Shown here piece after piece: positions 1 through 64,000 of a stretch of DNA of 64,000 nt. Under the pieces are notes generated by a model. It was not told where the DNA came from. It made no database searches and saw only the letters and a list, made by a program, of their open reading frames with translations. How positions within the stretch are numbered: the first letter of the stretch is position 1; every line of letters starts with the position of its first letter. The DNA is from a virus. The translations under genes were made by a program, and so were the position numbers. The DNA lies in IMG/VR virus record IMGVR_UViG_3300010885_026047, positions 1 through 64,000 of that record. One strand, 5' to 3'.

Positions 1-1
1 A

Positions 2-64
2 AACTCCTACTATAAAGGCCTGAGTACATATACAACTCGTAACGGAACTAAACTACAACAGTAA
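2..64 (+). CDS. 3' end of upstream ORF (partial, probably a virion protein)
   Basis: Open frame 2-64 ends in TAA directly before the ATG at 65. Confidence 0.6.
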   Translation, partial: NSYYKGLSTYTTRNGTKLQQ

Positions 65-3000
65 ATGGCTGACTTTACACTACACGATCTTGACCTACCT
101 ATAGTTTCACAGACAGCACAAAATGGTTATGCTCCTGATGCAAGTAACGTATCTGCGCCTGTAGACAGATATAGCCCACCTGCTTATACTGAACCTGGAG
201 AAGCTAAAGACGATGATCTCTTTGCTGATATAAGAAAAGCTGGAAACACTCAAAACAAGTACCAGCAGCAGTTTTTTGACTATGATGCTACAAAGGCACA
301 ACAGTTTATAAACACACCACAGTACAAAGAGTTAGGCTTTGATCCAAACCTTGGATACCAGGTAGAAGATCAACGTTATCACGAACTGGAAAGTAACTGG
401 GAAACTACCAAGAGAGTAGGTGAAGGTTTTGCAGTTGGTCTTGGTGAAGGTTTTGCAGGTATGGTTACTAACCTTAAAAATGTAGGAGAGTGGTTTAAAG
501 ACCCTTCTCTACAGGGTTCGTTTAAACAAAAACAACTAGAAGAGATAAACAAACAACAACAAGACTTTCAAAACAGGTTCTATATACCACAAGGTTACAA
601 CCCTACTGTTTTAAACTCAGTAGCAAGAGGGGTACAAGGTTCCGGTAACTTTATAGGAGCTTTAGCTGAAGTTGCAGCTTTCTCCTATCTGACTGGAGGT
701 TTAGCTGGTGCTGTAGGTGGAGTTGCTGGTCTTGGAGAAGCAGTAGGTGCTGCTGGAGATCTTAGTGAACTGAGTGCTGGTTTAAGTGCTCCTGAGATAA
801 TGGCTAACACTGAGAACTTAACAAGTGCTATAAACAACGCAGCTAACCCTACTATGTGGGAACAGGTTGGACAGTTTGCAACTAAAGCAGGTCAGAAACT
901 TCCTTTACCTGGAGCACAAACTGCAGGGTATATAGTAGGTGATGTTTTACAAGGATCTGAAGGTGGGGCGATAGCAACTGTATCCAGAGGTTTTGCAGCT
1001 TTTGCAAACGATATAAACTCTGTAAACACTGCTACAGGTTTTGCAAGTAGTAACGCTGCAAACACCTATCAGCAGTTAGTGAACGATCAGGTAGAAAAGT
1101 ACAAAAAGTATCATAATGGTATAGAACCAGATACAGACACACTTAAAAGTTTTCAGGACAAAGCTTTAAAGTCTGCTAAAGTAGGTGGTGCTATAGATGC
1201 TTACTTTATGTTAGGTCTGGAAAAACTGGCTTTGGGGAACCTTTTAAACTCCCGGTCAACTCTTCAGGAAGCTATAGAGAAAAGTGGTAAAGGTTTCTAT
1301 GACAAGATAGGTATAAAACCAAGTTGGGCTGAAGGTGCTGCTGAAGAGCCTTTGTATATCAGACAACAAGCTAAGTGGTACGACTTTAAAGCAAACTTAA
1401 CTAACAACTACTACGAAGGTCTACGACATATAGGAGCTACAGGTGTGGAGTTTGGAGTAGTGAACAACCTGATGGAAGGTGTTGACAAGGGTATCAGAAG
1501 TTATTTTGATGCTAAGTATGATAACAAAGATATAGATTTTACTGATGCTCTCTTAGACGGTATAGGTCAACAGTTCAGTAAAGAAGGTGCTGGTACTTTT
1601 ATCTCTGGGTTCTTACAAGGAGCTTTGTTACTTGGTATAGGTGGTGCAGCTTTGGGTAAAGTTAAAAACTGGGGTTTAGATAAGGCTGCTGGTAGAACAG
1701 AAGCAGATATAAAGACAAGTGATATAGATGCACAGAACTATGTACAACAGGTAAACGATGCCTGGAAAGATCCACTGAACCCTATCAAAGGTACTATCCA
1801 TGACATGATCCTGCAGAGTGCTTTAGGAGAAGGTTCTAAAACTGCTCTGGGACAAGATGATCGTAAGACCTTCCACGACTTTGCTGATGACAACCAGAGA
1901 AGTTTCCTGATGAAGCTTATCAAAAACGGTATGGCTGATGCATGGGTAGACAGAGCTGTAGAGAAAGCAAGAAGTTTAAGTCAGGATGAACTCTGTCAGT
2001 TTATGACTGTACCAAGTACTCCAGAGAACTTTGAGGCTATAAAAGCACAGATAAACGAACTACCTGCAAGAGTTAAGGACCTGAGAAACATCCGTAAGTA
2101 TATAGACACAAAACTACAGAACCCTTTCAACCCTTGGGCTAAAGACCCTGAAACCGGTAAGAGAAAGTTTGCTGATGGTTCTGTAGAGTTTACAACAGAG
2201 TACAACAACAGGGCTATATACGAGATAGCTAAAGACTATGTAGCTACTATGAAGGATGTAGCTCAAATGGCTATAGTACGTCAGGGAGCTTTGTTAAACG
2301 GTAAAACTGGTACAACAGGTATACTTGATATGCCTTTTGCTAAGAACTTAGGTTTTGCTGATGTGTTTACACTTACTTCTACAGAGTTACTGGATAAGCA
2401 GATAGCTGGTTATCAGGAGTCTGTAGCTATAAGTAAAGATAAAGAGACACAAGAAAGGTTAGAAAAGACTATAGCTTACAAAGAGAAACTTACAGAGTAC
2501 CTGAAAGGTTATGCGGATATACTTAACGAAGGTAGTTCTAAAGACAGGGCACAAAGGATAAAAGCACTGGACGATAAACATAAGGGAGAGTTAGCAGAAG
2601 CCATGTACTACTACCTGGAAACTATGCTGATAAACAGGAACCTGAAAGGAAAGGTTACTGACAGAGTTACACCTCCGGGTATGCAGGAAGTTATAGATGG
2701 TATGGATAAGATGTTAGACTACTACAAGTTAGGAGTAGATCATCATGCTATGTTGCACCAGGTAAACATACTTCTTGATCCTCATATCGTTAGAAAGTTT
2801 GAGAAGTCTTTTATGACTGAAGGTGCTAAGAGACAAGCAGAAGCTAAAGCAGAACAGGAAGCACATACTAAAGATGTAAAACCTGAAGAACCTATAGTTA
2901 CTCCTGAACCAGAAACCAAACCAGGACCAGAGTCAACAAAAGAACCGGAAGTCCCACCAACACCTGAACCACAACCAACTCCTACCCCTAAACCAGAGCC

Positions 3001-6000
3001 TGTTATACCAGAAGTACCACAACCTGTAACTACTTCTCCAGCTATAGAACGGTACAAACAACAAGAGAGAGACTTAAAGACTCTTATAGACAACTTGGAA
3101 GATGGTGTACCTGTTCCAAACGTTGATGCTTTTGATGCTATGATAAAGTCAGGAGATGCTCAAAGGTTGATGGCTGCAGATAAGTTAGCTATACAGCACA
3201 AAGTACCTCTTCAGGAACGTAAAAAGGAGTTACTGGATATAGTACAGGAGTTCTATGACCGAAAGTTACCCGAAGACAAACACGAAGTAAAGAACATAGA
3301 AGGTGATCCAAAGATAGTTGCAGACGGTAACAAGTTTGCTATCTGGAAAAACGGTGACTTTGTAGACAGTACAAGATACGGTTCTGTACGGGAAGCTAAC
3401 AGAGAGTTTGATAAGTACATAGCTGCAAACCATCCACTTATACCAGGTACAGATATCCGTGTTGGTGAGAAAGTCTACAACGAAAACAGTAACGAAGTAA
3501 AACTGGTACAGAGAGACGATAAACTTTATGTACGTCCATGGAACGAAAAGACCAAAAACAAAGACATAGAGATAATTCCTGAAGAGCTATCAGAGTACAG
3601 TAAGGACAAACCAGCAGCCCAAGATAAACCAGTAGAGAGTAGGTTTGATGGTACACAACCAAAGGTGCAGTTCAAACAGTCTACAGCTACAAGTATAGAG
3701 TCGTTCAAACAACCCGGAGAGTTCTCTGCAGAAGGTAGGGTTATAGCCGATCAAAGGTTTGCAGACACAGTTAAAACTATACCACAACAACACCTATCTA
3801 CAGGTGAAGGTTTCTCTATACAAGTTGTACCTAACGATAAGTTTACCGAGAGTTATAGAAGTGCTTTATCCCCACAACTGGTGCAGAAAGCAGACAAGGG
3901 TTTCTGGATACTTCATTACAACGGACAACCTGTAGGAGTTATAGAGAACTCTGGTAAGAACTTGTACAAGACAAAAGATGGTAAAGAGCTAACTATAGAT
4001 CAGCTAACATTACAAGATATAGCTGCTATATATGATATACCAACTACAGGTGACTACACTACATCTCAAAAGGTTTACGACAAACTGCTGGAGAACCACT
4101 TGAACTCTTTAGCTCTTAGTGATCTGCTGAAAGGTAAAGACAGTGTAGAGCTTGACGGAAAGATATCTGTAGACACTAACTATAGCTATAACTGGATAGA
4201 CACTGGAGAAGTAGGGCCTAAGTTAGCCGAACTGGAAGGACTGCAAAGAAACGAGAGAGGTGAAGTGAAGATGTATGTCTGGAACAACTACAAGTCTCCT
4301 GAAGAAGCTGGTTGGGAGATACAGAACACCATGTCTCCTGAAGAAGCACAACAAGCCCTGAAAGTAAAACCTGCCGGTAACCCTAACTACTACTCTGCAG
4401 TTGTAAAACTGGAAAGTGGTGACTATATACCTGTACAACTTACACCGAGACAGATCAGTACTGAAGAACTATCTAACATCTGTACAGCTATATCAGGTAT
4501 AGACACTGACGAGAAACTCAAAGCAGCTAACGGACAACTGAACAAAGTCTTTGTAGCTCTACCAAAAACAGATGAGTTAAGTGGTCTCAAGATATACATA
4601 AACAGTGTAGGAGTTGGTGATGATAACCACTTGTTTGTAACTGTACACAGAAAACTTCCAGGTAAAGACGTACCAACAGAAGAACTTGGTACTGGAAACA
4701 TCTACGGAGCTAAAGGTGAACTACTAAAACTATCCCCTGACGAACTTATAGACAGACTGAACAAAGTACTGCAAAGTGACAAGATAAAAGCAGATATACC
4801 CACACTTACTGTAGATAACTTAAAGTTCCAACCTGACGAAAAGAACATCGCAGAGATGGAAGCAAGTGTCAGAAAGAACCCTATAAAGAGTGTACAAGCC
4901 AGTTATAAGGTTATAGACACAAAAGGAGAACAAAGAGTCTACGAGAACAAACCCCCTGTTCCAAGTGCTCCTGTAGGACCTAAAACACCTGTTACAGATA
5001 TAGAAGCTAAGAGAGGTGATATAGAGAGGAGAAGGCAAGAAGAACTCATCTCTGCTTTTGGCAGTTCGTTTAGTAGAAACGAAGAAGTGATAAGGTCAGG
5101 AAAAAAGGCTGTCATAAGTAGAAATCCTGAGTTAGTTGCACTTTCATCAGACCCTCTTGTAAGTGACAGGAGAGCCCAAGATGTTATAGATGTATATAAC
5201 ACTATAAACCAAAAGTACGACACAGAACTAAAAGCACTTGAACAACAACCAGAGATAAAACCTATCAGTTCACTTGAACAGTTAGCTGATGAGTTAGATC
5301 AGGAAGAGAAAGCTATAAACAGTAAGTACGGAGTTCCAAAGACTCTTGACAAGGGTTTTGCTGTAGAACATGTAGCAGATATAGATAAGTTTAACGAGTT
5401 TGTAAACGAGAACTTACCAGAGTTTCTTCAGGTCGGTGAGTTGTCCGGAGTTGTAGATAACTTGCTTAACAACCGTGTAACAGTTGGTCAGTTTGTAACT
5501 TATCTGGACGAACTTGGGAACGTACAAGGTCGGATAGAAACTGGTAAAGACTTGCCATATAAGTACCATGAGGCTTTTCACGGTATCTTCAGACTACTTC
5601 TTACACCAGAACAACAGAAGCGTCTATATCAGGAAGCCAACAAACAAAACCTTGTAAGTGCCAAACAGTTAGCTGAGTTCCAGAAGTCCCATCCACGGTA
5701 TGCTGATATGGGCAAAGAACAGCTCAAAGAGGAGTATCAGGAAGAGTGGATGGCTGACCAGTTCGATAACCTGTCAAACAAGAGAGAAACACAAGCTAAA
5801 GGTGGTGTAAAAGGTCTTCTGAACCGTATCTGGGACTGGATAAAGTACATGTGGGACAAGCTGACTGGTAATAGGTTAAGGGCTTTGTTCCATGAAGTAC
5901 ATACCGGAGACTACAAGAGTGCTAAACTTCAGGAGAACAGTTTTACAGATAAAGAGTCTGTAGGTGTATCTCTACCAGTACCAAAAGCTATAAAAGTCGG

Positions 6001-9000
6001 TACAGGTGAGACAGAGATAGAACTTAGTAACGGTGATAAAAAAGCAGTTAAGATAGACAGATATCTGCCAAACGATATAGCTACACAGCTATCTAACGAT
6101 ATAACAGCTAACGTTTTACTGGAGATGCAGTCACAGACTTATCCAAGTTTTGACAAAGCTATCAAAGCAGTTATACAGAGATACAGTGATACGTACAGTT
6201 TAAAACACCCTGCAAACATACAGACTTTTGAAGGTATAACTAACCAGGGAGAAAAACGTGAGTGGGCTAAACAACTAAAAGACTACAGTACTGCAGTAAA
6301 CAGTAAAGAGCTTAGAGAGAACGTAGAACAAGGTCTTCGTATACAAGGTATCAAACAGCAGTTACTTGACGAAGATGACACTGACGAAACTACTGGAGAA
6401 CAGTTTGGTAAAGCTAAGAGTTCTATAGGTGGATATGGAGCACAAGACAAAGAACTACGTACCTATATAGCAAGTACTACACGAAAGTTAACTGAACCAG
6501 ATAGTTTTGGACTTACACAACATGCTGATGGTTCACCTATAACCCAGTCAGTTAACAGTGACTATGTGTACAACGGTCTCTTAAAACTACTCTCACAGGA
6601 GTCTGATGTCAGCAAGAACGTACAGAAACTACTTGACTACAGAGATCAGGGAAATAACCCTGACACAGTAGCTGTTATAACCAGGTGGTTGAGAGAAACA
6701 GGTTTTAACGAAGGTCTGTTTAAGTCTACAGGTCAGTTGCAAGTAACTCCTGGTGGAGAGAACCTGTTCAACAAACTTGTCAAGAACTTGTCTGAAGTAA
6801 ACAACCAGTATACCACTGTTATCATGGACCCTATAGATAACAAAGTGAGTGTTGTTGACGCAGGTAGAAGAGGTCCGGAGAGTTACCAGTTTAACCAGGC
6901 AGCTAACGGCTTCTACCAGAACTTGTACAAACAGATAGAAACTTCTACCAACAAAGGAGATAACAAGAAAGCTATAAGTGAGGCTATAAGTCCGTTTAAA
7001 GAACTGATAAAGACTACTAAGAGTATATCAGCTAAACATACACTGATAGAAGATCAACCACTTGCAGAACTGTCTTTAAGACTGTCTAACGAACTATCTG
7101 ATAAGCCGGGTATCTACATACATCCAAACTACATCCAGTTCTCCATAGTATCAGCTAAAGAGCCAAAAGCACGAACAGAGAACCAGTCAGGACAACTTTT
7201 GGTCTACCCACAGGTTAAACCTATGGACATGACAGGTCTTGAACGTGATCTGTTACCAGTTATAGAAGCAGGTAAGAACCCTTTTATACGTCCTGAAGGT
7301 TTAGATAAACCAACTGCTGCTGAAGTGTGGTTACTGAACACGTTTAAGGGAAACGCTCCTTTTGACAGTACTGTAGATAGTATGTCTCACACTAACAGTA
7401 ACGGAGACAGTGTCTACAACTATCAGTATGGTTCGTATAACTCTACAGAGATACAGAAGTTAAACGACAGTGCTTATCTGAAACAGCTCAGAAACAACCC
7501 AGATAGAAATACCTGGTTACTAGATAACCCGGAGTTCACTTCTATGACCAAGCAGTTTGTCTCTATCGGAGGTCTTGACCTGAAAGAGATGTTTGTGGAC
7601 AAGAAAGAGGGAGAAGAACCAGAACTAAACGTACAAGGTAAAGACATAAACAAAACAGGTACAGACTTTGGTGACTTTGGACCAAGAGAAGATAACGCTT
7701 ACAAACTTAGTCTCTATGACGTTTCCAACAACTCTGCAGCTTATAACCAAGATAAGAACGGAGTTGTGTGGTACTCTATACCTGTCTCTCTGGGACCTTT
7801 AGCTGAAAAGGGTACACATCACATGGTCTATCTACCAGTTACAAGGTGTATAGAAAACGGTAAACTTACAGATAAAGTTAAAGATGTCTTGTACCAGGAA
7901 CTACAGACAGAGTGTGACCGGATACAGAGAGTTAAAGCAGAGATAGATAAGGGTAGAAAGCAGGTTATAGACGAAGGTGGAAAATGGATAACTGACTACC
8001 ATGACGGTAAAGAGAAAGGTTTAAAACTGTTGTCTCTTAACGGACTTATGTCTGAAGAACTAAGAACTAAGATAGAAGCAGAACCTGACAAACTGGAAGA
8101 ACACAAAACAGAGTTTCTAAACGGTGCTCAGAAAGAACTGTTTAAACAAGTTGAAGAGTACAAACAACAACTTACAGATCAGGAACTTATAGGTAAAGAC
8201 GGTAAGAACAAACTCTTACCAAAGTACTTGTTTAAAGGCCTTGACGAGAAAAAGAACAGTGCTCTGAACTTGAAAGCAGGACAGTTTGACCATAACTTGT
8301 CTCAGGTCTATATCAACAACTACATCAGCTACTTGGGTATATCCAGGCTCTTGTACGGAGATAAAGCAAAGGTTTCTAAAGATGTACAGGACTGGTGGAA
8401 ACGTATGGCTGGTAACAACGGGCAAGGTATGTCTATGAACCCTATAGTTAGTACTGTAGATAAACCTGCAGTCTCCAGTTATCAACTGATCACTTACCCG
8501 GTTACAGAGTTTACAACTATACATGGGACTAAAGGAGAGAGTGATGACGGTCAGGCCAATGTGACTCCTTATGGATACAAGACTTTGTTAGAAGGAACTG
8601 GTAGGTTAAGTGAACTTCACAACGATCTGATAGAGACAGTTATACGTGGAAAAGATCTTACACTAAAACAGTTCAAAGCAATGCATGAAAACGATGCAGT
8701 GATGAACTCTATCAAAGATATCTACAAAGACACAGATATATACCTGAAGAACTCTGTAGGTATGTTGAACAGACAGGATACTAGCTATAAGGTAAACGGA
8801 GAGTGGGTAGCTTTACCGGGTAGAGAGGTTCTACACGAAAGACTTAACAGTGCTGAAGAACAAGAGAAAGAGAAACAACAACCTGTCTTTATCGGTAACA
8901 CGTCTATCTCTAAAGCTGCTAAAGTCAACGTACCAACAACAGAAGAGATAGAACAAGGTGATGTAGCTAAGACTTATACCCAGATACAGGGAGAGTTTAT

Positions 9001-12000
9001 GAGGTGGCAGACACAGACCCCTATGACTGGTTCTACAGGTAACAAGTCTACACAGCCAGATAAACAGATACTCTCTAACCAGGACGCAAACAAGTCTGTG
9101 TACTTTGATGGTAAACATGTTAAAGCCGGAGAAGTTATCAAGACCTACATGGATAGTAACAGACAGAGGGTTCTTAACAACCTCTTAACTGCTATTTCTG
9201 AAGTCTTTGAACCTATAACTGATCTGAAAGACTTAGACAAGATAGAGTTTGACCAGGCTAAGTTCCAGGACAAAGTTTTACCGACTCTGATGGCTACCGG
9301 AGTAGATGCTCAAACACTTGAACTCTTTCAGGAACACTACGATATAAACCTTCCACCACTAGTAGAAAAGGCTACAAGTATGTGGTTATCAGGTATGATC
9401 AAAGGTGTAAGTAAAGAGAAAGTACCGATGTGGAAGATGACACTTCGTTCTGATGCAGGTATGTCTGTGATGAGAAGGGTTAAAACCTTGACTGAAGATG
9501 GTCAACCAAAGACTTGGGATATAGTTCCTATGGACGAGTTCAAGAAAAACCCAACTTCTTACAAGAAACTATCTGGTGACGACAAGTTCTACGGTTTAGC
9601 TGAAAGTGATCTGGTAGCAGACAGGTTAAGAGATAACGTTCCACAGTACGATGACAACGGTAAAGTCTTGTACTGGTATAGTGAAGCTATGAGACCGTTT
9701 ATGACTGTAGACGAGAAAAAGAACGGTAAGTTCTCAGATGCTCTTGGTTATGGTTTTGGGGCACGTACACCGGGTACAGGTTTTCAGAGCTATAAGAGAG
9801 TACACTGGGTAGACAGGTTATCTGATGTTCTGGGTAACACTATGGTACAGTCAAGGGATGTTATGACTGCTACAGGTGAGGACTTGGATATCGACTCCAA
9901 GTTTGTAGCTATACCTGAGACATACTTTGTGGATAACAGTGACCCTAAAGAACTACAGGAGTTTAAAACTATCGGTGATAAACGACAAGAGATTAAAGCT
10001 GCTATACGAAAGATATCTTCAGACTTTGAGAGAACTGAACACTATGATCCTGCTATCAGCAGACAGGTAAAAGAGCTACGTAAACAGATAGCGCACTTAA
10101 CAGAGAGATATGATGCCGGAGCTATAGAAAAGAGTCAGTACGAACACGATAAACACGATCTTGAGATAGATATCGCTTCCTTGGGTACACCTGAAGGTAA
10201 AGCGGCAAGACATGCTGTTATAAGACAACAGAACGAACTCAAACAGGAACTTAAAGAACTCGATAAGAGATACGATGAACTGAAGGACTCTTTAGATAGA
10301 AGTAAAAAAAGAGTACAGTATGGTGCAGCTATAAGTGATAAAGATAAGTTTGAAGAGTATCTTTTATATAAGTCTCAGAGCAACTCAGTTAAAGATAAAG
10401 TGAAAGAGTTAGAAGGGACTGAAGAAGGGTATATATCGCTTATACTTTCATCTGAACGAAGTATCCTTATATCTGCTCTAAAAGAACTCAAGTTACCTTC
10501 TACACTTGAAGAGTTTACAAAAGCAGGAGGTGATAAACTTAACAACGGAGTGCTTACAAACAGATCACTTCATGCCCAGTTAGCACTTCTGTCTGGAGAG
10601 CATGTGTCCGGTGGTGGGAAAGACGCACTGATAAACAGAGCTACAAGTACACAACCTGTAGAAGATATCATCAAAGACCTTACAGACAAGTTACTGGAAG
10701 GAGAAACAAGTAAGTGGGGCAGAGATATCGCTGACCAGTTACAAGGCAAGACCGGAGACTTGAACAGTATGTTGGGGCAGAACAAAGCTTACGAAACACT
10801 GAAACAAGGTGGTGAAGGTATAGGTGGAGTAGCTAACATGATACAAGCTACTGCAGTTCTAAACCAGTTCAACAAGAAACTGTCTGTACCGTTTACCTTC
10901 GGTGGTGTGCAGTATGATGAGTACAAAGGAGCTAAAGGTGAGCCGGAAGTTACCAGAGATAGGAACGCAGATATCATGGCACAGATACATGTAGATGCAC
11001 CAAAGAACTCTATACCTTCAAAGCTCAAACTTACCAGGGAGTACGCTATGGTACTTACACATATGTTGAAACTTGGTTTACCTCTTGACAGTGCTCTCTT
11101 GTATCCACTAACTGAAGTGTGGGACAGATATGCTAAAAAGGTTGCTTATGGACAGAAACCGTTCAAACTTGGTTATGGTGTAAACGCAGATAAGGAACTA
11201 AGTAAGATGCTCAGTAGTTTGTCTGACGAAGGAGCTAAGAGGGTAGAGCTTAACAACGAGAAGTTAACAGAGTATATCAAAAGTGGTAAGTCTGACAGAG
11301 ATATAGACTACACTCTTTTGGATGACCTGAGAACCATGAAACAGATCACAGAACCTCTTAGGTATATGAGCAGGTTTATGAGGATGGATACTGGTAGGTT
11401 ACTCTCTGACTGGACTGCTATAGATCACGTACAAGAAGGTCTGAAAGAACTTGGTATAGGACTTACTGACGAAGAGTTTCACAAGACACAGAAACCTTTG
11501 GATGTCAGAGATGTGATAGAAAAGAGACATGGCAACATGAGTGCTAACTACGAAGTCTTTAAAGTTATACAGGAACTTGGTAAGAAAGTGTTTATAGAGC
11601 GTTCTCCAGTCTTCAGAGATATACAGAAAGCTACTTTGGCTGAAGTTAAGTTACCGGAGAGTGATAAGATAGCAAGATCTCAACTGAACCATGATATCCG
11701 GTCTTATATATCCCTTACAGCTTACAAGACGTGGTTAGACCAGAAAGGCAGAACAGAGGTTACAGATACTATGAACCAGAACCTACTGTGGGATAACTCT
11801 GACAGTAGTAAGTCTATCATCAAGGTTTTAACTGACCTGAGAGAGCTTACTTCTACAGACAAGGTCAAGAACTACGCACTAAACAGTTTCTTAAACACTG
11901 TACTGAAAGCCAAGAGAACAGAGATAAACACAGTTATAGCTAACACCTGGACAAGGTTAAGTGACCAGCAACAAGCTAAAGTGGTTGGGTCTATAAACGA

Positions 12001-13981
12001 TATGGTCGGTGATAAACGTGGAAGTGTACACAAAGGAGCTTTAACACTCTTAAACTATTTGTTTGTTAAAGACGGTGGACAGTACAAGAACGGTTCTTTT
12101 ATCCGGTTTATACCACCACACATGATGAGAGAGTGGTCAGATAGGATGTCTGCAGTAACAAAAGCCTTGTCTAAACCTATGTCTGAAGAACAGTTCAGAG
12201 ACTTGTTTGGTACAGATCAGGCTACTTTTCAAGATAAGTTTGTAGACAGTTGGGCTACACACAAAGACAGTCAGAAGTTTATAGCAAAAAAAGAGAAGTT
12301 AAAAGAGGGAGATGAGCCGGGATACTACAGGACTATAGAGGGGAAACTGTTTAAAAAGCAGATAGAGGACTACATGAGAAAAGGTCCAAAAGAACCTTTA
12401 GTCTTACCAGAACTACCACAGTACAAAGGAGAAAAAGTGGCTGCTTACAAAGAAGTTTTTGTAGACGGAGACAGTAAACAGTGGAGAGGTGCTAAAGCTG
12501 TGTTTGGTGACTATCCAAAGTCTGTAGAAGAGCAAAGAGCTGCTGAGACAAACGCAGTAAGAACCAACGAAAACAACAAGTACAAGACCTCACGAGAAGC
12601 TCTTTGGAACCAGTATCAGATAGCACCGGGTTTTATAGATGGTAACTGGATATATAGCGATAACGGAGAAACAAGAGGTGACCTAGAAGGACTTAACCCT
12701 GATCAGGTTTTACAAGAGATAAGTGGAGAAAAAACAGAGCCAAAAGTTATGACTTCTGAACCTTCTGTTGTATCTTCAAGCTTTATGAGAAACATCACTT
12801 TTAAAGAACATCCTCTTGCTGACTACCCTTCCAGAACACGTATAAATGCCTCATCTGATGCTACTCTTGCACTTGCTACAGACTTTACTACACCTGGAGA
12901 AAAGCTAACTAAAAACAGTGTTACTGCACAAGGGAAAAAGTACATACCGATAGACCTTAACAAAGGTTTAGACATAACTCCTGAGAGAGTAAGCAAGATC
13001 GTACAGATGTTAAACGAATCTGCAGGTTCTGATATGTTTGCTAAAAAGGAGATATCACTTAACATAGCAGGTAATGGTATATATACCCTGAAGAGTAAGT
13101 ACACCCAACAACAGTTAGACGAGTTCACTTACAAACTTCTTAAAGCTGTAACTGAGTCACCAGATCTGAAAGTAACTATAACTAGTGCTAACAGTGGTGG
13201 ACAAACAGGTATGGATGAGGCAGGTGCAAAAGCAACACAACGGTTAGGTATACCTACTACAGTACTTGCTCCAAAAGGGTACATGTTCAGAGATATAAAC
13301 CACAAAGATATCGCAAACGAACAGCAGTTTAAACAGAGGTTTGAGCAAAAACCTACAGAACCTGTAGTATCTTCATCTAATGGTGTAAAAGCATTTATGA
13401 GACTTAGGTTTGGAAACTTACAAGGAGAACAACTAGTAAATGCTATGATTGAGGATAAGAAAGAGATGTTTGAAGATACTATAAAACTCTTTAAGCAGTT
13501 AAATCCCAATTTATCATCAGCAGAATTGAATAAGGGAATAGAAGATATAAAAAAGAATTATAACTTTATCTCTTCACCAGTACCTACGGAAATAGGAGAG
13601 GGAAGTATTGTTAGTATTAAAGGAAAGAAATATAAGGTACAAGCATCACAGGAGAGTTCATCCGATTTAATGAAGAGAGTTGCTGAAGAAAGAAGTGGTA
13701 AAGTTTATGATGAGTTATCTACTGATGAGTTTTACCAAATGATGGGAGATAAAACTGGTAAGGATGGTTTTGATATACAATCAAGTATATTGTCTTTAAC
13801 TCAAGTATATGACTTAGTTCCTTTAAATGAATGGGATCCTGAAACAAATCCAAATGGAGATGAGCCAATATTTACTATAACTAATCATGAACTAATAGAT
13901 ATGATAGACAAACCTGTTGTACCTTCACAAAGCGATATAACAAAAGAAGAGATAGAACAACAACTAAAACACTGTAAGTAA
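65..13981 (+). CDS. Giant virion/ejection polyprotein with crAss-like two-barrel RNA polymerase, zincin metallopeptidase and circularly permuted SLOG domain
   Basis: 4638 aa. FGARTPGTGFQS...TGEDLDIDS (DxDxD at 9881-9895) resembles the DFDID motif of crAss-like RNAPs. HEAFH (5567-5581) plus downstream EEWMAD. N-terminal Gly/Ala hydrophobic segments and a Pro/Glu linker. YPSRTRINASSDAT...LNIAG...SGGQTGMD near the C-terminus. Confidence 0.85.
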   Translation: MADFTLHDLDLPIVSQTAQNGYAPDASNVSAPVDRYSPPAYTEPGEAKDDDLFADIRKAGNTQNKYQQQFFDYDATKAQQFINTPQYKELGFDPNLGYQVEDQRYHELESNWETTKRVGEGFAVGLGEGFAGMVTNLKNVGEWFKDPSLQGSFKQKQLEEINKQQQDFQNRFYIPQGYNPTVLNSVARGVQGSGNFIGALAEVAAFSYLTGGLAGAVGGVAGLGEAVGAAGDLSELSAGLSAPEIMANTENLTSAINNAANPTMWEQVGQFATKAGQKLPLPGAQTAGYIVGDVLQGSEGGAIATVSRGFAAFANDINSVNTATGFASSNAANTYQQLVNDQVEKYKKYHNGIEPDTDTLKSFQDKALKSAKVGGAIDAYFMLGLEKLALGNLLNSRSTLQEAIEKSGKGFYDKIGIKPSWAEGAAEEPLYIRQQAKWYDFKANLTNNYYEGLRHIGATGVEFGVVNNLMEGVDKGIRSYFDAKYDNKDIDFTDALLDGIGQQFSKEGAGTFISGFLQGALLLGIGGAALGKVKNWGLDKAAGRTEADIKTSDIDAQNYVQQVNDAWKDPLNPIKGTIHDMILQSALGEGSKTALGQDDRKTFHDFADDNQRSFLMKLIKNGMADAWVDRAVEKARSLSQDELCQFMTVPSTPENFEAIKAQINELPARVKDLRNIRKYIDTKLQNPFNPWAKDPETGKRKFADGSVEFTTEYNNRAIYEIAKDYVATMKDVAQMAIVRQGALLNGKTGTTGILDMPFAKNLGFADVFTLTSTELLDKQIAGYQESVAISKDKETQERLEKTIAYKEKLTEYLKGYADILNEGSSKDRAQRIKALDDKHKGELAEAMYYYLETMLINRNLKGKVTDRVTPPGMQEVIDGMDKMLDYYKLGVDHHAMLHQVNILLDPHIVRKFEKSFMTEGAKRQAEAKAEQEAHTKDVKPEEPIVTPEPETKPGPESTKEPEVPPTPEPQPTPTPKPEPVIPEVPQPVTTSPAIERYKQQERDLKTLIDNLEDGVPVPNVDAFDAMIKSGDAQRLMAADKLAIQHKVPLQERKKELLDIVQEFYDRKLPEDKHEVKNIEGDPKIVADGNKFAIWKNGDFVDSTRYGSVREANREFDKYIAANHPLIPGTDIRVGEKVYNENSNEVKLVQRDDKLYVRPWNEKTKNKDIEIIPEELSEYSKDKPAAQDKPVESRFDGTQPKVQFKQSTATSIESFKQPGEFSAEGRVIADQRFADTVKTIPQQHLSTGEGFSIQVVPNDKFTESYRSALSPQLVQKADKGFWILHYNGQPVGVIENSGKNLYKTKDGKELTIDQLTLQDIAAIYDIPTTGDYTTSQKVYDKLLENHLNSLALSDLLKGKDSVELDGKISVDTNYSYNWIDTGEVGPKLAELEGLQRNERGEVKMYVWNNYKSPEEAGWEIQNTMSPEEAQQALKVKPAGNPNYYSAVVKLESGDYIPVQLTPRQISTEELSNICTAISGIDTDEKLKAANGQLNKVFVALPKTDELSGLKIYINSVGVGDDNHLFVTVHRKLPGKDVPTEELGTGNIYGAKGELLKLSPDELIDRLNKVLQSDKIKADIPTLTVDNLKFQPDEKNIAEMEASVRKNPIKSVQASYKVIDTKGEQRVYENKPPVPSAPVGPKTPVTDIEAKRGDIERRRQEELISAFGSSFSRNEEVIRSGKKAVISRNPELVALSSDPLVSDRRAQDVIDVYNTINQKYDTELKALEQQPEIKPISSLEQLADELDQEEKAINSKYGVPKTLDKGFAVEHVADIDKFNEFVNENLPEFLQVGELSGVVDNLLNNRVTVGQFVTYLDELGNVQGRIETGKDLPYKYHEAFHGIFRLLLTPEQQKRLYQEANKQNLVSAKQLAEFQKSHPRYADMGKEQLKEEYQEEWMADQFDNLSNKRETQAKGGVKGLLNRIWDWIKYMWDKLTGNRLRALFHEVHTGDYKSAKLQENSFTDKESVGVSLPVPKAIKVGTGETEIELSNGDKKAVKIDRYLPNDIATQLSNDITANVLLEMQSQTYPSFDKAIKAVIQRYSDTYSLKHPANIQTFEGITNQGEKREWAKQLKDYSTAVNSKELRENVEQGLRIQGIKQQLLDEDDTDETTGEQFGKAKSSIGGYGAQDKELRTYIASTTRKLTEPDSFGLTQHADGSPITQSVNSDYVYNGLLKLLSQESDVSKNVQKLLDYRDQGNNPDTVAVITRWLRETGFNEGLFKSTGQLQVTPGGENLFNKLVKNLSEVNNQYTTVIMDPIDNKVSVVDAGRRGPESYQFNQAANGFYQNLYKQIETSTNKGDNKKAISEAISPFKELIKTTKSISAKHTLIEDQPLAELSLRLSNELSDKPGIYIHPNYIQFSIVSAKEPKARTENQSGQLLVYPQVKPMDMTGLERDLLPVIEAGKNPFIRPEGLDKPTAAEVWLLNTFKGNAPFDSTVDSMSHTNSNGDSVYNYQYGSYNSTEIQKLNDSAYLKQLRNNPDRNTWLLDNPEFTSMTKQFVSIGGLDLKEMFVDKKEGEEPELNVQGKDINKTGTDFGDFGPREDNAYKLSLYDVSNNSAAYNQDKNGVVWYSIPVSLGPLAEKGTHHMVYLPVTRCIENGKLTDKVKDVLYQELQTECDRIQRVKAEIDKGRKQVIDEGGKWITDYHDGKEKGLKLLSLNGLMSEELRTKIEAEPDKLEEHKTEFLNGAQKELFKQVEEYKQQLTDQELIGKDGKNKLLPKYLFKGLDEKKNSALNLKAGQFDHNLSQVYINNYISYLGISRLLYGDKAKVSKDVQDWWKRMAGNNGQGMSMNPIVSTVDKPAVSSYQLITYPVTEFTTIHGTKGESDDGQANVTPYGYKTLLEGTGRLSELHNDLIETVIRGKDLTLKQFKAMHENDAVMNSIKDIYKDTDIYLKNSVGMLNRQDTSYKVNGEWVALPGREVLHERLNSAEEQEKEKQQPVFIGNTSISKAAKVNVPTTEEIEQGDVAKTYTQIQGEFMRWQTQTPMTGSTGNKSTQPDKQILSNQDANKSVYFDGKHVKAGEVIKTYMDSNRQRVLNNLLTAISEVFEPITDLKDLDKIEFDQAKFQDKVLPTLMATGVDAQTLELFQEHYDINLPPLVEKATSMWLSGMIKGVSKEKVPMWKMTLRSDAGMSVMRRVKTLTEDGQPKTWDIVPMDEFKKNPTSYKKLSGDDKFYGLAESDLVADRLRDNVPQYDDNGKVLYWYSEAMRPFMTVDEKKNGKFSDALGYGFGARTPGTGFQSYKRVHWVDRLSDVLGNTMVQSRDVMTATGEDLDIDSKFVAIPETYFVDNSDPKELQEFKTIGDKRQEIKAAIRKISSDFERTEHYDPAISRQVKELRKQIAHLTERYDAGAIEKSQYEHDKHDLEIDIASLGTPEGKAARHAVIRQQNELKQELKELDKRYDELKDSLDRSKKRVQYGAAISDKDKFEEYLLYKSQSNSVKDKVKELEGTEEGYISLILSSERSILISALKELKLPSTLEEFTKAGGDKLNNGVLTNRSLHAQLALLSGEHVSGGGKDALINRATSTQPVEDIIKDLTDKLLEGETSKWGRDIADQLQGKTGDLNSMLGQNKAYETLKQGGEGIGGVANMIQATAVLNQFNKKLSVPFTFGGVQYDEYKGAKGEPEVTRDRNADIMAQIHVDAPKNSIPSKLKLTREYAMVLTHMLKLGLPLDSALLYPLTEVWDRYAKKVAYGQKPFKLGYGVNADKELSKMLSSLSDEGAKRVELNNEKLTEYIKSGKSDRDIDYTLLDDLRTMKQITEPLRYMSRFMRMDTGRLLSDWTAIDHVQEGLKELGIGLTDEEFHKTQKPLDVRDVIEKRHGNMSANYEVFKVIQELGKKVFIERSPVFRDIQKATLAEVKLPESDKIARSQLNHDIRSYISLTAYKTWLDQKGRTEVTDTMNQNLLWDNSDSSKSIIKVLTDLRELTSTDKVKNYALNSFLNTVLKAKRTEINTVIANTWTRLSDQQQAKVVGSINDMVGDKRGSVHKGALTLLNYLFVKDGGQYKNGSFIRFIPPHMMREWSDRMSAVTKALSKPMSEEQFRDLFGTDQATFQDKFVDSWATHKDSQKFIAKKEKLKEGDEPGYYRTIEGKLFKKQIEDYMRKGPKEPLVLPELPQYKGEKVAAYKEVFVDGDSKQWRGAKAVFGDYPKSVEEQRAAETNAVRTNENNKYKTSREALWNQYQIAPGFIDGNWIYSDNGETRGDLEGLNPDQVLQEISGEKTEPKVMTSEPSVVSSSFMRNITFKEHPLADYPSRTRINASSDATLALATDFTTPGEKLTKNSVTAQGKKYIPIDLNKGLDITPERVSKIVQMLNESAGSDMFAKKEISLNIAGNGIYTLKSKYTQQQLDEFTYKLLKAVTESPDLKVTITSANSGGQTGMDEAGAKATQRLGIPTTVLAPKGYMFRDINHKDIANEQQFKQRFEQKPTEPVVSSSNGVKAFMRLRFGNLQGEQLVNAMIEDKKEMFEDTIKLFKQLNPNLSSAELNKGIEDIKKNYNFISSPVPTEIGEGSIVSIKGKKYKVQASQESSSDLMKRVAEERSGKVYDELSTDEFYQMMGDKTGKDGFDIQSSILSLTQVYDLVPLNEWDPETNPNGDEPIFTITNHELIDMIDKPVVPSQSDITKEEIEQQLKHCK

Positions 13982-16900
13982 TGATAGATAGGTGTCCACA
14001 TGGTCCTGACTGGGAGAAACTGAAAAACCGTATAGGTAAGACTGAAGCTATGGGTGTCTGGTTAGAACACGAAAAAGCCGGTACTAAGTATGATCCTATG
14101 TCTTATCCAAGACCTCGTTTCCCTGGAGACTTTGAACATGTCTGGACAGAACAGATAGACGGTATATCTGACTATCAGAAGCTATCAGCACGTAAAAAAG
14201 AACTGGAAGCAGAAGGAGCAAGAGTATCTATACAAGGTAACGGTCTACGTGTATCTATGAGTCCTGTAGAACAAAGACAAGAAAGGTACTACCAGAAAGT
14301 TGCAAAACCTGTTAACTTAGAAGAGCGACTTACAGAGTTTACAAACGGTCTTGGGTTTGAGAGTAAGCACTTAGATAACCTTAAAGACCTTATCGGTTCT
14401 GATGCCATAAGTGCCGTAGATCTGATGAACAAGGTTATCTTATACGGAAAGCACAGTAACTTACATCATGTAGCTAAAGAGACTGCTTATGTAGCTTACT
14501 CCATGTTAGGGCGTAAGAACAAGATAGTTACTGACCTGAAGAGAAACATAGAGTCTATACCTGACTACGATAAGATATATCAGCAGTACAAAGACAAAAG
14601 TCCAAACCTTCCTGATGGAAAGATAAAGGAGCTTATAACTATAGACTTCTTAGCTGATAGTATCAGAAACAACTGGGAAGCTCCTAAAGATAGTTATACA
14701 AACAGAAAGAGTGAGTTCTGGAGCAAAGCTGACTTTCCACCTGCTACTAAAAAGACTATAGGCAGTATACTTAGACAGATATGGGAGAGCCTGAAGAGTC
14801 TCTTTGTAAAGTCTGATAAGAACAGAGTACATGTAGGTGAGTTAGCTGATGATCTTGCTAACGACATCTTATCCAAAAACTATCAGAAGTTCCAGACAGA
14901 ACTTGCTCCTGATCAACAGAGAGTTAACTATGAAGAGACTATAGCTAAAGACCCTGTAGCTAAGAAGATAGTAGAGAGGTTTCATGATATGGGACTTACA
15001 CTAACTGGTAGTTTATCCGTTAGAAAACAAGGTACTTTATACAGAACACCTGACGAGAACTTACATGACTTAGACTTTACTGTTCAAAACCATCTTGTTA
15101 ACAAGGAACTACAGGAAGACATCAGAAAAGCAAAGTATCTTGCCTATGACTACGGGCAAAACTTGGTATCTAAAGTTTTCCATAAACAGATAATAGAAAA
15201 CATAGATAACTACTCATTTTTCAAGAACATCAAAAAGAACTTCCCGGAGTTTGAGATAACTAAGAGTTTTGTAGATAAAGATAACCGTATCTGTATAGCT
15301 GGAAAGATAGGAGAACATGGGATAGACCTCTTTATAAAACCAAAGGAACATGACCGGTTAGACAAAGACGAACAAGGTTACCAGGACTGGAAACAAGTCT
15401 TTTTAGAGAAGTTGAGACTAGGTAGAGCTAAAGATATGTTAGACTTTGTACACTATAAACCTTTTAACATAGACGAGAACGGAAAGTTTGCACAGATACC
15501 AAGTTTCAGACACTTTACGTTTGAGAAAGAAAGTCCTGTTAAACAAGCCCCTATCTCTTTTCAGAAAACCTCAACAAAAGAAAAACCTATACCAGAACTC
15601 GACAAAGTAGTAGAGAAGTTCCTATCCAAAGCAAACGTAGACGTACAAAGACTTAAAGACGAAGGTCAGGACTTTGCAGCTATGTATGAACCGTTTAAAA
15701 AGACTGTCTCTGTAGTAGACGGTAAAGCAGATATAACTACACTGGGAGAAGAAGCTACTCACGTTTATGTCAGGATGTTGGACAAAGACAGTAAGCTCTA
15801 CAGAGACATCATAAAAGACGTAAGAAACAGAGATGAGTTTGACGAAGTGTATGAACAGTACAAAGATGATCCGCAGTATCAGAAAGACGGAGAACCTGAC
15901 GAAGAGAAGATAGCTGAAGAAGCTGCTGGAAAGATAGCTGCAAAGGTTATAGCTGGTAAGTTTAAAGACCAGAAAGCTATGAAGTGGTGGGAAAGGTTGT
16001 GGAACTACATCAAGTCTCTGTTTAAAGACAAGAAGTGGGAAGATACTATAGCTGAAGATATACTGGGAGCTAAAACTACACGACTATCTAAAGAGAAGAT
16101 ACGTAAGATGGAGGAAGCTGCTGAACGAGGTGAGATATACTACCAGAAACTCGATCATGTATCTGATGACGCTAAAAAGTATATAGAAGACCTGCTATCC
16201 AGTAAACACACTTCAGATGTACAAAAAGCTCTTGTAAAAGCCTTCTATCTGAAAGACGAAGGTTATGAGAAAGTGGCAGAACATCTTGGTGTAAAGCCAC
16301 ATATACCAGCTATGTTGATCAAAAAAGAGAACGGTTTACCTGTTCACAAACACATGGATGTACAAGGGAGAGAGTATCCAGGTATAACAACTTTGATAAA
16401 GGGGAAACTGTCAGAAACTCAACAAGCAGACTTACAGTGGATAGCTGATATAGGTACAGATGTACATAGTATCTTAGAAGGGCTTGCTATAGATAAGAAA
16501 GTAGAAGAGATAGAAACATCTCATATACCCGATGATATAAAACGAACTGCTTATAAGATACTTGGTGCTTTTATAGAAGACTACAAAGCTAAAGGTTATA
16601 TAGCACTACCTGAAGTAGAAGCTATAGATCCTGTTAGTGGGGTAGCTACAGCTATAGACCTGTTACTCTTATCTCGTGATGGTACTGATAACAAGATAGT
16701 AGATCTAAAAAACTCTCTAACTGCAGCTCTGATAAAAGATGCAAAGACTGGAAAAGACCGAAAAAGTGATAAGTATCTCAGTTCATGGGAAATGGAGGAA
16801 GGTTCTGTCTTTAAAGCTGCAGGTATAGAGCTATCTAAAGACCTGCAACATGCTATCCAGTTAGGTTGCTGTGGGAAACTGATGGAGCTACAAGGAGTTC

Positions 16901-19900
16901 CTGTAACAGGGTTATATATCCTGCACATGCTTCTTAAAACAGAGAAAGGGATCAGTGGTATAACTGGTATACAAAAGGAAGGAGTTTCTTACTACTCTCC
17001 TACAGATAACGAGCCTTATGTCAACTTAGTTATACCTACAGAGATAGACGAGCAGAACCCTTCCCAGTTACAGATGAACCGTCCAGGTTATGACTACAGT
17101 GATATAGACCCACAAAACCCTTCAAACGAACCAAAAAGTGATGAGCAGGTAGAAAAAGAAGCAGAAGGTGCTGAACAACTTGATACGCTTAAACCTGTAG
17201 TAGATAAAGCTATAGACTTGTTAAACCAAAGACAAGTTTGGTTACAGGACTTGAACCGTTCTAAACCTGGTGCAGAGATAAAAAACAAGACGATAGACAC
17301 ACTTACACAGTTCAGAAGATCACTAATAACCAGCAGAGACGCCGGTGACTATAACTCTGCTATGAAGGACTTCATGGAGTATACCCGTAAACAGGTAGAA
17401 ACTACCATGGACTTTATCAGAGATACCAACAACTACACACTGAAAGAAGAGCGATATCCACAGATACTTATACAAGCAAGTAAGTTCTTAGATGGTTATC
17501 AAGGAGTTTATAAACTGGTAGACAGGGAAACAGGAGCTAAACATAAAGAGTATGCACAAGTAGTAGGTTCTCTGAACGAACTGCAGGAAGCTATAAGAGA
17601 GGGTTTACAAGGGTACTTTGCCACACAGTTCCGTAAAAACTTTCCACCAGAAGTTATACCTGATAGTACTATAACTGAGTGGATATATGGTATGTCACCA
17701 GATATAACACAAGCTACTTACAACTTAGAAGCTCCTCACGGAACTAGGGACTTAGGTATAAGTGCTATGGATAAAGAACTGAGAGATGCCCTGTTCTTTG
17801 GTAACCAGATATCTGTAGAGACTGTCAAGAAAGTTCAGGACATGCAGCAGAAGCTTTTTACTGCTCTTGGAACTAAGAAGTACCAGAAAGGTATGTATGA
17901 CTTTATGACCAACAAAGATGGTACACTTACACAGAGAGTCGGTAAGCAGTACTGGGATATGGTTAAAAGTGCTAGAGACCTTATACTGGACGATAACGGT
18001 AACGAACTGGAAGAGAAAGAAGGGAACTCTCCGGAAGTTATAGCTTACAACAAAGACTTACACAACAAAAAAGAAGCTTACAGAAACCTTACAAGAGCTG
18101 AAGTTTACGACAAAGTATCACAAGACTATGTAGAAGGACAGTACCAGAGGTATACACAGGAGTTCAAAGATGCCCGTAGCCAACATGAGTACCAGAACAA
18201 GTACGGTATCTGGGAACCAAGACATCCTGAAAGTGCAGCTTATAGAGAGTACAGAGAGAAACACTATATAGTTATACCTGATGTTTACGAAAAGATATAC
18301 GACAAGAAAGGAGAGTTTACTGGAGTAGTAGGAGACAGAACAAACATCTGGGTAGTAAACCCTCACTTTAAAGAAGTTAAAGATAAACGAACTGACGGTT
18401 TAGAACTAAGAGATGAGAAGTATCTGAAGATGTTAAACGATCAGTCTTCAGTAGGTAAAGCAAGAAAAGAGTTCTATGATAGTTGGATGAAGTTAGCAGA
18501 TAGTTACTATGGTGAACTTCCGTTATCTGTTATAAAGAACATGAAGGGAAAGATGCCTGTTAAAGAGGCTACATGGCTGGAACAGTGTAAACAGGCTGAA
18601 GGTCTAAATGGTTTACTTGGAGTTATCGGGAAGTCAGTTAAAGACCAGTTTACTTACGGTACTTACTATGGAGAGAGGATGGTAGATGAAGCTGGAAACT
18701 TTAAGCAGTCTATACCTGTAGGATATACAGGGGACTTCAGAGATCAGGAGAGGATACAAGACTTGAACAAACAGATAGCTGACCTGGAGAGCAGAAAGAC
18801 CACTGGAGAGTTTAAACAGAAACATCAACAAGACTACTACAGACAACAGAGAGATATACTCAAAGCAAGTCTCCAGGCAGAGATGAGAAAGATCACTCCT
18901 GACAAAGTAGAACAGGATATAGCTAAGGGTCTGATGGACTTTATACCTCAAGCAGAGAAGTATATCCAAAAAGACAGGATAGAAGATAAAGTACTGGCAC
19001 TTAGAGCACTTATACAGCTAAAGACAGAGACTGGAGGATACTTTGAGAGAGATACTCTGAACAGGACTATTTACAAAAAAGGTACCACTGAACCACTGGC
19101 TCTACAGGAGACTTATGCAGAAAAGATGGCTAAACATATATGTGAGGTTATCATGTACAACTCCGGTGAGAGAGACAACTCTTTCATGAAGATGATGGCT
19201 GAGAACATGGCTAGATACACAGGTATACTTGCTTTTGCAGGTCAACCTCTAACCTCTTTGTCTGTAGGTTCCATGGGTATGTTCAACATAGCAAGATCTG
19301 CTGTAGGTGGACAACACTTTGGTATGAGGTCTTTAGCAAGTGCTTTAGGAGAGTACTGGAAAGAGATGGTTCCTGCATGGACAAAAGGTAAACTATCTGG
19401 TAACAAGACACCTTATCACTCTAAAGGGGAAGCTCTTGTAGCTTTATACCAAGTACCAGTTAAGATGTTTGCTCCAGACAAAGGCTTCTGGCACTTAGCT
19501 ACTATGAACGAACATGCTACAGAGTACTTCATACAAGCAGTTCCGGCAATAGCTACTATGAAGTCTAAGAACATAAAAGGGGCAGATAGTTCTACCAAGA
19601 AGTTGTGGGATTGCTGGAACTTTGATAAGACTACAGGTAAACTGACTCCTGTGAAGGGTTTTGAACATGTTGCTGGAGACAAAGAGATGACTAAGTGGTT
19701 TGGCTATCTGCAGGATGTAAACAACATGGAACACGGGCCTTTTGCGGCTATGGAACAGAACGTTGTGTCTAAACACTGGTTGGGTAAACTTGGCATGATG
19801 TTCCACAAGGTTATCTGGCCTGGTTTCAAGAGTAGGTTTGCTAACAGTTACACACACCAGAACTTTGGAGAAATAGAAGGGTCTTACCGGACAACTTTGA

Positions 19901-20415
19901 ACTTTGTAGCAGATATGAAGCACTTTGAAGGTTCTATCAAAGATAAGATGGAGCAGAACTGGGAAGGGTTATCTGATAACCAGAGGTCTAACATACGTAA
20001 AACTTTGTTTGATCTTGGTGTGTTTATGTTCGGGTTTGCTCTTATAGCAGTTATCAAGTCCATAGAACAAGGTATACCTGAAGACGATAAGAACTTACGT
20101 AAGTGGATAAACTTCCTACATAGGATGTCTGAACGTGTACTTCAAAGCCAGATCATGTATATACCTATCATAGGTAGCAAGTATCAGTACCAGATGCTCA
20201 AGTCACCTATAGCCTCCCTTGGTACTATGGCTAACTTTGGTGATGCACTGATGGAAACGATGCAGTTACCTTTTCCACCATACGGAGATCACTACTACAC
20301 TAACGGTATACACAAGGGAGAACTAAAGGCTTACGAGAAAACGTTGAAAGTACTTCCGATCATAAGTCTCCGAAATCATTGGGAGTCACTTACTTCTGAT
20401 CAGTACTTTAAGTAA
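13981..20415 (+). CDS. Giant virion polyvalent protein (degenerate zincin-like units, Pol-beta-type nucleotidyltransferase, PD-(D/E)XK nuclease, helical C-terminus)
   Basis: 2144 aa, TAATG overlap with the upstream gene. LTGSLS...LHDLDF...IDLF (NTase). GITTLI...GTDVHSILE...IDLLL...VDLK (Cas4/RecB-like nuclease). EEATH and KETAY are degenerate HExxH motifs. Hydrophobic helix near the C-terminus. Confidence 0.75.
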   Translation: MIDRCPHGPDWEKLKNRIGKTEAMGVWLEHEKAGTKYDPMSYPRPRFPGDFEHVWTEQIDGISDYQKLSARKKELEAEGARVSIQGNGLRVSMSPVEQRQERYYQKVAKPVNLEERLTEFTNGLGFESKHLDNLKDLIGSDAISAVDLMNKVILYGKHSNLHHVAKETAYVAYSMLGRKNKIVTDLKRNIESIPDYDKIYQQYKDKSPNLPDGKIKELITIDFLADSIRNNWEAPKDSYTNRKSEFWSKADFPPATKKTIGSILRQIWESLKSLFVKSDKNRVHVGELADDLANDILSKNYQKFQTELAPDQQRVNYEETIAKDPVAKKIVERFHDMGLTLTGSLSVRKQGTLYRTPDENLHDLDFTVQNHLVNKELQEDIRKAKYLAYDYGQNLVSKVFHKQIIENIDNYSFFKNIKKNFPEFEITKSFVDKDNRICIAGKIGEHGIDLFIKPKEHDRLDKDEQGYQDWKQVFLEKLRLGRAKDMLDFVHYKPFNIDENGKFAQIPSFRHFTFEKESPVKQAPISFQKTSTKEKPIPELDKVVEKFLSKANVDVQRLKDEGQDFAAMYEPFKKTVSVVDGKADITTLGEEATHVYVRMLDKDSKLYRDIIKDVRNRDEFDEVYEQYKDDPQYQKDGEPDEEKIAEEAAGKIAAKVIAGKFKDQKAMKWWERLWNYIKSLFKDKKWEDTIAEDILGAKTTRLSKEKIRKMEEAAERGEIYYQKLDHVSDDAKKYIEDLLSSKHTSDVQKALVKAFYLKDEGYEKVAEHLGVKPHIPAMLIKKENGLPVHKHMDVQGREYPGITTLIKGKLSETQQADLQWIADIGTDVHSILEGLAIDKKVEEIETSHIPDDIKRTAYKILGAFIEDYKAKGYIALPEVEAIDPVSGVATAIDLLLLSRDGTDNKIVDLKNSLTAALIKDAKTGKDRKSDKYLSSWEMEEGSVFKAAGIELSKDLQHAIQLGCCGKLMELQGVPVTGLYILHMLLKTEKGISGITGIQKEGVSYYSPTDNEPYVNLVIPTEIDEQNPSQLQMNRPGYDYSDIDPQNPSNEPKSDEQVEKEAEGAEQLDTLKPVVDKAIDLLNQRQVWLQDLNRSKPGAEIKNKTIDTLTQFRRSLITSRDAGDYNSAMKDFMEYTRKQVETTMDFIRDTNNYTLKEERYPQILIQASKFLDGYQGVYKLVDRETGAKHKEYAQVVGSLNELQEAIREGLQGYFATQFRKNFPPEVIPDSTITEWIYGMSPDITQATYNLEAPHGTRDLGISAMDKELRDALFFGNQISVETVKKVQDMQQKLFTALGTKKYQKGMYDFMTNKDGTLTQRVGKQYWDMVKSARDLILDDNGNELEEKEGNSPEVIAYNKDLHNKKEAYRNLTRAEVYDKVSQDYVEGQYQRYTQEFKDARSQHEYQNKYGIWEPRHPESAAYREYREKHYIVIPDVYEKIYDKKGEFTGVVGDRTNIWVVNPHFKEVKDKRTDGLELRDEKYLKMLNDQSSVGKARKEFYDSWMKLADSYYGELPLSVIKNMKGKMPVKEATWLEQCKQAEGLNGLLGVIGKSVKDQFTYGTYYGERMVDEAGNFKQSIPVGYTGDFRDQERIQDLNKQIADLESRKTTGEFKQKHQQDYYRQQRDILKASLQAEMRKITPDKVEQDIAKGLMDFIPQAEKYIQKDRIEDKVLALRALIQLKTETGGYFERDTLNRTIYKKGTTEPLALQETYAEKMAKHICEVIMYNSGERDNSFMKMMAENMARYTGILAFAGQPLTSLSVGSMGMFNIARSAVGGQHFGMRSLASALGEYWKEMVPAWTKGKLSGNKTPYHSKGEALVALYQVPVKMFAPDKGFWHLATMNEHATEYFIQAVPAIATMKSKNIKGADSSTKKLWDCWNFDKTTGKLTPVKGFEHVAGDKEMTKWFGYLQDVNNMEHGPFAAMEQNVVSKHWLGKLGMMFHKVIWPGFKSRFANSYTHQNFGEIEGSYRTTLNFVADMKHFEGSIKDKMEQNWEGLSDNQRSNIRKTLFDLGVFMFGFALIAVIKSIEQGIPEDDKNLRKWINFLHRMSERVLQSQIMYIPIIGSKYQYQMLKSPIASLGTMANFGDALMETMQLPFPPYGDHYYTNGIHKGELKAYEKTLKVLPIISLRNHWESLTSDQYFK

Positions 20416-20779
20416 CTCCATACAACTTATACTCTGTATCCGGAGCATATCTGAACAACCTATACAAAGGTCTGTCCAGGTAGTCTCGTTTTACTCTGTC
20501 ACCTTCCCAGTAAAGAGCATACTCGGTATCTTCTATATCTGGTGGTTCTGTAGTTATGTAGTCTATGATGTTACCTGGCAGACAAGTGTTTACTCTCAGG
20601 TTCATACACGTTGTCTCAAACTCTGTTTCCCGGACATCTGTACACTCTTCATAGTCTTCAAACCATACACTCTTCTGCCGGATAGTTACTATCATAGTAC
20701 CGCTATCCGATAACCTATATATACTTCCGTTATGGTTTTCTACTATATGTACCATGCCATATATCTTTTTTGTCTTCAT
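20408..20779 (-). CDS. hypothetical protein
   Basis: 123 aa ORF with genome-typical codon use. Confidence 0.6.
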   Translation of the reverse strand: MKTKKIYGMVHIVENHNGSIYRLSDSGTMIVTIRQKSVWFEDYEECTDVRETEFETTCMNLRVNTCLPGNIIDYITTEPPDIEDTEYALYWEGDRVKRDYLDRPLYRLFRYAPDTEYKLYGVT

Positions 20780-20802
20780 ATCTTTTATGTTTCTTTTTTA
20801 AC

Positions 20803-20810
20803 TAACTTTG
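20803..20810 (+). promoter_or_regulatory. Bacteroidota -7 promoter element TAACTTTG
   Basis: Matches TAnnTTTG, 17 nt before the ATG at 20828. Confidence 0.55.
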
Positions 20811-20827
20811 CTTACAAACGTACTACT

Positions 20828-21220
20828 ATGCAAAACACCACTCAAAGTGCTAACTATAACTGGGTAACTCACTCACCTAACAATGCTCCGTTTACTACAC
20901 AACCTTGTAGTCTTTTCTACTACGTATCTTTAGATACTACAGGTGCTCCGATCTTATCAACCATGAGAGCGAAGAACTCTAAGACTTACGATAAGGGTAA
21001 CGGTCCTTGTACAGAAGCTTTTCTCCCAAACACACAGATGGTAGCACCTGCAGGACAACATCAGTGCTTTTTCCCTAACGGCAACAGATACTTCTATCAG
21101 GTTTCAAAGATCAACGGTCAGATCATCGGAAACAGTATGATCTCTGTTGGTGGTCAGAAAAAACCTCCTATGTGTGTAGGTAGACACGTTTACTTAGAGT
21201 TCAAACACTTCTCTGTATAA
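20828..21220 (+). CDS. hypothetical Cys-containing protein (likely start MQNTTQ)
   Basis: Start placed downstream of the -7 element; the stop overlaps the endolysin ATG. Confidence 0.6.
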   Translation: MQNTTQSANYNWVTHSPNNAPFTTQPCSLFYYVSLDTTGAPILSTMRAKNSKTYDKGNGPCTEAFLPNTQMVAPAGQHQCFFPNGNRYFYQVSKINGQIIGNSMISVGGQKKPPMCVGRHVYLEFKHFSV

Positions 21221-21816
21221 TGGACATATCTAAACTACAAGATCACTTACCAGACTTTATCTATAACCAGATACCTCAAACCTTCCCTCTTGGTGTAGAC
21301 GGTCCCAAACGACTGTCTAACCTTTTGGGTCAGTGTAAGCTTGAGTGTGGTAACTGGACAGCTTTTACAGAGAACTTAAACTACTCCGGAGAGAAGTTGT
21401 GGGTTATGTTTCATACTCACTTCTCTGACATCAACGAAGCTCAGAGTTTTGCACATCAACCAGAACGTATAGCTAACCGTATCTATGCTAGTAGAAATGG
21501 CAATGGTCCTGAAAGTTCAGGAGAAGGTTGGTACTATCGTGGTCGTGGTTGTGTGCAGTTAACTGGTAAAACAAACATCCAAGCCTTTTTCACTTCTATC
21601 GGTTTACCTGCAGACAGTGATCCTAACCTTATAGCTACAAACTACCAACTTATATCTGCTGCCTGGTACTTCAAAACACACAACCTTTGGGCACTTTGTG
21701 ACCGTGGAACCGATCTTGCAACTATCACAGCAGTTACACAGAAAGTGAACGGTGGACAAAACGGCTTACAACAGAGAGTACAGTACACTCAGGAGTTCTA
21801 CCAGTTACTTACATAG
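21220..21816 (+). CDS. Endolysin, glycoside hydrolase family 19
   Basis: LECGN...ENLNYS...IANRIYASRNGNG...GWYYRGRGCVQLTGKTN...SAAWYF...VNGGQNG, typical of phage GH19 lysins. Confidence 0.9.
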   Translation: MDISKLQDHLPDFIYNQIPQTFPLGVDGPKRLSNLLGQCKLECGNWTAFTENLNYSGEKLWVMFHTHFSDINEAQSFAHQPERIANRIYASRNGNGPESSGEGWYYRGRGCVQLTGKTNIQAFFTSIGLPADSDPNLIATNYQLISAAWYFKTHNLWALCDRGTDLATITAVTQKVNGGQNGLQQRVQYTQEFYQLLT

Positions 21817-22122
21817 TTGGTCGTACATAGCAGCTTTCTCTCTTAGTTGGTCATACTCTGACGTGTGTATAACTACCAAGTTGCTTTTGTTCCTTTTACT
21901 CATCTGTTCGTTTGCCAACCTTTGTTTAAACTCTGCATCGTTTTCTTCTTCCCAGTGTCCTGAAGTGATATACGTTCGGTTCTCTCTGTTATCTGTATCT
22001 ATCTTTACTATATCAGCAGAACTCAAACTATATAGCATCTTCTGTAGTTCTCCGCATACTATACCTTCCTGACCTTCTACAGTCCAACTTTCTCCTTTTA
22101 CCCATAGTTTCTTTCTTTCCAT
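21805..22122 (-). CDS. hypothetical protein
   Basis: 105 aa ORF in a tight operon. Confidence 0.6.
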   Translation of the reverse strand: MERKKLWVKGESWTVEGQEGIVCGELQKMLYSLSSADIVKIDTDNRENRTYITSGHWEEENDAEFKQRLANEQMSKRNKSNLVVIHTSEYDQLREKAAMYDQLCK

Positions 22123-22123
22123 A

Positions 22124-22777
22124 TCATACTGTTTTTACTTCTTTAACTGCTCTTTCCCACTGTACCTGTTGATGTCCTTGTTTCTGCAGTGTTTCGTTTA
22201 TCCACTTCCAGGTATCTTTACAGCGTACTTCGGGCCATATCTGCACTGTTCTCTTGTGAGGGCTTTGTATCTGGTCTAAGTATATCTCAGCCTCCTTCCC
22301 AAAAGTTACCCAGATATCTTCCGGGTGTATCTCGTTGATCTTGTTGACTAGGTAACTTGTCCACTCCTTCCATATATCATAATGGTGCTCCATACCTACA
22401 GAACTAGTCATAGCTGTAGAGACCTGTAGAACTCCTTGTTTACCCCACTTAGTTGGAGCTGTACCTTCTAAACTGTCACGTATCTTCTTCATAGGGGTTA
22501 TATCCTGAAGAAAAGGTAGTATACTGTGCCCGTACTCGTTTGACTTGAGACTGGTCAGTAGTACTACCTTAACGTCAGTTGGTTTACACTGGAAGAACTG
22601 GAACATCGTATCCGAGAGCTTTGGTGTTATCCTACTACCAGTGTTCTTTATCTCCAGTAACTTATCTACTATCTGTTCCATGGATCTACTGCAGACAAAC
22701 TGCCATAACAGGTCATACCATCCACACTCTTTAAGTTCATCTTTTATACCTTCTATGATCTCTTGTTTTGTCTGCAT
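22124..22777 (-). CDS. Degenerate uracil-DNA glycosylase family 1-like protein
   Basis: W..LL...P....F..F......DVKVVLL, W.KQGVL...AMT, IW..W, FGKEA scaffold is present; GQDPY and HPSP motifs are absent. Confidence 0.7.
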   Translation of the reverse strand: MQTKQEIIEGIKDELKECGWYDLLWQFVCSRSMEQIVDKLLEIKNTGSRITPKLSDTMFQFFQCKPTDVKVVLLTSLKSNEYGHSILPFLQDITPMKKIRDSLEGTAPTKWGKQGVLQVSTAMTSSVGMEHHYDIWKEWTSYLVNKINEIHPEDIWVTFGKEAEIYLDQIQSPHKRTVQIWPEVRCKDTWKWINETLQKQGHQQVQWERAVKEVKTV

Positions 22778-22814
22778 ATCTTTTATATCTTTGTATCGAA
22801 CCTAAAGTTACAAC

Positions 22815-23111
22815 ATGAGCACTGAAAAAAATGTACCACACATAAAAAGTGGAGCTAAAGTCCCAGTCATCTTCACCAACACAGAGATCCATGCCTTGTA
22901 TACCATATATGAGCATCTCATAAACGGTCTGACTACAGAAGACTCTCTAGCTCTTAAAGACCGTATAGAGAACAAGAAACCTTTATCTGGTAGAGATATC
23001 TCAGTTATAAACATAACCAAGATCTTGAACATGGTCCATAAAGCTGCTGAAGAGAACAACTTAGTTGAGTTTAAACCTCTTACAGATACTGTCCTGGCTG
23101 TTGTGTCTTAG
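22815..23111 (+). CDS. hypothetical protein (lone + strand gene)
   Basis: 98 aa, preceded by TATCTTTG at 22786-22793. Confidence 0.6.
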   Translation: MSTEKNVPHIKSGAKVPVIFTNTEIHALYTIYEHLINGLTTEDSLALKDRIENKKPLSGRDISVINITKILNMVHKAAEENNLVEFKPLTDTVLAVVS

Positions 23112-23422
23112 ATCAGTTCTCCTCTTTCTATCTCCAGTTTACGTAGAACTTGCTGTTCTGTTGTAAGTTTCCATAACTGGTACTTTGTGGTTATCTCGTT
23201 TGTAAGAGCTTGTTTTGTTGGGTACTTTTCAACATCCTCTATCCAGCCACTTACAGTAAAAAGTTCTACAGGTTCTTCTTCTGTCCATAACCCAAACCAT
23301 CTCTTTACTTCTTTCTTTTCTCTGTAGAACATCGTGTTCCAAAAACCACCATACTCCATAGATATCCATACAGCTCTATAGTAAAACTCTTCACCTTCTA
23401 TCGTTATCTTTTTATCTTTCAT
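23108..23422 (-). CDS. hypothetical protein
   Basis: 104 aa ORF. Confidence 0.6.
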   Translation of the reverse strand: MKDKKITIEGEEFYYRAVWISMEYGGFWNTMFYREKKEVKRWFGLWTEEEPVELFTVSGWIEDVEKYPTKQALTNEITTKYQLWKLTTEQQVLRKLEIERGELI

Positions 23423-23787
23423 AACCCATACTTTTGTTTTACTTGTTCAGTTCTCTTTCTCACTATCTCTGAAGGGTTTCCGTTTTCTGTATCTGCATGT
23501 TCCTGTAGAGTTAGCAAGATCACGTTATCGCTGTCATACCTATAAACAGGATACTTTGCTTTTGAAACGAGGTGATGAACACATGCCCAGTTGGGTTCTG
23601 AACCGAGATATGTTCCTGACACTTCACTTCTTGGGCCTCTTGTTCTCCATAACTCTTCACAAAACCTTCTGTCTGCATCTCTGGTTAACCTATCTATCTC
23701 TTTTTGTTCCTCTGTTCGAGGTTTTGCTTTCAACTTACTTCTCTTCAGGCTTCCTGACTTCTTTAGGGGTGTTGTTCTCTTGAGCAT
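23419..23787 (-). CDS. HNH-fold nuclease-like protein
   Basis: SEVSG...VHHLVSK..YP.YRYDSDNVILLTLQEH motif with a basic N-terminus. Confidence 0.6.
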   Translation of the reverse strand: MLKRTTPLKKSGSLKRSKLKAKPRTEEQKEIDRLTRDADRRFCEELWRTRGPRSEVSGTYLGSEPNWACVHHLVSKAKYPVYRYDSDNVILLTLQEHADTENGNPSEIVRKRTEQVKQKYGL

Positions 23788-23968
23788 CTATCAGTTGTTT
23801 TAGGTCTTGTATGGCATACGTATACTTGTGCTCCCAGTAGGTCATCTTTTCTTGCATACTCTTCTGATTTTTCTAATGTTTGCTCTTCTAAGTACTATCA
23901 ACGGTCCTGTTTTGCATGTATACTTCCATACTACATCATGTATATATACCTCATCTCTTTGGAAGTTG

Positions 23969-24232
23969 TTACTTTTTTCCATCTTCTGTAGTTTCAACTT
24001 TTATACCTGTAAACAACTTTACTTTTGGATAACCGAACCACACTAACAGCTTTCTCCACCAGTTATACTTGTACACCTTGACTACTTTTACTTGAGTGTT
24101 CTTGTTACCCATGTTTAGAACATCTCCTTTTGAGAACTCTTTAGGTGACAGTGTCACTTTGAACCTCTGTTTACCTATACCCGGATGACTTGTATCTGGT
24201 ATCTTACGGTATCTATGTACCCAGTATCCCAT
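23969..24232 (-). CDS. hypothetical protein
   Basis: 87 aa ORF. Confidence 0.5.
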   Translation of the reverse strand: MGYWVHRYRKIPDTSHPGIGKQRFKVTLSPKEFSKGDVLNMGNKNTQVKVVKVYKYNWWRKLLVWFGYPKVKLFTGIKVETTEDGKK

Positions 24233-24833
24233 CTGTATCTGTGTTTATACCTAACCATAACATAAGTTGTCTGAGAGCTGCTATATCTGGTAGATAACCT
24301 TGGTACTGCCCATACTCGTTCTCATCACTCCAAACGTTTACCCATACCTGTTCTGCATAACCTACAGTCATCAGCCACAGTTGTTCTTGTGCCTCAAACC
24401 ATCCGTTTCTTTCTGACCAAATCCAACCAAGAGCTTCTATGTTCTCCTTGTTTAACTCTTTACCTTTCTGGGAGAGTTTTTCTCTGCTTTTCATAAAAGC
24501 TTTATAACCGGGATACTTATCAGTTACACTTTCTTCGTGTTCTTCTACGATGTCTGGAGAGTTGTGTTCTCGGATAGTCCTTGCTTTGTTTAGCCCTACA
24601 ACTGTATAGCCCTCCTTATCTGTAGTGCCTAACACTGGAACTGTTTGCTGTTCTGTATCTGGAGAGATAAGTTCTACTTCTGTATCTGAAACTACTCTGA
24701 TATACCATCTTACATCTCCTTGCTCTACCCCTCCCATATACTGTTCTTCTTCTGCAGTCCTTGTCCATGTCACATCTCTACTACTGTTAGGTACTCGGAA
24801 CTTCTGTCCTTCTTTTACATCTTTCAGTTTCAT
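24213..24833 (-). CDS. hypothetical protein (likely start MKLKDV)
   Basis: ORF whose likely start overlaps the upstream stop (ATGA). Confidence 0.55.
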   Translation of the reverse strand: MKLKDVKEGQKFRVPNSSRDVTWTRTAEEEQYMGGVEQGDVRWYIRVVSDTEVELISPDTEQQTVPVLGTTDKEGYTVVGLNKARTIREHNSPDIVEEHEESVTDKYPGYKAFMKSREKLSQKGKELNKENIEALGWIWSERNGWFEAQEQLWLMTVGYAEQVWVNVWSDENEYGQYQGYLPDIAALRQLMLWLGINTDTDGILGT

Positions 24834-25078
24834 ATGTCGTTTTCCCTGTTTAGTTTCAAAAGTTTTGCCCATTTCTTTGTAAACTTTATCGGCTTGATAA
24901 ACCTGTTCCCAAACCCTCCATCGTTATCTTCTCTACTTGTCAGGTGATACACATCACTATCAGGACACTTGTAACACCTGCAGGGACTTCTATCTCTTGT
25001 TCGAGAGTTCTTCTGTAGAGCGTTTAGTGCTGTCTCACATCCCTTCTTGTCGTAACTTTTCTTCTGGCATAAACACAT
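24830..25078 (-). CDS. small Cys/His protein (CYKCPDSDVYHLTS)
   Basis: Y.CP....YHLTS motif common in small phage Zn-binding proteins. Confidence 0.55.
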   Translation of the reverse strand: MCLCQKKSYDKKGCETALNALQKNSRTRDRSPCRCYKCPDSDVYHLTSREDNDGGFGNRFIKPIKFTKKWAKLLKLNRENDI

Positions 25079-25081
25079 AAC

Positions 25082-25477
25082 CTACTCCTCCCCTTTTATC
25101 TGTAGATAAGCTCCTGTAGAGATAGTTCTTGACAGCTTTTCTGCAATCTCTTGTATCTGTTTTATAGCTCCCTTTTCCGGTACTAACAGCAAGTCGTTTA
25201 ACAGATGTTCCAGACTCTCGTAAACTACCAACCCTTTCACCTTTATCTGTGCAAGAGCATCGTTCATCTTACTACCTTGTTCGTTAGCACGATCTCTTTC
25301 TTGGTTTACTTCTGTGATAGCGTTCCATATGGTAAACAGGTTCCGTACTTCTGGTGACATCTCCCGTTTTCCCTGTTCTTCTGCATATAATTCGTCAGAC
25401 TTGTCTGTGTACTCTACCTCGAAGTCTCTGTCTGTTTTCTTTATCTCGTTCATGTTGTTTGTTTTATAGTGATCCAT
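25082..25477 (-). CDS. hypothetical coiled-coil protein
   Basis: 131 aa ORF. Confidence 0.55.
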   Translation of the reverse strand: MDHYKTNNMNEIKKTDRDFEVEYTDKSDELYAEEQGKREMSPEVRNLFTIWNAITEVNQERDRANEQGSKMNDALAQIKVKGLVVYESLEHLLNDLLLVPEKGAIKQIQEIAEKLSRTISTGAYLQIKGEE

Positions 25478-25661
25478 AACTCATCTGTCCTGGAGAACTT
25501 TCCAGTCTTGCTATCCTCTTCTCCTGTTGTTCTATCAGTTCTTGTTGCCATATAGTTACATCTATAAGTTTTCCTACTACTTTGCCAATAGCCATACCTT
25601 CGCTATCTTTTAGTAGAGTGGCTATGTCCTGAAAGGCTTCTGCTATACTTTTCTGTTCCAT
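25464..25661 (-). CDS. hypothetical protein
   Basis: 65 aa ORF in operon. Confidence 0.5.
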   Translation of the reverse strand: MEQKSIAEAFQDIATLLKDSEGMAIGKVVGKLIDVTIWQQELIEQQEKRIARLESSPGQMSYGSL

Positions 25662-25665
25662 ATCT

Positions 25666-26715
25666 TTACTTTTCTATACTGTTTATATCTGGCCTTATAG
25701 CTTGTAGTACTTTTGTCTCCAGTTCTAACGCAAACTCTTCGTTATCTTTTAGGAACTGAACCATAGCATCAAACCCGTTAGCTAACTTTGTTTCTCCGTT
25801 GTTGTAGTAACTACCTGTCTTCTGTAGTAGTTTGTGCTCTTCAGCCAGGTCTACTATCTCGTTCTGTCTCTGTATACCTTTACCAAACTCTACATAGTAC
25901 GCAGCTTCTTTGTGGGGTATAGATACCTTAGACTTGGTTATCTTAGCCTTTACGTCCAAACCATACACACCATCACTATCCTTATCCAGAGACTTGGTTA
26001 TCTCTATCTTCAGAGCTGTGTAGTACTTCATAGCTTCTCCGGCACACTCTATAAACGGGTTACCATATCCACCTATGTTTACCCTGTACTGGTTCAGAAA
26101 CACCAAACCACAGTTTGTTGGTATCAGTTTAGCGTTTATAGTTCTGAGAGACTTGCTCATAAGTCTACCAACTCCTGCTATACCTGCTGATCTTACTCCT
26201 GCCTGAAGTTCTGACATCGGACAAAGTTCCGCGATACTGTCTAACACGATGATCCCAAAACTCCGGGTATCTAACATGTCACACAGTATCTCCAACCACT
26301 CTTCCCCAGAGATCGCCTGTATCTCACTTTCCTTTTTCTTCTTCAGCAACATCTCTACGTTTACTATGTAGAGCTTACTGAGATCTACGCCTATATTTTC
26401 TGCGTAGTTCAGGTCCAAGGTGCCCTCTACATCGAGAAACGCACACATGTTTCCTTTCTTCTGTTCCTCCTTGATGATGTGTAGAGAGAGCGTTGTCTTG
26501 GAACTGCTTTCTTTGCCCAGTATATGGGTTATCTTGCCATCTTTTGGAACACCTTGGATACCTGTAGCGATATCTAAAGTCAAACTTCCTGTAGAAGTGC
26601 TTTCTTTTACCCGTTCTATAGTAGACGAACTAGCCTTTACTATCGAGTTCTTTCCATACTTTTCCTCTAGTGCTGCTAACTTGTCTGCAGATACGTTATC
26701 TTTTATCTTTGCCAT
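25666..26715 (-). CDS. recA: RecA recombinase
   Basis: STGSLTLDIATG, GKESSSKTTL (Walker A variant), FLDVEGTLD, IIVLDSIAEL, RLMSKSLR, FLNQYR, GEAMKYY. Confidence 0.95.
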   Translation of the reverse strand: MAKIKDNVSADKLAALEEKYGKNSIVKASSSTIERVKESTSTGSLTLDIATGIQGVPKDGKITHILGKESSSKTTLSLHIIKEEQKKGNMCAFLDVEGTLDLNYAENIGVDLSKLYIVNVEMLLKKKKESEIQAISGEEWLEILCDMLDTRSFGIIVLDSIAELCPMSELQAGVRSAGIAGVGRLMSKSLRTINAKLIPTNCGLVFLNQYRVNIGGYGNPFIECAGEAMKYYTALKIEITKSLDKDSDGVYGLDVKAKITKSKVSIPHKEAAYYVEFGKGIQRQNEIVDLAEEHKLLQKTGSYYNNGETKLANGFDAMVQFLKDNEEFALELETKVLQAIRPDINSIEK

Positions 26716-27278
26716 GTTATATTGTTTAGTATTTGTGATATGTTAGATATTGATGAGTTATATCTTTTTGCCAGACACTCCAAGTTGCAAGTTTTCTTGT
26801 TGTAATCTCTCCTTATCTCATCCACTTCTACTTGCTTTAACTTAGAAAAGTTAGACTTTTCTCCTTTTCTAACAACCCCATCTCGAAGACCTGTTATAGT
26901 CGCATGTTGATTATTTTCTAAAACTGTACACCACTCTAAGTTTTCTACTCTATTATCTGTCTTTATCCCGTTTATGTGGTTTACACACGGTTTGTTCTTC
27001 GGGTTTAAGATAAATGCTATAGCGACAAGTCTATGTAGAGTAAACCATTTGCCTTTTTGATATCTATATAAACCTATATGAAGATATCCATACTTATCTA
27101 ATTTTGGTTTGAGAGCTTGTCCTTTCAAAAGACAAGGTCTAGTTGTAGCCCTTATCAACCTGGTACAACTACGTATATTACCAAGACTACTTATCTCGTA
27201 GCTATCTTCAAAACCTTTTACAGGTTTCCAAACCTCTTCTTCGCTATAGTCGAAACTGTTTATCTCTAACTCTTTCAT
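26703..27278 (-). CDS. NUMOD4-HNH homing endonuclease
   Basis: WKPVKGFEDSYEISSLGNIRS (NUMOD4); HRLVAIAF...VNHINGIKTDNRVENLEWCT (HNH). Confidence 0.92.
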   Translation of the reverse strand: MKELEINSFDYSEEEVWKPVKGFEDSYEISSLGNIRSCTRLIRATTRPCLLKGQALKPKLDKYGYLHIGLYRYQKGKWFTLHRLVAIAFILNPKNKPCVNHINGIKTDNRVENLEWCTVLENNQHATITGLRDGVVRKGEKSNFSKLKQVEVDEIRRDYNKKTCNLECLAKRYNSSISNISQILNNITWQR

Positions 27279-27407
27279 ACAATGAGCAAGCCCTATATAG
27301 GTTCAAGGAGTGCCATCCTATCCCCCATATAGGGCTATCAGTATCATCAATGCAGTGGCACCTGCTATCATACAGCTAAGGTACGATAAGTCTCTGAAAC
27401 TTCCAAG
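27279..27407 (-). promoter_or_regulatory. Promoter plus interleaved double-stem leader of the HNH gene
   Basis: CTTG-N20-TACCTTAG; inverted repeats 27289-98/27327-36 and 27310-15/27356-61. Confidence 0.6.
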
Positions 27408-27464
27408 CTTTTGTCTTTCTTTTCTTCATCCTTCTTTGTACCTTTTGCCATATGTCTTGTGTGT

Positions 27465-27815
27465 TTACTTGTTTGTTACTGCGTTTCTAAGTTTCTCCAG
27501 AGCTTCTGTGTACTCCGGGTAAGTGGTTATCTTACTCTGTAGAGCCATCAGACAGCTACTATGGTCCCATCCCCACTCTACTTCCATCTGCATGTAGGTG
27601 TACTTCATATCTCTAGCTACCTGGAACATTGCTGTTCTGGGTATCAGGTACTTGTGTCTGCGGCTACTCTCCAGTGGGTCTACAGTGAACAGTACACAGG
27701 CTTTTTCGTGTATCTCTTTCATAGGTACTATAAACATCTCCTGTACTACAACCTCTCTACCAGTTAGCTCTTTGTAAGCTTGTCGAAACTGCTCTATAAG
27801 TTCTGCTAGAGTCAT
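27465..27815 (-). CDS. DnaA C-terminal (domain IV)-like HTH protein
   Basis: SRRHKYLIPRTAMFQVAR...GWDHSSCL resembles the DnaA_C R...G.DHSTV signature. Confidence 0.6.
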   Translation of the reverse strand: MTLAELIEQFRQAYKELTGREVVVQEMFIVPMKEIHEKACVLFTVDPLESSRRHKYLIPRTAMFQVARDMKYTYMQMEVEWGWDHSSCLMALQSKITTYPEYTEALEKLRNAVTNK

Positions 27816-28120
27816 AGCTGTTCTTTTTGAAGCTCTTCGTAGTCCTTTTCCTGTTGTTCCCTCTCCAGTCCTATAGCTTCTACAACATCTTGTGGTAGGT
27901 CTTCAGAGAGGTGTGAAGTTTTCAGTTTTATCAGATCCCCACAGTCACTACACAAGATAGCATCGTGAAAACCTGTCTCTATTCCCCATACCTCTCCTCT
28001 ACAGTACCACCTACCTTGGTGTACATGTTCGTGCTTACACTCTTTCCTTATAGCTTTTATCTGCTCTTGTGCTACCTTTATAACTCTCTGTAGAGCTTCT
28101 ACTTCTTCTTTAGTTGTCAT
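27812..28120 (-). CDS. hypothetical Zn-binding protein
   Basis: CKH...CSDCG. Confidence 0.55.
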   Translation of the reverse strand: MTTKEEVEALQRVIKVAQEQIKAIRKECKHEHVHQGRWYCRGEVWGIETGFHDAILCSDCGDLIKLKTSHLSEDLPQDVVEAIGLEREQQEKDYEELQKEQL

Positions 28121-28203
28121 AACTACTTACCTTTTAGTTTCTTTATCCTGTTCTTGACTATCTGTATACAGTTATCTACACCTGTGTTTGCTCCCATATC
28201 CTT

Positions 28204-37265: not shown

Positions 37266-37413
37266 AACAGTAAGTCCCCAGCATATAGGTGCAGCTACAT
37301 ACCAGTCGAGAGTGGACGTATCCTATATGTGGGGAGTTTCTGTAGTTAGTAAATGTCATAAAACTGGTAATAGCTGCAGTGCTAAGGTACTACTTTTCTG
37401 TCAACTTTCCAAA
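37266..37413 (-). promoter_or_regulatory. Promoter plus structured leader of GIY-YIG gene 2
   Basis: TTTG-N20-TACCTTAG; inverted repeats 37276-89/37322-34 and 37290-306/37363-78. Confidence 0.7.
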
Positions 37414-37457
37414 CTTTATCCACTTACCGAACTGTTTCTCTATCTGAGGTGTTACTG

Positions 37458-37658
37458 TCATATCTTTTGTATCTGATAGTTTATGTCTTCAGGGGCTATC
37501 CTGTTTCCCCTGTTGTCTTTGTAGTATCCTTGCACTTTCCGGAACATCTCTCGCATCTCTTCTATTCTCTCTGTTACTTTCTTCTTACTTGTGTAAGTTC
37601 TGCAGAAGTCACACGGTATGTTGTCTGTACCGTTCCATATCCTGTACTTATAACTCAT
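37458..37658 (-). CDS. hypothetical protein (likely start MSYKYR)
   Basis: short ORF. Confidence 0.5.
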   Translation of the reverse strand: MSYKYRIWNGTDNIPCDFCRTYTSKKKVTERIEEMREMFRKVQGYYKDNRGNRIAPEDINYQIQKI

Positions 37659-37716
37659 ATCTGTTTGTTTTAAACTAACCACAAAACAGGAAGAGCTATG
37701 TCCTCCTGTTGCTTGT

Positions 37717-38406
37717 TTACCTTTGTTGTTTATACCTTTCCATGATCTGTACTACTGTTCTTGCCCAGTCAGAGCACTTGAACCATAGTTCACGCTCTTC
37801 TGCAGAAGTTGTGGGTAGATAGCTTTCTAACAGGAACTGTTTAGCAGTTACTGGTTGTCCGGGCATGATGTTTCTCCTTAACATAGCTGAGGGCATCAAT
37901 CTTTCGTAACCACTATCAGGTATAGCTGTCTTCTTGTACATCTTTCTGCAGAGTTCATCGGCATACTCGTTCCACCTCTTTCCTGCATGTCCTTCTGTCC
38001 ACATGTACTGTATGTGTGGGTTACAGCTTACGGCATCTTTCAACTTCTCCAGCAGATCACCGTTCTTGTTGGCTTCTTTACCCTTCTTAGCCATGATACT
38101 CTTATACACATACTGGCTATCTGTGTAGATAACCACCTGTTCCTGTGTAGTACTGTAGTCCAGTTCGAGATACTTTATAGCGTTTAACACACCCATGATC
38201 TCCATCCTGTTGTTAGTAGTACTTCTGAAGTGCTCTCCGTGTTCGTACAGGGCTTGTTCAGACTCCGTTATCACAAACGAGTACGTACCCGCACCTCCAG
38301 GGTTACGCATACAGCTACCATCTGTCCATACTCTCAGACAGGGTTTGTTTGGGTTAACCAGCACTTGTTTTGGCTCCCATTTCTTCTTGTTCTTTGTTAT
38401 CTGCAT
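37717..38406 (-). CDS. rnhA: Ribonuclease HI with C-terminal extension
   Basis: WTDGSC.RNPGG, TTNNRMEI, YTDSQY, W.EGHAG..WNEYADEL. Confidence 0.92.
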   Translation of the reverse strand: MQITKNKKKWEPKQVLVNPNKPCLRVWTDGSCMRNPGGAGTYSFVITESEQALYEHGEHFRSTTNNRMEIMGVLNAIKYLELDYSTTQEQVVIYTDSQYVYKSIMAKKGKEANKNGDLLEKLKDAVSCNPHIQYMWTEGHAGKRWNEYADELCRKMYKKTAIPDSGYERLMPSAMLRRNIMPGQPVTAKQFLLESYLPTTSAEERELWFKCSDWARTVVQIMERYKQQR

Positions 38407-38409
38407 ACT

Positions 38410-38850
38410 TTCGTTTTAACACTCATGCTTTGGTAACCTTCAGGAAGTTTGAGGGACAGACAAGCCCCCTACCCCCTGTTTTTCTGTCCTTTGGGAACTT
38501 GCCTCTCACCTGTACTTTTTTTGCTATACTTGCTCAGTATAACCCCCTATCAGCCATCGGTGCAGGTTCACACAAGCTTAGAAAGTGAGTGCCTGACTAT
38601 CTGAGAGTTTCATGGTGACATACATCACCCTCACATGTTTACTGTTTACGCTCTGTGAAGTAGCACCAGACTATCTACAATGAGAAAACCCCCATCTGAT
38701 GGAGACCCGGAAAGGTTATCAGTGGAGGAATTCCGGAGCACTTGTCTCCATCGTTTTTACCTTTATGTGTTTAAACTTGTACTCTCTATTGGGAACTTTC
38801 CGGGTCTCCTATAGTAACACAAAGGTACTATACCCATTTTTACTTTCCAA
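38410..38850 (-). ncRNA. Candidate structured leader/ncRNA with upstream promoter
   Basis: TTG-N20-TACCTTTG promoter (38820-50); 14-bp inverted repeat 38701-14/38796-809; several G-U hairpins on the minus strand; no convincing ORF. Confidence 0.5.
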
Positions 38851-38875
38851 TAGTTTTATCACATATTTCTTCTAC

Positions 38876-39625
38876 TTATGCAAGTTCCAGTTCTAACTTA
38901 CCGTACACGTTCTTCCGTACATCAGACAGGTTTAACTTGTTACTGATATACGTGTGTAACTTCAGGTGGTTCTTGATGTAGTTACCTGCATAACTCTCTT
39001 TGATCGCTTCTGTGGACCAGTTGTACAGGCTCCAGGCAGTTTTCTCACTGAAGACTTCGCTGTACCACATCTCTCTGCGTATGATCTCCAGTTGTGTGCT
39101 GTTTATCAGCTTTTCGTTCATATACATATCTCCTACAAGAGCAGCTATAGTCTGTTTAGACAGTTCCCGCTGCTTCATAGCCTCTTTTTCTGCTACCAGT
39201 TGTACATAACTTGTTTCTGCTTCTTCTATCACGTTAACCATCTGCTGACGGAGTTCCTGTAGAGCGTTTCCTGTGTGCTTTCTCTTGTACATGTTCTGTC
39301 CATGGCTATATGCCCCGTTAGAACAAACAAGCATGAGCATACCGCCATAGATACCCGCTTTCATCGTCTTGTTGTAGCTGTTGTGGAAACCTATAGCTAT
39401 CTGGCTCTCTTCTTCTACGTTGCTGATGATCCCATACTCCCCGGTTAGGATATGTCCGTTACTGGCAGAGAGATACTTCTTGCTACCTATAACCATGTTT
39501 TTCTTATCTAACTGTTCCTGTAGTTCTTCGATAAACACGTTATGTGGTATAACTGCGTATCTTCCCTCATATGTTGGCAGGTCTATACTCTGTAGAAACT
39601 GCTCGTTGTCTGTCCACTGTTTCAT
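38876..39625 (-). CDS. DUF932/DUF945-family protein (likely start MKQWTD)
   Basis: Y..IPH..FI, GFHNSYNK, LVCSNGA, RKHTG, TAWSLYN..TE. Confidence 0.75.
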   Translation of the reverse strand: MKQWTDNEQFLQSIDLPTYEGRYAVIPHNVFIEELQEQLDKKNMVIGSKKYLSASNGHILTGEYGIISNVEEESQIAIGFHNSYNKTMKAGIYGGMLMLVCSNGAYSHGQNMYKRKHTGNALQELRQQMVNVIEEAETSYVQLVAEKEAMKQRELSKQTIAALVGDMYMNEKLINSTQLEIIRREMWYSEVFSEKTAWSLYNWSTEAIKESYAGNYIKNHLKLHTYISNKLNLSDVRKNVYGKLELELA

Positions 39626-39645
39626 AACTTTTGTTGTTTTTGTTT

Positions 39646-39921
39646 TTACTTTACACTTATAACCCTGAAGTAGGCACACTCATACTTAACCATCAGGTCT
39701 TCTATCTCTGATATAGTCCCTTCCCACATCTCTTTACCCATCAACCTTTCTGTATCTGCTCTGATAGTTTCCGGGCTGTACATATGTTCCTGCAGGTCTG
39801 ACGTATCCATGTACTCATACGGTTCGTGCATCTCTAACCAAGACAACATATCTGTTGGTAACTGGTTACTGGAGATGTTCAAACAACTCACTTTGATATC
39901 ATCTGTATCTACTTGTATCAT
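39646..39921 (-). CDS. hypothetical protein
   Basis: 91 aa ORF. Confidence 0.55.
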   Translation of the reverse strand: MIQVDTDDIKVSCLNISSNQLPTDMLSWLEMHEPYEYMDTSDLQEHMYSPETIRADTERLMGKEMWEGTISEIEDLMVKYECAYFRVISVK

Positions 39922-40109
39922 ATCTCTGTAGTTTTATAGTCATCTATATCTACTATCTCACAGTTAGCTTGACACTTTATACACCACTGGTCGTCCTGAT
40001 CAGCTTCCCCTATACCATCACACTCTCCGGTGTTACAGTTTCTCCAAACCCGTTCCTGAACCTCTTTACTCCCACACTGGGAACATACCCATATAGTCTT
40101 ATCTATCAT
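39918..40109 (-). CDS. small Zn-ribbon protein
   Basis: CSQCGS...WCIKC. Confidence 0.6.
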   Translation of the reverse strand: MIDKTIWVCSQCGSKEVQERVWRNCNTGECDGIGEADQDDQWCIKCQANCEIVDIDDYKTTEI

Positions 40110-40369
40110 AAACCTTGTTCTTTTATCAGTTTGAAGATCTCATCTGCTGGTAGTTCTAACTGTTCTTCGTTGTCCAGGTAGAAGTCTACAGTCATACCTC
40201 GTTCTCTTGCATCTGCTTTAACTCTCTCACTACCACTTTTCTTGTCCTTCTCCAACACACTCTGTAGAGCTATAACACTTACAGTTACGTCTCCAGTTTC
40301 TGCAGAGTAGATATCTCTCACGGGATAACTCTTACCTTTGTACTTTATCGTTCTGACTAAGTTGCTCAT
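40106..40369 (-). CDS. hypothetical protein
   Basis: 87 aa, ATGA overlaps. Confidence 0.55.
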   Translation of the reverse strand: MSNLVRTIKYKGKSYPVRDIYSAETGDVTVSVIALQSVLEKDKKSGSERVKADARERGMTVDFYLDNEEQLELPADEIFKLIKEQGL

Positions 40370-40608
40370 AGCATCTCTTTTACTTTTTCTATAGACTCTC
40401 TATCTACGTGGATACTTTCTTTCTCATCTACTTCATACCATGTGAGAGACACTTGTTGTTGTCCACCATACTCTCTTTTGTCTATCATGATCTGGGCTTT
40501 TAAAGCACACTGATCTACTATATCTTCAGACCATCGCTTTAACGAGTTATAAGTAGCATACCAGTCTTTATCTTCTACTTCGTTTGTTATCTCTGTTACT
40601 GTCTTCAT
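40366..40608 (-). CDS. hypothetical protein
   Basis: 80 aa, ATGA overlaps. Confidence 0.55.
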   Translation of the reverse strand: MKTVTEITNEVEDKDWYATYNSLKRWSEDIVDQCALKAQIMIDKREYGGQQQVSLTWYEVDEKESIHVDRESIEKVKEML

Positions 40609-41600
40609 ATCACTTGCTTTTCCTGTAAAAAACTCTTTATGTTCTCAGCATGTCCATCTAACTTATACCAGTCGCTCCAGTCCTTAACCCCTTTCTCCAG
40701 TAGATATCTTGGTGTGTTTACGTATTTGTAACCATAGCTGTCACATATCTTCTTGCAGTTACGAACACCAGTATCATCTGCGTCAAAAGAAACTCGTATA
40801 TCCTTACCTTCCAACCGTTTTATCAGATCTGGTGTTATACCTGAAGTTCCTTCGTTCTGACTGTTGATAACCCATATATCTTCAGGTAACAAGTTGGACA
40901 ACGTGAGACGATCCTTACGGCTTTTTGTCAACACAACTTTTGGGTGACCGTTCAGACCTTCCAGGTTCTCTATCTTGCTGCAAGAAACGTTTGTCTTCCA
41001 CCTACCTTCCTGACGTGTTCTATCTGGCATGTACATCTTGAAAAGGTCTCCCTCAAACCTATACGCAAACACGTTTTCCCCTGACTTTATCTCTTGTCTT
41101 TTCCTGTTGAGAAACCACTCTGAGACGTTGTGTATATCCTCTTTCTGCAGTTGTTGTTGGTCTATCCCATACGCTTCCCAGTACTGTAGAGCTTTCTTTG
41201 TCCACTTAGCTGCTGTAACGTGTATCAGTGTGTCTTGTTTCTCTATAACCGGCTGTTGGTAGCTACTGACTATCTTGTTATACTGCAGACCATCTGCTAC
41301 CAGTAGACCAAAGTCCTGTGCTATCTTCTGAAGAGCTTGCGGATAGGTTAGACCGTACATCTTCTGTACCATATCTACAGGACCTCCTTTCTCATCAGTG
41401 CTATAGTCTCTCCAGTATAACCTTCCTGAAGTACTTGTACCTACCGAAAACGAAGGAGAACGATCACGTCTGAAAGGGCTTTTCATAACCGTGTTTAGCC
41501 GGAACTCCTGCAGGTACATGTGATATATATCAAACTCACTTAACTTACTGCTAACCAATTCCTTCAGGTCCGGTTTGGGACTTGCTACTTTTATCGTCAT
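40605..41600 (-). CDS. DNA primase (crAss-like, TOPRIM)
   Basis: SPFRRDRSPSF, TKSRKDRL, SFDADDTG, KDWSDW. Confidence 0.85.
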   Translation of the reverse strand: MTIKVASPKPDLKELVSSKLSEFDIYHMYLQEFRLNTVMKSPFRRDRSPSFSVGTSTSGRLYWRDYSTDEKGGPVDMVQKMYGLTYPQALQKIAQDFGLLVADGLQYNKIVSSYQQPVIEKQDTLIHVTAAKWTKKALQYWEAYGIDQQQLQKEDIHNVSEWFLNRKRQEIKSGENVFAYRFEGDLFKMYMPDRTRQEGRWKTNVSCSKIENLEGLNGHPKVVLTKSRKDRLTLSNLLPEDIWVINSQNEGTSGITPDLIKRLEGKDIRVSFDADDTGVRNCKKICDSYGYKYVNTPRYLLEKGVKDWSDWYKLDGHAENIKSFLQEKQVI

Positions 41601-41856
41601 AACCTGTAGGTTTTTGAAAAGATAAACAAAGTTCTCGATACTGATCTACCAAAGCCCAAAAGTTCCCTGCAAAATGGTCAGATATCTCCTTTATGATCTC
41701 CACTTGTCCTGTAACCGGATCACGTATAGTAGATAAGTTGTATAGCTCCGTTTCTGGCACTTTATCTTCTACTTCTCGTTTCCACTGATCTTTTGCAAGA
41801 CATCTCGACAAAGCCTCAACATCTACTTCTATCCACTCTTGTTTTTCATCTGCCAT
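41551..41856 (-). CDS. hypothetical protein
   Basis: 101 aa ORF. Confidence 0.55.
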   Translation of the reverse strand: MADEKQEWIEVDVEALSRCLAKDQWKREVEDKVPETELYNLSTIRDPVTGQVEIIKEISDHFAGNFWALVDQYRELCLSFQKPTGYDDKSSKSQTGPEGIG

Positions 41857-41875
41857 CCTATCTGTTGTTTTGTTA

Positions 41876-42245
41876 CTACATCAGTCTTTTTACTATCTCT
41901 TCACACTCACTTAAAACTATCTGGTGTTTTGCTACAACACTTCTTATTTCTTGTAACTGTTTTAAGATACTTTCTTCTGGTGTAGTTGCATTATTATCTA
42001 TAGACCATATCCCTGCTCCAGTAAACCAGTTATCATCATCAGACACTAAACAGCTATACCTTTTTGCTTCATACTGACTAACTGCTATATGTCCACAGTA
42101 AACAGTGAAGTGCCATCCTAAGTTTTCATCTACTCTTATCTTCCACTTACTACCTGTAGACTTGTTTAACCTTGCTTGTAGCTTTTTAGCTCTTTCAGTA
42201 GCACTTTCTTTTGTCATCTTGTTATACCAATCTCCTATTCCCATA
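41876..42245 (-). CDS. hypothetical protein
   Basis: ORF; start uncertain. Confidence 0.5.
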
Positions 42246-42350
42246 TCTTCTTTGTTTTTAACACACTTCAAAGAGCTACACAGACAGCTTCGGACATCCC
42301 TTTCTCCAGCTATCTGTGTAACTCCCTTTAGTTGTGTATCGGTTTGTTTG

Positions 42351-42569
42351 TTAGAAACCTTGTAAGTCTTCGTATCTTTCTCCTTCTCTCCAAGCTTCTA
42401 GTACTTCGTCAGCATCTACTTCTATATCGTCCACTACATCTTCTACATAGTACTTTTCTAACCCCATATCTCTACTAAACAACCACTGTTCTACCTGCCT
42501 GAGAGTATCACATCGGTAGACTATCTGACCTTGGTACTCTCTGATCCTAAACTTTTGTACTTCTGCCAT
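42351..42569 (-). CDS. hypothetical protein
   Basis: 72 aa ORF. Confidence 0.55.
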   Translation of the reverse strand: MAEVQKFRIREYQGQIVYRCDTLRQVEQWLFSRDMGLEKYYVEDVVDDIEVDADEVLEAWREGERYEDLQGF

Positions 42570-42571
42570 AT

Positions 42572-43183
42572 CTATAGTTGTTGTATAGCCGTTATAGCTA
42601 AGTTCTTAGTTGTTTCTATCTCCTTTTGGAACCCTATCAGAACTTCTCTGGCAGCTTTACCTATGTTAGCCGGAAACCCATCACCGTCTACAGAGATACC
42701 GTTCAGGTACTCTATACACAGTATCTGCTCTTTTAACCTCTCCACTATCTCCACAGCACTCATAGCTTTACCACTACTCTTTACTACTGTAGTGTTTCGT
42801 GGTTGACGTTTCTTGGTAGGGTTTGAGTTTACATGATCTACTAACCTGTCCTGAAGAGACTTTTCTACTTTTGGACCTGGTTCTGGTACAAGTGTTTCAA
42901 CACCTATCTTTATGTTTTCAGCTATCTGATCACCTTCAGATACATCTTTCAGAGACTTCTCATAGTTCCCTATCTGTTCCATTAAGTACTCTGTTTCTTC
43001 TGAAGTACACAGGTTACTCCTATTCAGATAGCTCTGTACCAGTTTCAGATCTTTGTTCAGGTTCCACATTTTTACCACTTCACCTACTACATCTTCGTTA
43101 ACATCGTCTATATGCATCACCAGACGATCTTCACTGTCTTTTATCGCTTTACTGCTCTTTTCGTAACTCCAAAGTGTTCTCAT
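42572..43183 (-). CDS. hypothetical protein
   Basis: 203 aa ORF. Confidence 0.6.
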   Translation of the reverse strand: MRTLWSYEKSSKAIKDSEDRLVMHIDDVNEDVVGEVVKMWNLNKDLKLVQSYLNRSNLCTSEETEYLMEQIGNYEKSLKDVSEGDQIAENIKIGVETLVPEPGPKVEKSLQDRLVDHVNSNPTKKRQPRNTTVVKSSGKAMSAVEIVERLKEQILCIEYLNGISVDGDGFPANIGKAAREVLIGFQKEIETTKNLAITAIQQL

Positions 43184-43188
43184 GTCTT

Positions 43189-43464
43189 TTACTTGTTTGT
43201 TTTGTTGTTAACTTGTTCTCTGAACTCTCTATACTCTGGGTACTCCCAACAATCACCATCTTCTATTTCACCATCACACTCTTGCCACTTATCAGCAAGA
43301 AACAGGTTACACGGCATACACCAGTATGTGCTCTGAAAGTCTCCATCCATCTTTCCTACAGTTTTCTGCATCTCTGTACCTAATGGATACTTTATAGAGC
43401 ATCCTGGACATCTGTGTTCTTTTCTTGTCAGCACTTTTCTACTACTGAGTTGTTCGTATCCCAT
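43189..43464 (-). CDS. Zn-finger protein
   Basis: RKEHRCPGC...CMPC. Confidence 0.65.
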   Translation of the reverse strand: MGYEQLSSRKVLTRKEHRCPGCSIKYPLGTEMQKTVGKMDGDFQSTYWCMPCNLFLADKWQECDGEIEDGDCWEYPEYREFREQVNNKTNK

Positions 43465-43466
43465 AG

Positions 43467-44447
43467 CTAGTAGTTCATATCAACTAGTGGAGCATCACTG
43501 TCTGTAGCTGGTGAGAAAGTACTGCTGCCAGCCTGGATAAACTTATCAGCTTCAAAAACGTGCAACGGAGAGAACTCCCACATGTGTTTGTTCCTCTTCA
43601 CAGAGCTATAGAACTGGTACATATCTTTCAACTTCCAGCTACCTTTACCCTTTGGAGCTACATCGAACTTACCCCAACTGTTACTACTGCTGTTGATGTT
43701 CACATCTTTGATCTTCCAACCCGGTAACCATGCACCATCTACACAGTTGTTGTTGTACTGTACACCGTTCTCTGCGTCTTTAGCTTCTACATAGACCATA
43801 AACACCAAGTCCTGGAAAGTATCTGTACCTATATACATAGCTATATCCTTAACTTTTCCACGGAGTAGATCAGCAAGTTTTATAAACAGGTTCGTGTCCT
43901 GATCTGCCTGGAACCAATCTTGTGTTACTAAGTGCCTCAACATACCGTAGAGAGAGGTTTCTCCTTTGTAAGCCTGACGATATATCAACTTGACAGGTTC
44001 TCCATTTTCTCCGATCACATCTTCCCACTCTTTGCTTTCTTCGTTCTGTTTCTGCATATGTGTGAAGGACCTGAAGAGGTTTTCTTCTTTGTCTACAAGT
44101 TGTGTTTGACCCCACTGGTTTAGCCACCAGCAACGTTTCACTTTCTCTCCGGGGTTTTTCTTGTCATCAGCTTCAAACTCAGCCAACTCATCAGAGATAA
44201 AGATACCATACTCTACATACTTCTTTGTCAGCTCATCCTGAAAGACAAAACATAGACGTGTCCAGTCTTTACCGTCTTTCTCACCGGTATATGCGATTTC
44301 CTTTTCATCGGCTTTATCTGCCCATCCATAGAGCTCTTTCTTCTTGGCCAGATCGGGATTCACACATATGAGTGGCCCTTTTCCGTATCCTATGAGTTTC
44401 TCTGATGTACCTGTTCCTGCTTTTTTCTCACTCGGTTTTACGTTCAT
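43467..44447 (-). CDS. putative single-stranded DNA-binding protein (crAss-like)
   Basis: VNP...YTGEKDG...NQWGQT...RQAYKGE..LY; position between AAA ATPase and primase; acidic tail. Confidence 0.55.
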   Translation of the reverse strand: MNVKPSEKKAGTGTSEKLIGYGKGPLICVNPDLAKKKELYGWADKADEKEIAYTGEKDGKDWTRLCFVFQDELTKKYVEYGIFISDELAEFEADDKKNPGEKVKRCWWLNQWGQTQLVDKEENLFRSFTHMQKQNEESKEWEDVIGENGEPVKLIYRQAYKGETSLYGMLRHLVTQDWFQADQDTNLFIKLADLLRGKVKDIAMYIGTDTFQDLVFMVYVEAKDAENGVQYNNNCVDGAWLPGWKIKDVNINSSSNSWGKFDVAPKGKGSWKLKDMYQFYSSVKRNKHMWEFSPLHVFEADKFIQAGSSTFSPATDSDAPLVDMNY

Positions 44448-44462
44448 GTTGTTTGTTTTTCG

Positions 44463-45299
44463 TTATTTGTTTGTAGTTTGCTTTTCTTCTTGTATGAACA
44501 CTTTTGCCCAGTCTAATTCTCCTGTATACCCTAACAGATGAGTAGCTCTCATACCACCTATCTTGTCACTATTACCTACGAATGACACCATCATCTTCCC
44601 GTTCTCATTCCACACATTACCTATGGCATCACAGAGCCTGGGGATCATGTCCCTGACTTTTCCTGTAAGGGCGAGATCTTTGATCATTACCTGTTCACCA
44701 TTCTTTTCTGCTATCATCTTATCTGCTACATGGCACACGAATATTGTACATATCTTGCCTAGATCCTTCAGTGTGTTGAATATATCCATGATGGCATCCC
44801 TAGAATACCTGTAGCCGTAACCCTGCCCGAGAGTCAATACACTCTCATATTCCTGATCTGTAGGTTTCAGCATTGTGGTCTTCTGTGTGATAGGGTCTTT
44901 GATCACTTTCCCATCTGCATCACATACCCGGTTGAAGTTCTTACCAGCTACACTATTCATGTAGTTCCAGGTACCTACCCATTCGCTGTCTATATCCAAC
45001 TGGCTGAATGTATCTATGGCTACATAGTCATATGGCCTACCCTGTGCTTTGATCTCTGCTGCCAGTTCTTTCAACCACTTGAACCTTCCTACTGGTCCTA
45101 GTGTCTCTGGTACTTGCATCACTATACCGTTGATGAAGGCACTTCCATTTTCTGTGTCAATAATAAGGCAATTCTGGAGAGCTGATAATGCAGTGGTCTT
45201 TCCTACTTTGCTTTTCCCGTACAGAGTCATTGACCTTGCATTCACAGCAGTTGCTTTTCTTGGTGCTGTAGGTAACACTATACCCTTCTTCTCTTCCAT
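44463..45299 (-). CDS. AAA_24/Sak4-like P-loop ATPase
   Basis: LYGKSKVGKTT, IIDTENGS, VAIDT, FVCHV. Confidence 0.85.
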   Translation of the reverse strand: MEEKKGIVLPTAPRKATAVNARSMTLYGKSKVGKTTALSALQNCLIIDTENGSAFINGIVMQVPETLGPVGRFKWLKELAAEIKAQGRPYDYVAIDTFSQLDIDSEWVGTWNYMNSVAGKNFNRVCDADGKVIKDPITQKTTMLKPTDQEYESVLTLGQGYGYRYSRDAIMDIFNTLKDLGKICTIFVCHVADKMIAEKNGEQVMIKDLALTGKVRDMIPRLCDAIGNVWNENGKMMVSFVGNSDKIGGMRATHLLGYTGELDWAKVFIQEEKQTTNK

Positions 45300-45317
45300 A
45301 TGTTGTGTTCTATTGGT

Positions 45318-45518
45318 TTACTTGTTCTTCTTATCTGTGATTGCTATGAATGTTTTCCATCGTTCTGCATCTAGCTCATACTCTTCCTGTGCAGCTTTGT
45401 ATCCTGCTATCCAGCTATCCTGTATCTGTGTTATTGAGTGTACACCATCTCCATCTCCGAGGTCTTCTACATCTTTGCTGTAGTTCTCTGCTTCCTGTTG
45501 TACTTCTTCTTTTGTCAT
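45318..45518 (-). CDS. hypothetical protein
   Basis: 66 aa ORF. Confidence 0.5.
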   Translation of the reverse strand: MTKEEVQQEAENYSKDVEDLGDGDGVHSITQIQDSWIAGYKAAQEEYELDAERWKTFIAITDKKNK

Positions 45519-45659
45519 ATCTGTTGTTTTAACTCGTCTACTATGAGGTGTACCAGCACTTCCTGTGAGAAGGTAACCGTAAATACTCTTCGTGACTTAT
45601 CACATGTTTCATACCCATATCCATAATAGGTAATCTCATTGCTATCAAATAGTGCTTTC

Positions 45660-46868
45660 TCATGTTGTTGCTTGTTTTACTTGTTCTAATACAGCTTCTC
45701 TGTTCCCAAAACCTTTAAACGGCTTACTCTGCAGTATATTTCGTTCTTCCCTCTCTATATCTGTTGGGAGAAAGTACCTGCCACTAGTAACCTCTTCATA
45801 GATGCTCTCTGGTATCTCGTTTGACCTGGCCAGGGTACGTAGTATCCCATATACAGGCTGTATAGCCATGGGAAAGTTCATACCGGTACTATCGAATGAG
45901 TTCTTCAGGATGTACAATGCTCTATAGTAGGTACGGAACCACTTGTCCTTCAACCTTTTCAGGTCATATCCATTATGAGGTTCTCTCTCTGATACACTGT
46001 GGTTGTATGGGTTGAACAGTGCCAACACTACATCTGCATCCCTTGCTGTCTGAGAGCTGTCTGCGAAGTCACTGAGCTTTGGTTGTAACTCACCTAGCTT
46101 CTGCCTGGACACATCAGACATGCCTCTGGATAACTGTTGTACTATCACCGGACTGAACCCGTATATATCCCTGGCCTCTCTCATTGTTCTACTGAACTTG
46201 TCCACCAATGTCTTCGTCTTTCCATCACCTTCTGGTGCCAGTATCCCCGAGTTGTCACCTATCACCAGCACTATATGGTTCAGATGATTCGGCACATAGG
46301 TTCTGCTGGCCAGGATGTTGTCCATACTGCTATCTGACTTATCCTTGTCATGTATAGTGCCATGTTTTCTGGCAAACGCTTCCAGATACTTACTGATACC
46401 TGTAGGGTTCTTGCTACCTGAGTGACATATCAACAGGTCTTCTGCTTCCCATTCATCCAGCACTGCATAGTACTTCTTGACCAGAGCATACTCACTATCC
46501 GATAACTGATCGTTCTCCCTCCTGCCCAGTATCTTCTTCGGTGATATGTCTGTACCTGTATCCTCGAAGATCAACCTACTCAACCATCTGGCCGTGTAAT
46601 TGTGTTGAGCCCTCTCCATGAAGAAGCAGATAACCGATAACTTCATGTTCTCTGGCTTGTTCTGCAGATACCATTTTATCGGATTGATCACGAACAGGTC
46701 ACTAGCCAGAGTTGTCTTACCATCTCCGGTCTCACCCCCAACTACATAGAGTGTGTTTCTGGCTATGTCTATATAGTTACCTATACGTTCATATGCTACC
46801 GGTATCACACCTACCTTACCATTCCTACCATTCTGTATCTCCTTGTCCAACTCTGTAGCTAGGCTCAT
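45660..46868 (-). CDS. DnaB-like replicative helicase
   Basis: VGGETGDGKTT, FFMER, VQQLSR, DFADSS...DADVVLALFNP. Confidence 0.85.
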   Translation of the reverse strand: MSLATELDKEIQNGRNGKVGVIPVAYERIGNYIDIARNTLYVVGGETGDGKTTLASDLFVINPIKWYLQNKPENMKLSVICFFMERAQHNYTARWLSRLIFEDTGTDISPKKILGRRENDQLSDSEYALVKKYYAVLDEWEAEDLLICHSGSKNPTGISKYLEAFARKHGTIHDKDKSDSSMDNILASRTYVPNHLNHIVLVIGDNSGILAPEGDGKTKTLVDKFSRTMREARDIYGFSPVIVQQLSRGMSDVSRQKLGELQPKLSDFADSSQTARDADVVLALFNPYNHSVSEREPHNGYDLKRLKDKWFRTYYRALYILKNSFDSTGMNFPMAIQPVYGILRTLARSNEIPESIYEEVTSGRYFLPTDIEREERNILQSKPFKGFGNREAVLEQVKQATT

Positions 46869-46872
46869 AGTT

Positions 46873-47460
46873 TTATTGCTTGTTTGCTACCTTGTTCATT
46901 GCTATTTGACGTATTTGCCATACCAGTTGCTCACTATTCCATTTCTGTATTGTCCGAAGAGCTTCTGGTCTACCGTCTATCAGTATCTGTAATTCCCGGT
47001 AACTGAACATTGGTTTGTTATCGGCTATATATGTTGTACGAGCTTCTGGAGAGCTGAACCATTTGAACTCGTGGTTATCCTTTGCCTGTTCTGCGTATGC
47101 TAGACCGCATTCCCATATATCATCAATACCGTATACCATTCTGTCTCCATCATAGCACTTGTATCCATCTTCTGTAGTGAGTAGTAGCTCTGGTGTAGGT
47201 TGCTTCTCTCCATCATTCCTCACAGCATCCTGTAGTATCTTGTTGATCCCATCAGCCATACTCTTTGGTACTATGTAGTTCACACCATCTATCTGCATGT
47301 CTACTTTTTCCTGTACTGGTTCTGCTACTGGTGACTGTTCTATCAGGTCTAGTACTTTTCCAGCAGCAAAGTACCTGTTAGGAGCACCATCGCTACTACA
47401 TCCGTTATCTCTTAAACACTCAGCTATCTTTGTCTGTAGCTGTTCTCTGTTTTTGTTCAT
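46873..47460 (-). CDS. hypothetical protein
   Basis: 195 aa ORF. Confidence 0.55.
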   Translation of the reverse strand: MNKNREQLQTKIAECLRDNGCSSDGAPNRYFAAGKVLDLIEQSPVAEPVQEKVDMQIDGVNYIVPKSMADGINKILQDAVRNDGEKQPTPELLLTTEDGYKCYDGDRMVYGIDDIWECGLAYAEQAKDNHEFKWFSSPEARTTYIADNKPMFSYRELQILIDGRPEALRTIQKWNSEQLVWQIRQIAMNKVANKQ

Positions 47461-47462
47461 AT

Positions 47463-47999
47463 CTATGCGCAGTTTGAACCATGATCGTTATACTCTTCTT
47501 CTACTTCCATACCTATCAGAGACATGTATACCTGTTGTCTTAACCACACCTCACAAGCAGGTTGGTACTGCATCCGGTTCTGACCACTTTCATAGCTCTC
47601 TTCTTTTACCAGCTTTATCTGTTTTCTAAGAGCCTCTAACACTTGTTCTGCAGAGACGTTGTTCTCCTGTAGTCCTCGTAGATAGAGCATCTGGCATATC
47701 TGTTTGTTAGCTTTCAAGACCCTCGAACTTTTAAACTGCATACCTCTATAGCTAAAGTTGGCACTACTCGGATACTCCTGCCAGAACACCTCGAACCCTT
47801 TGTCATCTGTTACCTGTGGCTTTTTACGCTCCTTCTTTTGCTCTGTATCTGCCAGATATGTTTCCAAAGTACACTTAGCCAGTGTACCTAAGATAGTCTC
47901 TTCTGACAAGGTTCTATCCATCCCCATCTGTGTCCGTAACTTATCTCGGATATAGAGCATGATATCCGACCACTCTTTCTGTACTATCTGTAGTGCCAT
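47463..47999 (-). CDS. replication initiator/helicase-loader-like protein
   Basis: FEVFWQEYP...EVWLRQ motif typical of phage replication proteins; upstream of the helicase. Confidence 0.55.
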   Translation of the reverse strand: MALQIVQKEWSDIMLYIRDKLRTQMGMDRTLSEETILGTLAKCTLETYLADTEQKKERKKPQVTDDKGFEVFWQEYPSSANFSYRGMQFKSSRVLKANKQICQMLYLRGLQENNVSAEQVLEALRKQIKLVKEESYESGQNRMQYQPACEVWLRQQVYMSLIGMEVEEEYNDHGSNCA

Positions 48000-48084
48000 A
48001 TAGCTTTGAGTTTTTGCGGAGAACCAAAGTACAACTAACTGTTGGTCTTTGCAACTCCTTTTTCGTTATACTGATGTTATTTCC

Positions 48085-48933
48085 TTAGTCTTTTTCAACT
48101 TCCATAGTTACAGATAGTACCATCTCTGGAAACTTCTCAGTGTCTGAAAAACTTATAGCTTTACAGAACTTTCCAGCTACAAACAAGTTCCAGGCTTTTA
48201 TAACAAAAGCGTTGAGAAACTTTGCACTGTACTTCTTAGTACTGGTGACGTTTGATACTAGCTTCTGTCTGAGAACATAGATAGGATCTTGTGTTCCGGA
48301 TAAGTTTAAACCTGTAGAGAGCTTGTCAAAGAACTCATTTCCCTTCTCTTCGTCTGCTTTACACATACGCATATAAAAAGCAGCTATAGTTGTTATAGCT
48401 AGTAACTTACCTCCTGTTTTGTACCAGCTTGAAGCTTTAGTACATATGTTCTGGTAGTACTCTGGTCTTTTGTTGTATAGTTCAAGTAACATAGAGGCAG
48501 ATACTCCTGCAGTAACATTTGACTGATGGTTGTTATACCCAGTTTGTCTAAAGATAATGTCAGCTTTTACTATAGCTGATATACGACTGGCATTAGGTAT
48601 CTCTGCTAGAGCAAATACTATACCAGACGTTCTTGATCTGTGTGTATCAAAGTGCTTAAAGTTTTCAGGATCTTCGTTGCGGGTAACACTGAACATGAGA
48701 GTTCTTCCTGACTTAACTACAGCAAGTAAACGATGTTGTCCGTTGTGCATACAGTTGTTCCAGTCAATAGATATACCTTGTGATGTTGTTTTCCACCGTC
48801 CTTCTACCATATCTTTAGCATACACAGAAACTAATCCCATATCAGGCTTTCTGTTGTGAGAGCAACTTTCCAGCATCTTTTTAGCGATCTGTGGAGTTAT
48901 CTTCTCTATACTTGTTATCATTTTCTTATCCAT
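48085..48933 (-). CDS. ParB/Srx-like protein
   Basis: ITPQIAKKML..NR....V..YA.DM..GRW....I......NGQHRLLAV. Confidence 0.75.
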   Translation of the reverse strand: MDKKMITSIEKITPQIAKKMLESCSHNRKPDMGLVSVYAKDMVEGRWKTTSQGISIDWNNCMHNGQHRLLAVVKSGRTLMFSVTRNEDPENFKHFDTHRSRTSGIVFALAEIPNASRISAIVKADIIFRQTGYNNHQSNVTAGVSASMLLELYNKRPEYYQNICTKASSWYKTGGKLLAITTIAAFYMRMCKADEEKGNEFFDKLSTGLNLSGTQDPIYVLRQKLVSNVTSTKKYSAKFLNAFVIKAWNLFVAGKFCKAISFSDTEKFPEMVLSVTMEVEKD

Positions 48934-48954
48934 AAGTTTTGTTTTAACTTGTTT

Positions 48955-50985
48955 TTAAAAAAGTCTCTGTAACCCAGATAGCCTTTCCTTTCGTTGCTGC
49001 TTGTAGTTCGGGTCTATCTTACCGATGATCTCATACGCTTTTTCTGCATACCAGTCTTTATCTATAGAGTAGTCCTCCCACTTAGCTACTTCAAATGGTG
49101 TGTTAAACAGTACCTGTTTAGCACTTGTTTTCTGCACATGACTGAGTTTTGGACCTGTTTTTACAGAGTGCTCCTGTTTGATCTTGAACAGTTTCTCTCC
49201 TATCTCTGCTTTTGGGTCTGCTGCATAGTATCTTACCAGCTTCTTCAGATCAGTTATCTGTCCGGTCTTTCTGTTAACTTGCCTGTAGAAGTAGTCTCTA
49301 CTTGCTTTAGCTGCCATAGTAAAGTCATAGATGTATCTGTGAGAGCTTATAACCTCTTCAGGTAGGCGGTTGTTCATGTAGTACTCGTATAGACATAGTG
49401 CAACCATCTTCTTGCTCTTGTTCTTTTCCAATAGGTAGTCTTTGAGAAAGTCCTTCTTCTCCTTTGTTGTACCGTCTGTCTTTATAGCCAGGTAACTGTT
49501 AACGTTTAGCATCACATACTTGGTGTACTCTGTATACTCCAGTTCTCCTATACCTGTCTGGGTTATCAGAACGACATCTTCCCACTTCTTACATAGTTGG
49601 TAGAACACTTCCAGTTTATCTGTAGGTACACCACATAAAGCACCATCAGTGTTAGCTGAGAGTACATCTATACCAGCATCACACATCCACTCTATCAGCA
49701 TCAGTATCTCAAACTGGTTACCGATAGTACACTGAAAGTGAACCCACGGGTCATACTGTACACTGTAAGTACTGTTGGTCATACCAAAACCACCACCGTT
49801 AACGGAGACTTTCAGTGTCTCGGCTATACCTTTGTACCGGGCATCTGTCTTGCCTCTCTTCTTAGCATCTAACCGTTTCTCTATCAACCGTTTGTAGTTT
49901 ACCAACCACTCTTTACCAAGATGTGCCGGATAGAGACCACGTTTTACGATACTTGACGGATACTGACTACCTGCATCAAACTCTATTAACTTGTAGCTAT
50001 CTGTTGACTGTAGTAGTACTGCAGGGTTTTCTGTGTGTATACCACCTTTAGCTATCATATACTGCAGACCTTGGTACACAAACGGAAACTCCTGTTTTGC
50101 ACCTCCCAGGTTCACTCTCTCCTGTTCTACCTGTTTACGAATACTTTGCATCTCTGCAGACTTGAACCTAATATAACTGGGTATACAGTCCCCAAACGTA
50201 AACTCTTTCTTCTTCCGGCTCTTTTTAGCTGCATAGAGATCGTTCCAGTTCTTACCGGACTCTTTCATATACCCTAACAAGTTTACCTGTTCACCAAGCT
50301 TTACATCTGAGTAGCTGATAGCTTCTTTTGCCAGACCAAACTCTTCCATAGCGTCTAACCGTTCCTGTATCTTATCCTTACCTTTATACAGTTCGTTATC
50401 ACAGTTACCCACTGTGTAGTTCCAAAGTGTCTCTGTTGCTCTGATATCGTGCTCACAGTACTCTTGTACCATCTTACACTGTTCTTCAGTCAGATAAGGT
50501 TCTGTATGGTCAAACGGCATCTCATCTACTATCTGGTCAGTCATAAACTCTATCCATTTCAAACTGGTCCGTTTGTTTTCGTTGAAAAAGTTGTGGATAG
50601 TTCCAAGGTCTATCTGAGCTATATCCATATACTTTTGGTTATATGGAGGCTTTATCTCATAGTCCTGGTTATTTATAATGTTTGACGCAAAACCAGCTAT
50701 AAACCCAACTATCTCCATAGCAGAACAGTTACTCCATACATGAGCTGTATCTAACACGTACTGTATAACCTGGCCATCAAACGATATGTTGTTAAAACCA
50801 CATATGTAGTCTTTTGGCATATCTACAAGCCACTTAACCAAACTGTCCAGTTCGTTCTTGTACTCGGATATCTCAAACCAGTACCACTCTTCTTTACCAA
50901 CCTTCTTGAACCCGAAAAGGCTTACAGCTTGAAAGGTCTCGATGTCATATAAGAAGGTTCTATCTGCTATGTCTTTAGTCGTCAT
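48955..50985 (-). CDS. DNA polymerase family B (crAss-like)
   Basis: YDIETF and GFNNISFD (3'-5' exo); FDAGSQYPS, KVSVNGGGFG, ANTDG (polymerase). Confidence 0.92.
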   Translation of the reverse strand: MTTKDIADRTFLYDIETFQAVSLFGFKKVGKEEWYWFEISEYKNELDSLVKWLVDMPKDYICGFNNISFDGQVIQYVLDTAHVWSNCSAMEIVGFIAGFASNIINNQDYEIKPPYNQKYMDIAQIDLGTIHNFFNENKRTSLKWIEFMTDQIVDEMPFDHTEPYLTEEQCKMVQEYCEHDIRATETLWNYTVGNCDNELYKGKDKIQERLDAMEEFGLAKEAISYSDVKLGEQVNLLGYMKESGKNWNDLYAAKKSRKKKEFTFGDCIPSYIRFKSAEMQSIRKQVEQERVNLGGAKQEFPFVYQGLQYMIAKGGIHTENPAVLLQSTDSYKLIEFDAGSQYPSSIVKRGLYPAHLGKEWLVNYKRLIEKRLDAKKRGKTDARYKGIAETLKVSVNGGGFGMTNSTYSVQYDPWVHFQCTIGNQFEILMLIEWMCDAGIDVLSANTDGALCGVPTDKLEVFYQLCKKWEDVVLITQTGIGELEYTEYTKYVMLNVNSYLAIKTDGTTKEKKDFLKDYLLEKNKSKKMVALCLYEYYMNNRLPEEVISSHRYIYDFTMAAKASRDYFYRQVNRKTGQITDLKKLVRYYAADPKAEIGEKLFKIKQEHSVKTGPKLSHVQKTSAKQVLFNTPFEVAKWEDYSIDKDWYAEKAYEIIGKIDPNYKQQRKERLSGLQRLF

Positions 50986-51006
50986 ACCTCTTTAGCTTTT
51001 ATATAG

Positions 51007-51045
51007 GTGCTGATAGGGTTTGTTTGTCCTACCAGCACCCTTTTT
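51007..51045. terminator. intergenic hairpin upstream of PolB
   Basis: GGTGCTG-ATAGG...CCTA-CCAGCACC. Confidence 0.45.
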
Positions 51046-51046
51046 G

Positions 51047-51268
51047 TTAGTCTTGTTTCTTTTCTAACTTTCCCCACTTCTCCAGGTTATAATCTTTGTA
51101 CTCCATAACTACCATCTTCCATACATCAGAGAACGTACCTATAACTATCCTTACGTTGACTGTTAGCTGTTCCCGTTCTGTGTCGTTTGAGAGCACATCC
51201 ATCTCTCTGTACTCTGACCCGTATCTTGCTACTATCAGGTCTCCGGTCTTTAACTCGTTTAACTGCAT
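51047..51268 (-). CDS. hypothetical protein
   Basis: 73 aa ORF. Confidence 0.5.
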   Translation of the reverse strand: MQLNELKTGDLIVARYGSEYREMDVLSNDTEREQLTVNVRIVIGTFSDVWKMVVMEYKDYNLEKWGKLEKKQD

Positions 51269-51283
51269 CTTTCTGTTTGGTTT

Positions 51284-51499
51284 TTACTGTTTGTCTTCAG
51301 TTGGTTTTATCGTTTGTTGTTGTGGAGCCGATGTTATCACTACACAGTTGGCATGTGTCTTATCTCCTACTGGCATAGTTGCTACCTGTGTTGCTTCTAC
51401 AGGTAACCTGAAGAGTTCTGTAAGTAGCTGTTTCTCCAGCTCTGTTTCTGGAGTACATATCAGCTGCAGCTTTCCGTTACATATAAACGTTGTTTTCAT
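51284..51499 (-). CDS. hypothetical protein
   Basis: 71 aa ORF. Confidence 0.5.
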   Translation of the reverse strand: MKTTFICNGKLQLICTPETELEKQLLTELFRLPVEATQVATMPVGDKTHANCVVITSAPQQQTIKPTEDKQ

Positions 51500-51568
51500 A
51501 TCTTCTTGTGTTTAAAGCTACACGGAGAGTACTTATCCCTCAAACATAGCTGGTTGTGAAAAGTACTT

Positions 51569-51922
51569 TTATACTTCTGACAGATGCTTCATTGCTGTGT
51601 TTATCAAACAACTTGCCCTGTACAATGTTTTCTTTTCCTTATAGTTGTTGTAACTTTCGGCATCTGTTACATACTTTTTTCCTCTTTCCGATACTTCAGC
51701 TACTTGCTTTCTAATATCTATACGAATACTATTTATCCGGGCCAGTATCTCTAACTTCCTGTTTTCACTATAGTTCCAGTTCAACCTGGTTCCTTGCAGA
51801 TAGTTAGCTACTGTCTCTGTAGAAGGTTTGTGTTTTGGTGCAGGTACATGTGTTTGTACTGTCTTCATGTCAAGTGTACTACCTGCCAAGTAGAGAACAC
51901 TTACTACTAGTTTTTTGCTCAT
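51569..51922 (-). CDS. hypothetical protein
   Basis: 117 aa ORF. Confidence 0.55.
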   Translation of the reverse strand: MSKKLVVSVLYLAGSTLDMKTVQTHVPAPKHKPSTETVANYLQGTRLNWNYSENRKLEILARINSIRIDIRKQVAEVSERGKKYVTDAESYNNYKEKKTLYRASCLINTAMKHLSEV

Positions 51923-51962
51923 CGTTTGGTTGTTTTAGTTGTTTTGTGAACTGTTTGTTTGT

Positions 51963-52604
51963 TTAACATCCTTCTCCAGGTTCTCTTCGGTCTGGTACTT
52001 TTCCATATACACTATCCAGAAACTCGTTCTCTTTTAACATCGTTTCAAACTCTTCATAAGACCCTTTCTTTAGTCCTGTTGTGTGGTTATAAAGGGGCAA
52101 GTCTTCTGATGGTACAGGTTCTCCAGATAACCATCTTGCATCTGTTTCTTGTTTTCCTTTTAGCCAGTTTACTAGTTCTTCATCAGTAGTTTCGGATAAC
52201 AGTTTGTCTATATCCTTTTCTAACTGTATAAGATCAACGTGAGGTCTTTCTGTCTCTTCGTGTGTTTCGTGTACTGAGCACTCTATCTCTTTCTGTAGAG
52301 CTTTGTACTTCTGTTTTAGTTCTTCATAGCCAGTGTCCAACATATCCCGTTGTTTTTTCATATACTTCAAAGTCTCTTGCGAAGTTTCGTACTTCTCTAC
52401 CCACTCATCTCTTTGTTTAAGTAGCATGTTTCTGTGCTTTGAAAGTATATCTAACAACTGTTGAGCTTTTGTTGCTTCTGTTATAGCGTTTTTAGCTAAC
52501 GGTTCCCATCTTTTTGCAGCATGTAAATATCCCCACAGATATCCAAGACCTGTAGTTACAAGAGAGATAGCAATGTATATCAGTACTATAGTTTGTGTTG
52601 TCAT
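51963..52604 (-). CDS. membrane-anchored coiled-coil protein
   Basis: N-terminal hydrophobic helix followed by a heptad-rich region. Confidence 0.6.
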   Translation of the reverse strand: MTTQTIVLIYIAISLVTTGLGYLWGYLHAAKRWEPLAKNAITEATKAQQLLDILSKHRNMLLKQRDEWVEKYETSQETLKYMKKQRDMLDTGYEELKQKYKALQKEIECSVHETHEETERPHVDLIQLEKDIDKLLSETTDEELVNWLKGKQETDARWLSGEPVPSEDLPLYNHTTGLKKGSYEEFETMLKENEFLDSVYGKVPDRREPGEGC

Positions 52605-52728
52605 ATCTGTTTTGTTTTTAATTTGGCTATCGATAGAAAAAGAGAAACAAGCAACTGGTTACCCATAAGATACACCAGTTACTGTTCTCCGTTCACATGC
52701 ACAACCAAACGTACATATCTTTTTTTCC

Positions 52729-53070
52729 TTAACTTAACCACTCTGCAGGTGCTGGTGTTGTTTTCCGGTTATAGCAGATAAGTCCTATCCAGTGTTCTCC
52801 AGTGTCTGTAACAAAGTGCTGTGGTTTCTCTACTTTCTCTGCATATCTCGGTTTTAAAACTCCTAGAGAACCAAGTAGTTCCTGAGACCTTATCCAGTCA
52901 GCGTACTGTGGATCTTCTCTACAGACATATCCCCAGGTCTTGTGTAGGTACTTTCCGAACGAGAGTAAACTTTCATACGACTCTCTGTGAGTAGACATAC
53001 TGTACGGTATTTTCTTCCACTCCTTCTTCTGTGTATCTGGTTTCTGTTGGACCTTCTTACTTATCTGCAT
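52729..53070 (-). CDS. ExoX C-terminal/DUF3820-like small domain protein
   Basis: LSFGKY..KT...V...DPQYADW. Confidence 0.6.
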   Translation of the reverse strand: MQISKKVQQKPDTQKKEWKKIPYSMSTHRESYESLLSFGKYLHKTWGYVCREDPQYADWIRSQELLGSLGVLKPRYAEKVEKPQHFVTDTGEHWIGLICYNRKTTPAPAEWLS

Positions 53071-53399
53071 CAGTTTTGTTGATCTTCAGTGACTTCCAGT
53101 TGTTTGCTTTTCTCAACTCTTACAAATGGTTTTGTGTACCCATGTTCTTGCAGCCATATCTCCGGTCTTCTAACACGTAACCTCTGTCTGTAGAAGTGTT
53201 GCCCTGGTCTCGTAAACCACGAGAGAGCTATACCTACAAGACCTCCTACGTTTAACAAACCTGTCCATATAGCTCCCATAACGTGACTTGGTATCAGTTC
53301 TGAACGGTTCCATAGCTCTATAGCGGAGATATCTATACAGACTAACATAACTGTTATAGCTGTTCTATACGGTAGTGTGTATATCCATCTTTGTTTCAT
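53070..53399 (-). CDS. two-TM membrane protein
   Basis: two hydrophobic helices. Confidence 0.55.
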   Translation of the reverse strand: MKQRWIYTLPYRTAITVMLVCIDISAIELWNRSELIPSHVMGAIWTGLLNVGGLVGIALSWFTRPGQHFYRQRLRVRRPEIWLQEHGYTKPFVRVEKSKQLEVTEDQQN

Positions 53400-53579
53400 A
53401 ACTGTTGTGGCTTTAAGTCGTTGTGAACAGATAGTTCTGAAACATATACATCTATCAGAGCACTTGGAGTATCATCTTCTATCCACATCCACTTGTTGGG
53501 ATCGTGTACTGGTTGTGTCCACTCTGCTACTGGTATCTTTCCTGAAGTTTCTTGGTTGTTGTACATAGTTTTGGTTGTT

Positions 53580-53885
53580 TTAGTGTGGTAACAATAGCTT
53601 ACAGACCGGAGCTGAGATAAACCCTGAAGATACTCTACGTAGTTCTGGTCCTATATGTCCGGCTTTTAACATCTCTTCATAGATACCTTCGTTTTCACTG
53701 TAGTCTTTTACGATAACTTCATCGGCTTCTATCTGTTCTTCAGGTATGTTGATAGTAGCTACACACTCTGACTCTGGCCCAAACTGTTCATCTTCTGTAG
53801 AGATATACACTACAGCAAGTCGTTTGTTGTTATATCTGTGAACAGTCGGTGTCCACTTGTGAAAGTTCTCTTGTATATAGTTCAT
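53580..53885 (-). CDS. DUF4313-like protein
   Basis: Y.N.RLA...ATIN...VKDYSENEG...SSGF...PVC. Confidence 0.6.
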   Translation of the reverse strand: MNYIQENFHKWTPTVHRYNNKRLAVVYISTEDEQFGPESECVATINIPEEQIEADEVIVKDYSENEGIYEEMLKAGHIGPELRRVSSGFISAPVCKLLLPH

Positions 53886-53916
53886 GTTTGGTTGTTTTGT
53901 ATCGTTTAGTTTGTTG

Positions 53917-54396
53917 TTATCTGTACATCTTCATGTTGTTGTACTGGCTGTTTACTTCTTGCATGATCTTCTCGTTTCCTGTACCTGTGTCCGGGTGATA
54001 CATCTTGCAGAGTTGTCTATAACGTTTCTTCACTTCCTCTGCTGTTCTACAGCTAGAGAAGTAGTCAGTTTTACTTCTTACCCAGTCACTATAGTCTCTG
54101 CTGTTATAGCTCCTTGACTTTCTCTGACGAGGTTCAACCTTCAGCATAGTCAGACAGAACAGGTTTGTTACCCACTTCTGACCAAACTGTACACTCTTAA
54201 CACTGAAAGAGCCAGACACTTTATCGTTTAACTCTACAGGTCCTAACAGCTTCTCTATGTTATCGTCAAAGATAACCATATACAGGTCACGTTTGTCATC
54301 GGTGTGTATAACGATGTTGACCTTTCGTTTGATCTTACCGGTACACTCTTCAGACTCACCTACCCAGGTTATCCTGCCTATATAGTCGTATGTCAT
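53917..54396 (-). CDS. OB-fold (DUF3127-like) plus J-domain fusion
   Basis: N-terminal GRI...V..SFSVKS..F..KW.T.L; C-terminal EEVKKRYRQLCKMYHPDTG...MQEVN (HPD motif). Confidence 0.75.
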   Translation of the reverse strand: MTYDYIGRITWVGESEECTGKIKRKVNIVIHTDDKRDLYMVIFDDNIEKLLGPVELNDKVSGSFSVKSVQFGQKWVTNLFCLTMLKVEPRQRKSRSYNSRDYSDWVRSKTDYFSSCRTAEEVKKRYRQLCKMYHPDTGTGNEKIMQEVNSQYNNMKMYR

Positions 54397-54647
54397 ATAG
54401 CTGTTATCTGAACGTCTTCATCTTCTGGTAAAACTCCTATAACTTCTAACAGGTTGTGGTCTACTTCTGTATCTATCGGATAGTGGATAAACTCATCGAA
54501 GAACTCCTCTTGTGTATACCCTAACTGTTCCATAGTTACCATATCTCCATCTTCTGTGTCAGTTCTTACTTTCAACTCTTTGTTGATCTCTGCAGAGACA
54601 CGAAACTTGTAGTTACTTGCATCTCTATACTGTAGTTCATACTTCAT
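54393..54647 (-). CDS. acidic hypothetical protein
   Basis: YRDASNYK...DHNLLE. Confidence 0.6.
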   Translation of the reverse strand: MKYELQYRDASNYKFRVSAEINKELKVRTDTEDGDMVTMEQLGYTQEEFFDEFIHYPIDTEVDHNLLEVIGVLPEDEDVQITAI

Positions 54648-54651
54648 ACTT

Positions 54652-55152
54652 TTAGTCGTTTTTAACCCATTTGCTTTCTCCTACTACCACTCTCTTTGGG
54701 TACTTTCTTATCCGGTTACCGTTAAAGAACAACTGCGGGTTTATCCAAAACACATCTTTGTACTCTGCTGTAGGTGTCATAAACTCATATCTGCAGAGTT
54801 CCTTCATAGCCTCTTTGTACGTGTTTATAGACTTTATAGTGTTCTTCTTCATGTACCACTCACGGTTCAGATATATCCAGTCTTTGTTGACTTCCACGTT
54901 ATAGAGTAGATATAGATAGAGAGACTTAGCTGCTGCTGATAAGTTATAGACCCTGTCTTTACACCCTGCTGACTGGTATATCCGTGTTGACTTAGCTTTT
55001 TCTACCAAACGTTCTACAGGTATATCTTCACCTGTTTTCTCATCTCTGACGAACATCTTACTCTCTACAACAGCAGTAGCTTCTATACACAGTTTACTGG
55101 CAAACGGGTTGTTTATCAGCTTGGTTTGGTCTATCTCTTGTCGTTTCTTCAT
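54652..55152 (-). CDS. RepL-like winged-helix protein, paralog 2
   Basis: LSAAAKSLYLYLL...TYKEAMKEL...FWINPQLFFNGNR. Confidence 0.7.
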   Translation of the reverse strand: MKKRQEIDQTKLINNPFASKLCIEATAVVESKMFVRDEKTGEDIPVERLVEKAKSTRIYQSAGCKDRVYNLSAAAKSLYLYLLYNVEVNKDWIYLNREWYMKKNTIKSINTYKEAMKELCRYEFMTPTAEYKDVFWINPQLFFNGNRIRKYPKRVVVGESKWVKND

Positions 55153-55153
55153 G

Positions 55154-55426
55154 TGTCAGTCTTTTGACAAAGTTACAAACTCTTTTTCAACTTGTCAAAT
55201 TTTTGACTACTTTTATCTTGTTTTTGAAACTGTCAACCAGTTGACACCGATCCTGACAACTTTGTCCTCTGAAACCCTTGTCTGTACTGTCATACAACTA
55301 CTTTTTACCATACAACACTTTTCCGCCCTTCTTGTTACTACGATAAAGTACGACCTACGTAAACACTCTTCATAGCAGCCATAGGTATAGGTTTCAGCAG
55401 TTTTTAGCACTGTCAACCTACTGACA
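55154..55426. promoter_or_regulatory. Four TGTCA-N6-TGACA operators/iterons, two overlapping a TTTG-N20-TAACTTTG promoter
   Basis: Palindromes at 55154, 55193, 55231 and 55411; consensus Bacteroidota promoter on the minus strand at about 55168-55199. Confidence 0.8.
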
Positions 55427-55549
55427 ACTATCTACAGCCAGTTAACCCACCAGATATAACTACTACCTGCAGAGAGTTGTTTCTAGCAGGGTTTCGTGTT
55501 TCTTCTACAGGTTGTTGTGTTCTGGGTATAGCTATACTTCTTCAGGTAG

Positions 55550-55876
55550 TTACTTGCTAGTATAAACCCTCTGCTGATACCAGTTGTGGAACTCTACAGG
55601 GTCTTTCATCATGTCTGACAGTGTCTGTGCTTTTGGCTCAACTCTGTCATAGGCAGGTCTTGTCTTCGGAAACTCTACATATCGACCACTTTCTTTGCCT
55701 ATAGTCAGTTCCTGTAGACCTAACAGAGTACCTACTTCTACACAAACCAGAACGTTATCTGTATCGCTGATAACTGGTATATACTGATCTGCAGGGTAAA
55801 ACCTGGGCCGGAACAAACCTATGACCCTGTCTTGCATTTGTCTGAGAGCTTCACTCAGTTGCTTTGTGTCTTGCAT
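55550..55876 (-). CDS. hypothetical protein
   Basis: 108 aa ORF. Confidence 0.55.
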   Translation of the reverse strand: MQDTKQLSEALRQMQDRVIGLFRPRFYPADQYIPVISDTDNVLVCVEVGTLLGLQELTIGKESGRYVEFPKTRPAYDRVEPKAQTLSDMMKDPVEFHNWYQQRVYTSK

Positions 55877-55957
55877 GTTTTTGTGTTTTAACTGGTTAAC
55901 TTATCTTGGATAACGCTTCACTTCTGTAGAAAGGGTGTATAGAGCAGAACATCGAAC

Positions 55958-56197
55958 TTACTCTATATGGCTTAGGAGAAAGTTTGCCAACTGTTTTGCC
56001 TGTAGACTATCTATACCTACATGTAGCTCTCTTTCCAGGTCTTCATCCCATTTACAGATGTCCAGAAACGCACCATTACCATGTTCTGTAGAGTCTATAC
56101 TGAGCCTTTCAGCAACTTTATCATCACCATACTCTGCCTGTTGACCTTCTTTGTACTCGGTCAGAAACATCTCTAACTTACTGTAGCTGAGTTTCAT
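55958..56197 (-). CDS. hypothetical protein (likely start MKLSYS)
   Basis: short acidic ORF. Confidence 0.5.
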   Translation of the reverse strand: MKLSYSKLEMFLTEYKEGQQAEYGDDKVAERLSIDSTEHGNGAFLDICKWDEDLERELHVGIDSLQAKQLANFLLSHIE

Positions 56198-56522
56198 ATA
56201 TCTAGACTTTTTAACTTTGTGTGAAACGAAAAACACCTGCACAGAACTATATCCATGCAGATGTTACTTAAACGAACAAGGTGTGTTACTACTCCTCAAC
56301 TGGAGAAGGAACGTACACGAGAAGTGCTGTAGGGTACTGATCTTCGAACTGTGACCACGTTCCAACAAACTCTCTTATCTTGGCTGACTTAGACGACAGC
56401 AGCTTAAACATAAACAAAAACATAATATCTACAGACGCGGCATTACCCTGCTGTAGACCCTGTACTTAAACACTTATAAACTACCCTGAAGAGAGAGAGT
56501 AGTAACTACAGGTAGATGATGT

Positions 56523-56685
56523 GAGTGAGAGTAGGATTCGGCACCTACAACAACTTTAGCTATGAACTTGACCCTATCAGTAGCCCAACCGTACTTCAGC
56601 CTGTTACAGCATGTACATATGCACTATCCTTCGTGCCGTTTATTCACTATAACGGAGCATCTGTTGCATCTTGCTTGACCTCACC
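56523..56685 (-). ncRNA. candidate tRNA-like structured RNA
   Basis: GGTGAGG/TCTCACT acceptor-like stem; GTAGG-TGCCGAAT-CCTAC T-arm-like hairpin; internal hairpins. Confidence 0.4.
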
Positions 56686-57160
56686 CACACCACCTATCTA
56701 TACTACTACCCTTCTATCCTCTACTACAGGTAAAACTAACTTAAAACAACTACTAGTTATAGTAAGACCCTTCCTCACCATCCCACTCTTTACAGCAGAG
56801 TATCTGATAGTTCGGGTTATTGGCATATGCTTTTGTCCTTGCTTCAGTATCTGAAGTAGCATTGATAGTAATCCACCAAGGTCTATCTGTGTGATGACAC
56901 GTAACTTGTAACTTATACAACATAACCTAGTAGCCACTGAAGTAGGCCCACACTATAAACATATGAACTTAAAAACAACTACACACACTACAAGAAACAA
57001 CAACTATACCCTTCAAACTACTACAGAGATAACCATAAGCTATACAAAACCACTGCAGAAACACCACAAAACCAACCAATATACCCTGAAGATACACCAT
57101 AACCCTACAAGAGAGCATAACCATACACCACTCTACCAAGCTAACAGTAGTACAGATAGC

Positions 57161-57368
57161 ACTATAAGTAGGTCAAAAGGACACCAGTAAGGTCAGTTTG
57201 CGACAAAAAAGAGAGAAAATACTGTTATGTGGAGTAGTATAATACCCTCAAATCCCCTCTTTCACACACAAAGTAGCAGTTATATATCTTCGGTGCCGCA
57301 ATATGACCTTGAGAGTGGGTGTTTTTTGGTGTCAACCCCGCTATAGGCGATAACATTTGACCTATAGT
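57161..57368. repeat. nested inverted repeats (multi-stem structure)
   Basis: TAGGTCAAA/TTTGACCTA, GACACCA/TGGTGTC, AAGGTCA/TGACCTT and TTGCG/CGCAA, in nested order. Confidence 0.6.
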
Positions 57369-57407
57369 AAAACCAGCTTATACGTAACTCACCACAACTT
57401 AGAGAAG

Positions 57408-57444
57408 TATAGAGAGCACCCTAACTTGTAGGATACTCTCTATA
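57408..57444 (-). terminator. long G-U hairpin (terminator or processing site)
   Basis: TATAGAGAGTATCCTA-caagt-TAGGGTGCTCTCTATA on the minus strand. Confidence 0.6.
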
Positions 57445-57474
57445 AACTCTTTATACATAACAAGGAATACTACT

Positions 57475-57624
57475 CTATGCTACTTTGAAGTGACCTTTGA
57501 ACAGTCCTGCTCCAAGTGGTATCATAGTAAAAGAAACACTCCTACGATACCTGTTACGGAGCAGTTGGTAAGCAGCTATAAGCTGTACGTAGGTCCTGGC
57601 TGAGAACGATATAATCTTTTTCAT
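57475..57624 (-). CDS. small 49 aa protein (MKKIISFSART...)
   Basis: ORF with A-rich leader between two related hairpins; not in the ORF track. Confidence 0.45.
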   Translation of the reverse strand: MKKIISFSARTYVQLIAAYQLLRNRYRRSVSFTMIPLGAGLFKGHFKVA

Positions 57625-57683
57625 CTTTGGTTGTTTTAGATATGAACTGATGTTTTGTTTGTTAACCTTTAACGATAAGAGTG

Positions 57684-57716
57684 TAGAGAGTTACCCTTAA
57701 CGGATAACCCTCTATC
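57684..57716 (-). terminator. G-U hairpin related to 57408-57444
   Basis: TAGAGGGTTATCC-gttaa-GGGTAACTCTCTA on the minus strand. Confidence 0.55.
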
Positions 57717-57726
57717 TCTCAACTGT

Positions 57727-58398
57727 TTACGCTACAACAGGTGCTGCTGAAGTAACGGCTGGTGTAAACGCCTTGTTACGTGCAAACCATGCATCAGACA
57801 GCTGCTGTTTGTTGTCATGTGCTACATAGCTGTCCATAGCTTCGGGCTTATAAACACCGTTGTTGTTGGCAAAATGTGCCATAACCCTACGATATATCGG
57901 AGTTGCTACTGCCTCACCCTGGGCATTTGGTTCATACTTCAGCAACTGGATACCGTCTGGTGTCTTCTTCAGGTCACGACCTGGGTTAGTCTTGCTGAAA
58001 GGTATCGTACTTTCATGTACACATACCCGAACACGTTTAACGGGTTCACCTACCTTAGCACCTAACAGTACCAAACGGGTTTCGATATCATCCCCGTCAT
58101 CACCAAACACATTGGTATATACCGGAACAGGTTTCCCGCTGTCCGATAAATCCATAACACCAAGCCGCATAAATGCAACTTCTTTACCATTTGTACCCGG
58201 TTGGATACGTGCACCATTACCCTGTACTGGAGTCCATGCTCCTGAAGGGTCTTCCACAAACTCCGGTAACAGGATTACTGCACCGTCACCATACATAGCC
58301 GTCTTCTCTGCAAGATACCTGCGGATGGCTGAACGGTTAGCCTTTAACTGTGTGTCACTAAGTGACTGTCTTGCTGCAACATTAGCTGCTGTGCTCAT
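57727..58398 (-). CDS. hypothetical early protein
   Basis: 223 aa ORF, higher GC than its neighbours. Confidence 0.7.
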   Translation of the reverse strand: MSTAANVAARQSLSDTQLKANRSAIRRYLAEKTAMYGDGAVILLPEFVEDPSGAWTPVQGNGARIQPGTNGKEVAFMRLGVMDLSDSGKPVPVYTNVFGDDGDDIETRLVLLGAKVGEPVKRVRVCVHESTIPFSKTNPGRDLKKTPDGIQLLKYEPNAQGEAVATPIYRRVMAHFANNNGVYKPEAMDSYVAHDNKQQLSDAWFARNKAFTPAVTSAAPVVA

Positions 58399-58465
58399 AA
58401 GAATTGTTTTTAGTATAAAAGAAATGCCTACTCTGTTACAGGTTTTCGGCTTACCCTGTTTATCT

Positions 58466-58810
58466 TTAACCAGCTATATGGGCTATCCAGTTATTGATGG
58501 CTCTGGACATGCTGATGTTATCAGTAGCCTTAGCTTGGATTTCCTCTATGGACATAACTGTGACATCACCATATGTCTGGATGGAATTGTTCGGATTACT
58601 GGTATACACATCAACAATACCATTCTCACCATAGTACTCATCACACAACTGTTGTACAACAAACTCATTGTTATATGTATAATACTGGATACTACCATAA
58701 CACCTAAGGCATGTGAGGTAGATGTAACCGTCTGATGATTTCTCTAACTGGTTACGTAGATTGGCTACAAGTGCTGAAGCCTTTTTATACTGCTGGATTA
58801 ACTCTTTCAT
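58466..58810 (-). CDS. hypothetical protein
   Basis: 114 aa ORF, AAT/ATT rich. Confidence 0.65.
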   Translation of the reverse strand: MKELIQQYKKASALVANLRNQLEKSSDGYIYLTCLRCYGSIQYYTYNNEFVVQQLCDEYYGENGIVDVYTSNPNNSIQTYGDVTVMSIEEIQAKATDNISMSRAINNWIAHIAG

Positions 58811-58843
58811 TGCTGATATATATTTAGAAGATGAGGAATAGAT

Positions 58844-59047
58844 TTAATGTGCTGCAAGCATTGCTATATCAGCATGGTGATTACACATGGCATAGCTACC
58901 AATATACTGTACTGCTGGATTAGGACAATCCATTTGGCATTTGCATACAGGTATTGCCTCTGACCAGTCTAACAGGTTATCAGTAGACAGTTGTTCATTA
59001 GCCATTTGGCTCAATGTTTGCTTTTCAGATGAAGTGAAGCCTTCCAT
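58844..59047 (-). CDS. small Cys/His protein
   Basis: CKCQMDC...MCNHH. Confidence 0.55.
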   Translation of the reverse strand: MEGFTSSEKQTLSQMANEQLSTDNLLDWSEAIPVCKCQMDCPNPAVQYIGSYAMCNHHADIAMLAAH

Positions 59048-59225
59048 AAGTATTGTTTTTAAGATGTTAACAATGGTTTAACTACCGGGGTTCCCCCGCT
59101 TTTGGTAAATGAACATGAAACGAGTAGGGTACTCCTAACCACTCACGAACACAAACAAAAAATAGCCAGGAAGTTTTTGGGGAAAAAGTTTTTATATGTG
59201 AACTCTGTTTGTATCTTTGTGTTAT

Positions 59226-59615
59226 ATGACTATAGATGAGAGGTTAGCTATACAGATAGAGTTACCGTTGTTTAGTCTGAAGTATGACAAGATAGCTGAA
59301 CCTCTTATACATAGTTTAGAACTACATAGTACGTATCTGATTTATGACTTTGAAGCTTACATGGATAAGTTCCCTGATGATGAAGATGAGTCTAAGGGAT
59401 GGGTAGTACCAAAGGAGGGGGTTTATCAGAAGATACGTCTGCAGGTTAGAAAAGATCGTATCTGTTCCATGGAGAGTTCTTGGATAGAGGATAGTCAGAT
59501 GTGGACACTTGTTATAACTTACCTATCTACAGACGAACATATACGGATAAAGTTCAATACTGAGAAAGAGCTGAGAGAAGTGGAACTGAAACTATCAGAG
59601 TGGTTGTTTTCTTAG
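59226..59615 (+). CDS. hypothetical protein (likely start MTIDER)
   Basis: TATCTTTG at 59212-19 directly upstream. Confidence 0.65.
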   Translation: MTIDERLAIQIELPLFSLKYDKIAEPLIHSLELHSTYLIYDFEAYMDKFPDDEDESKGWVVPKEGVYQKIRLQVRKDRICSMESSWIEDSQMWTLVITYLSTDEHIRIKFNTEKELREVELKLSEWLFS

Positions 59616-59624
59616 CAGAGAGTA

Positions 59625-60242
59625 TCACAAAGGACTTACACATAGTTCTCTCATCAAGTCTGCTATATGTTTAGCCATACGGTGATAGTGGAACTTATCA
59701 AAACGAACTAAGTTGATATCGTTATCTACACAGAACTTAGTCTTGATCTTGTCTACTTCTTTCCTATCAGGCCTGTCGTGGTAGAAGCTGTCGTACTCAA
59801 CTATGGTGTTGTGATCTGGCAACCAGAAGTCAAAGCGACCCCAACCACCTGTAGAGAGCCGGAGACCTGGAAAGCTTATCTCTCTTTCCCACTTGATATC
59901 ATACTTCTGCAGTTCATCTATGATCATCTGTTCAGGTACAGAAGGTTTGAGTGTATCTCCAAAGTTACTATCAAACCACTGCAGATCAGGACGAGGTCTG
60001 TACTTGTTATCTGGTAGCTTTTTCCACACTGTAGTTGTGCAACCTAAGAACTCATCTATCTGTTCGTGTATAGCTTTCTTGTACTCGTAAGAGGTCTTGT
60101 CTACAGGTGGTGCAGGTTTAGACAACTTCACTACGGGTTCCTGAAAAGTAGCTTTAACCGGAGTTTTCAGAGACCTATCTACCTCATGTGGTTTAAGTAA
60201 CCATATAAGAAAACAAACTACTGCAAGAACAACTATACCCAT
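59625..60242 (-). CDS. membrane-anchored PD-(D/E)XK (Vsr/DUF559-like) nuclease, likely start MGIVVL
   Basis: N-terminal TM; E..I...L...W.RE..F...RFDFWLP....VEYD..YH...DKIK..FC....I.LVRF. Confidence 0.7.
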   Translation of the reverse strand: MGIVVLAVVCFLIWLLKPHEVDRSLKTPVKATFQEPVVKLSKPAPPVDKTSYEYKKAIHEQIDEFLGCTTTVWKKLPDNKYRPRPDLQWFDSNFGDTLKPSVPEQMIIDELQKYDIKWEREISFPGLRLSTGGWGRFDFWLPDHNTIVEYDSFYHDRPDRKEVDKIKTKFCVDNDINLVRFDKFHYHRMAKHIADLMRELCVSPL

Positions 60243-60337
60243 AGCACACAAGATACAACAACACTTCCATCTGTGCAAGTGGTAGAGCGAACTTTTTTCA
60301 CGGTATAGTTTTTGTACAACTACTCTAAACACTCTTT

Positions 60338-60526
60338 ATGTCTGTACTTACACTTATCCTCGTTATAGTTCTTGTTGGTGTCCTTCTGTGGGCAATAAAC
60401 CGCTTTATACCTATGGATGCTACTATCAAGAACATCTTGTACTTTGTAGTCGTCCTTGTTCTGATACTTTGGTTACTCCAGGCTTTTGGTGTACTGGGAA
60501 CTTTAGGTTCTGTACGGATCAGGTAA
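60338..60526 (+). CDS. small two-TM membrane protein (Thivi_2564-like, holin candidate)
   Basis: LIVGVLLWAINRFIPM...IKNIL..VVV..LILWLLQAFG. Confidence 0.75.
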   Translation: MSVLTLILVIVLVGVLLWAINRFIPMDATIKNILYFVVVLVLILWLLQAFGVLGTLGSVRIR

Positions 60527-60573
60527 CATAAACTTTTTGTTGGTAGTGTTACTTTACTTTGTATCTTTGACCC

Positions 60574-60837
60574 ATGCAGATAAATTTAACTAACATACTG
60601 CTCTTCTCTATAGCTGGAACACTGGGTTATATAGCTTACTTACGTCACCACTCAAACAAACATAAAATGGCAACTTTTACAGACATCACTACAGCACTTG
60701 GTAACCTTACAACAGCAGTTAACGGAGCTACTGCAGCTTTGACAGGCTCTATCACTCCTGCACAGGGAGATCAGATCGTAACGGCTATAACTGACGCTAC
60801 GACTACACTGAACGCAGCAGTTACTCCTGCACCTTAA
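60574..60837 (+). CDS. small membrane-anchored protein
   Basis: N-terminal TM, Ala/Thr helical tail; TATCTTTG 4 nt upstream. Confidence 0.6.
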   Translation: MQINLTNILLFSIAGTLGYIAYLRHHSNKHKMATFTDITTALGNLTTAVNGATAALTGSITPAQGDQIVTAITDATTTLNAAVTPAP

Positions 60838-60913
60838 ACGTTTTCTCATAGGCTACACACATCAACCTCAGTCTCTACTGGGGTTTTTGGTTTTTATCTC
60901 CTAACTTTGTCTG

Positions 60914-63900
60914 ATGTCTTTTCAACTGCTTGGTGTCTGGAACGCACAAACCAACTTGACCTCTACCGGTATACACCTTGCTGACGGTACTGGTACTACT
61001 GGAGACTGCTATACCTGCTGGACAAGTGGTACACAGAACCTTGGACATGGGTTCTTTAACTATCAGCAAGGGCAAGTTATCTTATATACAAACGGTCAGT
61101 GGGTATGGCCTGGTTCTAACGGAGAGATAGACTTCTCTCTTATCTTTCCAACCTTTACTTTAGCCGGAACCTGGAACCCGAACACAAACACAACATCTCT
61201 TGGAACACATCTTACTGCAGGAGTTGGTACTGCTGGTACTGTCTACACAGTTTCTACACCTGGTATCTGTGATCTTGGTTGGGGGCCTTTTAACTGGGCT
61301 ACCGGGTTTAACGTTGTGTACAGTAACGGTAAGTGGTTGTGGATAGGTAAAGATCTTGTTTGTAACTATGGTAACACATCCGGTGGAACTGGTGGTGGGA
61401 CCGGAACAGTTACTTACGTGAACATCCAAACATCTGGTTCTGGCCTATCTGTATCTGGTGGACCTGTAACATCTTCTGGAACTTTCCTACTGCAGAACAC
61501 ATTACCTGATCGTACTGTAGTACTCAACCAAGGTCCTGGTATATCTGTTACTGGTACTTACCCAAACTTTACAGTTTCTACTTCTGGTAGTACAAGCCAG
61601 ACATCTGGTACTGTAACCTCTTTCAACACATCTGGTCTATCCACACTCTTCACCACAAGTGTCAGTAACCCAACTACAACTCCATACCTTACCTTCTCAC
61701 CTATAGCTGAGAACCAGAACTTGTTCTTTGCCAGTCCTAATGGTTCTTCTGGCATACCCTTGTGGAGAGCTTTAACAGTCAACGACTTTAACAGTGGTAC
61801 AAGTGCAAACGCTACAACTTTCTGGCGTGGGGACGGAACCTGGGCAACTCCTTCCAGTACTACTTATACTGGTACATCAGGTGTAACTGTATCTGGTACA
61901 TCCATCTACCTGGCACCTATAGCAGCTAACTCTGTACTAGCTAATGTTGGTTCCGGTTCAGGTTCGCCATTTAGTGCCCTGTCTTACTCTGCTGTAAGTG
62001 CTGTAAACAGTCTTGTATATAGAGACGCTAACCAAAATGCCTTTGCCAATAACTTTACATCTAAGGGAACTAATGTTGTATCTGCAGGAAGTACTACTAT
62101 ACTTACAGCAGCATCTACCCGGTTACAAAATCTCACAGGTTCAGCTAACCAGACATTTCAACTACCAGATGCAACAACACTGTCCATAGGGGCAAGGTTC
62201 ACTTTCAACAATAACAGTACAGGTGTTCTAACAGTAACTAATAATGGAGGTATTACCATAGCGACTTGTCCTGCAGGAGGTGCTATAGAAGTTTTTGAGA
62301 TAGCAGCATCTACACCAAATGGAGCATGGGACTATCACTTCTATATACCTGCCAATGTACAATGGGGTACAACTGCTCTTATCTATTCTGGTCCTATAAC
62401 AGCTACAAAGTTTGTTACATCTGGAGGTACTTCCTCTCAGTTTGTAAAAGGGGATGGTACTCTTGACAGTACTATATATAGTACTACATCAGGTACAGTT
62501 ACTTCTGTAAGTTTACTCTTACCAAGTTCTGTGTTCTCTATATCCGGATCACCTGTTACTTCTTCAGGTACACTTACTGGAACACTTCAGACACAAACAG
62601 CAAACACTTTTTTTGCAGGACCTGTCAGTGGTTCTACAGCACAACCTACCTTTAGAGCTATAGTTGCTGGAGATCTTCCTTCCAGTACTGGAACAGTTGC
62701 CAGTTTCTCATCTGGTAATCTTGTACCTTTATTTACTACAACTATAGCAAATCCTACTACAAACCCTGCACTTACTTTCAATCTTTCTTCTGCAGGAGCT
62801 AAGACTATCTTTGGTAACCAAACATCTGCCAGTACAACACCTTCTTTCTTTATACCTATCTTAGCTGTGGGTCCTTTTGGTTCTGAAGGAGCAACAACGC
62901 AGGTACTACACGGTAATCCAAGTGGTAACCTATCTTGGTCCCAGGTCAACCTTGCTGCAGATGTTACTGGAAACTTACCTGTTACAAACCTTAACTCTGG
63001 CAGTAGTGCGGGAGCTACAACGTTCTGGAGAGGTGATGGTATATGGGCACAAACATCAGGTTCATCTATAACTCCTGGAGGATCATCTACACAGGTTCAG
63101 TATAACAATGCGGGTACTTTTGGAGGAGCTGCTCTAACTAACATTGCTACGGACGGCAATCTGTCCTTAGTTAGTACTTCCGGAGCTACAAATGCTATAT
63201 CAGGATCACTAAAAGTATATAGTAATAACCAAACAGGAATAGATGAGCTGCATGTAGTACCGTCTATAGGAATAGAAAGTATACTGCAAAACTCTTTAGG
63301 GCAAAATCAATGGGGTAGTTGGGATCTTAGTGGAGTAGTTACCACTGCTACACAAGGAGGTATATACAATCAGGCATTAGGATTTTCAGGAACACCAGTA
63401 GCTTCTACGAGAACTTATGATTCTACTAATCTTGTTCCTAATCATATGTACTTGAAATATCCTACGGGTTCAGGAAATAATTCTCAAGCAGAGTTATATT
63501 TTAGTTCTACTGCCAGGGCATCAATGATTGGTAATAATACATATGGAGGTGGTTCAAAATGGGTTGGTAAATTTAACCTTCCACAATATACTTCTGCTAA
63601 TAGAGTGTTTGTAGGATACGCATCTTCTGCTAGTGCATTAGGAACAACAGTTGACCCTTCCACATATACCAACATAATTGGTGTTGGTAAGGATGTTGCA
63701 GATACTACTTTACAGATAATGTTTAACGGTAGTGCAGGTACAGCTACAAAAGTAAATACGGGAATAACACCAACTGCTAATGATGAATATAGAGTTACAA
63801 TAATAATTTTACCTTCTGGTACAACATCCTATGTAACACTAGAAAGATTTACAAAGTCAGCTGTGACAACATTTAGTTCATCAAACTCTGCTAAGATGCC

Positions 63901-64000
63901 GGCAGCAGGTACTCTAATGTACTTTCACATGGCTGTAAATTCAGGTTCTGCATCTGTTGGTGTAACATCAATAGGTATTCTCCACATATTTGAAGAAATT
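60914..64000 (+). CDS. tail fibre/receptor-binding protein (partial, runs off the window)
   Basis: Frame from ATG 60914 is open at the start and at the window end, and is missing from the ORF track. G/S/T rich, with GVWNAQTN/GTWNPNTN repeats, GTVTS and TFWRGDG.W motifs. Confidence 0.85.
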   Translation, partial: MSFQLLGVWNAQTNLTSTGIHLADGTGTTGDCYTCWTSGTQNLGHGFFNYQQGQVILYTNGQWVWPGSNGEIDFSLIFPTFTLAGTWNPNTNTTSLGTHLTAGVGTAGTVYTVSTPGICDLGWGPFNWATGFNVVYSNGKWLWIGKDLVCNYGNTSGGTGGGTGTVTYVNIQTSGSGLSVSGGPVTSSGTFLLQNTLPDRTVVLNQGPGISVTGTYPNFTVSTSGSTSQTSGTVTSFNTSGLSTLFTTSVSNPTTTPYLTFSPIAENQNLFFASPNGSSGIPLWRALTVNDFNSGTSANATTFWRGDGTWATPSSTTYTGTSGVTVSGTSIYLAPIAANSVLANVGSGSGSPFSALSYSAVSAVNSLVYRDANQNAFANNFTSKGTNVVSAGSTTILTAASTRLQNLTGSANQTFQLPDATTLSIGARFTFNNNSTGVLTVTNNGGITIATCPAGGAIEVFEIAASTPNGAWDYHFYIPANVQWGTTALIYSGPITATKFVTSGGTSSQFVKGDGTLDSTIYSTTSGTVTSVSLLLPSSVFSISGSPVTSSGTLTGTLQTQTANTFFAGPVSGSTAQPTFRAIVAGDLPSSTGTVASFSSGNLVPLFTTTIANPTTNPALTFNLSSAGAKTIFGNQTSASTTPSFFIPILAVGPFGSEGATTQVLHGNPSGNLSWSQVNLAADVTGNLPVTNLNSGSSAGATTFWRGDGIWAQTSGSSITPGGSSTQVQYNNAGTFGGAALTNIATDGNLSLVSTSGATNAISGSLKVYSNNQTGIDELHVVPSIGIESILQNSLGQNQWGSWDLSGVVTTATQGGIYNQALGFSGTPVASTRTYDSTNLVPNHMYLKYPTGSGNNSQAELYFSSTARASMIGNNTYGGGSKWVGKFNLPQYTSANRVFVGYASSASALGTTVDPSTYTNIIGVGKDVADTTLQIMFNGSAGTATKVNTGITPTANDEYRVTIIILPSGTTSYVTLERFTKSAVTTFSSSNSAKMPAAGTLMYFHMAVNSGSASVGVTSIGILHIFEEI

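Follow-up and report, generated by a model that had tools for sequence, protein, structure and literature searches.

IMGVR_UViG_3300010885_026047 is an uncultured crAss-like phage from a freshwater metagenome, with a genome of 113.6 kb and a record that is about 88% complete. The window analyzed here is the whole stretch of 64,000 nt from position 1. Along it, blocks from which the trinucleotide AAT and its complement ATT are almost missing (observed/expected ratios 0.04-0.09) alternate with islands in which many of these sites remain. The first purged block (1-13189) covers the first 95% of a 4,638-aa ORF on the plus strand (65-13981), whose sole Pfam match is a cpYpsA SLOG domain at aa 4245-4315. 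It holds 25 sites where 665 are expected (ratio 0.04), in agreement with the two dozen in 13.3 kb counted by eye in the original prediction. The C-terminal cassette of the same ORF forms an island with sharp borders (13190-14117, plus strand; 31 sites versus 60, ratio 0.52), along which the counts per 150 nt run 0, 0, 2, 0, 3, 10, 6, 10, 0. The next purged block (14118-26660; 26 versus 675, ratio 0.04) contains a 2,144-aa ORF, small early genes, a UDG-like ORF (22124-22777) and a UvsX-like recombinase, with gene ratios of 0.00-0.17.

A NUMOD4 and HNH homing endonuclease gene (26703-27278; Pfam NUMOD4 E 2e-15, HNH_3 E 5e-8) occupies a partly purged island on the minus strand (26661-27350; 13 versus 45, ratio 0.29). 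The purged block beyond it (27351-30378; 10 versus 141, ratio 0.07) includes the C-terminal two thirds of a gene for a PD-(D/E)XK-like exonuclease (29807-30928), which, read in coding order, has 5, 5, 4, 0, 0, 0, 1, 0 sites per 150 nt. The N-terminal part of the exonuclease belongs to the largest island (30379-35435, minus strand; 169 versus 261, ratio 0.65), together with a GIY-YIG homing endonuclease (endonuclease 1, 30879-31916; PHROG homing endonuclease match, E 2e-32) and four small ORFs; the gene ratios in this island are 0.54-0.82. It is followed by a half-purged gene on the minus strand (35436-37404; 25 versus 121, ratio 0.21) that encodes a second GIY-YIG endonuclease with a fused UDG-like domain (endonuclease 2, 35691-37265) and a C-terminal match to PHROG 12143. 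The two endonucleases are paralogues (42% amino acid identity over 224 aa), and endonuclease 2 has 9 sites where endonuclease 1 has 41. Endonuclease 1 is unpurged; endonuclease 2 is 80% purged, and evenly so.

The purged block at 37405-44266 (minus strand; 27 versus 329, ratio 0.08) carries RNase H, a DUF932 protein and a DnaG-type primase, as matched in Pfam, and small ORFs; five consecutive genes in it have no site at all. An island at 44267-47311 (minus strand; 68 versus 129, ratio 0.53) comprises an AAA_24 ATPase, part of a DnaB-like helicase and one ORF. The AAA_24 protein is 66% identical to that of relatives whose polymerase shares only 43-53%. The DNA polymerase gene (48955-50985; PHROG DNA polymerase match, E 2e-101) retains 8 sites of an expected 100 and lies with early genes in the purged block 47312-57922 (52 versus 548, ratio 0.09). 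Then come an island of ORFs without family matches (57923-59302; 43 versus 70, ratio 0.61) and the last purged block (59303-61798; 8 versus 121, ratio 0.07), which includes the N-terminal third of the gene for a 1,030-aa tail protein (60914-64006) with a PHROG tail protein match at its N-terminus. The counts per 150 nt climb within this gene from 0-1 to 4-13, and its C-terminal two thirds, which make up the final island (61799-64000, plus strand; 71 versus 116, ratio 0.61), are likely a swapped receptor-binding module. The islands have sharp borders inside genes, and they coincide with the GIY-YIG and HNH endonucleases and with module ends. Blocks of normal AAT content that are sharply bordered and lie at homing endonucleases or swapped modules look like recent imports.

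Within positions 1-61900, 498 AAT and ATT sites were found, where 3,261 are expected from base composition. The near-absence of the word on both strands that had been predicted for this interval is confirmed and is stronger than stated, but it is not uniform, since islands with ratios of 0.2-0.65 lie inside. In the whole window AAT occurs 257 times and ATT 312 times, whereas base composition predicts 1,575 and 1,799 and a first-order Markov model 1,026 and 1,190, and the two rank as the most depleted of all 64 trinucleotides. The deficit is 6-fold across the window and 20-fold in about 70% of the 113.6-kb genome, where the observed/expected ratio is 0.05 and about 95% of the sites are gone; some 2-kb bins contain none. 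About 1,000 sites are left genome-wide, versus about 5,700 expected on the base composition of the window. AAA/TTT (observed/expected 0.97) and TAA/TTA (0.76) are still abundant, as the original prediction had it, and the one-base neighbours AAC, AAG, AGT and ACT are enriched. AATG is indeed in excess among the surviving sites, but only about 2-fold, and this largely reflects a conflict with CpG avoidance. Many palindromes of 4-6 bp are also missing from the phage (CGCG 3, GCGC 10 and CACGTG 0 occurrences; CTAG 118 versus 455, GGTACC 3 versus 26 and CAGCTG 4 versus 30).

When synonymous codons were shuffled within genes 200 times, with the protein and the per-gene codon usage kept, the sites at codon junctions were restored. 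The observed numbers were 108, 158, 90 and 120, against 592, 832, 472 and 683 after shuffling, and the lowest counts in the 200 shuffles were 552, 779, 425 and 634. The ratios (0.18, 0.19, 0.19 and 0.18) indicate that all codon phases are affected and that AAT and ATT are equally so on the coding strand. The predicted skew of Asn and Ile codons was also found: AAT is used 293 times versus 1593 for AAC, and Ile is encoded by ATT 102, ATC 528 and ATA 1597 times. ATA is usually a rare codon; here it is the one most used for Ile (72%). Usage is balanced in the pairs GAT/GAC, CAT/CAC and TAT/TAC. In 79 core genes, codon choice depends on the adjacent codon. Lys before T is AAA/AAG in 10/302 cases and about 80% AAA before C or G, and Asp before T is GAT/GAC in 6/223 cases and about 65% GAT elsewhere. 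At four-fold third positions A falls to 1-2% before codons that begin with AT or TT, from 41% elsewhere. Island genes, those of the largest island among them, lack this rule. A bias of codon usage would act only on in-frame codons of the coding strand, whereas here the purge extends to both junction phases, to the antisense word and to the DNA between genes (128 sites versus 405 expected). The claim that junctions are avoided and that simple codon bias does not account for the pattern is therefore upheld.

Comparison with related phages points in the same direction. The AAT/ATT ratio is 0.67-0.90 in relatives whose capsid is 85% or 75% identical and whose polymerase is 81% identical, and 0.72-1.09 at 60 more distant loci. 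The relative with the 81% identical polymerase has 34 sites where 51 are expected, to be set against the 8 of 100 in the focal gene. Because these relatives are unpurged, the purge is not a clade-wide bias; it is specific to the focal phage lineage. Relative to L067, the closest of them, 228 AAT/ATT sites fall at conserved amino acids and only 11 of the 228 are kept. Of the losses, 83 are at the third base of the word, 75 at the first and 52 at the second, and they comprise transitions and transversions (to AAC 73, AGT 52, TAT 39 and GAT 36). The log-odds shift was similar, 2.9-5.2, across five independent site classes; to read it as a selection coefficient is to assume equilibrium and the same mutation bias in both lineages. 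Losses at any position and of both kinds fit selection against the word rather than codon bias or a single mutational bias. These results support a DNA-level, double-strand effect on the trinucleotide itself that behaves like selection, and the original view that it goes far past ordinary restriction-site avoidance is likewise supported.

The near-complete purge of a 3-base word implies that so short a word has a persistent reader, and we know of no defence that explains it. On balance, we favour the view that the lineage is under selection against AAT and that the likeliest source is a DNA-acting factor of the host cell that reads about three bases. Selection would act steadily on the DNA itself against 5'-AAT-3' on either strand, with each copy costing the phage slightly. 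As every AAT or ATT can be removed by a synonymous change, nearly all would have been removed, in genes and spacers alike. The blocks with normal AAT content would have been imported recently from unpurged relatives by homing or recombination and would now be undergoing purging in place. The host factor would recognize single sites in either orientation and might be a restriction-like enzyme that cuts frequently or nicks, or a toxin that modifies DNA at short motifs; the phage would counter it by site avoidance, as seen for many classical restriction sites. With about 1,000 sites still in the genome, each one can cost only little, which fits a weak or rate-limited agent and CRISPR equally well. 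More tentatively, lake bacteria, probably Bacteroidota, may carry an undescribed anti-phage activity that reads AAT at single sites on either strand, and the phage may have answered it by rewriting its junctions. Counting against a host factor, the unpurged relatives evidently swap DNA with the focal lineage, and so they enter the same cells without being purged. In addition, surveys have found avoidance mainly of palindromic Type II sites and rarely of asymmetric ones (PMC6286503; bioRxiv 10.64898/2026.09.23.753747).

The cost might instead come from CRISPR. If the host PAM were AAT (ATT on the other strand), its loss would block spacer acquisition and interference, and only the imported islands would be targetable. 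Loss of a 3-base, asymmetric word from both strands would be required by a type I or type V PAM, and a small cost per site fits the tolerated sites and the modest strength of 3-5 log-odds. We consider this explanation unlikely. Most CRISPR systems tolerate several PAM variants, but a single word is purged here and its one-base neighbours are enriched; near-total genome-wide loss of a PAM has, to our knowledge, not been described. Depletion of PAMs in phages is on record, but both reports describe it as under-representation (PMC4246573; PMC12174588). That many palindromic restriction sites are lost in parallel points to a general restriction-type pressure. A somewhat smaller chance is given to context-dependent mutation, in which a polymerase error bias, a deaminase or repair destroys AAT/ATT faster than it is made, without selection. 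Context effects do shape this genome, which shows CpG-type depletion and an excess of TG/CA, and the even, partial purge of endonuclease 2 is as expected under slow decay. However, the losses relative to L067 are spread over all three positions and both kinds of substitution with no dominant single change, and the A avoided before AT-initial codons is mostly replaced by T (74%), following composition rather than one chemical change. Moreover, the proteins are intact because changes were taken wherever they were synonymous, and relatives with an 81% identical polymerase lack the bias.

It is improbable that the phage itself encodes an AAT-specific nuclease, glycosylase or modifier that hits host or competitor DNA and from which it is protected by lacking the site. 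The lineage-specific purge and the lack of a known function for most early genes would suit such an enzyme, as would the UDG-like proteins, PD-(D/E)XK-like nucleases and several endonucleases present. The original prediction had singled out a virion PD-(D/E)XK nuclease and two UDG-like proteins, and these candidates are not supported. The two giant ORFs gave no sign of such a nuclease, the UDG-like genes have homologues in unpurged relatives, and in the UDG-like ORF at 22124-22777 the catalytic aspartate of the GQDPYH motif is missing. The PD-(D/E)XK-like exonuclease (29807-30928) is not supported as the agent either; its homologues, too, exist in unpurged relatives. No lineage-specific nuclease or other lineage-specific gene was identified in the phage, and a nuclease that spares its own genome fits poorly with the sites that persist in islands, some of them in replication and tail genes, which a destroyer of the host chromosome would cut. 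Avoidance of a DNA shape, namely narrow-minor-groove AnTn tracts to which a nucleoid protein, a silencer or a small molecule of the groove-binding kind would attach, is very improbable. AATT is the most depleted 4-mer (0.013) and AAAT is low (0.08), but pure A-tracts of like shape are nearly normal (AAAA 0.83, AAAAA 0.70) and tract-free contexts of the GAATC type are equally purged (GAAT 0.028, AATC 0.034). An effect on RNA or translation, whether by way of codon usage, the supply of tRNAs or a MazF- or ToxN-type RNase toxin that cuts AAU, is hardly credible. The usage of Asn and Ile codons is extremely skewed, but both words are equally depleted on the coding strand, in every phase and between genes, and this symmetry refutes it; the shift of Ile to a normally rare codon in a phage without tRNA genes speaks against it as well.

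Thousands of 3-base, AT-only sites have gone from an AT-rich genome without protein change. The unpurged imports, the half-purged paralogue and the unpurged sister lineages are built-in controls that make this phage suited to measuring selection on DNA words, and AAT-rich and AAT-free DNA could serve as bait for the responsible factor. An AAT-reading activity in lake bacteria, if true, would be a DNA defence of ultra-short specificity whose target word is legible in a phage genome. Should other phages show the pattern with other words, k-mer purges could reveal defence specificities and link phages to hosts.

Enzymes with 3-nt sites are known from chloroviruses (Nt.CviPII, CCD; Nt.CviQII, RAG; PMC3017599), and DarT toxins recognize TCT/TTT on single-stranded DNA (PMC9967889). 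They demonstrate that a specificity of about three bases at single asymmetric sites is possible. None of them, and no other enzyme that we know of, is AAT-specific; no enzyme of this specificity was identified here, and no homologue of the chlorovirus nicking enzymes or of DarT was found in the phage genome. Chloroviruses combine a virus-encoded nuclease with a matching methyltransferase and protect themselves by methylation, whereas the focal phage, with no lineage-specific nuclease and no DNA methyltransferase found, would rely on avoidance. The purge also resembles PAM depletion in phages of CRISPR-bearing hosts, where a motif of 2-3 bases is scarce by selection and not by mutation, although those two reports describe under-representation and here 95% of the sites are gone from most of the genome (PMC4246573; PMC12174588). 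The likeness to restriction-site avoidance in virulent phages is close: both strands of dsDNA are affected, and loss is synonymous and, in some genomes, nearly total (Rusinov et al. 2018, PMC6286503). As in those phages, the genome is short of many 4-6-bp palindromes and encodes no methyltransferase, in that six-frame searches of the approximately 88%-complete record gave no match to the DNA methyltransferase and thymidylate synthase families PF01555, PF00145, PF02086, PF02384 and PF00303. The word is rare beyond composition and codon usage on both strands, its loss is lineage-specific, and neither self-methylation nor base replacement is indicated. Known avoidance concerns sites of 4-8 bp, most of them palindromic Type II sites; here the word has three bases, is asymmetric, consists of A and T only and would be expected thousands of times per genome. 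We class the AAT/ATT purge as an extreme form of site avoidance.

No other trinucleotide of the 64 is as depleted in the window as AAT and ATT, and the near-absence claimed in the original prediction holds. AAT occurs 257 times in the whole window (1,575 expected by base composition and 1,026 by a first-order Markov model) and ATT 312 times (1,799 and 1,190, respectively). The purge is a mosaic of long blocks with an observed/expected ratio of AAT plus ATT of 0.04–0.09 and shorter blocks at 0.2–0.65. The purged block at 1-13189 retains 25 sites against 665 expected, and that at 14118-26660 retains 26 against 675. Purged DNA makes up about 70% of the bases of the genome and has a ratio of 0.05, figures that describe the pattern and do not test it, since the blocks were defined by site density. 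All eight 4-mers containing AAT or ATT are depleted (0.013 to 0.13), and many genes of 100–270 codons contain neither word. Intergenic DNA is also purged (128 sites vs 405 expected overall), including a 485-bp spacer at 79859-80343 with one site vs 25 expected. The last 745 bp of the record (genome 112895-113639, or L066:8895-9639 in a stretch beyond the window), in which no gene of at least 50 codons was called, have a normal AAT content (40 vs 42 expected), a level unlike that of other spacers; the contig may end here in foreign DNA or in a terminal region.

The depletion is not simple codon bias, nor is it confined to in-frame codons. When synonymous codons were shuffled 200 times within each gene, with the protein and the per-gene codon usage kept, the two codon-junction phases contained 592 and 832 AAT and 472 and 683 ATT; the observed numbers were 108 and 158 for AAT and 90 and 120 for ATT, all four lower than in any shuffle. 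In 79 core genes, those lying in purged DNA, the next codon governs codon choice. The ratio of AAA to AAG is 10:302 before T, while approximately 80% of these codons are AAA before C or G; the same dependence on the next base is seen for GAA/GAG and CAA/CAG. GAT:GAC is 6:223 before T and otherwise about 65% GAT. Third-position A at four-fold sites of core genes falls from 41% to 1–2% before AT. and TT. codons. Island genes, which lie in sharply bounded blocks of normal or part-normal AAT content, follow none of these neighbor-dependent rules. In frame, asparagine AAT:AAC is 293:1593 and isoleucine ATT:ATC:ATA is 102:528:1597, while the GAT/GAC, CAT/CAC and TAT/TAC pairs are balanced overall. 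AAT and ATT are lost to an equal degree on the coding strand. This symmetry, together with the purge of junction phases and intergenic DNA, indicates that what is affected is double-stranded DNA, or else both single strands to the same extent. An RNA-level toxin, a translation effect and codon bias were rejected because junction counts lie below all shuffles and intergenic DNA is purged. Across all genes ATA is the main isoleucine codon (1,597/2,227, 72%), a dominance that the exclusion of ATT appears to have imposed. A search of the focal genome for tRNA genes found none, and therefore the phage relies on the ATA-reading tRNA of its host.

The islands act as internal controls for the purge. 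Their borders are sharp and often lie within genes. The last cassette of the 4,638-aa ORF (65-13981, + strand) is AAT-rich over about 450–600 nt before the stop codon, just downstream of the only Pfam match of this ORF, a circularly permuted YpsA SLOG domain at aa 4245-4315. In a PD-(D/E)XK-like exonuclease gene the N-terminal 450 nt belong to an island, as do the C-terminal two thirds in a tail protein gene. Islands also include a GIY-YIG homing endonuclease (ratio 0.82) and, in part-purged form, an HNH endonuclease (about 0.30). A second GIY-YIG gene (35691-37265, - strand), fused to a UDG-like domain (PHROG 12143), encodes a protein 42% identical to the first and has 9 sites vs 41 in the first. 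Its remaining sites are spread evenly along the gene, and it fits longer residence with purging in place. The AAA_24 ATPase of the 44-47 kb island is 66% identical to homologues in relatives whose polymerases are only 43–53% identical to the focal one, which is compatible with import. No near-identical island donor was present among the fetched loci. In Logan contigs of the sole run containing the phage (X1), an independent assembly at low depth from what may be the source sample, island borders are bridged by identical sequence at an even depth of about 4x. Only at the second GIY-YIG gene does depth fall, from about 4 to 0.3–1, and loose ends occur there, one of them at 36682; this suggests that only some genomes of the population carry it. 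A sequencing or assembly artefact was rejected, since reading frames are unbroken, the changes are synonymous and depth is even across the coexisting islands and purged DNA.

Some island genes show another bias. In those at 32040-33100 and 34071-35082 (- strand), coding-strand TTT (1 vs 19 expected) and CTT (1 vs 14) are scarce and TTG and TTA are low too, a strand-specific pattern unlike the AAT purge; in the AAA_24 gene (44463-45299) TTT is 0 vs 8. A LAGLIDADG-type endonuclease with an HTH domain (genome 90785-91735; L065:6785-7735), directly after the major capsid gene, lies within a part-purged block (0.22).

Related phages lack the purge. The ratio is 0.90 in L067, the closest relative fetched (85% capsid identity, collinear with genome 81.7-90.5 kb), 0.75–0.77 in three relatives at 75% capsid identity and 0.72 to 1.09 in 60 more distant loci. 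The focal polymerase gene contains 8 sites where 100 would be expected; in a 1-kb fragment with an 81%-identical polymerase the numbers are 34 and 51. Judged from these sequence comparisons, the purge is specific to the focal lineage. Many relatives show strong depletion of CpG words (CGC, ACG, CGA), to a varying extent. In two unpurged relatives, L070 and L037, A-tracts are avoided (AAAA 0.35 and 0.53, AAAAAA 0.19 and 0.17, respectively), AATT stands at 0.21 and 0.32, and ATAT and TATA occur in excess. Lineages of the clade therefore vary in word usage, and the AT-rich words that they disfavor are not the same.

The comparison with L067 bears on whether selection or mutation removed the sites. 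At conserved amino-acid positions, L067 has 228 AAT/ATT sites, of which the focal genome keeps 11. The changed base was the third in 83 cases, the first in 75 and the second in 52, and the commonest products were AAC (73), AGT (52), TAT (39) and GAT (36). AAT and ATT were broken wherever a synonymous change was on offer. Where A is avoided before AT. codons, T mostly takes its place (74%), which follows the AT-rich composition and is not a single chemical change. Five independent site classes gave log-odds shifts of 2.9–5.2 between the relative and the focal orthologues. A simple mutation-selection-drift model would translate these into a scaled cost of about 3–5 per site, which is weak in absolute terms but uniform across site classes. 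The pattern looks like selection on the word, as had been proposed, rather than a single mutational bias. Synonymous sites are saturated between the focal genome and L067, and therefore the purge cannot be closely dated. A-tract or minor-groove shape as the target was rejected after A-tract words were counted.

The genome is one contig of 113,639 bp, of which the window is the first 64 kb; IMG/VR records it as a virus of class linear with a completeness of about 88%. Its major capsid protein matches the Crassvirus capsid family, hundreds of uncultured relatives of its DNA polymerase lie on contigs of 110–150 kb (the nearest, P0001-P0010, at 68–85% identity), and the genome starts with two giant ORFs of 4,638 and 2,144 aa. 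It is therefore an uncultured crAss-like phage, and it is present in a freshwater metagenome run. Neither a megablast of 20 kb against the phage collection nor IMG/VR scans with single proteins (polymerase, TerL) gave a match. A genome-contig scan returned only relatives at 28–29% identity in unrelated bins, and a Chitinophaga assembly holds one distant polymerase homologue. Upstream of the packaging genes, genome 67.3-81.5 kb (L064:3296-17492) carries a run of glycosyltransferases (GT1, GT2, GT7, GT25 and GT11) together with FkbM and Methyltransf_24 methyltransferases, UDP-glucose dehydrogenase, an epimerase and an NAD synthase. The latter is conserved across the phage clade, within which all NadE homologues fall.

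AAT is not the only word avoided. Many classical restriction sites are missing or nearly so from the genome: CGCG occurs 3 times, GCGC 10 times, GGCC 54 vs 186 expected, TCGA 79 vs 411, CTAG 118 vs 455, GGTACC 3 vs 26 (Markov) and CAGCTG 4 vs 30, and CACGTG, GCATGC and CGTACG are all absent. Together with CGC/GCG (0.15), these words make up a second purge. Relatives show CpG-word depletion as well, to differing degrees. CAG/CTG is the most enriched trinucleotide (1.83). Six-frame searches for four DNA methyltransferase families and for thymidylate synthase gave no match. Site avoidance seems to be the general answer of this phage to DNA-targeting defenses. Many surviving sites had been noted to be AATG, and 74 of the 139 isolated survivors are; the excess is only about 2-fold over the share in unpurged relatives (24–31%). 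AAT accounts for 2–6% of asparagine codons before A, C or T, 29% before GC and 19% before GG. Since AAC before GC or GG would create the avoided ACG or CGC, the AATG excess arises largely where two avoidances conflict. On these contexts the idea that the agent truly spares AATG was rejected, and AATG may be slightly less sensitive to it.

As for the agent, the phage-encoded candidates put forward earlier fared poorly. Profile searches detected no virion PD-(D/E)XK nuclease in the giant ORFs. The ORF at 22124-22777 (- strand) has a UDG fold, with a weak full-length alignment to family-1 uracil-DNA glycosylases (E 0.002), but the catalytic GQDPYH aspartate motif is missing from it; in the second GIY-YIG protein, the C-terminal half is a member of the same PHROG family. 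Unpurged relatives carry homologues of the UDG-like and PD-(D/E)XK-like genes, so these fail to explain a lineage-specific purge. No DNA-modifying enzyme was detected when about 85 proteins were scanned against Pfam and PHROG. A phage-encoded enzyme that wrecks host DNA at AAT, sparing a phage that lacks the site, is less likely, since it would also strike the approximately 1,000 sites left in the phage. These remaining sites and the homologues in unpurged relatives make an agent external to the phage more likely. To our knowledge, AAT has no cognate enzyme.

Erasure of a CRISPR PAM may instead account for the purge. CRISPR systems usually tolerate several PAM variants, which does not match the single-word specificity seen here. 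Under-representation of PAM motifs in phages is described in two published studies (PMC4246573; PMC12174588). DNA enzymes with a specificity of about three bases exist, such as Nt.CviPII (CCD) and Nt.CviQII (RAG) (PMC3017599), and DarT toxins act at TCT/TTT in single-stranded DNA (PMC9967889). The loss of an asymmetric site on both strands implies action at single sites.

Our literature searches turned up no account of a phage genome purged of a trinucleotide. The signal of the AAT purge is very clean. To escape Type III-like systems, phages lose sites from a single strand (bioRxiv 10.64898/2026.09.23.753747), whereas the focal phage has lost them on both. The nearest known phenomenon is restriction-site avoidance (PMC6286503), from which the purge differs in that the word has three bases, is asymmetric and consists of A and T only, and in the number of sites removed. 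Because many restriction sites are missing and no methyltransferase was found, we take the AAT purge to be an extreme form of this strategy of avoidance.

What the first reader, a model, noticed from the sequence alone, without database searches (positions are those of the whole stretch)
12765..13927. Repeat-bounded swappable cassettes at the RNAP C-terminus
Seen: a 14-bp direct repeat, CTGT(T/A)GTA(T/C)CTTCA (encoding VVSS/VVPS linkers), occurs at 12765, 13362 and 13914. The first interval holds the SLOG domain. The second holds an unknown ~180-aa domain that is rich in AAT/ATT precisely between the repeats, so it looks recently acquired. Inference: the repeats act as in-frame recombination joints that plug new effector domains into an injected protein.
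Basis: partly seen in the sequence, partly recalled or inferred. Interest (0 to 1): 0.78.

Follow-up and report, generated by a model that had tools for sequence, protein, structure and literature searches.

The report
Swappable domain cassettes on phage polymerase
The tail end of a giant crAss-type phage RNA-polymerase protein is a string of small add-on domains separated by one short repeated in-frame linker, and related phages carry different add-ons at that linker; this is a clade-specific example of the known "polyvalent protein" strategy, and whether the repeat is itself the recombination site is still unproven.

Summary
CTGTWGTAYCTTCA occurs three times (12765, 13362, 13914; 0 expected), always in the same codon phase of one 4638-aa ORF (65-13981). 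It encodes S/P-V-V-S/P-S.

- Interval 1 is a cpYpsA/SLOG domain.
- Interval 2 holds two small modules of unknown function. It has the lowest GC of the whole 64-kb window (0.314 vs 0.404), and the best-fit start of the low-GC segment is 13363.
- The ORF is a crAss-like virion-RNAP polyprotein by motif: HEAFH zincin and an invariant DLDID loop.

Relatives support cassette swapping. xPVV[PST][SL] ends the backbone in all five closest homologues (39-53% identity). After it they carry nothing but a tail, DUF7831 plus others, an AlkB-like domain plus a different SLOG, or unknown modules. All of them end in a conserved Cys-bearing tail.

That the 14-bp repeat is the recombination substrate is inferred, not shown.
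- Within the genome, the three copies share more DNA identity than codon bias predicts (P about 3e-4 to 3e-3).
- Across phages, shared codon bias could explain the identity.
- One internal module boundary lacks the repeat.
- No population variants were seen.

The scan has met this phenomenon before on other genomes, with other linkers. Verdict: new variant of a known kind (polyvalent proteins).

The parts
65..13981 (+). Giant ORF of 4638 aa (P0001): a crAss-like virion-RNAP polyprotein or polyvalent protein. Its stop overlaps the ATG of the next giant ORF (TAATG).
   Evidence: It is homologous over its full length (39-53% identity) to five 4046-4868-aa metagenomic proteins.
5567..5581 (+). HEAFH (HExxH) zincin metallopeptidase motif, residues 1835-1839.
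   Evidence: The motif is invariant in alignment A1. It aligns to EFHEAYH of the cr10_1 giant protein. 56 of 126 related giant proteins carry [FY]HE[AS][FYWL]H.
9881..9895 (+). DLDID, the DFDxD-type catalytic loop of crAss-like RNAP, residues 3273-3277.
   Evidence: D3273, D3275 and D3277 are invariant in A1. 87 of 126 related giant proteins have [STA]G.D[FLY..]D.D. The loop aligns to TGSDFDIDK of cr10_1 (E 0.002). The motif definition comes from Drobysheva et al., bioRxiv 10.1101/2020.03.07.982082.
12758..12778 (+). Joint 1: GAA CCT TCT GTT GTA TCT TCA = E P S V V S S. This is the end of the conserved backbone.
   Evidence: S4231, V4235 and V4236 are invariant in six homologues, within an otherwise poorly conserved stretch.
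12785..13342 (+). SLOG (cpYpsA-type) cassette, residues 4241-4426.
   Evidence: Pfam PF12694 and phrog_10774. It is 55-73% identical to SLOG modules at N-terminal, internal or C-terminal positions of over 100 giant proteins. Homology starts 7 aa after joint 1 and ends 7 aa before joint 2.
13358..13375 (+). Joint 2: GAA CCT GTA GTA TCT TCA = E P V V S S.
   Evidence: The best-fit start of the low-GC segment is 13363.
13376..13621 (+). Module 2A: a helical module of about 80 aa, function unknown (residues about 4437-4519).
   Evidence: 59-61% identical to segments of P0121 (5206 aa), P0122 and P0123. There it is preceded by PVETS, PVQTS or AVVSS linkers and followed by unrelated domains.
13622..13912 (+). 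Module 2B: an alpha/beta module of about 105 aa, function unknown (residues about 4509-4616). It joins 2A through SPVPTE, without the repeat.
   Evidence: 34-36% identical to P0124 and P0125. No Pfam, PHROG, PDB or Atlas match.
13913..13930 (+). Joint 3: CCT GTT GTA CCT TCA CAA = P V V P S Q, the form typical of the clade.
   Evidence: The same peptide stands at junctions in P0011, P0019 and P0035.
13931..13981 (+). Conserved C-terminal tail ...KEEIEQQLKHCK plus the stop codon; it carries the near-terminal Cys.
   Evidence: Tail columns I4630 and C4637 are invariant in A1. 104 of 126 giant proteins have a Cys in their last 8 residues, against 0.9 expected.

Best explanation
ORF 65-13981 encodes a crAss-like virion RNA-polymerase polyprotein, which is a 'polyvalent protein'. 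Its last ~400 residues form a slot array. Between the conserved end of the backbone and a conserved Cys-bearing C-terminal tail sit small accessory cassettes: a SLOG domain, a helical module 2A and an alpha/beta module 2B. A clade-typical linker, x-P-V-V-(S/P)-S-(Q), precedes the first cassette, the second block and the tail.

Shown: the linker recurs in one reading phase. Relatives with homologous backbones and tails carry different cassettes, or none, after the same linker. The 2A+2B block is compositionally foreign, with its left edge at joint 2.

Inferred: cassettes are gained, lost and replaced by in-frame recombination between linker-coding sequences (15-21 nt of near-identity), helped by homologous backbone and tail flanks, during co-infection. 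The phage encodes a UvsX-like recombinase and a RecE-like exonuclease. Direct repeats also permit in-frame deletion of a cassette. The linker is probably also kept by selection on the peptide, as an extended spacer or possibly a processing site. That selection would in turn preserve the DNA microhomology.

From the literature on related phages, the cassettes presumably enter the host with the polymerase as early helper or counter-defence functions. For viral YpsA-like SLOG domains the published proposal is action on ADP-ribose-derived or nucleotide signals.
For: - Repeat statistics and codon phase.
- Given the three peptides and this ORF's codon usage, DNA identity as high as observed has P = 2.5e-4, or 2.9e-3 if Ser is limited to TCN codons. 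The three copies therefore share DNA ancestry.
- The GC change point is 13363-13989, and interval 2 has the lowest GC in the 64 kb.
- PVV[PST][SL] occurs 10 times in 511,457 residues of 126 giant proteins. Nine of these lie in the last 550 residues of the P0001 clade, at cassette junctions.
- Architectures in relatives: P0002 and P0004 have backbone, joint and a 57-aa tail. P0035 has joint, AlkB-like 2OG oxygenase (4073-4250), joint, then cpYpsA (4285-4443). P0011 has joint, DUF7831, then further PSQxMEPV-type joints.
- L178 versus P0003: flanks are 75% and 88% identical, but 105 aa versus 280 aa (including a SLOG) are exchanged between the joint and the tail.
- L014 versus P0005: a SLOG is present or absent about 20 aa upstream of a PVVPSQ joint.
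- Zincin and DFDxD motifs.
- Literature on virion packaging and the polyprotein. The polyvalent-protein concept, including the idea of recombinational variability: PMC5512222.
- UvsX-like recombinase and exonuclease VIII-like genes lie in the window.
Against: - Breakpoints are therefore known only at the protein level.
- A codon-free scan of IMG/VR found only two real joints of this kind. L052 has the same five codons and L178 differs by one synonymous base. Shared codon bias alone gives 2-7% per joint, so DNA-level fixation across phages is not demonstrated.
- The 2A/2B boundary (SPVPTE) has no repeat, yet 2A and 2B occur separately elsewhere.
- Flanking peptide repeats around SLOG are rare: 4 of 103 proteins, against 0.6% in the null.
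- 14-21 nt is short for homologous recombination.
- No joined forms were seen in the source sample, which offered only low-depth contigs.
- The support interval for the left GC boundary (13224-13509) also allows a crossover in the highly conserved 3' end of the SLOG (DI.NEQQFK.RF).
Confidence: 0.55

Rival explanations
1. The linker is a functional peptide and the DNA repeat is a by-product. Under this reading x-PVV(S/P)SQ is kept because the protein needs it, either as an extended inter-domain spacer or as a processing site. The site could be cut by the HEAFH zincin in the same polypeptide, or by a maturation protease, to release cassettes after packaging or ejection. Recombination would be illegitimate and could occur anywhere. 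Breakpoints appear at linkers only because recombinants that cut through domains are lost.
For: The motif is conserved as a peptide in homologues of 39-53% identity. It sits as a conserved island (GE..VM.S.xPVV) within a poorly conserved ~80-aa stretch. Degenerate variants such as TSVPSQSMEPV, QTPSQTMEPV and EQPQQM mark further junctions. An HExxH domain lies in cis. The literature proposes cleavage of such fused polyproteins, and autoproteolysis in polyvalent proteins. Shared codon bias explains much of the cross-phage DNA identity. Both joints are coil with low pLDDT in the model, which is poor overall.
Against: Within this genome the three copies are more alike in DNA than the peptide plus codon usage predicts: TCA is a 14% codon yet is used in all three copies. 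The motif is absent from the boundaries between the zincin, RNAP and other large parts of the polyprotein, where cleavage would be expected; all three copies lie in the last 405 residues. No cleavage data exist.
Confidence: 0.33
2. Vertical descent with differential loss. An ancestral long cassette train with duplicated linkers has been trimmed in different lineages, by slippage or single-strand annealing between the direct repeats. Under this reading there is no import of new domains at the joints.
For: Direct in-frame repeats favour deletion. P0002 and P0004 look like the minimal form.
Against: Interval 2 is compositionally foreign. Relatives carry unrelated cassettes in the same slot, such as DUF7831, an AlkB-like domain and a differently permuted SLOG. 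The same cassettes occur in giant proteins whose backbone end gave no BLAST match to this one.
Confidence: 0.08
3. Chance or generic linker composition. Pro/Ser/Val-rich linkers recur without any shared origin or role.
For: Other clades use different P/S/T/Q-rich linkers around SLOG, such as QPSTSV and TTQP.
Against: No shuffle out of 100 gave even one match. The motif is strongly enriched by position. DNA identity exceeds the codon-bias expectation.
Confidence: 0.02

Closest known systems
Polyvalent proteins of phages and conjugative elements (Iyer, Burroughs, Anand, de Souza, Aravind 2017, PMC5512222)
   Same: It is a very large phage protein that joins a zincin-type peptidase motif, a polymerase and small conflict-type domains such as SLOG. 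Relatives add NADAR/YbiA, ART-PolyVal, AlkB-like, zeta-toxin or kinase, and PIF1-helicase domains. Domain architecture is mosaic, and that paper already raises recombinational variability and autoproteolysis as possibilities.
   Different: Here the variable part is a defined slot array between a conserved backbone end and a conserved Cys-bearing tail. The junctions are marked by one recurring in-frame linker. A search of that paper found no occurrence of the word 'linker'.
crAss-like virion RNA polymerase (phi14:2 gp66; PhiCrAss001 gp47/gp49/gp50 cargo proteins)
   Same: It has a DFDxD-type loop (DLDID) and a zincin domain, as in phi14:2 gp65. It is a fused 'huge polyprotein' of the kind mentioned by Drobysheva et al.. 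A SLOG is also present in the giant proteins of cr10_1 (C-terminal) and PhiCrAssBcn1 (N-terminal).
   Different: Sequence similarity to cultured crAss phages is marginal outside the SLOG (E 0.002 and 0.36). No PDB match was found by sequence. The phage comes from a freshwater sample. Virion packaging has not been tested for it.
Polymorphic toxin systems: CdiA (VENN motif) and Rhs (PxxxxDPxGL motif) with swappable C-terminal domains (Poole et al. 2011, PMC3150448)
   Same: A short conserved peptide motif sharply marks where related proteins diverge into different C-terminal modules. Modules are exchanged between loci.
   Different: There are no orphan or silent cassettes carrying the joint elsewhere in the 113.6-kb genome. 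No immunity genes are evident. Several cassettes stand in series, each behind a joint. A conserved tail follows the variable part instead of the variable part being terminal.
The same phenomenon noted earlier in this scan on other genomes (e1-5347233, e1-5953250, e1-5956441, e1-6018558, e1-6026562)
   Same: Those notes describe a C-terminal cassette train on a crAss-type virion RNAP, repeated in-frame linkers, and relatives that swap domains at the linkers.
   Different: The linker differs: PVV(S/P)S here, against for example (KA)TxQPSTSV there. Cross-phage letter-for-letter DNA fixation, as reported there, was not demonstrable for this linker.

Membership tests
Polyvalent proteins (Iyer et al. 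2017) | A very large single polypeptide of a phage or conjugative element that combines several unrelated enzymatic or effector domains | tested here: met
   The protein has 4638 aa, with an HEAFH zincin motif, a DLDID RNAP loop and a Pfam cpYpsA SLOG.
Polyvalent proteins (Iyer et al. 2017) | Variable, mosaic domain architecture among relatives | tested here: met
Polyvalent proteins (Iyer et al. 2017) | Packaged in the virion and delivered into the host | not testable with these tools
   Known only by analogy to phi14:2 and PhiCrAss001.
crAss-like virion RNAP | DFDxD catalytic motif in a large protein | tested here: met
   TATGEDLDIDS at 3268-3278. The three Asp are invariant in A1, and 87 of 126 relatives carry the motif.
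crAss-like virion RNAP | Significant sequence or structural similarity to the phi14:2 gp66 two-barrel fold | tested here: inconclusive
   No PDB hit was found with the single sequence or with the A1 profile. BLAST to the cr10_1 giant protein gives E 0.002 over 3016-3281. hhalign reported only the SLOG. The fold was not modelled.
SLOG superfamily, cpYpsA family (PF12694) | A match above Pfam's gathering score, and the GGQTG-type Gly-rich loop | tested here: met
   32 bits against a cutoff of 26.2. SGGQTGMDEAG lies at about residue 4377. The match covers only profile positions 44-111, and the Gly loop lies C-terminal to it, so the order differs from the Pfam model.
Polymorphic-toxin-type cassette systems (CdiA/Rhs) | A conserved peptide motif that marks the variable C-terminal region | tested here: met
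Polymorphic-toxin-type cassette systems (CdiA/Rhs) | Orphan or silent cassettes carrying the motif near the main gene | tested here: not met
   Only the three copies exist in the 113,639-bp record; the hits with 2 mismatches look like noise.
Polymorphic-toxin-type cassette systems (CdiA/Rhs) | A cognate immunity gene after each toxin module | not tested
   The cassettes are fused in series in one ORF, and the next gene is another giant virion-type ORF.

The most novel reading that the evidence does not exclude
The PVV(S/P)SQ joint, and the analogous linkers of other clades, could be a dedicated dual-purpose 'plug-in socket' of crAss-type virion polymerases. At the DNA level it would be an in-frame microhomology that lets co-infecting phages exchange payload domains without breaking the frame or the essential Cys-bearing tail. 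At the protein level it would be the site where the in-cis zincin releases each payload after ejection. That would make it a phage counterpart of the VENN/DPxGL junctions of polymorphic toxins, but serial and internal.
Probability: 0.2. Interest if true: 0.75.

Novelty: new variant of a known kind. Interest (0 to 1): 0.5.

Why it matters
If the joints really are exchange points, they give a simple rule for how abundant crAss-type phages re-equip the protein they deliver with their DNA. They would also mark precise boundaries for predicting and testing injected helper or counter-defence domains, including the two unknown modules found here. Engineered payload swaps in laboratory phages could use the same boundaries. 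The near-universal terminal cysteine in otherwise cysteine-poor giant proteins points to a packaging or tethering requirement that has not been explained.

Tried and rejected
- Scans with the backbone found no relative. These were search for related loci with window segments or alignment A1 in viral contigs, metagenome contigs and genome contigs.
- blastn against the phage collection gave no match.
- Read laying: the likely source run X1 gives only short, identical, low-depth contigs and no joints at the repeats. Run X3 holds a ~90% relative that covers 12520-12670 and 13939-14089 but not the cassettes. A part without cover is not evidence, so this was not used.
- Function of interval 2 stays unknown.
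  - There was no PHROG match, and Pfam matched nothing in the ORF beyond the SLOG.
  - There were no homologues of similar length, and only P0122 and P0123 among longer proteins.
  - The ESM Atlas gave no usable hit.
  - The single-sequence AlphaFold model is poor (pLDDT 54), and Foldseek against the PDB gave nothing below E 0.5.
  - An alignment with whole giant proteins misaligned module 2B, so it was not folded.
- The idea that module 2A is a copy of the ancestral tail module was rejected (shuffle P 0.06-0.44).
- Cross-genome 'DNA-fixed joint': hits to the exact 18-mers (L014, L052; L020 is doubtful) were selected by their DNA. The codon-free scan gives only n = 2, and shared codon bias gives 2-7% per joint. 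This is not claimed.
- The 116 other loci fetched by cassette homology contain no further PVV joints.
- hhalign of A1 against the PhiCrAssBcn1 'putative RNA polymerase' returned only the SLOG.

Full report
**Observation.** The 14-mer CTGTWGTAYCTTCA occurs exactly three times in the window, at 12765, 13362 and 13914 on the + strand. None is expected from dinucleotide shuffles. No other copy with 1 mismatch or fewer exists in the 113,639-bp virus record that contains the window.

All three copies lie in one ORF, 65-13981, of 4638 aa (P0001), and in the same codon phase. The codons are TCT GTT GTA TCT TCA (SVVSS, residue 4234), CCT GTA GTA TCT TCA (PVVSS, residue 4433) and CCT GTT GTA CCT TCA (PVVPS, residue 4617). 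The spacings are 199 and 184 codons. Copies 1 and 2 extend upstream: GAACCT(TCT)GTTGTATCTTCA against GAACCTGTAGTATCTTCA.

Take the three peptides as given and draw codons by this ORF's usage. DNA identity as high as observed then has P = 2.5e-4. If serine is confined to TCN codons, P = 2.9e-3. TCA is a 14% codon in this ORF yet is used in all three copies. The copies therefore share DNA ancestry and are not merely a convergent peptide.

**The intervals.** Interval 1 is a SLOG domain. Pfam PF12694 cpYpsA matches at 32 bits against a cutoff of 26.2, and phrog_10774 covers residues 4241-4420.

Interval 2 is two modules, not one domain.
- Module 2A (about 4437-4519) is 59-61% identical to segments of P0121, P0122 and P0123.
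- Module 2B (about 4509-4626) is 34-36% identical to P0124 and P0125.
- In those proteins the two modules occur separately and next to other domains.
- The 2A/2B boundary in the window (SPVPTE) has no copy of the repeat.

Interval 2 has GC 0.314 against a window mean of 0.404, lower than every other 538-bp window sampled across the 64 kb. Its GC3 is 0.20-0.23 against 0.35 in the backbone. The maximum-likelihood low-GC segment is 13363-13989. The 2-lnL support is 13224-13509 on the left and 13832-14051 on the right. The left edge therefore coincides with joint 2. A crossover in the conserved 3' end of the SLOG cannot be excluded.

No function could be assigned to 2A or 2B.

**What the protein is.** Pfam finds only the SLOG, and no solved structure matches by sequence. 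Other evidence places the protein among crAss-like polymerases.
- The five closest homologues (4046-4868 aa, 39-53% identity over the full length) keep an invariant HEAFH zincin motif at 1835-1839.
- They also keep an invariant D-x-D-x-D loop, TATGEDLDIDS at 3268-3278.
- 87 of 126 related giant proteins carry [STA]G.D[FLY..]D.D.
- The loop aligns with TGSDFDIDK of the 4460-aa protein of crAss-like phage cr10_1 (E 0.002). More weakly, it aligns with the 'putative RNA polymerase' of PhiCrAssBcn1.

Drobysheva et al. define crAss-like virion RNAPs by a DFDxD motif. They note that in some phages the RNAP, a zincin-containing protein and a third protein are fused into one huge polyprotein that is 'likely cleaved'. 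In PhiCrAss001 these proteins are capsid cargo. The 'RNAP' and 'injected' labels therefore rest on motif-level evidence plus the literature. Neither the fold nor packaging was tested.

The 120 giant proteins retrieved with the C-terminal region also carry NADAR/YbiA, ART-PolyVal, DUF7831, AlkB-like, zeta-toxin or kinase, and PIF1-helicase domains. This is the 'polyvalent protein' class of Iyer et al. 2017.

Relatives do vary at the joints. In alignment A1 the backbone ends in a conserved island, GE..VM.S.xPVV, inside an otherwise poorly conserved stretch. S4231, V4235 and V4236 are invariant. Downstream of the joint the relatives differ.

| Protein | What follows the joint |
|---|---|
| P0002, P0004 | Only a 57-residue tail |
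| P0011 | DUF7831, then two further modules behind TSVPSQSMEPV and QTPSQTMEPV |
| P0019 | About 385 unknown residues |
| P0035 | AlkB-like 2OG oxygenase (4073-4250), a second joint SVKPVVPSQQM, then a cpYpsA in the standard Pfam order (4285-4443) |

All six proteins end in a related tail, (D/E)EI..LK.C.. Across 511,457 residues of 126 giant proteins, PVV[PST][SL] occurs ten times. Nine of these are in the last 550 residues of this clade, at such junctions.

Homology of the SLOG to its nearest relative (P0005, 73%) begins 7 residues after joint 1 and ends 7 residues before joint 2. The last 634 residues of the P0001 backbone found no BLAST match in P0005.

**Two natural experiments from IMG/VR loci.**
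- L178 and P0003 are 75% identical up to and through SAQPVVSSQPMxPVQQP, and 88% identical in the last 60 residues. Between these flanks, 105 residues in L178 replace 280 residues in P0003, which include a SLOG.
- L014 is a relative of P0005 that lacks P0005's SLOG. The gap lies about 20 residues upstream of its QQPVVPSQ joint.

**Is the DNA repeat itself the joint?** This is where the reading stays an inference.

In favour:
- The within-genome DNA identity exceeds the codon-bias expectation.
- The copies share one codon phase.
- The compositional edge lies at joint 2.
- Exact 18-mers from the window's joints recur in-frame, near the C-termini of giant ORFs of other phages. L052 has a backbone only 30% identical to P0001, and L014 is a P0005-type protein.

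Against:
- Those 18-mer hits were selected by their DNA.
- A scan free at all wobble positions (PVV[PS]SQ[PQ]M, with serine as TCN) found five chance hits with unrelated codons and only two real joints. L052 reads CCT GTT GTA TCT TCA, and L178 reads CCT GTT GTA TCT TCG.
- These phages share a strong bias to CCT, GTW and TCT, which alone gives a 2-7% chance of the same five codons.
- Flanking peptide repeats around SLOG cassettes are uncommon. Four of 103 proteins have at least 5 of 6 residues matching, against 0.6% of mismatched controls.
- The genome holds no silent cassettes carrying the joint.
- Contigs of the probable source run show no joined forms.

**Rival reading.** The main rival is that the linker is kept for the protein, as an extended spacer or a processing site for the in-cis zincin. 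On that reading, breakpoints appear at linkers because only domain-preserving recombinants survive. Three points weigh against it as the sole explanation. First, the three copies in this genome share more DNA identity than the peptide plus codon usage predicts. Second, the motif is absent from the junctions between the large parts of the polyprotein. Third, there is no cleavage evidence. The two readings are compatible and may both hold. This resembles polymorphic toxins, where the VENN and PxxxxDPxGL motifs mark the variable C-terminal modules that are exchanged between loci.

**Verdict.**
- The cassette interpretation is supported by relatives.
- The specific mechanism, recombination at the 14-bp repeat, is plausible but unproven.

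The phenomenon belongs to the known polyvalent-protein theme. Earlier agents of this scan have recorded it on other genomes with other linkers, and I saw one of those linkers, QPSTSV, flanking SLOG in P0083, P0087 and P0090. The contribution here is a clade-specific joint, evidence for a recently imported two-module block, and the conserved Cys-bearing tail downstream of the slot.

Noticed in passing
window 13931-13978 (tail of P0001); also P0002-P0126, L001 and L002: 104 of 126 related giant proteins have a Cys within their last 8 residues, although Cys makes up only 0.09% of these proteins (0.9 expected). P0001 has 5 Cys in 4638 aa, against 1.4% Cys in other ORFs of the window. The giant proteins of cr10_1 and PhiCrAssBcn1 have a Cys 10-11 residues from the end. 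The function is unknown; a tether, a disulfide or a packaging signal are possible.
   Followed up: partly
window 12785-13342: This SLOG has its SGGQTGMDEAG loop (about residue 4377) C-terminal to the part that matches Pfam cpYpsA positions 44-111. In P0035 the same loop opens the domain. The two SLOG cassettes found in this slot are therefore circular permutants of each other.
   Followed up: partly
window 13979-13983: The stop codon of the 4638-aa ORF overlaps the ATG of the next giant ORF (13981-20415, 2144 aa) as TAATG. The two virion-type giants are probably translationally coupled. The second ORF has no Pfam, PHROG or PDB match and no terminal Cys.
   Followed up: partly
window 14932-16058 and 15418-17223: The second giant ORF has its own three-copy short direct repeat families: 20 nt GAAGAGACTATAGCTAAAGA-like and 24 nt GTAGCTACAGCTATAGACCTGTTA-like. 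These may be repeated sub-domain units.
   Followed up: no
window 29807-31916 and 35691-37265: GIY-YIG/HNH homing-endonuclease-like ORFs sit inside the replication module. A second low-GC patch lies near 30500.
   Followed up: no
L178:3-1928 versus P0003: A pair of close relatives (flanks 75% and 88% identical) exchange the whole segment between the PVVSSQPMxPVQQP joint and the tail. This is the cleanest example of a swap at this linker family.
   Followed up: yes
P0011 C-terminal 460 residues: Degenerate versions of the joint (TSVPSQSMEPV, QTPSQTMEPV) separate three further modules. The core of the motif may therefore be PSQxM(EPV) rather than PVV.
   Followed up: partly
run X3 laid on window 8000-17000: A 2025 freshwater metagenome holds a relative about 90% identical over parts of the backbone and 98.7% identical at 13939-14089. 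It would be a good place to look for an alternative cassette set once reads or longer contigs are available.
   Followed up: no
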